Below are positions 1-64,000 of a stretch of 64,000 bases of DNA, one piece after another; the first letter of the stretch is position 1; the number at the start of each line of letters is the position of its first letter. This DNA comes from Stegostoma tigrinum. Taxonomy: Eukaryota. The position numbers and the translations under genes are program-made. The stretch is taken from NCBI RefSeq assembly GCF_030684315.1, contig NC_081369.1, forward strand, positions 9,152,035 to 9,216,034, given 5' to 3'. The notes beneath the pieces are model-generated. The model was given only the letters and a program-made list of their open reading frames with translations. It made no database searches and was not told the origin of the DNA.

Positions 1-13899: not shown

Positions 13900-14400
13900 G
13901 CATTCACTTTCAAAAAAAATTAAGCTCAATATTGAGTCTGAAAGCTGTGTCCCCAAGTAGAAAATGAGATGATGTTCTTCTAGCTTGTGCTGAGTCGCAG
14001 TGGAAGGAACACTGCAGCAAGCCCAAGATAGAGATGTTGCCCAAGGAACATGGTGGTGTGTTGAACTGGCAGGCAGCTCAGAGAATTTTTAACAAACACA
14101 ACATAGGTGTTCCACAAGTAGCTGCCCGGTCTGCGTTTAATCTTCCTAATACAGATGAGAGCACATTGTGAGCAGTGAATTCAGTAGACTAGATTGAGTG
14201 AAGTGCAGGCAAATCACTGCTTCACCTGGAAGGTGCATCTGGCACCTTGGATAGTGAGGAGGGAGGATGTAAATGGTCAGGTTTTATACCTTTTGCAACT
14301 GTATGGGAAGATGCCTTGGGAGTATGGGGAGCATGTGGAGTGGAAGACGAGTGGACCAAAGGTGTCCTGGAGGAAGCTGTCCCTGCAGAAGGCCTGAATT
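13900..14400 (-). mobile_element. Penelope-like element, GIY-YIG region fragment
   Basis: Homologous to 25290-25510 and 38740-38900 (FQVKQ.FACTS.NLV..I.CSQC on the minus strand). Confidence 0.75.
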
Positions 14401-14714
14401 CTGCATGACACTACATTTAACTTCTCTTACCCTCAGCTTTCTCCTACTGTTCCAATCTGACTCTGGGCATCTCCTTATGTCTGCCTATTGTTCTCCTCCA
14501 GACCAATGGTGTAGGCTGCCGCCTTTTCTGGGAATGCTAGCCTGCGGCCTGCTTCACTGCTTCATCTGCCCGTTAGTTTCACTTTTCATTGCAGACTGAA
14601 ATTTATGATGTATTTCACCCTTTAGTGTCCCTTGCTTGAGCCTGATAACCTTCAAGTGAAACCATCAACATACCCAGTCTTTGATAAAAGAGCAACCTGC
14701 TGTAAAGGACATTA

Positions 14715-15250
14715 TTTTGGCCGCTTATAGAACATTGCATTCAATTTTGATCTCCCTGCTATAGGAAAGATGTTGATAAACTTGAAAGGGTGCAGAAAAG
14801 AGTTACAAGAATGGTGCTAAGATTTGAAGGATTGAGCTACAGGGAGAAGTTTCCCCTGGAGCATTGGAGACAGAGGGGTGACCTTATAGACATTTATAAA
14901 ATCATGTAGGATAGGAATAGGGTGAATAGTGAAGACATTTTTCCCAGGGCAGGGGAGGACAAAATTAGAGGTTTAAGGTGTGAGGGGCAAGATTCAAAAG
15001 GGACCTGAGGAGCAACGTTTTCACACAGAGGGGGGTTCTTGTGTGAAATTAGCTGCCAGAGGAAGTGGTGGAGGCTGGTACAATTACAACATTTAAAAGG
15101 TGCCTGGATGGGTATATGAATAGAAAGGGTTTAGAGGGATGTGTGTCAAATGCTGGCAAATGGGACTAGATCAGTTTAGCGTATTTGGTTAGCAAAGATG
15201 AATTGGACCAAAAGATCTGTTTCTGCTCTGTATAATTAATGACTATGACT
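14715..15250 (+). mobile_element. CR1 LINE 3' end with (ATGACT)n tail
   Basis: LERVQKRVTRM motif, LRGDL-type motif, atgactatgact tail. Confidence 0.85.
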
Positions 15251-15309
15251 CGAATTACTTTTACTTTTCACTACAGCTGATCTTCAAAGGAGAGTTTTGT
15301 TTTTATCCC

Positions 15310-16150
15310 CTCATGGGAGCTGAGGATTGCTGGCTGGGACTCCATTTATTACCCATCCGAGAGTTGCCCTTGAGAAGGTGGTAGTGGGCTGGTGAGCATT
15401 CTTGAACCATTGCCGTCCATGTGCAGTATATAGATCCACGATGCCCTTAGCAATGGAATTCCAGGATTTTGAGCCTGTGACAGTGATGTAATAGTAATAT
15501 ATTTCCAAGTCAGGACGGTGAGTAGCTTGGAGGGGAACTTGTAGGCTGTTCCCATGTATCTACTGACCTTGTCCTTCTAGATGGAAGTGGTCGTGGGTTT
15601 GGAAGGTACAGTCAAAAGATCTTTGGTGATAATCTGCAGTCTATCTTACAGATAGTACACATTGCTGCTACTGAGTGAGGCTGGCGGAAGGAGAGGACAG
15701 TTGTGAATGTGGTGCCAATCAAGTAGGCTGCTTTGTCCTGAATGGTGTCAGATGGCTTGAGTGTTGTTGGAGCTGCACTCGTCTGGGCAGGTGGGGAGTA
15801 TTCCAGTTACAATCCTGGCTTTTCCCTTGCCGATGGTGGACAGATATGGAGAGTCAGGAGGTAAGTTACTCGCCAGAGTATTCTGAGCCTCTGGCCTGCT
15901 CTTGTAGCTGCTGTATTTATATGACGAGTCCCCAGTGAGTTGCTTGTCATTGCTAACCCCAAAGTTTTGATACCGGTGGAGGAAGTGGGGCCGGGGGTAG
16001 GGTGGTGCGTGGGGTCTTGGAGACAGTGGCAGGTTAACAAATGGTAACACCTTTGAATGTCAAGGGATGTTGATTAAGTTGTCTTGTATTGGAGATGGCC
16101 ATTGCCTGGCATTTGTGTGGCACATGTGTTACTTGTTACTTATCAACCAG
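15310..16150 (-). mobile_element. CR1/L2-type LINE 3' fragment ending at the acceptor of the paralog A TM exon
   Basis: RAGQRLRILWRVTYLLT on the minus strand. LINE-like sequence stops at about 16150. Confidence 0.75.
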
Positions 16151-16154
16151 GTAG

Positions 16155-18338
16155 ATAATGTCCGAATACCATTTCACTTTGGAGTTATTGGGTGTGCAGT
16201 TGCTGAACTGATGTTCTTGGCACTGATGATCATTGCTCAAACATGATGCCAACTGAAGAATAACAATAGTAAGATCTATTGTAAGCTTACCATCTAAATG
16301 CAAGCCTCAGTGTTACTGATAGCTTTTTAACTAGATGCAGGAGAAGTTGATTGAAACTTGACATTGGTAACAGTGTTTGTCATCAGTGAATGTTCTTTTT
16401 AAATGCAGTTTATGAAGGAAGTATAATTACAGAATGTTAAATAAAGGCCACAATAATACGGATAATTACTTGTTTGATACAGCTATCTCTTTGAAAAATG
16501 TTAAAAGAAATGTTTACTCCTGAACAATCACTTACTCACTCATTCTGTTGTGGTCCAATCGCAAAGTGAGTGAGGGTGAGTCTGTGACCAACATAGACTA
16601 CAAGAACCAAGAGCAGCAGGAAATAGTACATCTCATCCTGATCTACTTTATAATACCAACATGACTATTTTCTATACCAACTCCATTTCCCAGTAATCTC
16701 CATATTTATTGCTACGTTACTCGTTCTTCTGTTGTGGGCTTTGCGAAAAAGTTCAATCTTTATTCTTTACTCCTATTGGTCTTTGACAAATTGGCAATGA
16801 GCTGACTGGGCACAATGGGGTACACAATGTGAAATTGTTTATGTTAGTTCAGGAAACTTAGAATAGAAAGGCAGTGTCTCTGGATAAGCAGAGTCTCAGT
16901 TGATTGTCTACAACTAAGTTAAAGAAAAGTTTAATTTGTTTGAGAATCTTTGAACTTGCATGTCCTAACCAGTTGTGTTCACGCTGTGCTAAAGTGTATT
17001 GAATTTTTAAAATTCATTCACAGAATTAGGGTGTCACTGGCCAGGCAGCATTTATTGCCCATCCCTATTTGTCCAGAGGGCAGTTAAGAGTCAACCACAT
17101 TGCTGTAGGTCTGGAATCAAATGTAGGCCAGACCAGGTAAGAATGGCAATTTCCTTCCCTAGAGGACATTAGTGACAATTGACAAGGGATTCATCGTCAT
17201 CATCAGAATGCCAAGATAGACAAATTTTGGTCTCCCAGGAATTCGGGAAATATATACTATATAGAAGAATATGCAGCTGAGGTTGAAAATCAGACTCGTC
17301 TGTCCTGAGTGGTCGAACTGTCTTCAGGGGATCTATTGTCTAGTCCAGTTAAAACCACTTGCTTTGCTATGTTTGTTGAGTGCAAACCCAATTCACAGAA
17401 CAATTAAGAGAGAATGCGGCAAATCTTTTTCTTGAGTTATATAAAGATCAGGCAGGATAAGAATGCCAAATGTTTATGCGATAAAAAAGTTTAGAGAATG
17501 GGAGATAGCAAGAACTGCAGATGCTGGAGTCAGAGTCGATACAGTATGGAGCTGGAGGAACATAGCAGGTCAGGCAGGATCAGAGGAGTAGGAAAGTTGA
17601 CATTTCAAGTCAGCATCCTTCTTCAGAACTGTTCCGAAGAAGGGTCCTGACCTGAAACGTTGACTTTCCAACTCCTCCCATGTTGTCTGACCTGCTGTGT
17701 TCTTCAAGTTTCACACTTTGTTGACAAAGTTTAAAGAATGAGGTGTTTTCCTTCATCTCCAGAAATATTATCTGATATTTCAAGAAAAACATGCAAGGAG
17801 AACATTGCCTCTAATTGCTATAGGGTGCAACATTTCAAATGCCTTGGTGCAATCCAAACTTGTAAACCATTTTTTCGTGCTGTCTTTACGTTTGATGTGT
17901 ATTTGTAATCATGGATATGGAAACTAAGTAACTATTTCAAATATTATTAATTTTATTTGTCGTCGACAAAGAGGAATGTACAAAAGTGTCAAATTGCAAA
18001 GAGGAGCTGGTTTGTGCATTCATTCCTCTAGGTAGATGCTGAAATGGCAAAGAACGCTGCTTTATTAGACATTGTATAGCATCATCATTCCAGAGCAGTC
18101 CAAGTGTATCCTCTTAAGTATTGGTCAGCTGTTAGTGTCTCTTTCAAACCAGAACATTAATGTTTGTACACCTTCTGGTAAGTGATTTGAAACTCTGTCT
18201 AAAATGATAAATTAATGATATTGTCAAACATTGGATTTGCAGACTGAATGAGTAATATCCTTTGATGGAATCATGTACACAGAGAAAAAAAGGATGTGCA
18301 AAAATGAAGAAAGAATTTCAGAATATGCCCAATTGTAG
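16155..18338 (+). pseudogene. Paralog A, 3' half of a gene-B-like receptor (TM exon 16155-16268, exon 5 17966-18009, exon 6 18243-18338)
   Basis: The TM exon is also 114 nt (DNVRIPFHFGVIGCAVAELMFLALMIIAQT*CQLKNNN) and is followed by gtaagatctattgtaagc versus gtaagatatattgtaagc in gene B. The exon-5 acceptor is mutated (cg). Exon 6 reads TE*VISFDGIMYTE...SEYAQL*. No V or C1 exon was recognised upstream. Confidence 0.8.
17500..17722. mobile_element. Penelope-derived palindromic element with two degenerate hammerhead motifs
   Basis: ccttcttcagaactgttccgaagaaggg centre; arms are reverse-complementary. Confidence 0.75.
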
Positions 18339-19233
18339 ATAAAATGCAAAGTAGACCAACAGACATGGTCCATGCAGAAGCAATACTTATCAGGAGTAAA
18401 CTTTTAGATACAAGTGCCATTCTTTTGGTGTCGGTAGTTTCTAATTAGCCTGTTCAGGAATGATATTCCACACCTACTGGAGTGGATGAGCCCTGAATAT
18501 AAGCTTCCTAGCCTAGCAGGAAGAGCACTACTTCTCCACAGAAACTTTGATTTTATTTCTGTTTTGTCAACTCAGATTTGCGTATTCAATGTGACACCAT
18601 TCCCCTAAGATATAACACATTACAATGATAGTATTAGACATTGTGCTATTTACAGTAAAATTTCAAGTATTTGGTTAAATTTGTTTTAATTGTTTTTATT
18701 ATGAAAAGTCTTCTGTTATAATTTATAATCAGCCAATACATTTCTTTATTTGTAATTTTGTAATGGTGTGACTTTGGTTCTGTTGAACATAGGTTTGAAT
18801 TCAATAAACACAGAGTCCATTCTACCCACTACATTCCCTGTTAGACTTATCTTGGTGAGTGATGTTCCCAGGTCAGTGTTTTGAGTTCTGTGGTGTTTTG
18901 CTGCATTGTGACTGCCAGTCTTGGTTATGCTCATCATATGTAATTGTTGAAGGTTCAGTCGTTGGAATAATTCATGAATCTCCTGAAAGTAAATGTCAAT
19001 TTCTGTTTTGCTAATGTTACACAGCCAGCTAACTCGCATCTGTCCTTGTGTCATCTCAAAATGTTAAATATCTTCCGGGTTCTGACATTTTTGACAGAAC
19101 TGCTCAAAAGGTTTCAGCTGTGCTCTTTCCTCAACCATTTTCAATCCGTAAATACTTCTTCACATATTCTGCAAGCAACTGCCACTAAGCGTGATGGCAT
19201 TTGCCTTTATAAAGAATCAAGGGAATCAGTACA

Positions 19234-19550
19234 GGCGGCACGGTGACTCAGTGGTTAGCACTGCAGCCTCACAGCACCAGGGACCCGGGTTCGATTCCTG
19301 CCTTGGGTAACTGTCTGTGTGGAGTTTGCACATTCTCCCTGTGTCTGCGTGGGTTTCCTCCAGGTGCTCCGGTTTCCTCCCACAGTTCAAAGATGTGCAG
19401 GTTAGGTGGATCAGCCATGCTAAATTGCACATAATGTTCAGGGGTGTGGGGGTTATAGGGGGGTTGGTCTGGGTGGGATGCTTCAAGGGGCGGTGTAGAC
19501 TTGTTGGGCCAAAGGGCCTGTTTCCACACCGTAGGGAATCTAATCTAATC
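19234..19550 (+). mobile_element. tRNA-derived V-SINE (HE1-like)
   Basis: ggcacggtgactcagtggttagc (A box), ggttcgattcc (B box), V-domain tgtgtggagtttgcacattctccc...ggtttcctcc, (TAATC)n tail. Confidence 0.9.
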
Positions 19551-22500
19551 TATTTTATGTGTGTTTTTAAACTGTTGTGAATTCAAAGATTCTATGAGAG
19601 AATGTAAAATGCATTTTTAGTTCCATGGAGCTTTTCAACAGAATTGGCAAAGCTCTCTACTGAAGGTACTATGTTTTATTTTTCCACAGTAGACTTGCTA
19701 ATCAAGCTAAGCAAAAGATGTGGTTCAGACAGTCAACTCAAAAGCATTAACACGTGATACTAAATTTAATTTTGTTCCAATAGCAATTTATTTTTGCAGT
19801 ATCAAAACAATATGATATGAATCATTCTGACAATCTCTGCCTAAAACAAAGCATATAAAGGTCAATGTGTAGGCGAACCATTAGTTCTACAGAAGGCTGC
19901 ATAATTTTAACCTCATTGGCTTACCCACCCACAGGACTAATATCCACAATGGTGAGTTGCTAATCAAGTGAAGGAAAAGATGTGGTTCAGTCATTCAACT
20001 CAAGAGCACCAACACATGGTTCTAAATTTAATTTTGTTTATTGCAGTATACTAAAAATGTGTCTAGTGATGACAAATAGCAGTTTTGTCTCATGTACACT
20101 TCAGTTTTATTACAGCACATTTATAGTTCACATCTGACAGATATTCCATTTCGTGTTTGTCTTTGTACATTTCTGAAATGCATTCTTGATACAGCTGAGA
20201 ATGTGTGAATGCTTCACCTTATATCATCAATTTCTATTTTTAGTCAAAGTATTTTTGTGTTCATGTTGACTTGACTGATGGTGAGGAGGTGAACTGTTTT
20301 ATCAATCCGAATTTTCCACTGTGCATAACATTTTTAAATACACCCATGTTTGGATTTGGTCAATTATATAAATTACATACTTGTATAATTTTCAGCATTG
20401 AGAACAAGTCAGCATGGTTCCTCTATGCAACACATTTATATTTTACTCCCAGAACAAATTACTTTGATAAAGAAGCAGTTCTTGACAATTGTCAGATTGC
20501 GTGCAAATATCTACCCTTGATAAATCTCTTAAAGAAAGAGCACACACATCTAAGGAGAAACAAATATGATGAAAATTCTGCTGTGTATTAGTTTTAACAC
20601 ACTTTGTCCAAGTGAAAAACTAAATGTAGTAAATCAGAGTAGTCCCATTTACTGTTTTGATTCAGAAATTACTCTGCACATGCATATACATACGCAGACA
20701 CACAAGTTGCTGGGATTGAGTGTCTTCCTTGAACCACTGCAATTTGCTAATTTCTCGGTACTTTGAAAATGACTTCAATTCCAAGAAAATCCTCTTCAGA
20801 AACTCTTCCATGTGGCAAAGATGACATTTGATGGGTTATCGGCTCACATGTTATTGGGATGAGTTACAAAGAAAGTGTGGTGAACAATTGGCTGTTGTCT
20901 CAGCTTAGGTAATAATTCTCTCTCCCTGACTTCAAAATCTAATAGTCTTATCTGACCGACAAATTGCTCTGAATTTTTTCTGTAAATGTTCCCAAGTCTG
21001 TACGATTCCAGCCAAGTCTCCCTTCTTCGTGCGGTTGAAACATTGTTGCAGCTTTATGCCTTTTCCTTACTAAAGTGTTCCTTGTTATAAGGCAAAGATG
21101 TGTATGTGGCCTGCACAACCTGTAATGTAATATTTGGATTGTCACCTCAGAGCACCTGCATTTTTGGCATAAAAGAACTGTCACTCAGACAAGTTTCATT
21201 ATAAGGTATTGAAGCACAAGAGAACATAAGCAATAAAGCTAGTATTCACTCAAAGTCCATCACAGTTATTCTTCTGCTCATGTTGATACTCAGTTGATTT
21301 GGAACAACATTAATTCTGGGCAATGCATCAGCTGTCATTATGATTTTTCATTGTGATATACATCTTCTTAAAGTGACAGAGGCGCAATAACAAACAATAC
21401 CAAGATACACTTACATTCTGGTTTTTGAACTGTCGATAAACATTTGGCTGTTGTGATTAGCAAACTTTAATCTCTCCATGTCACTGTGTGTGAGCCTACA
21501 CTTCAAAGCAATCATAGCAGTCTCTTCTCCAATATATATTGCCTGATCTTGGATTGATTTAATCTTTTGAAATTGTTTTCCACTGGCCTGTTTACTGCAG
21601 GGCTTTCAATTATTGCATTGCAGGGGTCTTAGACTCAAATCCTAACATTGATTTATTAATTTGAGACTTAAACAAATGTGGAAACAGGAGACAGTTTATT
21701 TTGAGGTAACTCAGGTAACTTTGCTTAGGTTATAAATACTCCCTAACAAAGCAGGGCAGTAGCTATACAGTTATATTTGGGCTCCTGATATCTGGTTCTG
21801 CTAATGGCGCTTGTTGTCACTTGGTTTTGCCATCTCTCTCCAAAGCCCTAAGGAAATTCCATGTCAGCCTGGAAGCAGGGTAATTTCAAACTCTCATGCA
21901 TGCCTTTACTTCAAAAGCTTTAGTTTATTAACTGTTTCCAAGTCACATACAACAACCTACAGCATGGTCAATTCCATCCTTACATTCTGATTGGTCTCGG
22001 CTCAGTAAGACATGCTCTGAATTGGTTTAAGCAATGAGAAAATACAATAATGAGAAGACTAGAAGTAACTGAGATAAAGAGAAATTTCTTCACCCAGTGA
22101 GTGGCGAGCCTGTGGAATTCACTGCCGCAGAAAATGGTGGAGGCCAATTCATTACATATTTTCAAGAAAGAGGGTGATAAAGCTCCTGTGGCTAAAGGGA
22201 TCTAGGGATGGATGGGAGGGCAGGATCAGGGGATGGAGCTCGATGACCATCCATGATCAAACTGAATGGTGATGCAGCTGCAAGGGATCAAATAGCTTAC
22301 TGCTGCTTCTATCTTCCATGTTTCTTGCTTCTTTAGATGCACAATCAATTTCTAATTGTCTCTGAGTGATGATGGGCATCGGCAGTTGTCACCTCCCACC
22401 TCCCTCTTTTCTGGTTCTTTAAGTTATCAATTTACCTAGAGCCCATCCTCTTTGATACATTTTGTTATTGTCTCTTTACGCATTTGTTTTACAAAACTAA

Positions 22501-24949
22501 AAGGTCCGTGTGAAATATTCTCTACCTCTGTTAAAAGGGTAGACAGGTGTATGCAGTCAAGATTCAAGGTTGATTTCCTTGAGCTCATGTCTACTAATAG
22601 TATGCTAATTTCTACAATTCCATCGTAAAGGATATGTTAAAAGTTAGAAACTTAAATATATGGGTAAAATGTTATGTCTCATACAAAGACTATATTTAAT
22701 TAATTGCTACTCATTTAAGAAAAAAATACAGCGATTATGATTTCTTTATAAAGGGCATTGAAGTGGGAATATAGCATCTCTGCCTTCTTCAACCTTTCTC
22801 AATCTTACAGCCATAATTCTAAGCATTGTTGTTATTGTAGTTACCCTGCTTTCAATCCCATGGTTCATTTCCTTGTCAAATTAAGTTAATCATAGTCACA
22901 ACATGCTAGAGTGTCAAGATCTACGTTGGCTACTCATAAGCCAAACACTATAATAGTAGATTAATCAATTCTAAAATGTGATTACAACTAAACTAAAATT
23001 AATCATTAAATGTTAGTTTCCTTACTAATCCTGAAATATATCTGCTCCATCTTCTTGAAGCAAGACTTATTATCTGACAGATATATCAGTTTTTACCCCC
23101 TATTGCATCAGTGTTATTGTTTCAGCATTTAATGTGGCACAGAAGGCTTTTTTTCTTGCAGTCAGTTGTATTAATCAAACAATTCACTTACCTTCATGCC
23201 TGCTCGAGGTTAGAAGGAGCGTGCATATTTTTAAGTTTCCAGAATCAATTCTGATATTGATTTTAGATTCTGTAAGTATTAAATTGGACATTTTTATATC
23301 CTAAAAAACAATGGCACATATTGCTGAGCAGTGCAGTACAATGTTGCTTTCTGGAAGCAAAATGATGGAGAAATCATGACTAAACAGTACTAAGAAGCCT
23401 TTGAGTTGAAGCTGGCAACAACTCTCTGATTTGTTGAATTGCAGAGTGGGGATGCAACTATTGATGCACTTTTTCCAGGTCAGTTGTGACAAAGGGCCAG
23501 AATTTCCCCACCAGCAAATTTTGAAGTACAATAATATAAGAATGCATTTGGAGTTAGGAGAGTCATAAAGGATAGACACTAGGGTCCTCATACGAAAATG
23601 AGGTGGCTTTAGAAGTCGATAAACATTACTGCAGTTGAGAGAGATATCCTTGACAAATTTGAAAGAGTTAACAAAAGCCAGACAGTTGAATCGACACATA
23701 AGTTCCCACCCAGAGCCAGGAAGGCAGAGATAATTGAAGTATTAGCCCAGCATTTGGGCTTTCTAGAATACCAGAAAGAACAGTTACTCTAAAGGAGGTG
23801 CTGGAGTTATTTAAGATAGAGTTATAGTCAAAGCTACATGAATATAAGGGAAAAGCAAAGACACTTTCAAGGGAATGGAATATAAAGAACAAGGAGTTCT
23901 TGCTAAAACTAAAAAGCAGGAGTCAGGCCACAGTTGAAATATTTTGAACAGTTTCATTCTCTTGATCTAGGGAAGGATTTATGGTATTGAGGCAGCCCAG
24001 ATAAGGTTCTGCCAGTTTATCCAGGGTGTGGAGACACTATCCTAAGAGGGGAAATTGAGTAATTTCAGCCTGAGCCTATTGGATGTTATAAGAATGAGAA
24101 ACCACCTTATGAAAGCAATAGATTCTTTGAGAATTTAACGGAGAATGTGTGGAGATGCTGTTCTATTTCATGGGAGAGTATGGGGCAAGTGGGCATAATC
24201 TCAGCGTGAGGGATGTTCATTTAAAACAGAGACTAGGATGAATTTCTTCCACTGGTTGGCAATGAGTCTTTGGAATTCTATACCAGACAAATACTCAGGC
24301 ATATTCAGTGCTGACTAGGCAGGTGTTTAAGCCAGTAAGTGTACTAACGCATATAGGAAAAGGGCAGGAAAGTGAATTTGAGGATTATCAGATCAATCAT
24401 GATCTAATTGACTGTCAGGCCAAACTCAATGGGCCGAACAGCTTAATTCTTCTCCTCTTTTATGTTCATATAGCTTATGACAGAATATGAGCTGAAAAAG
24501 GAACAGGAACACAAAAATTTTAAACACGAAGAAGAGACAGACAAAGTATTTCGTAAGAGCGATTGCAAATACGGGCATAAAATGATGCAAAAACACCCTT
24601 CAATTTCCGAAAATGGGGAAATCATTGCCATGGAATTCATTAAGGAAATATTTAAACTTCCATAGGCTCTACTTATGGAATAAGAGGAAAAGATTGCAGA
24701 GGTATCAACATGTAAATTGAGAAGTTAGCGACAGAAATGAAGCGGCAGAAGGTGAACTGGGCATTCAAACTTCTTTCCACAGGCACAGGTAGAACATTTG
24801 AACTTATACATCACCAGTGGACACTTCTTTGAATGACGATGCCATGAAGAAGAGTATAATTCGCAATATAATTTATAGTCTCATGAGCAGCCGATTTAGT
24901 ATTAGCAAGCACTGTGCCAAAACTGATGTGTGAGAGTCAGGCAGGGCAA

Positions 24950-25800
24950 CGTAAAGCTAACAAGATAGATGAGTTGATTACATAAATAGAAATAACCGAA
25001 TATAAGTTGATAGCCATTACAGGGATGTGCTTGTGGAGTGACCGTGTTGGACAACTCTACACTCAAGGATGTTCAATATTCTGAAAGAATAGGCAAAACG
25101 GAAAGGTGATGTGGTCAATAGAGTTTTGTTAATAAAGACACGTATTGGAGTGGTAGTGACTGGTGATATGGATAGAATGCATCCTGAAGTGAACGCAGTT
25201 CGAGTGGAAATAAAAATAGCATGGCAAATACATCATGCTTGGGATTTGTCTACATGCCACCGAATTGCCTCACTTTTGAACGCTGTGAGCAGCGAGAACA
25301 ATAGACCAGATTGAGTGAAGTGCAGGTAAATCACTGCTTGGCTGGGAAGGTGTGCCTGAGCTCCTGGATAGTGAGAAGGCAGGAAGTAACCAGGCATGTG
25401 TTACCCCTTCTGCGATTCCATGAGAAGGTACCGTTAGGTGTGGGTGGTATTTGGAGTGGAGGAGGAATAGACCAAAGTTTCCTGCAGGAAGCTGTCCAGG
25501 TGGAGGGCTGACAAGGGAGGCGACTGAAATATACTTCTGGTGGTGGTATTCTGCTGGACATGGCGGAAATGGCTGCTCGCAGTCCTTTCGGATGTGGAGG
25601 CCGGTACTCACTTCGCTGTCCCCTCTACATGGAAGAGCCGAAGTGCAGACTCGTGGACCGCTTTGCGGAACACCCAGGTCTGTCGCCAAGAATAATCCGG
25701 ATCTTCCTGTCGCCTGCCACTTCAACACACAATTGTGTTGCCCGGCGAATATCTTTGAATCGGGCTTGTTGGCCGTCTCTGCCCGAGACAACAGCTAACT
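24950..25800. mobile_element. Composite: CR1 endonuclease fragment (+) joined to an internally inverted Penelope fragment
   Basis: IAIT.MC APE-like motif, then Penelope minus (25280-25595) and plus (RLVDRFAEH..PVACHFN). Confidence 0.75.
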
Positions 25801-28069
25801 TCAGTGGAATTAATTTTGGAAGGCAAGAGGAGACTGTACCTTAACCAATTCACTCTTATTTTCAAAACTACCAAACACGTCAGGCATCAAAAATATCCAA
25901 GTATCAAAATATTCCCAGATGCAACTTGTAAACAGTTAAAGGAACACACTGGTCACTTTGTAAACTCAATACTGCTCTGAAATCGAAACAAATTACCTAG
26001 GAATGCACAGCTGGCCAGTCGACACAGTTCCCTTATTCTCTTTCCCCCGCCTCCTGGCGAGAGGATGCTCTGGTGCTGTTGTCCTTCAGAGTAAAGCTGG
26101 AGGAGTAAGTTCGCGCTGGGTTTTATCCCTGATGCTCTTTTCAGCTTCGTCTAATCAGAGACGTTACGTCGTGTTGCTGAGTGCCGATCCTCCATTCAGG
26201 TACCCGTACTGCTCTCCTTATCCTTAATTGGTCCAGGTAGCAGCCATTATATATAAGGCTGTTACCAGTTCACTCGTTCACGTTCAACAATTCGCAGTTT
26301 CTGCATTCGTGCTCGTTCCTTTCCCTGCCAACAGAGAGAACGCTGGTATGAGTGTCCTAAGTCATTTAAAGGTTTAGGAAGATCGAAACACAAGCATTAC
26401 ATCGTTTGCCAAGAAAATCTAAATCCATGTGCTTGCACAGTTCCAGGAAAGTTCCTTAATACCTGAGGTTTTTTAAAATCAAACTTTCCAATTAGGATGT
26501 TGTGCGCTGCAGACAGTTTCCATTCAATAAAAAGACACATTATTACATTGCAGCTGAAGCGGCTGAGGCATGCGGCTGTGCTTCCTGGCTCAGAGTTAGG
26601 GACAGCACTACTACACCAGTACACTCATAAATCATGTCCTCCATTGCATCTGTTCAAATTGGGTTCACTTGTTTTCTTGGGTTCATAATGTAGCTAATAT
26701 TTCAAATAAATGAACTTCCAAAATGACAACCGCCATATTTGAATGCAGAGCTCACCATCGCTTCTCGAAAGGAAAACGTGCAGTCGATTGCGCGCTCAAC
26801 TTGCAACGTGCAGGCGCATCTCGTCCTTCCTCTTCTCTATGATCGCGTCAGCTCTTGTTGCACGTCTCCATCCGGCTTCCTTCTTACTGCTCAGTTTTCA
26901 TCCCCTCTCATAAAACTCTCAACGATGCCAATCAAAAGCACACGCTCTGGTGTGCAGGCCTGTGATGGTGGCATATAATCGCCTCTTTCTCAACCTGTCC
27001 GTAGCCCCGGGCATTTCAAACTGTTAAAGATGCTTTAACGCTTCTTCTTTGCTAGCTAGCACAATCTGATCACGTTCATTGATAGACTGCGAAACGCAGT
27101 CAGAACCTACATGACTGAGAGAAGTTACTCTCCCAGACAGTGTGAGCTTGTGGAATTCATAGTTCGACAAGGGAGTTGCATTCTTTCATGAAGAAGCTAG
27201 ATATAGTTCTTGGGAATAAAGAGATCAAAGGCTGTGGGAAGAAAGCAGGAACAGGGTACTGAATTAGATGATTAGCCATGACCAGTTTTAATCGTTGGAG
27301 CAGGTTTGGCCTACTCTTCCTCCTATCAGGACTAGTCTGTACTTCCGAAAGGCGAAACATATCTAAATGCCTTGATTATGATTTTCCTAAAGAATAGGGA
27401 ACACTGATGAAGACAATACAGATGTTGTGATATATGTGGGCATTTTAATAGTCTCACGAGGGAGAGCAGATCGCATTCCTAATGCGTGTAGAATCAAATG
27501 GAAATTGCTGTACTTGTAGCAATGACAGAAATCAAAGAAAAGCGTGAGCAGATAATACCAAATAAAATGAAGAGTTTTACATTGAGTTCTAGAGTGGAGG
27601 GGCCAAGGATATTTGTGCACGGATTGGTGAAGATGACAGTGCAAGTAGTGCAAATGACGAATAATTGTTCCTCAGTCCTTGCCGTTATGTTCATATTGTT
27701 CAAGGCAAGGAAATTCTGGTGAAGATTCTCCAAGCACAGCTCGGACGTCACTGCTGTATTGTGTAACTTTCTGGCGTTTAGGCGTCAGGAACGGTTTGAA
27801 CGCATTTCAAAAAAAGAGCTGAAACAATTTGTTAGAATGATACAAAGCATTCAGTTTCACAATATTTCGTAAGACGATTGTAATTCAATGGACCATTTTA
27901 CAAGTGATTTCATTGTCATTAAAAAAATGATGGGAGCCAACATTTCCAATTAACATCTACAAAGGGCTATCTGCTAAGAAAAACAACAGGTAGTTTTGAT
28001 TTTATGTTGATTGAAGCATAAGTATTAGCAAGAACGCTAAATATTCTACAGCGCATCTTTGAAATAGAA

Positions 28070-38439: not shown

Positions 38440-39700
38440 CCAAATAGAATTAGCTGAACATGAGTTGATAGCCATTACATGGATGTGCTTGCAGGGTGAC
38501 CAAGATTGGCAACTCTATATTTAAAGGTTTTGAGTGTCCTAGAAGAATAGGCAAAACAGAAATTGCATGAAATAATTTTGTTAGTAAAGACAAGTGTCAG
38601 TGAGGCAATGACTGGTGAAACAAATTAAATACACCCAGTTCTGGATTCAGTTTGAGTGGAATTAAGAAAGAGATCATGGCTGGGAGTTGACAATATGCCA
38701 CCAATTTGCCTCACTCTTGGACATTTTGATCTGATACTAGAGCAGACTGGATTTGGTGAAGTGCAAGGAAGCAGCTGCTTCACTTGGAAGGTCTGCCTCG
38801 AGCTTTGGATATTGATGTGGGAGTAAGTAAACAGGCAGATGTTATACCTTCTGCAATTGTACGGGAAAGTACTTTGCGTGTGGGGTGGCATTTGGTGTGG
38901 AGGAGGAGCAGGACGAGAATGGGAAATATCTACGCATAAGGCTGACAAGAGGGGAGATGGGAATATGGTTCTGGTGGTGAGATCCTGCTGAAAGTGGTGG
39001 AATTCGCGGTTTGCAATCCTTTGGATGTGGATGCCAATGCTCACAGTGTGGTCTCCTCTAATTGGGGAGATTATGCGCAGACTGGGGGACTACTTTGAAG
39101 AACATCTATGTTCTGTTCACAAAGATGATCCCAAGCTCCCTGTTGCCTGCCACGTCAATAAACCTGTGTGTTCTTTGGTCAGCATCTTTGAATCGGCCTT
39201 GCTGCAGTACTGCAGCGAAAGTAAGCACGAAGTTGAAGAACAGCATTTCCCTTTCTGTTTGGGAAACCTGCAGCCTTCAGAACTTAGTATCAAGTTCAAC
39301 AGTTTAAGATTCTGAGTAGCTTTTCACGTGTCCTTACCCCAAATTGCATGCAAGAGGTTTTGCTTCTCCAATAACCAACTCATTGCCAGCCACTCACAGT
39401 TCAAATTAACAGCTATTGATTGTCCCAGGCTTACTTTTATCCATGCCTTCATCTGTCCAATTGCTGCAGTCTCTCCGTCTGTGCTCCATCTTCACCTATT
39501 GTTTAATCCTCTCCTCTTGCCCACCCCATCTTCAACATGTATGCCAATCTTTTCCTAGTTACAATCAGTTCTGAAGAATGGCCACTGCACCTGAAACGTT
39601 AACTCAGCTTACTCAATAGATGCTGCCAGCCCTGCTGATATTTTGCCAGAAATTTCTATGTCTTTTTCTGATTTCCAGCATCTGCAGTTCTTTGGTATTG
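38440..39700. mobile_element. Composite CR1 + inverted Penelope, with GIY-YIG C-terminus and 3' repeat
   Basis: GEIMRRLGDYFEEHLCSV..PVACHVN..EEQHFPFCLGNLQPSELSIKFN; hammerhead-like motif at about 39567-39604. Confidence 0.85.
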
Positions 39701-40050
39701 TGGGGAAGTATGACTTTCTAACCTGGCTCCTAACTGATCAAAATCTTTCAGAAAAAGAAGTGTTCCTCATCCGAACAATAAAACTGCTTCCATCATGGAT
39801 GTGATCTATTGGACCCCTCCCCTCCCTTTCCAAATTCTAATCTCATCTGGCAAAGTATTGGCAACACAGCTTTTAGGACTCTTGCACTTGATACAATGCA
39901 CAGTATCTATTCCCTTAATTATATTGCTCAGTACAAGTACTACATTCTTCTTTTTGTCCCTCACTTGAATGTCTCCCTCTATGAAATTGCTGTGGTCAGT
40001 CACTCATCCTTCCACAATTCAAAGTTACAGGTTGTGACATCATCTAAAAG

Positions 40051-40400
40051 TGGCGCAATGGTGAGCACTGTTGTCTCACAGCACCAGGGACCCGATTTTG
40101 ATTCCGCTCTCGCGTGACTGTCCATGTGGAGGTTGCACATTCTCCCAATGTCTGCATCGGCTTCCAGTGGGTACTCTGGCTTACTCCCACAATCCAAAGA
40201 TGTGGAAATTAGGTGAATCAGCCATGCAAAATTGCCTACAGTGTTCGGGGATGTTTGGGTGGGGGTCTTAACCATGGGAAATGCATAATTAAAATAATTG
40301 GGTATAATCTGGGTGGGTTACTCCTCAGAGGTTCGGTGTGGTCTGGACGTGTTGGGCTGAATCATCTTTTTCCACACTGTAGGGATTCTGTGTAATCTAT
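40051..40400 (+). mobile_element. Diverged HE1-like V-SINE
   Basis: Aligns with 19234-19550. Confidence 0.85.
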
Positions 40401-40633
40401 GAAAGAGAAGCTTGTTTTCTTTTTGAATAAAATAGCTTACTGCAGTGAACTGCTGGTCTGCTGGTTTCACTTTTGGTCTGAATAGTTTCTTTGTGTCTTA
40501 CCTACAGTCCCAGCTGTTGTGCTAACTGACTATCAATCGCCTTGTGATTGGCAGGAAGGGGTCATTGAATAGTCTCCAGTCCACAAACCGATCAGATTTA
40601 CTTATAAACAACACCTTTGCTTCAGTTCCCTTG

Positions 40634-41418
40634 TGTTATAAAGTGGAGGTCGATGCCCTCTGAAACCCCCAAAGAGAAGTACCTCACCCTATAATCTGTT
40701 AAAAGGGAGTGTGAAATGTGGTGTAACCTGCCTTTCAGCAACTTCTAGTGTTTAAATAAAATTAATCCCTGACACTCACTTTACAATCAACAAGTAACAA
40801 GTTATTTATCTAACTTTAACATTGAAATAATACACCACATTGTTAGCATACCAAATAAACCCCTTCTAACAACTAACTATTCCCGAATAAAACAAGATTC
40901 TGCTGGTATGCTGCTCCAGGAAGTACAAGATCTAGTTTAAGAAAAGCATTGAATTTAGTCTGTTGAAACTATAGCCAGATTACACATCTTCTGGAATCTT
41001 TTGTGCCTTCGCCATTGATTCTTCTGTCAGGAATCTTAACTAGTTGTGTTAATTCTTTAGACCGTACTTTCTCTAAGATGTAGAGAAGAGTGTGAGAGTT
41101 AGCGATTCTCCCTGTTGAGCAGAGAGTTGTTAACTCTGGCAGATGCCAGTTTGCTGTCCTGTCTTCGTCCAACTGCACTCTTCCTTTATACCATCTGTCA
41201 ATTTTCTAACACCGGGATCAGTCCCATGTTGTTAAAATTTTCACATTTAAATTTAATTGGTTTGCAGATCTAAGTGCCTGGTTCAAATTGAGTGGCTAAA
41301 TTCAGAACTTGCTGTCCTGGTACAAGCAGTTGCCTGGCCTGCTAATTACATGGCCGTTTGATATAAATGTTTCAGTTTGGTTGCTCTTTTCACAAGTGTT
41401 CTATTGAACTTTGCAACA
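40634..41418 (-). repeat. Probable 3' LTR of the Gypsy element
   Basis: Minus-strand polypurine tract AAGGGGAAGG directly followed by TGTTG at 41418; AACA end at 40634. Confidence 0.6.
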
Positions 41419-44400
41419 CCTTCCCCTTAATAAAAAAATGAAAAGATGACTTCAATTTTAAAAAAACCTTAACCCTGCCATTTTGTTACCCTAGGGTTAA
41501 ATTTTTTATACAAATTCAACATATATACAACATTGAAAACTACAATTTCTTTCTGGTATAATATTTTACTTTTTCAAACTCACAATAAAGCATCTGTGAT
41601 AATATTTTCACAATTTGTGACATGTTCTTTTATTGAACAAACCCATCAACAGTGCCACTATGCGACCAATGTTTGGAACAAATATCCTGTAGAATCTGCT
41701 CAATCACAAAAATCATAGCACTTCCTTCTTTGATGGTGGTATTGCAAATTCCTCAATGGCCTTTGTCTTCATATTCCTTGTTGTCATCCGAAGTTGGGCC
41801 CTAAGAATGTCACTTCCGCCTTCACAGCGTTGTTTTGCCAAGTTTATGACCAACTTTGCCTTCAGTCGTGTCTCAAAGAGCTCTGCTAAATTCTCCATGT
41901 GATCTTTCCATGAATGGCTACAGGCCACTAAGTCATGCAGGTAAACAGCACAATTAATCAATCCTGCCACAACTCTGTTCCAAGTCATTGAAAAGTGGCT
42001 GGCACGTTTTTCACTCCAGAAGTCATTACTTTAACAGTCTGATTACTGATACAGTCCATTTGTGTTTACAAAAGCAGAAGCTTCTTTTGCTCTCTCCAAC
42101 AACGGTATTTGTCAGTGACCGCAAAGTAAGTCCAACTTTGTGACGTAACTGCATTGTCCTACATTTTCCTCACAGTCCTCCATCCTTGGAATTGGATGTG
42201 AGTCAGACTTAGTCACAGTATTGACCTTCTAATAATCAATGCAGAATCATTGAGTACCATCCGGTTTGAGAACCAACATGATTGGTGAGCTCCACTCAGT
42301 TACTTGCCTGTATGTTATCTTCTTGGGGCATCGCTTTCATTTCTTTCTGACCCTGCACTGGTTTGAGAGGCTTAAGATTGTAGGGGTGAGATAGCAAGAA
42401 CTGCAGATGCTGGAGTCAGAGATAGCAAAGTGCAGAGCTGGAGGAACAAAGCAGGCCAGGTGGCATCAGACAAACAGGAAAGTTGGAGTTTTGGGCCGGG
42501 ACTCTTCTTCAGAAAAAAAGACTATGGGAGTGTTATTTTATTGGAACAGCATTCTCTGATTCAGACTCATATACTATGGCATTAGTCTCCTAATTCTATT
42601 TCTGCATTAGATCTCATAGCACTGCAACAAGACTTTCAATTTAGCTCTCTGTTTCTGGAACAGACAGGTCCCCTACCCCTTTCCTTATGGACTTCCTTAG
42701 TATTCAATAATTTTTGAGGCATCTCAAAATCTAAATAATCTGGATTTGGCTTCTCTCTCTGTGTGGCTGTAACTAATACACATTTCTCTGGTTCCCCTTC
42801 CCACTCATAATTAGGTTTCAGCATGTTCACATGGCATATCCAATATATTTTTTCCTATCTGGCATCTTTCTCAGACAATGTGCTTGATGCAACTTCTTGA
42901 CAACCTGATAGGGATGACTAAACCTGGCTTTGAAGTGTTCTTATACCATTGGTAACAGCACCGATCCTTTACTCATTGACAAATGTACAAATTTTAGATT
43001 TCTTACCTGCTTCATGCTTCACTTTCAAATGTTGTTTAGCTAATTCACCTATGCTGTTTAATTTTTCTCTCATGTCAGATTCATAATCCAACTGTGACAT
43101 ATCCGACTTTGGACCTATCAACATTTCCTTAATTAATATTAAAGGCCCTTTTATTTCGTGTCCAAATATCAATTCAAATAAAGTAAACTGAGTCGATTCA
43201 TTTGGAGCATCGCTAATAGCAAATAGTATAAATGGGACACCTTTATCCCAAACAATTGGCTAATCCTTGTAATAAGCTGTCACAATTGTCTCTAACGTCT
43301 GATGCCACTTTCCCAATGTTCTCTGGAATTCAATATGGTACACAGTTGGGTTAAATGTTGGATGCCTAAGCTCTCTACAACACCCGTGTATAATTTGGCA
43401 GTAAAATTGAACTCTTGGTCTGACTGAATCTCCCTGGATAGGAAACGACAGTAAGGAAAGCAATCAACTCCTTCACAAATTTGTTCGTCTTGAAATTGTG
43501 CAATGGAATTGCATCTGGAAATCTGAAAGAGACATTCATTGTGTTTAGGAAATACTAGTTCCCACTTTTGATTTTAGGCAGGGAACCTCCACAATCGAAT
43601 ATAACCCATGTAAACATTATTCAACTGTGAGAATTGACATCGAAGGCACTAATTTTTTAACTGTCTCTGGCTTTCCTGCCGTTTTACATTTATTAGAGTT
43701 ATGACAAAATTCAACCACTTCTCTATGTAATACAGGCCAATAGAAATGGTTCTGTACATTGGCCAGAGTCTTCCTCATTCCTAGATGACTGCCAACAGGT
43801 AATTTTAGTGCTACCCAAAATACCTACTGCTTGTATTCCAGCAGCAACACAATCTGGTGAACATCTGCCCATTTATTGTTTTGCTAACCTATCAAGTTCT
43901 CCATTTCCACCTTAATATTTTGCCCTTACATTAATAGTGTTCTGGAATACATTCTGATTCCTTTTCCGAGTAGGCTTCATGGCATAAATCCTTTATCGTC
44001 CAATCCTTTTGTTGTAATTCCATTAGTCTTTCAGAATTAAACACCTCTTTCTGAGCGTCCACCTGCTTAGTTTTTCTTTTACCATCTCGTCTAACAGAGA
44101 GTCAGCTAAGTGGGCCTGAAGACCTTTATCTTTCTCCATTGCTTTCCCCTCTTGTTTTAAATTATGGAAGTGGGATCTTGTCGACATTGTCTGGAAAAGT
44201 GCCAGTGCATTTTCTTTTAACTGCTTAGTTCACTGGTTTTATTTCTGTTTCTCCACTACAATGGGCATCACTCTTTCATGAGATCATGCTATATTGGTGC
44301 AAACAACAAACTGTATTCATGGGATAGCCAATTTTCCGCTATCATTATTTCCCCAGTCATGACTGGACTTTCTAGCCTTATCATAAACAGGGCAAATCTC

Positions 44401-45380
44401 AGGTGATATTTCAGAAGGAGTGGAACGATTTTTGTCTCTTGCTGTTAGTGATTAACTGGGTCCCGTATCTCTCAATATTGTAATTTCTTTACCTACTCAT
44501 CCTGTTCTAACTGAGTAAACCATACCCGTATAAATGAAGTCTTTGAAAAGATCAAGAGCAGTCTTACTATCCAGCCTGTGACAAGGCTGCGCACTCTCCT
44601 GGACCTTCTCGACTTCTCTTGGGATTTCTTTCACTACATCACTGAATCCCACTAGTTCAACCTCTTTTACTGTATTGTTTTTCCCAACGCCTTTCTTAAC
44701 CAACCAGCATTGTGGCTTTGTATGTCCCACTTTATTGCAGTGAAAGCATCTCATTTCCACTTTCTTGGCTTCGTTTTGCACATGTGGTAAAGTGTTCCCA
44801 GCAAGATCCAATGTTGTCTTTCATTGAAGGATCTCCCCTCTTCCAAATTCTTATCCCTCATGTAATGGCATAGCTATTGGAAGCTAGATTTCAATTTATG
44901 CACGAATGCCTATTCATCTGCCATCTCTGCAGCTCTTCTGGTCGGTAAAGTTATTCCACAACACGAGATCTTATTACATCTGAAATTGAGTTTTTAAACT
45001 TCTCCAGCAGAATAATCCTTTAAGAGCTTCATACGTCCTTTCTATCTTTAGTGCTTTCATCAATCCTGGATGTTGTTCTGTTTAATTCTTTTGAACTCAA
45101 TATAAGTCTGACCTAGTTCCTTTCTTATATTCCTGAGCCATTGTATATATACTTTGGAACCAATTCATAGGCAGGAAACAGCCTTTTTGCCTTCTTCATA
45201 TACTCCCTCACAGTACTGCAAACACCTCATTATACTTACCGATCGACTTGGTCTGATTTAACATTACCAACATAGTCCCTGGCTAGTTCATCTGTTTAAC
45301 GTATTTCTCAATGGAAATCAAAATATTTTCTGCATTTTTCATTTTGGTGATACTTTGATACATTTGTATAGATCCCTATC
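40634..45380 (-). mobile_element. Decayed Gmr1-type Gypsy LTR retrotransposon (gag-CCHC, protease, integrase, RT, 3' LTR)
   Basis: Minus-strand order: gag with RCFHCNKVGHTKPQCW (about 44750), ILRDTG (about 44475), integrase HLGMRKT..HFYWP and core (43800-42950), RT AVYLHDL (about 41940). Nested Penelope fragment at about 42388-42515. Confidence 0.85.
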
Positions 45381-46097
45381 AGGCCTTTGGCTATGATGGC
45401 TTTGCTCATCATCACTCTCCACCTCTCTCTTCTTCACGCCAGTATGATCCTGACTGAGGGAACTAAACTCTCCTCCAATGTCACTGCTTTTCTAGCTGTC
45501 CTTTGCCCTATCCCCTGGGCTAAGTGCTGTGGTGCCACTGGGCTGATCGTGACCCAATCCCTGCATTGCAGACCCTGACCAACACTTCACTAACCAAACA
45601 CCTGAGCTTTCCTGAATGCTTGAAATGGAAGGGGGCTCTTTTTGGCTACCCTAGGCTGCTATGATTGATAGGTACCTGCATGGACTCTGCAGAGGACTCC
45701 TCCCTTAAAACTTTGAGACATGCCTGCCTGCTGGCTGCATATGATGTGTGTGTTGGTCAATAAATTGCTGGCCCATGCTGCAGGTGTGAGATTGATGTAC
45801 CACGTTGCACGTATCAGGTTTTATCCCACATTGACTATGAACTGTTCACTTGTACTGTTAGCTGCATGGTTCTGAGAGCACAGTAAAAGGCAAGGCATAG
45901 CATACATGCAGTTAGCTTGCAGGTAGGCTCTGATTGAAAGCATGTCACTAGAGCATTCAAGCAGACCTGGGAGACAACCTCTCTCTTCACAAAAGGTGCC
46001 CTTCTAGCAGACTTTTAATTCAAATCGCTGGAGTTCTTAAAAACAACCAAGTAAAGATTAATTGAATATTACAATGATAGGTACTAATTATGGCTAT

Positions 46098-46367
46098 TTA
46101 ATATGCTACTCTAAAGCGTGATTTGCAGAGAGGTGAGATTGTACAGGCTTGGAGTTCAACATGCAAAAGAGTACCATCACTACGCGTACGAGAAATATCT
46201 TTCTTATTGAAATTTTTATGGCTTGTTGTTTCTTGTGCGTAGATATTTACCATTACTTCCTTGTGTTTTCCTATCTGCAGCTCAAGCATATTCTGTGCCT
46301 CCTTCACAGAAACAATCAACACTAGCACAGTGTGAATCATCTTATTACTAAGAGCAACTCGTAGGAC
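46098..46367 (-). pseudogene. Paralog D, isolated inverted homolog of gene B exon 6
   Basis: Minus strand ctttacag|GTCCTACGAG matches cctttacag|GTCCGTCAAG. GGCACAGAATATGCTTGAGCTGCAGATAGGAAAACACAAGGAAGTA matches GGCACAGAGTATGCCCCGTTGCAGACTGGAAGACCAAAAGAAGTA. Confidence 0.75.
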
Positions 46368-49300
46368 CTGTAAAGAAAGTATTTGTAATATTGTCATTTG
46401 GTCTTTATCTAAACTTTCTACAAAGTGGTCAGGACATGAAAATAAAGTTTAAAAGATCATATGGCTAATGTCCAAAGAAACAAATGCCATCATTGGCCTA
46501 CAGAACCTGGTGCTCTGAACTGAATTCGTCCTTCAAAATTTTGTTTTCGTTTTAGATTTCCAACACTGGAGTTCCTCGTTTTATTGTAGTATTTTAAGTG
46601 CTTGAAGATGTTTATAAACATTCATAATCCCTCACCAGGCTAGTTATTCTGGTGAAATTTCAATTAGGATTGACTGTTTTCCCTGTATAATCATTGGTTG
46701 CCTTTGCCTTTCTTCTGCACTGTCCCTAACACACTAAGCTAAAGACGGCAGGTTCATCAAAGCCTCCTCTATATATTCTGAATTTGTCATTATTTAAAAA
46801 TAAAGATGTTTTGTTTTACTTTTAATCCACCAGACATTGGATAGCTCTGCATCAACCCTGTTCAGTCTGGGGCGAGGCGATATCTCACCCCAAAGGGTTG
46901 GGGAATGTTTGTTCGAACTAGTACACTTATATCTTAACTATGCGTGGTAAAACAATCCGTCTAGTGTCTTAGATGGCTGGTCCCTCAGCTGCCACAGAGA
47001 CCCTGCTCACAGTGCCAATTATCGTTGCCAATCACAACATACTCTGCACGTGACAGCTGCAAAATGAATCATAATTTATTAAACTCTATTTACTTCAACA
47101 GATATCTCAGCAACTTAACCAATTTCTCGTGCATTTCTGTAAGATTACTCAATGGATCACAATAAAATATGTTGCCTTGTTTATCCTTTCTGCTCAGTGC
47201 TTTAGTCTACCCTAAACCAGCCACGCAGGCAGCATATCACAGAAGAGAAAGTGATTGCGTGTCTCAGACGAGCCTTGGTGTCATTCGCTTATCATCACTT
47301 TGCAGTCATTAACTCAAGCTTCTGATTTAATCTCAAGGCGACAGCGGTAATTAGAAATCTGATAATATGTGGTGCAGTGTTAGTGTTCCTACTTCTGGGC
47401 AGGGAATGCGGGCGGGTGCATGTTACACGTGCTCTAGAAGTGAACATTTTGATTGAAACAAGAAAATAGCAGAAATTTGTCCCTCGTCAGTAGAGCGTGA
47501 TACTGGGGTGGTAGTGTGGCGGTAATGCCACTAAAGTGACAATGTTGAGGCTCGGATGACTTGGTTCACATCCCACGAGCGCTGTTGGTGGAATGTTCAA
47601 AAGTAAAAGGGACTCCTGTGGTTCACAGGGTTGAATAGCATTTCTGAAAAATTGAATAGGAAATATTTCTGGCTCCGCCCAGGAGCTGATTGTAACGGAC
47701 AACTTAATAACAGTATACTCTGAGAGACCTATTTCTCAAGGGAAGGGAATCTTTGAAGTGTAAGAACATCTGCTGAAGCCGACCAGCGAGGTCCAGGCAA
47801 CAATGAAGCAGAAACTTGGCGTCCTACAGTTGGCCCGGCACTTGGAGACATAATTAAATGGAGAATTGACTAAGACGAGAAGACGGCAATTTGGGTCAGT
47901 TCTTTGATTGTATGTTCGCACATTGATCAGAATTGTTTTCAATGTGGTTCAACTGCTCATTGCTCTTTTCTTATTGGTCGATTGTTCCCTGCACTGCAGG
48001 TGAGGTGCTATGGAAGTCGGTGTGGTGAACACAGCTGCTTAGATTCAAATTGTACTCCTGAGGTGTGAATCTATTATCTAGCTAGCTCCACCTCCAATTC
48101 AGGAAATAATGGAGAGTACGAGGTCCCTCGTATTGTCATTTGAGAGAAGCCGGGCTTGGCCTTGACCATCCAGTTGGGGCAGGATGTAACAGTGCCTAAT
48201 TTTATGGTGGTGCTTGCCGCAAAATGTAGTCTGGGGCTAAAGGGGGAAAACTGAAGAGTTTAATGCTTGACGTTTCATGGATACATGGTATATTATGCTT
48301 TACTCAGTCTTACTGGAGTCGCAAAACGATTTAGGGCTAACAATTTATTAGGCTGTGTGTCATTCACAAAGCTAGGGAGGGGAAAATGCTGATCCAACGA
48401 GGGAATAGTTCTGGTAATGACAGATACCAAGTTAAATGCAGTATCACATCATTAATCTCGGTCTTGACATACAGCTGGACAAATGAAGGTGATGGGAAGG
48501 TGATCTCCTCAGAAGAGGCAAAGGAACGGATATTTTGATGTGAAAAGGAAGGGAATAATGAAGAGAAGCAGAAGCCAAGTTTAGCTCTCCCCCCCCGCCC
48601 CCCCACAAACGTATAAGGAACAGAAAGCCTTGATACAATGATGCAATTATGGGCCATTAAATGGTTTTACACCAAAAGGCATGTAAGAGATCAGTCAAAT
48701 TTTTGAGAAGTCCTTTTAAGCGTTCTGAGAGATTCTCCATTATATCCATTTTCTCGACTGATTTGTATCCCCTTAGTCGTCCCATAACAGCCAGTGACTC
48801 CACAATTTCCACTTTCTTCGCCTTGTTTACATTGCTTGCATCTCATACAGTTCTGCTTCCTTAGCAATGTAACATAGACAGCCTTTTCAGTGCCTCGCTG
48901 TTAACAATTTTAAATACCTTAAACGCACGAAATATTTACCCCTACGCCAAGAGCAGGACAACACTCGCCTCATGCCAAGCGTCTCAACTGTTAAATGTGC
49001 TTTTTGGACCCTAATCGGCCACAGCTCTTTAGTCCGGAAATGCCATGATAAGCTTTTTGGAATGCCTTTTCACCTCTCATACTCTTTCTTTTGGCTTCTT
49101 CAATCTGCCGTTTCGATTCCCATTCGAATCTATATTTACCTGGTTCTTAGTTCAGTTATCCATCTGACTTCAGTTGCGCGTGTAGGTTTTCTACTTCATC
49201 TTAGTTTATTGCTCGGTCCGGCTCAAGAATTAATAGCAGCATCTTATTGTCTCGCGTCCTGAACTTCTCTGCATTGTTTGACATGGTCAACCCAACGGTT

Positions 49301-49654
49301 TATCCGTCAAAGCTTCTGTGTTGCTCCCCAATCTGGTTGCACCGATGTAACATATCAGGAATCTAAACCGAACTCGTAAGTGTTGAGAAATTTGACATTT
49401 GAAACGTCATATATTTTTCTTTGTGTTGACAACACGTGTCGTTCAACGGCGGAAGTAATGCAAAGATTAGATTGTTAGGCCTCGGAAATGAAGCCTATTT
49501 GCAGAAACCCCAGTTACAGGAAAACAAAGGTCACAGTCTCACAAGTGATGGCGATCTAACCGGAAGTTATCCTTCAACTTTACAGTCTCGCAGTTAATGT
49601 TGACCGGTATCAATTGCATTCGTTGCTCGGAACGAAAAGCGAGTGTGGTTTTTT

Positions 49655-49786
49655 TGAGATAGTGGGAACTGCCGATGCTGGAGAATCTGAGATAACAAGG
49701 TGTCGAGCTGGATGAACACAGCAGGCCAAGCAGCATCAGAGGAGCGGGAAGGCTGACGTTTCGGGCCGAGACCCTTCTTCAGAAAC
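49655..49786 (-). mobile_element. Penelope-derived fragment with hammerhead motif, a few nt upstream of the paralog C ATG
   Basis: Minus strand CUGAAGA-AGGGUCUCGGCCC-GAAACGUC. Confidence 0.8.
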
Positions 49787-52700
49787 TTTCCAATGGGTTT
49801 TCCGATGCGTGATTCTCAGGGATTTTATTTCACCAGTAACTACCTCTTTGATCATCACCAGGGCTATCTCAATTTATTGTACATTTATTTAACTAAATAT
49901 AATGTCACAATGTAACTTCGTTTCCCCCTCTTCGATTTGCATGTTACGTCCAGTACAATTAAATTCTCTACGACTCTGTTTTCTGGCAGTCGAAGAATAC
50001 GTTTATTTTTCAGAGTTGCTCAAAAGCCTAAAGAAGCTTTGTATCGTGAAAGAAGAATATCTCTTTCATCTGCTTCTTTGCATCTGGGATGAATTCCTCG
50101 ATAAAAGTGCATTGGTGGAAACAGGTGAGAATTAATTCCTACTGCCTGGCACGGATAGCAGAAAGCAATTTGATGTCAGTCATAAAGGGAGCACTTTGCT
50201 GTGCTTGGTTCAGGTGAATGTTAAGGACTGTCACTTCACTACAGCACGGTATTCGGACAAGGATCGGATCACACTGTCATGCGTATGCTAAGTCATCAAA
50301 AAACTCCTGAAAGTGGAGCAGTTAAAAATATCCAACTTTTAGCAATTGAGACGCTTGGCATGAGGCGAGTGCTGCCCTGCTCATGGCGAAGGTGTAAATA
50401 TTTCGTGAGCTTAAGGTATTTGTTGTTTTGTTGTTTAAGGTGTTGCGTTGTTTTGTCGTTCGAATGCTGGAGAATTTCAGCAGATCTGGCCGCATATGGT
50501 GAGAGAAATAAGCTTATCTGTGCTTATTTCAGATTTCCAGCACGCACAGTACTTTGCGTTCCCTGTGTGATTGATACATTGCACCTCTTCAGTTAGTTTA
50601 AGCATGATTACCAGCACATTTTCGCTCAGGCCGTAAAGAGTGCATCCATTGAAACTCCTACAGTTAATCAGTGGATTTGGTTACAATAATGTATTTTAGG
50701 GAGAGCACCCTCAGTTCGATTCAGGAGACATCTCGACATTTCAAAGATTCTCTCGTACATTTATACCACTCTTGGGACATTTCAACATGTTCATCCGCTC
50801 TCATTTTATGCTTTCATCTCTACATGTACATGGCCACATAAAAAATAAAGCAACGTAGCACTTGTTCCACTTTCATTTTTTCTCCTACTCAAAGCTAGAA
50901 CACAGCACATCCTCCTTTATCATCATCGTGTCAAAATTCCATGTAAGTATTTGTTGTTTTATTTAAAAATAATCTAATTCATCAAAAATATCGCTGCGTG
51001 AAGCAACCTCAAGTTCCTCGTTCCAACTTTAAGCAGTAAATAAGTGATATATTAACTTTCCTATTCAGCTTCCATTTTGATGCTTTCCGGTTTGCTTCTA
51101 GGAGCTGGAAAAGGCCATTCAGCCTATCAAGCCTGCCATCCCGTTGATTACAGGCATGGTTAATTGATCGTTCCAAAGCCTTCTATCTACCCTAACTGCA
51201 TAACACTGTACATTATGGGCAGTCAGAAACGCATCAGGCTCGACGTTAAATGTTCTCAATGACTGAGTTTCCGCAGTCCTGTCTGATAGAGAATTCTACA
51301 GATAAACAACTTCTGGGATTTATTAACAAAAGCAGCTGGGTTCCTTTAAACATCTACACATTTCAACCCGCTCACCATTTACGAAATAGTTTGCACGTTT
51401 GTTTTTCCTGACAAAGTGGATAACCTGATTTTTTTTCCACGTTTTATTCCATCTGGAAAGTCTTACCCGATCACAGTGTGTACTAATCTACGTGATAATG
51501 TTTCAGCTCTACCACTCCTCCTCTTACATGCATTTTTGCTTAGCTTTGCATCATCTACGATTTCGAACATATCATATTTGCTGCACACAGCCAAACCATG
51601 GATTCATATATTTTGAACATCCGGCCCCAAGCGCCCATCCATCAGCCTGGCAACGCAAAAACGATCCACTTAACCACTGACTGGCTGAAAAGCAGAAAAG
51701 CCTATCTGTGAGCATCTGCTGCATGTAACTGGCAGCCCCTTTCAACCACCTTGTTAAAATTGCCACAAGTGGCCATCTTGACAACTTTAGTCATGGCGCG
51801 CTACAGCAGCTCCTCTTCCTCCAGTTTTCCAATAGCAGGAGCTCATGGTGTTGATTATTCGGCCCACTTGCCTTTTGTTTGAAACCCCCTCATCTATAGT
51901 CATTAACCTCTTTAGTGCAGTGCTATATCTCATTGCAATTGGTCTTTGCAATACCTATTCTACACCATTCTGGTACTTTAAGTTACATTTCTCTAAAATA
52001 TTGTTTTCCTTTCAGACTTCCACCGCCGTAGTTTTCTTGTTATTTCACAGTTTAAGCTCCCTCAAAATGTTGATAAGGAATCATCATGCCTCTCTAGATT
52101 GGTTGTTCCAGTGCAATTTCAATTGTTTCTCTCTGCATAATCATAGGTGGCTTCAACTTTATTCTGCATTGCCCCAACTACAATAAACCCATGTCAGCTG
52201 AATCCTCTGTATGCACGCTGAATTCGTCTTTTGTTTGACTTTAAATCCACATGCCATTGAGCAGCTCTGCAGCAACTGTATACAGTCTGGGGTGGAATTA
52301 GGGGAATATGTCTTCTTAAAGGGTCTGGAAATGTTTGCCCCAATTTGCCTTTCGAAGTCATGATGGTTAAGCCCATGACTATCTGCCAGTACATTAACAT
52401 TATTCCAGAAATCCATGTTTTAATAGTTAAGCATTGAACTGGCGAGCATTCCCTCAGCATATGCTTTTCCATCAGCGTGAAGGAGATGGATTCCACGGTT
52501 GACTGGCGTTAGTTACCATGTTCATATGTCTTTCCCTCTTGCAGCGTGGGCGCGCATCTGTTGATGCGTTTGCTTCAACAACAAGCGAGGTTAAATGATC
52601 TTCCACGTCGTTGTCTGATGCTTCCACTCAATCGTCACACCACATGTCCGCCTCTGTTGTCTATTTTTCTAACTTCTCGGGACGCAGACTGTCTTTTACC

Positions 52701-53289
52701 GAACAGGAGGGCGTGTAGCTTTCTTGTAGTCGATGTAGTACTCATTTTATTTTTCTCTCATCGAGATTTGATTTTTTTTAGTTGATTACTGTATTCTGAG
52801 CAGCTAGTAATACTTTAAATATTCATATCATGCACTTTTGTTTCTTTTCGCCATTTTGAGTTTCTCACCAGGTATTCAGTTGAGCTGGAAATTTTGTGGG
52901 CCCTACCCTTCCTTTTTTCCAGCGATCTATTAGCTTTGTTTTATATTCATCCATTATGAATCTGTTCCATGATCCCTAAGTAACCACGCACTATCAAGTG
53001 GGCTGGATGGACATCGTTAGTTGCCACTGGCTTGTATTCTGGAACCTTCTGTCTATTAGTCTCTCCATATGACTTGATTTGACCTATCTCGCAGAGAAGT
53101 TCTGCCCAACTTTGCCAACTGCTGGTTGCCAACTGCACAGCTTCAGCATTCTCAGCTTCAGCTAACTCACAGGTTAAGGACTTTCTCAATTTGGATCACA
53201 TAATTACTGACTTACACCTTTACTATGGGTGGATAAATAACCTGTCTAGCATCTCCGTTGGTCAGTCCTCAGATGCCACAGGGACCTTG

Positions 53290-54660
53290 CTTGCAATGAC
53301 AATTGTTGGGAATCTCAAGATACTCTGCAGAAGTCACCTGTAAATAGAAGCAAGAATTGCATACCCTAAATTGTGAAGCATTGTGGAGCATGCTTCTCTA
53401 CTTTGGATGCACCGTGAAGTTTCTCAAGATCATTTGTCTGCTCTACGATTGCATGAAAGTCGCAGTAATTACCAATAGCTCCACTACCAACCCATTACCT
53501 GCTCAGACCAGTATCAAGCAGGGCTGCATCATTGCCCCAAAACTATTTTTGCTCTACCTCACCGCAATACTTCACCTCACCACCAACAAGCTCCCTGTTA
53601 GAGTAGAGATAACTTACAGAATCTTGCATAAATTATTCAACCCATACTGCCTTCAACCCAAAACCAAATCTACCCTAAACAGCATCATTAAGCTGCAGTT
53701 GACAGATGATACTTGTGTATGCGCAATTTCTAAGAACATAGTCAGCTCCTTTACAGGGGCATATGAGAGCATGTGTTTCACTTTGAGAATCCCCAATATT
53801 AAGGTCATTCATCAATCTGGAATGGCGTTATGGAGAAAAAGCCCGATCATCAAGATTCATGGGAAGGAGCCTTAGAAAATATTGATGACTTCTAGTACCT
53901 CAGAAACGTCCTGTCTGCCAAAGCAGCTAATGATAAAGAGATCTAACATTGCCTCCAGAGTGTGAGTGCAGCCTACAGCCACCTGAGGAAAATGCTGTTT
54001 GAGAACAACAACATCAGATGCAACACCAAAATCAGTGTTTCCTGCCCACCTATATGGTTCTGAGACATGGACAGATGACAGCAGACACCTCATGGCACTG
54101 GAACAGTACCAGCAATGCTACCTGCATAAGAACCTGTGAATGTCCTGGAAAGAGAGAATTATCAATGTCATCATCCTCGACCAGGCCAACATCCCCAGCT
54201 TCGAGGCACTGACCACACTTGGGCTGCAATGGGCTGGGCACGCCATCCACATGATTAACAAAAGACTCCCCAAGATGGTGCTGTAATCTCAGTTTCAAAT
54301 TTCAGACTAGTTGACTGAGGAAGCAATTCAGTGATGCCATCAAGACCTCACCAAGGAAGTGGAGCATTCCAATAGAGATACCTGGGAATCACTTGCCCAA
54401 GATGACCCAAAGTGAAGGTGCAGGATCCAGTAAAGTTTGATCACCTGGAGACTTGCCATTGGGAACAAATTGAAGCCAGGTGAAATCAGTGAAATGAGTG
54501 TATTGTGACATTAACACCTCACCCACACCATTTAGTGACCACCACCTGAACAATGTAACAGAGCCTGTAGAAGCCATATTGGTCTGTACAGCCACTTTGT
54601 ATGCACCCTCAAAGTGGAAGAGAATCATCGTCCTTGGTGAGGGACTGGTGATGATGATGA
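53290..54660 (+). mobile_element. RTE-clade LINE RT fragment
   Basis: EALWSMLLYFGC..IKQGCIIAPKLF..LFN..LQPKTK..LQLTDD; LYGSETW; LQWAGH. Confidence 0.85.
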
Positions 54661-55239
54661 TGAGTTCAAGAAAATGGCATCAGAACACACTGATGTGTGT
54701 TTGGTAAGTGAAAAAAATATTGGCAAGTGGAACAGTCTTTAAAATATCTAACTTAATTAGCATTGTTTGGCAATTCAAGTGCTGGAGAAACTCAGCAGGC
54801 CTGGTTGCATGTGGAGAGAGAAACAGAGTTAATGGAGCACTGATGAGGAGTCATACCAGAGTCGACACTGTTCCTCTCCACACATGCTGCCAGGCCTGCT
54901 GAGTTCCTCCAGCATTCTGTGTGCTTGTTTCAGATTCCCAGCATCTGCAGTACATTGCTTTTCTTTTGTGATTGTGGTATCATATCTTTTTAGTCAGTAT
55001 AATATGATTATCAGCACACATTGAGATGAATTGTCCTTACATCTTCCTTGGTGTAGTAGTGGACAACCAACACTGTACTCAGAGCATTAAAAAAACACAG
55101 AAATTTTAATCGGATTGATTACAACTGCAAATTTTATGTACTCATCCTGTACATTATGTATTATGTGTCTGATGGAGGAAGTTCTGGACAAATTAGAAAC
55201 TTATGCTGAGTGAAAATCGTATACAATAACACACTTCTC

Positions 55240-55560
55240 CCAACTTTTCGTCCATTGTGATGCTGTGCCTAATGCAATCACTATCACAATATAAAACAAA
55301 CAAATGCAGTTGCTGGAACTCTGAAGTAAAGATAGTGGAATCAAGGGTTATGGGGATAAGGCAGGAACAGGATACTGATTGTGGATGATCAGCCATGATC
55401 ATAATGGTGGTGCTGGCTTGAAGGGCCGAATGGCTTACTTCAGCACCTATTGTCTATTGTCTGACATCTTCCTAACGTCCACTCTGTCCACTCATATCTT
55501 ACTGCAGACTCCAGCTGCTTTCACACATGCAGACCCTGAGATAGAAGCTACAGTGCAATC
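55240..55560 (+). pseudogene. Probable degraded C1 exon of paralog C, split by a CR1 3'-end fragment (about 55335-55460)
   Basis: THILLQTPAAFTH matches SHASLKTPATVVH of gene B (H-x2-L-x-TPA-x3-H). SSIVMLC weakly resembles ASLTLLC. It lies between the V and TM exons as expected. Confidence 0.45.
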
Positions 55561-58500
55561 AGAAGAGCCAGCTCCTGTTTAATTTATACAGAAGTACAGC
55601 GTAAACTCTGTGCCTGTTACTGTTCAGGGAAATTGTTCATGGAAATCCTTTCTGAAACATCAAGACACATTAAAATTGAACCCAATTTCTTCTTACTACT
55701 TTCCATCACCAAAGGCTTGTCATTCTCTGCAAACATTCTTTCCCTTGCAACAAGTCAGTTTTACACAAGTTATTAACAGTAAAACGTTACATTTTCTACC
55801 TAAACATATTTCTTCACATGCTGATAATTCATATTTTTCTGTTTTGTTTTCGTTACCACTGCCTGCCATCTGTGCACTGGAGCTGTAACAATGAACAGAT
55901 TTCCCAATGTTTGCAATTGGGTATCTCCCAGCGTAGATTCCAATCTCAAACCCGAAATAACACGCAAGCAGCAAAGGGATGCTTCGGAACATAATGCCTC
56001 TCGTTTTCAGAAAATTATATGAATGCATTTATTTTAAAAAGGAAGCGAAAAAATAGATTGAGTCATCTTCTTAGAACGAATCTGCACCTTTCCCGTCCAT
56101 TGTTCAGCAGTACTTTTATGAGATTCTTAACTAGCAGCCCCATTTTACAGATCCTGAATGTATAGTCTCTATTCTGAGGGCATTACTTTAAATATTACCT
56201 CCAGTACGTTTTTTTCTGTCAGGTCATATTACAATTTGAACAGATTTGCTGAAGGGCTCAATTCAGCTAATAAAAGTGCAGCCTTTTTCATCCAACATCC
56301 ATTGTAATGTAACCATCCGTTTGAAAATGAAGCTAGTGTCAGAATACCATTTCACTTCGGAATTATTGGGAATCTGTTCGCTGGACTAATGTTCCTGGCA
56401 CCCATGATCATTGCTCGAACGTGGCATCAACGGAAGATGAACAATATTAAGTTCTACTGTACACCCACTAATTAAATGCAAACTGCAGTGTTAGTGATAA
56501 CTTCTTACTTGAACTTGGGATGAGATCTCGATTGAAACAACACTAATAACTGTGTTATCTGTCATCACAGAACGTTAGTTATTTTGAAATACAGTTTATG
56601 AACGTGCCATGATTATCGGAAGTTTAAAAAATCATCACAATAATATCGATAATTGCTTGTTTGATAGAGATGTCCTTTTTGAAACATGTTAAATGGAACG
56701 TTCACTTTTGTACAATTATTTGCGAACTCGTTGTGTTGCTGTTCAACCACGAAGGTGAAGAAGGTCGAGTGTCTGACAGACATAGACTGAAAAAGCAAAC
56801 AATAGCAGGAAACAATGCAACATCTCGACATTATTCATCTGACAATACCAACAAGACTCTTTTTCTCGACCAACTCCACTCCTCCAAATATCTCTGAATA
56901 AAATGACAGTGTATTCATTCGCCTGTTCTGAGATTTGCCAGCAAGTTCTTTATTTCTATTTGCCTGTGAGAAATTGGCGATGAACTGACTGAGCAAGATG
57001 GGGTATACACTGATAGATTTTTTTTATGCTGGCCGAGGGGACTTAAAATTGAAAAACTGCGCCTCGGTATAAGCAGTGTCTCAGTTGATCATCTACAATA
57101 AGTTCACGAGAAACTTAATTGGTTTGCGTATCTGTGAAATTACCTGTCCAAGGCAGTGTGCTTATTCTGTTAATATATATATTGAACACTATGATAGACA
57201 AGTTCTGATCGCTCATGAGTTAAGGCATCTGTACCTTGTGGCGGAAAATGCTGCTGAGGTGAAAATCAGACAGGCTTGTAAGGAGTGGCAGAGCTGTCTT
57301 CAGGGACTTATTATCCGACCCATGTCTAACCACTGACATTGCCGTGATTGCTCAGTACAAAATAATTTCACAATACAATTAAGAGACATCCCGATGAATC
57401 TTTCACTGGAATTGTATAGCGATCAAGCAGGATAAGTACGCCATAAATTCATACAATGAAGACATTCAGCAATGAGATAGTTTCACTTAGTATGCAAAAA
57501 ATGACTGGTATTTCAAGTAAAATGGAAAGAAAACATGACGTCTAGTTCCTATAACATGTGGCTTTTCAAACTCCTTTTTGCAATCTAAAATTGTTTATCA
57601 TTTTAGTCTTTGCTTTCACGTTTCATGTGTACTTGCAATCGGAAATACGATAACTAAGTAAATATTTCAAGTATTATTACATTTTATTTATGGTAGGCAA
57701 AGAGAAATATACTAATGGACCAAGATGCAAACAAGAGCAGGTAGGTGTTGAAATGGCAAAGAATTTTGCTGTAGTATAAACAGTATAACATAATCATTTC
57801 AGAACAGTCCAATCTATGATCTGAAGTACTGGTTGGTTATCAGTAATTCTTTCAACCAATGGCGAGAAATGTACCTGATAACTGATAGTGCAAGCAAAAT
57901 TTTTCATCATTCAAGGAAAATTGCCAAGTTCCTAAAAAATGTGTCGACGTAATAAGTGATTATAGATACAACCATGTTTCAGATTTGAGCAAAATAATCT
58001 TAATGTTGTAAATTTGCTGCTCATTTCACTACTACTATCATGTGGAGTGAACATTGGTAGAATTATATCATATCTATAGTGATAACTGTGCTCCTTTGCT
58101 TGCAATTTTGCTCACATACATGGATTATTGTTTGTGCCCCTCATCTCAAACCATTGTCAACTGTTGTTAACTAGTATGCAAATTGTTGAAAACCAACATT
58201 TGTATAACCAAAGATTTGCATTCTGACACATGCAGTGAGCAGTGACATATGCATTCATGAGTTGTACTGCATTGGATTTGAGCAGAGACAGGAAATGATC
58301 ACGACACAAATGTGAAATAGAAAAGTACGAGTGCCAAAGTCGCCTTATGGGCTTAGATTACCAATGTACCGTTAACATTCATACAATGATGAAGGAAACA
58401 GATTCTTTTGAACTTTGACTTTAACGTTTCATACACCTTTTGGTAACTACTTCCAAACACAGCCTGTAAATCGGAAAATGATAAATTAGTGATACTATCG

Positions 58501-61229
58501 AACATTGAATTTGCAGCCTGAACGAGTAACTATCAGTGGCAAGATAATATACAGACAGAAAACGAAAATATACAAAAAAGAAAAGAAACAGTAACGAAAT
58601 ATGTCCCATTGCAGATAAATAAAAGCAAAGTGAAATACAGACATGGTCGGTAGAGAAGTGACATGAATTAGTAACAAACAATGAAATCCTAAAGTCATTC
58701 TTTTGTTGTCGAGATTTTCTAATCAACAAGATCAAAAATATATTGAATAACTATTAGAGAAGAGGGACCAAACTACAACCTCCTAGGCCAGCAGTAGGAG
58801 CAGTGCCATTTCTCCATAATAGATTTTGCCTTTATTTCTTTATTTTGCCAATTCAGGCGTGTGAATACTGCGTGATAACATGCATTGAGATAGATCACTT
58901 TACAGTGATATCATTACACAGAATGCTATCTGCAGTAAGAAATGAATGTATTCAAGTTTTTCAAAAAAATCTCAGCAGTTTTTTTAATGGAAAAAAGGGA
59001 CTTTCTCACAAAATACACTGCTATTATTTATATGCCTATAGTCAGTCAGTATATTTCTTTGATTGTTGCAATGTAATGCTATGGCATTACCTGTGTTGGG
59101 TATAGTTCTGAATCCAACAAACACAGAAGCCATACTATCTATTATAAATCAGCATTTCTTGTAGGTTTTTCTTGGTGAGTGATATTTCCAGGTCAGTGGT
59201 TTCAGTTCTGTGGTGTTTTGCAGTCTGCTGACTGCCAGTTTTGTTTATGTTACTGATATGAAATTGTTGAAGGTTTAGTCTGTGGAATAATCCATGAATC
59301 TCCTGAAATTAGATTCCAGTTTCTTTTTTGCTAATGTTAAAGAACCACCTAGCTCACATCTATCCATGTGGGACCTGACATTTTTAAAGAATCATTCAAA
59401 TCATCTCAAAAATGTTTTTTCCTCAAACAGTGCATTTTTCTAATATTGATTCTATAACTACTTTTTTCCGATATTCTGCTTCCAACAGCGATCACATTTT
59501 GGAGTTCCTTTGCCCTTTGGACATAGAATTAATTGAATCTACCTATGTGTCTTTTTTAAATGTTGCTAATTCAAAGTTACTATGAAAGAAAACAAAACTT
59601 TTTTTTAATCGAGGAGGTTGTGAAAAGTTTGGGCGAAGGTCTCTGCAAATGGTACTGTGTTTTATTTTGCCACAATAGATTTTCCAATAGCAATCTATTG
59701 TTTCAATATTGAAACAAAGTGATATGAATCATTTTGACGGTACATTAACCAAAGAGCAGGTCTGCCTTAAAAGACGCAGAATATATTGGTCGATGTGTGT
59801 GCGAACTATTAGTTCTGCAGAAGATACACAATTTTAACTTGACTGATCATCCACATAACTAATATCAAAATGGTTAGTTGCTAATCCAGCTAATCAAAAG
59901 ATTTGGTTCAATCATTCAGATCGAAACACCAACACGTTTAATTCTAAGTTTAATTTTGTTTATTGAAGACTGCTGAATATGTGTCTAGTGATGAGTAGTA
60001 ATAGTTTTGTTTTGTGCATGTTTTGGTGTTATTATAACACAGTAACTGTGTTATCATGTCCAACAGATATTCCATTTCATGATTTTCTGTCTAATTTTTT
60101 GAAATGTTTTCTTAATATTGCTGAGAATGCGTGAGTGCCTCACCAAATATGTTATCAATTTCCATTTTTAGTCAAAGTATCTTCTTGTTGAAAATGTTTT
60201 GACTGCAAGTGGAGGGGTGAACTGTTTTCTTATGCAGATTACAATCTTGTGCTGTCCGTAGATATTTCAAATTTAGCCATGTTTGGACTTGGTAAATTAT
60301 ATATTTTGCAGATTCTATAATGTTCAATGTTGAGAACAAGCCAGCATAGTTCCTCTACTCAACAACAAATTGATATTTTATGGCCAAGACAAATTACTGT
60401 CACGAAGAAGGGAACTTGTTGACAAATATCTTTTGCAAGCAACATACGTACCTGAAATAAATTCATTACAGAAAGACTACACTCATTTATGAAGAAACAG
60501 TAGCGATGAAAAATCATCAGTCTATTACCTTTAACACACTTTGCCCAATTGACAGTTAATGAAAATAAAAAGTGCTGAATAACGACTTATCCCACTTGAT
60601 GTTCTGATTCAGGAATTACTCTACACGCACAGAAACTGCTCGACCTGACTATCTACCTTAAACCATGGCAGTTTGCTGATTCCTCTTTATGATACTAATG
60701 ACAGGGATTTTAAGAACCATTTAGAAGTGGTAATGGTGATATTTTTATGGGTCACCAACTCACAAACATTATTGGGAACAGTTGCAAAGTAAGAGTGGTG
60801 GAAGAATTGGCTGTTGTATTGCAAGTTTTAAGAGGCTTACAGTCAAATTCTAATATTATAATATTAATTTGAAAGTTTTACTAACACAGAATGCGGAGTC
60901 AGTCTCGTGCAGTAACTCAGTAACTTTATCAATGATATAAATATTACCTATTAAAACTGGGCGGTGTCTTTTGTGAATGTAGTTGGGCTCTTCATTCCTG
61001 GTCCTGCTTATGGAACAGGTTGACACTTGGTTTCTCAGTCTCCCACTAATGCCTCAACGACATTTCATGTCTGCCTAGAAGCAGGCTAACTTCACACTCT
61101 CTCATACACACCTTGTCCTCAAAAGATGTAATTTAGTAATTGTGTCCAAGCCAAAACCAACAACATGGGCAATTCCATCATTACATTTGGATTGGCCTCG
61201 GCTCAGCAAGAATTATTAATACAAACTGA

Positions 61230-61750
61230 AAGAACTGCTAATGCTGTAAATCAGGAACAAAAACAAAGCTGGTGGGAAAGCTCTGCAGGTCTGGCAGCAT
61301 CTGTTAAGGAAAAAAAAGAGTTAACGTCTTGGGTCTGGTGACCCTTCCTCAGAACTGAGAATATAGGAGAATGAGAGCTTACCTTCTTGCGGTGTATAAA
61401 ATAATGAGGGGCAAAGATAGGGTGAATACATATCGTTTTTTCCCCAGGGATGGGGAATTGAAAACTTGAGGTCGTAGGTTTAAGGTGAGAGGAGACAAAT
61501 TTAAGAAAGGCCTGAGGGGTAACTTCTTCACACAGAGAATGGTGTATACATGGAACGGGCTGCAGAAGAAAGTGATTGAGGCAAGTACAATTGCAACATG
61601 TAAAAAACATTTGGATAGATACATGGATGAGAAGGGTTTAGAGGAATATGGACCAAATGTGGGCAATTGGAACTAACTGAATGGGCGCCATGGTCAGCAT
61701 TGACCAGTTTGTACCGAAGGACCTGTTTCCATTCTGAATTACTGTGCGAC
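61230..61750 (+). mobile_element. Penelope-derived fragment (61230-61355) followed by a CR1 3' end
   Basis: Degenerate hammerhead at about 61320-61355 (-); RGDKFKKGLRGNFFTQRMV..WNGL. Confidence 0.8.
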
Positions 61751-62339
61751 TCCATGATTACATAGTACTGGGTTATTGAACAGCAACTTTCAAAGGAATG
61801 GAGTATAAAGCATACAGAGGTCTTGCTAAGACTATAAAAATCTTCAGTAGACCACAGTTGGGACACTGTGACCAATTTGGAGGAGCTGTTTTATAAATAG
61901 AGATTGAGGAAGTTCATTGGAAGTTAGACGAACGACAAGCCAACTTATGAAAACATTAAAAAAAAGTTTCTTTGAGAACTTGGCAGTGTAATGCGGAGAT
62001 GTTGTTTCACTTCACAGGAGAGTTAGGGCCAGACAGCATAATCTCAGAATAATGGGATGTTCATTTAAATTAGGGATTTAGATGAATTTTTTCTACCAGA
62101 GGGCAGCGAATCTTTGGAATTCTGTATCACAGACGATTGCTGGGGCAATGTCAAGGCTAACACAGGCAGATGATTAATCAGTAAGTGATATTGATTTTGA
62201 ATTTATCTTCACGTGAATAAATGCAGTGAAAGGCTTTGTTTATGAGTGGTGCAGACAGATCACAGCAAGCAAAAGATTACAGATCAAAAAGATGAGAGGC
62301 ATACAAATTACATTGCAGGTTACAATGTATTATTATTAT

Positions 62340-63020
62340 TATTTGAGGTTAGAGTCCATTCAACAGTCTGATAGCAGCTGGAAAGAAGCTGTTCCTGAAC
62401 TTGCTCATGCGTGTGTTCAGGCTTCGGTATCTTCTGCCCCTATGGAACAAGTTGTAGGAAGCTGTGATTAGTCTTTGATGATGTTGGCCACCTTTCTGTC
62501 CACGGACGGAAGGTTGGCTTCCGTGATGGTTTGGGTTGTGCACACCACTTTCTGTAGTTTCTTATGGTCCTAGGCAGAGCAGTTGCCATACCAGGCTGTT
62601 AGGCACCGAGAAAGTATGCTTTCAAAGATACATCTGTAGACGTTGGGAAGGGACCATATGGACAAGCAAAATTTCCTGAGCCACCTGGAGAAGAAGATGC
62701 GTTGTTGTACATTCTTGTCTGTCGCATTTATGTGGGAAACCCAGGACAGTTCGTTGGGTTATCGTCCTCTGAGGAACTTGATGCTATTCACTCCTTCAAA
62801 CTCAGTTCCGTTGATGTGGATGGAGGCGCCTTCTTCTCCTTTCTTTCCGAAATCAATGAGCTGTTCTTTAGTTTTCCTGACGGTGAGAGACAGATTGTCC
62901 TCATTGCTCCACATCACCAAGCCCTCTATTTCCAGGATGTATTTTGACTCATCATTGTTGGATATCCATCCCACTACGGTGGAGTTGGCAGCAAACTTGT
63001 TGATGGCGTTTGTGGACCAA
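62340..63020 (-). mobile_element. Rex1/Babar-type LINE 3' fragment
   Basis: NKFAANSTVVGWISNNDESKY..NLSLTVRKTKEQLIDF; GRRYRSL..FRNSFFPAAIRLLN; (TAA)n tail. Confidence 0.8.
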
Positions 63021-64000
63021 GGGCAATCGTAACAAGACAAAAGTGAAGATGAGCATTATCGGATCAATGATGATCTAATTGATTGGCAAGCCATATTTAA
63101 TGGGCTGAATGGCCTTATTCAGCTATTATGATTTCTGATTCATAAAGTTTTGAGCTTAAAGAAAAGACAGACAATGAGCATTTCGTGAGAGAGATACCAA
63201 ATACTGGCAAAGCATGATGTAATAAAAACACTTTAGTTGCATCAACTGGAAAGAAAATCATGTTCATGAAATTCTGCAAGTAAATGTTCAACTCTTTATT
63301 GGTTCTACTTATGGAAGAGGAGAAAAATAATGTAAGATATGTGAGGTGAGAAATTAGTAGGCAATATGAAGTGGCAGATGGTAAACCGTACATTGCCTAT
63401 GCAAAGCAGTTGGCAGATGGAACATTTGCAATTTTATATCACCATCAGTGGAGGTTAATATGTAGTGTGACGCTTTGAACAAGGCCATTTTTGGTGCTTG
63501 CCACTGGCTGAAGCATGTAGGCAAACAATTCCAAATCCAAAGAAAACTCTGGAAATGTCAGGAATCGTCATGAAGCGAACTATGCATTATAAGGGACATG
63601 ACTTTGTTACCCTCCCAATATTCCATCAAAATACCTAAAGAGCAGCGGCATTGATCATACGAATATGGACATGATGGAGCTACAAAAAAAGTGCCAGGCA
63701 TGTCCAGCAGGTGGAGCTAAATGATATAAAAATGGTCAATTGGGACAATTTAAGAAATGTTACGAATTACAGTAATTTGAAAACCCCAGTGAACAAAGAT
63801 CGCAGAAAAGGAAATTTTCAGATGAATTTAAAAAATGGAATCAAGACTAGATTCAAGAAATAGCTGATACAGCTGATAAAGAAAAAGACAACTTTCCTAG
63901 GTAATGCCAAAGAGAATGAAACCGGATAATGGACCATCAACTTGAAGTCACAGTTTAATTTTAGATGATTTCGGACTGGGAACTACTTTACAATAGTTGA

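What the first reader, a model, noticed from the sequence alone, without database searches (positions are those of the whole stretch)
16155..58653. Hidden multigene cluster: one intact receptor among at least three decayed paralogs
Seen: three co-oriented copies have identical exon sizes (114-nt TM exon, 44-nt exon 5) and the first tail Tyr at codon 12 of the last exon. A fourth remnant is inverted. Almost none of the pseudo-exons is recognisable in the ORF track. A and C share kilobases of non-coding sequence, while B aligns with them mainly in exons, so B is from an older split. Established: birth-and-death clusters are typical of leukocyte receptor families (KIR/LILR, NITR, SIRP, CD300). 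Inference: a fast-evolving receptor complex that probably extends beyond the window.
Basis: partly seen in the sequence, partly recalled or inferred. Interest (0 to 1): 0.72.

Follow-up and report, generated by a model that had tools for sequence, protein, structure and literature searches.

The report
Shark paired on/off immune receptor cluster
This shark DNA holds one intact gene for a likely inhibitory immune receptor and three broken relatives, at the edge of a megabase gene cluster in which neighbouring genes share almost identical outer domains but carry predicted opposite 'off' or 'on' signalling ends, and a recent duplication added four hybrid, predicted 'on' copies.

Summary
Largely confirmed and extended. 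Copies A, C and inverted D are real but partial. A has no V or C1, C has no C1, and D is only a last exon. Their TM exons need a family profile to detect. The window is the left edge of a ~1.1-Mb cluster with 17 genes whose V, C1 and TM exons are open; 8 carry a TM arginine, and the 7 such tails traced lack ITIMs. Three ITIM/arginine pairs share 95-99.7% identical V exons but 63-71% identical TM exons, the signature of paired receptors kept alike by gene conversion. A five-unit, 78-kb tandem array beside the window holds four chimeras: the inhibitory gene's V on an arginine TM. Close V-C1 homologues found were all chondrichthyan. The family is SIRP-like but failed the SIRP domain-count test and grouped apart from SIRP-type V domains. 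Ten paper searches found no description. This scan already noted the family at a second cluster 6.35 Mb away (e1-9544942). Function and expression are untested.

The parts
16155..16268 (+). Copy A, TM exon (114 nt, AG/GT intact, in-frame TGA); no V or C1 found upstream
   Evidence: (family DNA profile E 4.5e-11)
17966..18009 (+). Copy A, exon 5 remnant (44 nt, acceptor dead)
   Evidence: inside the A-C alignment; profile alone weak, E 0.9
18243..18338 (+). Copy A, last-exon remnant (stop at codon 3, Tyr at codon 12, second Tyr motif before the old stop)
   Evidence: blastn to copy C E 7e-27
29137..29179 (+). Gene B exon 1, signal peptide
29346..29660 (+). Gene B exon 2, V-set domain with germline-joined J-like G strand (alternative acceptor at 29352)
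   Evidence: Pfam V-set E 1e-9
30660..30980 (+). Gene B exon 3, C1-set domain
   Evidence: Pfam C1-set E 8e-12
32218..32331 (+). Gene B exon 4, uncharged TM segment (114 nt)
32867..32910 (+). Gene B exon 5 (44 nt)
33411..33512 (+). Gene B exon 6, two Tyr motifs; read-through of its donor would end at a stop at 33542.
33710..33853 (+). Gene B exon 7, two Tyr motifs and stop; a tandem duplicate of exon 6
   Evidence: exon-6 profile hits exon 7, E 1.5e-5
45412..46367 (-). Remnant D: inverted last exon plus 3' flank, closest to arginine-type genes X and Z
49990..50285 (+). Copy C, frameshifted V exon (3' end approximate)
   Evidence: (E 1.4e-24)
56333..56446 (+). Copy C, TM exon (frame open, donor dead)
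   Evidence: 80% identical to A's TM exon
57697..57740 (+). Copy C, exon 5 (44 nt, AG/GT intact)
   Evidence: E 0.005
58236..58340 (+). Copy C, exon 6 remnant with stops (ends approximate)
   Evidence: (E 3.5e-5)
58517..58653 (+). Copy C, last-exon remnant (Tyr at codon 12, frameshift)
   Evidence: (E 0.03)

Best explanation
The window is the left edge of a cluster of non-rearranging V-C1 membrane receptor genes of cartilaginous fish, in which gene B has an intact frame and is likely an inhibitory receptor, A, C and D are decayed fragments, and neighbouring genes form predicted on/off pairs whose outer domains were likely kept alike by gene conversion. Shown: gene structure, decay, cluster extent, ectodomain-versus-TM mosaicism, the 78-kb array and its chimeric genes. 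Inferred from motifs and from known paired families: after ligand binding, B's four tail tyrosines would be phosphorylated and recruit SHP-1/2 phosphatases, and the arginine-TM, ITIM-less members would signal through an FcRgamma/CD3zeta-type ITAM adaptor. Inferred from sequence: unequal crossing-over inside the already homogenised C1 exon of genes X1 and Y created four extra genes that put Y's V domain on X's arginine TM. The likely driver is a microbe that exploits the inhibitory receptor, countered by activating look-alikes; this step is untested.
For: B's seven exons join into a 360-aa open frame with canonical GT-AG sites; four public runs cover it with 6 substitutions and no indels. Of 17 cluster genes with open V, C1 and TM exons, 8 have a TM Arg. 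X tails and Z have no ITIM-type Tyr beyond the TM exon, and g9913's traced exon has none. Across 49 de-duplicated database family proteins, 0 of 10 with the Arg have two or more ITIM-like motifs against 25 of 39 without (Fisher P 2e-4; median tail 15 vs 100 aa). V/C1/TM DNA identity: X2-Y 99.7/98.6/63.2, g10224-g10255 99.0/98.6/70.5, g9865-g9913 95.1/85.1/63.8. Identity peaks on the V and C1 exons and falls in the introns. The V+C1 tree joins each Arg gene to a non-Arg partner (100/100, 100/100, 100/99), while the TM tree joins Z with X (99/99). X2-X5 switch from Y-type to X1-type sites at the C1 exon. Array units are 98.7-99.9% identical with a period of 76.7-78.2 kb. Two zeta-family adaptor genes exist in the genome. 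The pattern matches 'merohomogenization' (PMC3210942, abstract and discussion part 1 read).
Against: No expression, ligand or signalling data. NCBI models the X genes as 247-276-aa proteins that end after C1 with no TM (P0004, P0151, P0176). Their C1 donor is GC, although the same GC donor is spliced in the model of Y (P0152). X2, X4 and X5 have one juxtamembrane Tyr in a TxYxxI context at the end of the TM exon. One Arg protein (P0061) has a long tail with one motif, and 14 of 39 non-Arg proteins have fewer than two motifs. A looser first count gave a weaker split (8 of 18 vs 37 of 46, P 0.007). The rows are predicted models and are not phylogenetically independent. No tail was found for g10224. 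In the TM tree the g9913+g10224 grouping is unresolved, although they are 80% identical. V dN/dS was below 1 in 12 of 13 pairs, so no diversifying selection is shown.
Confidence: 0.8

Rival explanations
1. These are the true shark SIRP genes, moved to another chromosome, with one C1 domain instead of two.
For: NCBI names many members SIRPalpha- or SIRPbeta-like. SIRPalpha (2wng) is a top non-antibody PDB hit of the family profile (E 1e-30). No SIRP-type V was found elsewhere in the genome with one sturgeon query or within 120 kb of the C23 SEP gene, so the SIRP role looks vacant.
Against: The 41 family V domains form one clade (96/91) apart from 4 SIRP-type V domains (deeper branching unresolved). 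Most members seen have one C1. Both SEP-domain genes lie on other contigs, and the flank is AMFR-BBS2-NDRG-like. The charged TM residue is Arg near the outer face, not the mid-membrane Lys recalled for SIRPbeta1.
Confidence: 0.15
2. They are B7/B7-H6/butyrophilin-like ligands rather than receptors.
For: The top VIA-align row for the model of gene Y is B7-H6 (Z 17.1, rmsd 3.8, 193 aligned), with PD-L2 third (Z 16.5). Some NCBI names say B7-H6-like, CD276 or tapasin-like.
Against: The top rows are tied with unrelated two-domain Ig proteins (Rst, Z 16.7). Foldseek ranks antibody light chains first. The ITIM/Arg split with converted ectodomains is a receptor-type pattern.
Confidence: 0.07
3. Only B-like genes work; the X array is neutral segmental duplication (or partly an assembly artefact) of secreted or dead genes.
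For: NCBI's TM-less X models; GC donor; the units also carry dead copies; four sampled pieces reach 99.9% identity.
Against: All five X TM exons have open frames with AG and GT sites. The copies differ at diagnostic sites. Single-contig depth over the X2 V and TM regions is about 4 times that of gene B in run X1 and about 3 times in X2-X4 (a rough hint, not a copy number). Exon-limited conversion predates the array.
Confidence: 0.15
4. The family is a direct relic of the pre-RAG antigen-receptor ancestor, like UrIg or PRARP.
For: Single-exon VJ plus C1; UrIg2 is the best PDB hit of B's C1 exon (E 8e-17 summed over three stretches).
Against: The flank is not MHC- or AgR-complex-like (UrIg loci from PMC12227049). 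ITIM/Arg signalling ends; similarity to antibody chains is about 20% identity.
Confidence: 0.08

Closest known systems
SIRP family (SIRPalpha inhibitory, SIRPbeta1 activating)
   Same: VJ-type V plus C1 ectodomain, multi-tyrosine inhibitory tail, clustered paired members (SIRP features recalled; SIRPalpha and SIRPgamma hits).
   Different: One C1, separate V clade, AMFR/BBS2/NDRG flank rather than a SEP-gene neighbour, TM Arg rather than Lys (Lys recalled).
Paired opposing receptors with merohomogenization (PIR, Ly49, NKG2; PMC3210942) and Siglec-5/14, Siglec-11/16, CEACAM pairs (search listing and abstract starts only)
   Same: Ectodomain exons homogenised between inhibitory and activating partners while the signalling exons stay divergent.
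   Different: Found here in a cartilaginous fish, on a VJ-C1 scaffold, with a recent 78-kb amplification of chimeric arginine-type copies; ligand unknown.
NITRs of ray-finned fish (bioRxiv 10.1101/2021.06.11.448072, passages read)
   Same: Single-exon VJ, clustered, ITIM members and TM-Arg members, many pseudogenes.
   Different: The second domain is a two-cysteine C1-set domain, not the six-cysteine I domain.
UrIg / UrIg2 of sharks (PMC12227049, part 1 and passages read)
   Same: Non-rearranging VJ followed by C1.
   Different: UrIg is described as secreted, multi-C1, and linked to the MHC or the AgR complex; this family is membrane-bound and multigene.

Membership tests
Paired opposing Ig-superfamily receptors | Inhibitory member with cytoplasmic ITIM/ITSM-like motifs and an uncharged TM | tested here: met
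   Gene B and gene Y
Paired opposing Ig-superfamily receptors | Activating member with a charged TM residue and no ITIM | tested here: met
   X1-X5, Z and g9913; tail of g10224 not found; 0 of 10 vs 25 of 39 in database proteins
Paired opposing Ig-superfamily receptors | Ectodomains homogenised between partners | tested here: met
Paired opposing Ig-superfamily receptors | Shared ligand and opposite signalling in leukocytes | not testable with these tools
   needs expression and biochemistry
SIRP | V-C1-C1 ectodomain (recalled) | tested here: not met
   Single C1 in B and in the 19 aligned members; one of 64 rows (P0078) shows two near-identical C1 copies
SIRP | V domain groups with SIRP V domains | tested here: not met
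   Family clade 96/91 apart from 4 sturgeon/bichir SIRP-type V domains; only those 4 were available, deeper nodes unresolved
SIRP | Locus beside NSFL1C (recalled from human) | tested here: inconclusive
   SEP-domain genes found on C5 and C23, not C19; which one is NSFL1C was not established; no V/C1 family or SIRP-type exon in 120 kb round the C23 gene; flanks of cluster 2 not examined
SIRP | Binds CD47 | not testable with these tools
   The CD47 profile search rang nowhere, including controls, so it is uninformative
NITR | Membrane-proximal I domain with six conserved cysteines | tested here: not met
   The second domain is Pfam C1-set with two invariant Cys (definition)
NITR | Single-exon V with J-like end | tested here: met
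UrIg | Secreted VJ-C1-C1-C1, MHC or AgR-complex linkage | tested here: not met
   TM exon and one C1; flank AMFR/BBS2/NDRG-like
PRARP | Defining features as published (Fu et al. 2019) | not tested
   Paper not requested; seen only as a citation and a one-line mention in PMC10751288
B7 / B7-H6 | V plus C two-domain fold | tested here: inconclusive
   B7-H6 is the top row but tied with unrelated Ig pairs

The most novel reading that the evidence does not exclude
Cartilaginous fish have their own, unnamed leukocyte receptor complex of dozens of VJ-C1 paired receptors, independent of SIRP and NITR. In it a pathogen arms race is caught in the act: a copy-number-variable 78-kb array that turns one inhibitory receptor's V domain into several activating decoys. 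This would push paired receptors with ectodomain homogenisation back to the base of jawed vertebrates and give candidate shark NK or myeloid receptors.
Probability: 0.45. Interest if true: 0.8.

Novelty: new variant of a known kind. Interest (0 to 1): 0.62.

Why it matters
The decayed copies in the window are ordinary birth-and-death debris. What they point to is not ordinary. Shark germline-encoded inhibitory and activating receptors are poorly mapped (own knowledge). This family carries at least six different automatic names (SIRP-like, tapasin-like, MHC class II-like, B7-H6-like, CD276, uncharacterised), and its arginine-type array members are modelled without their TM. The chimeric array allows a direct test of the 'inhibitory first, activating decoy second' idea with identical V domains on opposite signalling ends, and of copy-number variation between sharks. 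The family also adds a large set of single-exon VJ-C1 genes to the debate on antigen-receptor origins.

Tried and rejected
B-only tblastn and Smith-Waterman scans did not find the TM, exon 5 or C1 remnants above shuffles. A word-index search with the V exon among longer proteins found nothing at E 1e-8. A possible separated J-like end of C's V at 54664-54711 (E 0.19) vanished with a larger profile and had no flanking intron match, so the idea of a V/J split by an insertion was rejected. Run search: no RNA holder listed, so no evidence on expression either way. No contig spans the chimeric C1-to-TM junction from the V side. CD47 profile search: uninformative. Sturgeon SIRP-like query: not found with this query. 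Fold searches gave generic Ig matches and did not separate families; SIRP was absent from the rows shown, which excludes nothing. Pairwise dN/dS showed no whole-domain positive selection. No family V, C1 or tail exon was found in the readable upstream flank; part of that flank is withheld. Paper searches returned nothing. Searches returned no paper whose listing describes this family. Term look-ups found no SIRP mention in PMC12227049, PMC10751288, PMC7677710, or PMC3964593 and its supplement. Ohta 2019 and Flajnik 2012 were not held. Fu 2019, Kinlein 2021 (recalled) and Dornburg and Yoder 2022 were not read and may mention the family; bioRxiv supplements were not seen. No complex prediction was run.
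Full report
What is in the window. Gene B has seven coding exons: 29137-29179, 29346-29660, 30660-30980, 32218-32331, 32867-32910, 33411-33512 and 33710-33853. All have GT-AG sites and they join into a 360-aa open frame. Pfam calls exon 2 V-set and exon 3 C1-set. The V exon contains its own J-like G strand, the TM is uncharged, and exons 6 and 7 each carry two tyrosine motifs. Four public runs from two samples cover B in long contigs with six substitutions and no indel.

The remnants. With B alone as query only the inverted last exon at 46367 is clearly significant; the V at 49990 is marginal and the TM exons of A and C do not rise above shuffles. DNA profiles built from up to 15 family genes (20 shuffled windows as control) gave: V at 49977-50229 E 1e-24, A TM E 4.5e-11, C exon 5 E 0.005, C exon 6 E 3.5e-5, D E 1e-18, C last exon E 0.03, C TM E 0.08, A exon 5 E 0.9, no hit for A's last exon, and no second C1 anywhere. 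The weak ones are anchored by the A-C alignment, 5.5 kb at 68.5%, and by direct reading: 114 nt, 44 nt and Tyr at codon 12 hold in A, B and C. A is therefore a TM-plus-tail fragment, C a frameshifted V with a TM and tail but no detectable C1, and D a last exon with 3' flank. C's dead TM donor is shared with its 71%-identical copies in the neighbouring array, so the decay is old (inference).

The cluster. The window is G000:C19:9152035-9216034. V and C1 exons recur from 9.18 to 10.26 Mb, again from 2.1 to 3.0 Mb, and once at 13.68 Mb of the same contig. I fetched 1,017,966 of the 1,117,966 bases from the window start to 10.27 Mb; the missing part lies inside the array. That stretch has 20 full-length open V exons and many broken ones, and 17 genes with open V, C1 and TM exons; leaders were not checked for all. 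No family exon was found in the readable upstream flank, so copy A is the left edge. The right flank has AMFR-, BBS2- and NDRG-type exons, neighbours that I recall from human 16q12-21. Named proteins identical to genes beside the window are labelled Stegostoma tigrinum. All 25 hits of the family profile at E 1e-25 are sharks, rays or chimaera (a word-index search of limited reach, with a profile built from chondrichthyan-type members). Their automatic names are inconsistent.

Paired receptors. Eight of the 17 genes (X1-X5, Z, g9913, g10224; names by position in kb) have an arginine 16-18 apolar residues before the cytoplasmic boundary, a spacing I recall for FcRgamma-coupled receptors. X and Z tails have lost the tyrosine motifs through small deletions and frameshifts; g9913's traced exon stops early; g10224's tail was not found. 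In database proteins, 66 of about 99 family rows had a TM and were kept, forming 49 groups at 85% identity. Of these, 0 of 10 with the arginine have two or more ITIM-like motifs against 25 of 39 without (P 2e-4). A looser first count gave 8 of 18 against 37 of 46. These are predicted, related models. Three arginine/non-arginine pairs have V exons 95-99.7% identical and TM exons 63-71% identical. Sliding windows peak on the V and C1 exons (93-100% in X1-Y and g10224-g10255; V only in g9865-g9913) and drop to about 60-85% in most intron windows. The V+C1 tree joins each arginine gene other than Z to its non-arginine partner with full support, while the TM tree joins X with Z (X4 and X5 left out as near-identical). 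This is the pattern named merohomogenization in PMC3210942 (abstract and discussion part 1 read). Two zeta-family adaptor genes are present in the genome.

The 78-kb array. Beginning 6 kb to the right of the window, five units of 76.7-78.2 kb run from 9,222.1 to 9,611.7 kb, 98.7-99.9% identical in the pieces compared. Each unit holds a C-like dead copy and an intact gene. At sites that distinguish X1 from the inhibitory gene Y, copies X2-X5 are Y-type through leader and V and become X1-type at the C1 exon. The simplest reading is unequal crossing-over in the converted C1 tract, followed by amplification. Single-contig depth over X2's V and TM is 81 and 77 against 19-20 for B in run X1, and 23-30 against 8-10 in runs X2-X4. 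The tool warns that depth is no copy number, so I take this only as a hint that the segment is multi-copy in both samples and may vary. NCBI models the X genes without a TM. Their C1 donor is GC, and the same donor is spliced in the model of Y; RNA is needed to decide.

What family. The 41 family V domains form one clade (96/91), separate from SIRP-type, NCR3-like, reptile and teleost V domains taken from my search hits; deeper nodes are unresolved and several subfamilies have orthologues in other sharks and rays. The family works like SIRP or NITR pairs, but it has one C1 rather than two, lacks the NITR I domain (definition from bioRxiv 10.1101/2021.06.11.448072, passages), and is not on a contig with a SEP-domain gene. 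An AlphaFold model of Y (mean pLDDT 75.8) gives V, C1, a TM helix and a disordered tail; fold searches return generic two-domain Ig proteins. V dN/dS is below 1 in 12 of 13 pairs.

Novelty. Ten searches of the held library showed no description of the family; key subscription papers could not be read. The system they belong to is a new variant of a known kind, with the chimeric amplification as its most striking feature. Interest 0.62.

Noticed in passing
window 49990-50124: NCBI's model of the next gene to the right (P0176, gene X1) begins with this piece of copy C's dead V exon, read out of frame and cut at a cryptic GT donor. It may reflect a read-through transcript or a modelling artefact.
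   Followed up: partly
window 33411-33853: Exons 6 and 7 are tandem duplicates, and exon 6's donor lies inside its second Tyr motif; read-through keeps YxxV and gives a shorter two-Tyr tail. The same layout is seen in several paralogues.
   Followed up: partly
G000:C19:9222936, 9611688 and 10036197 regions (L021, L042, L105): C1 exons of the X/Y/g10037 subclade use a GC donor where B has GT.
   Followed up: partly
window 26000-34000 versus 16000-24000: CpG observed/expected is 0.6-1.1 across gene B and 0.13-0.34 across copy A; it is also high (0.95) just before C's V exon.
   Followed up: no
L079:3715-3801: An exon with a glutathione S-transferase C-terminal match lies about 16 kb left of the window.
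   Followed up: no
G000:C19:13678021-13689099 (L157, L158): A lone family gene 3.4 Mb from cluster 1 has a close relative in another species (P0060, support 100/93), perhaps a conserved single-copy member.
   Followed up: partly
G000:C19:2.1-3.0 Mb (L165-L184): The second cluster has about 25 C1 exons, including inverted near-identical pairs and at least one TM-Arg gene near 2,249.8 kb; only 200 kb were fetched.
   Followed up: partly
window 29360: All four public runs differ from the window at this V-exon base, a missense change near the N terminus.
   Followed up: no
window 2600-7100 and 36370-37500: Several large inverted-repeat elements with CA/GT microsatellite cores, probably non-autonomous DNA transposons.
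   Followed up: no
proteins P0078 and P0102: Two database proteins at 85% or more identity differ in TM and tail (long Tyr tail versus Arg and short tail), a possible further pair or alternative exon in another species.
   Followed up: no
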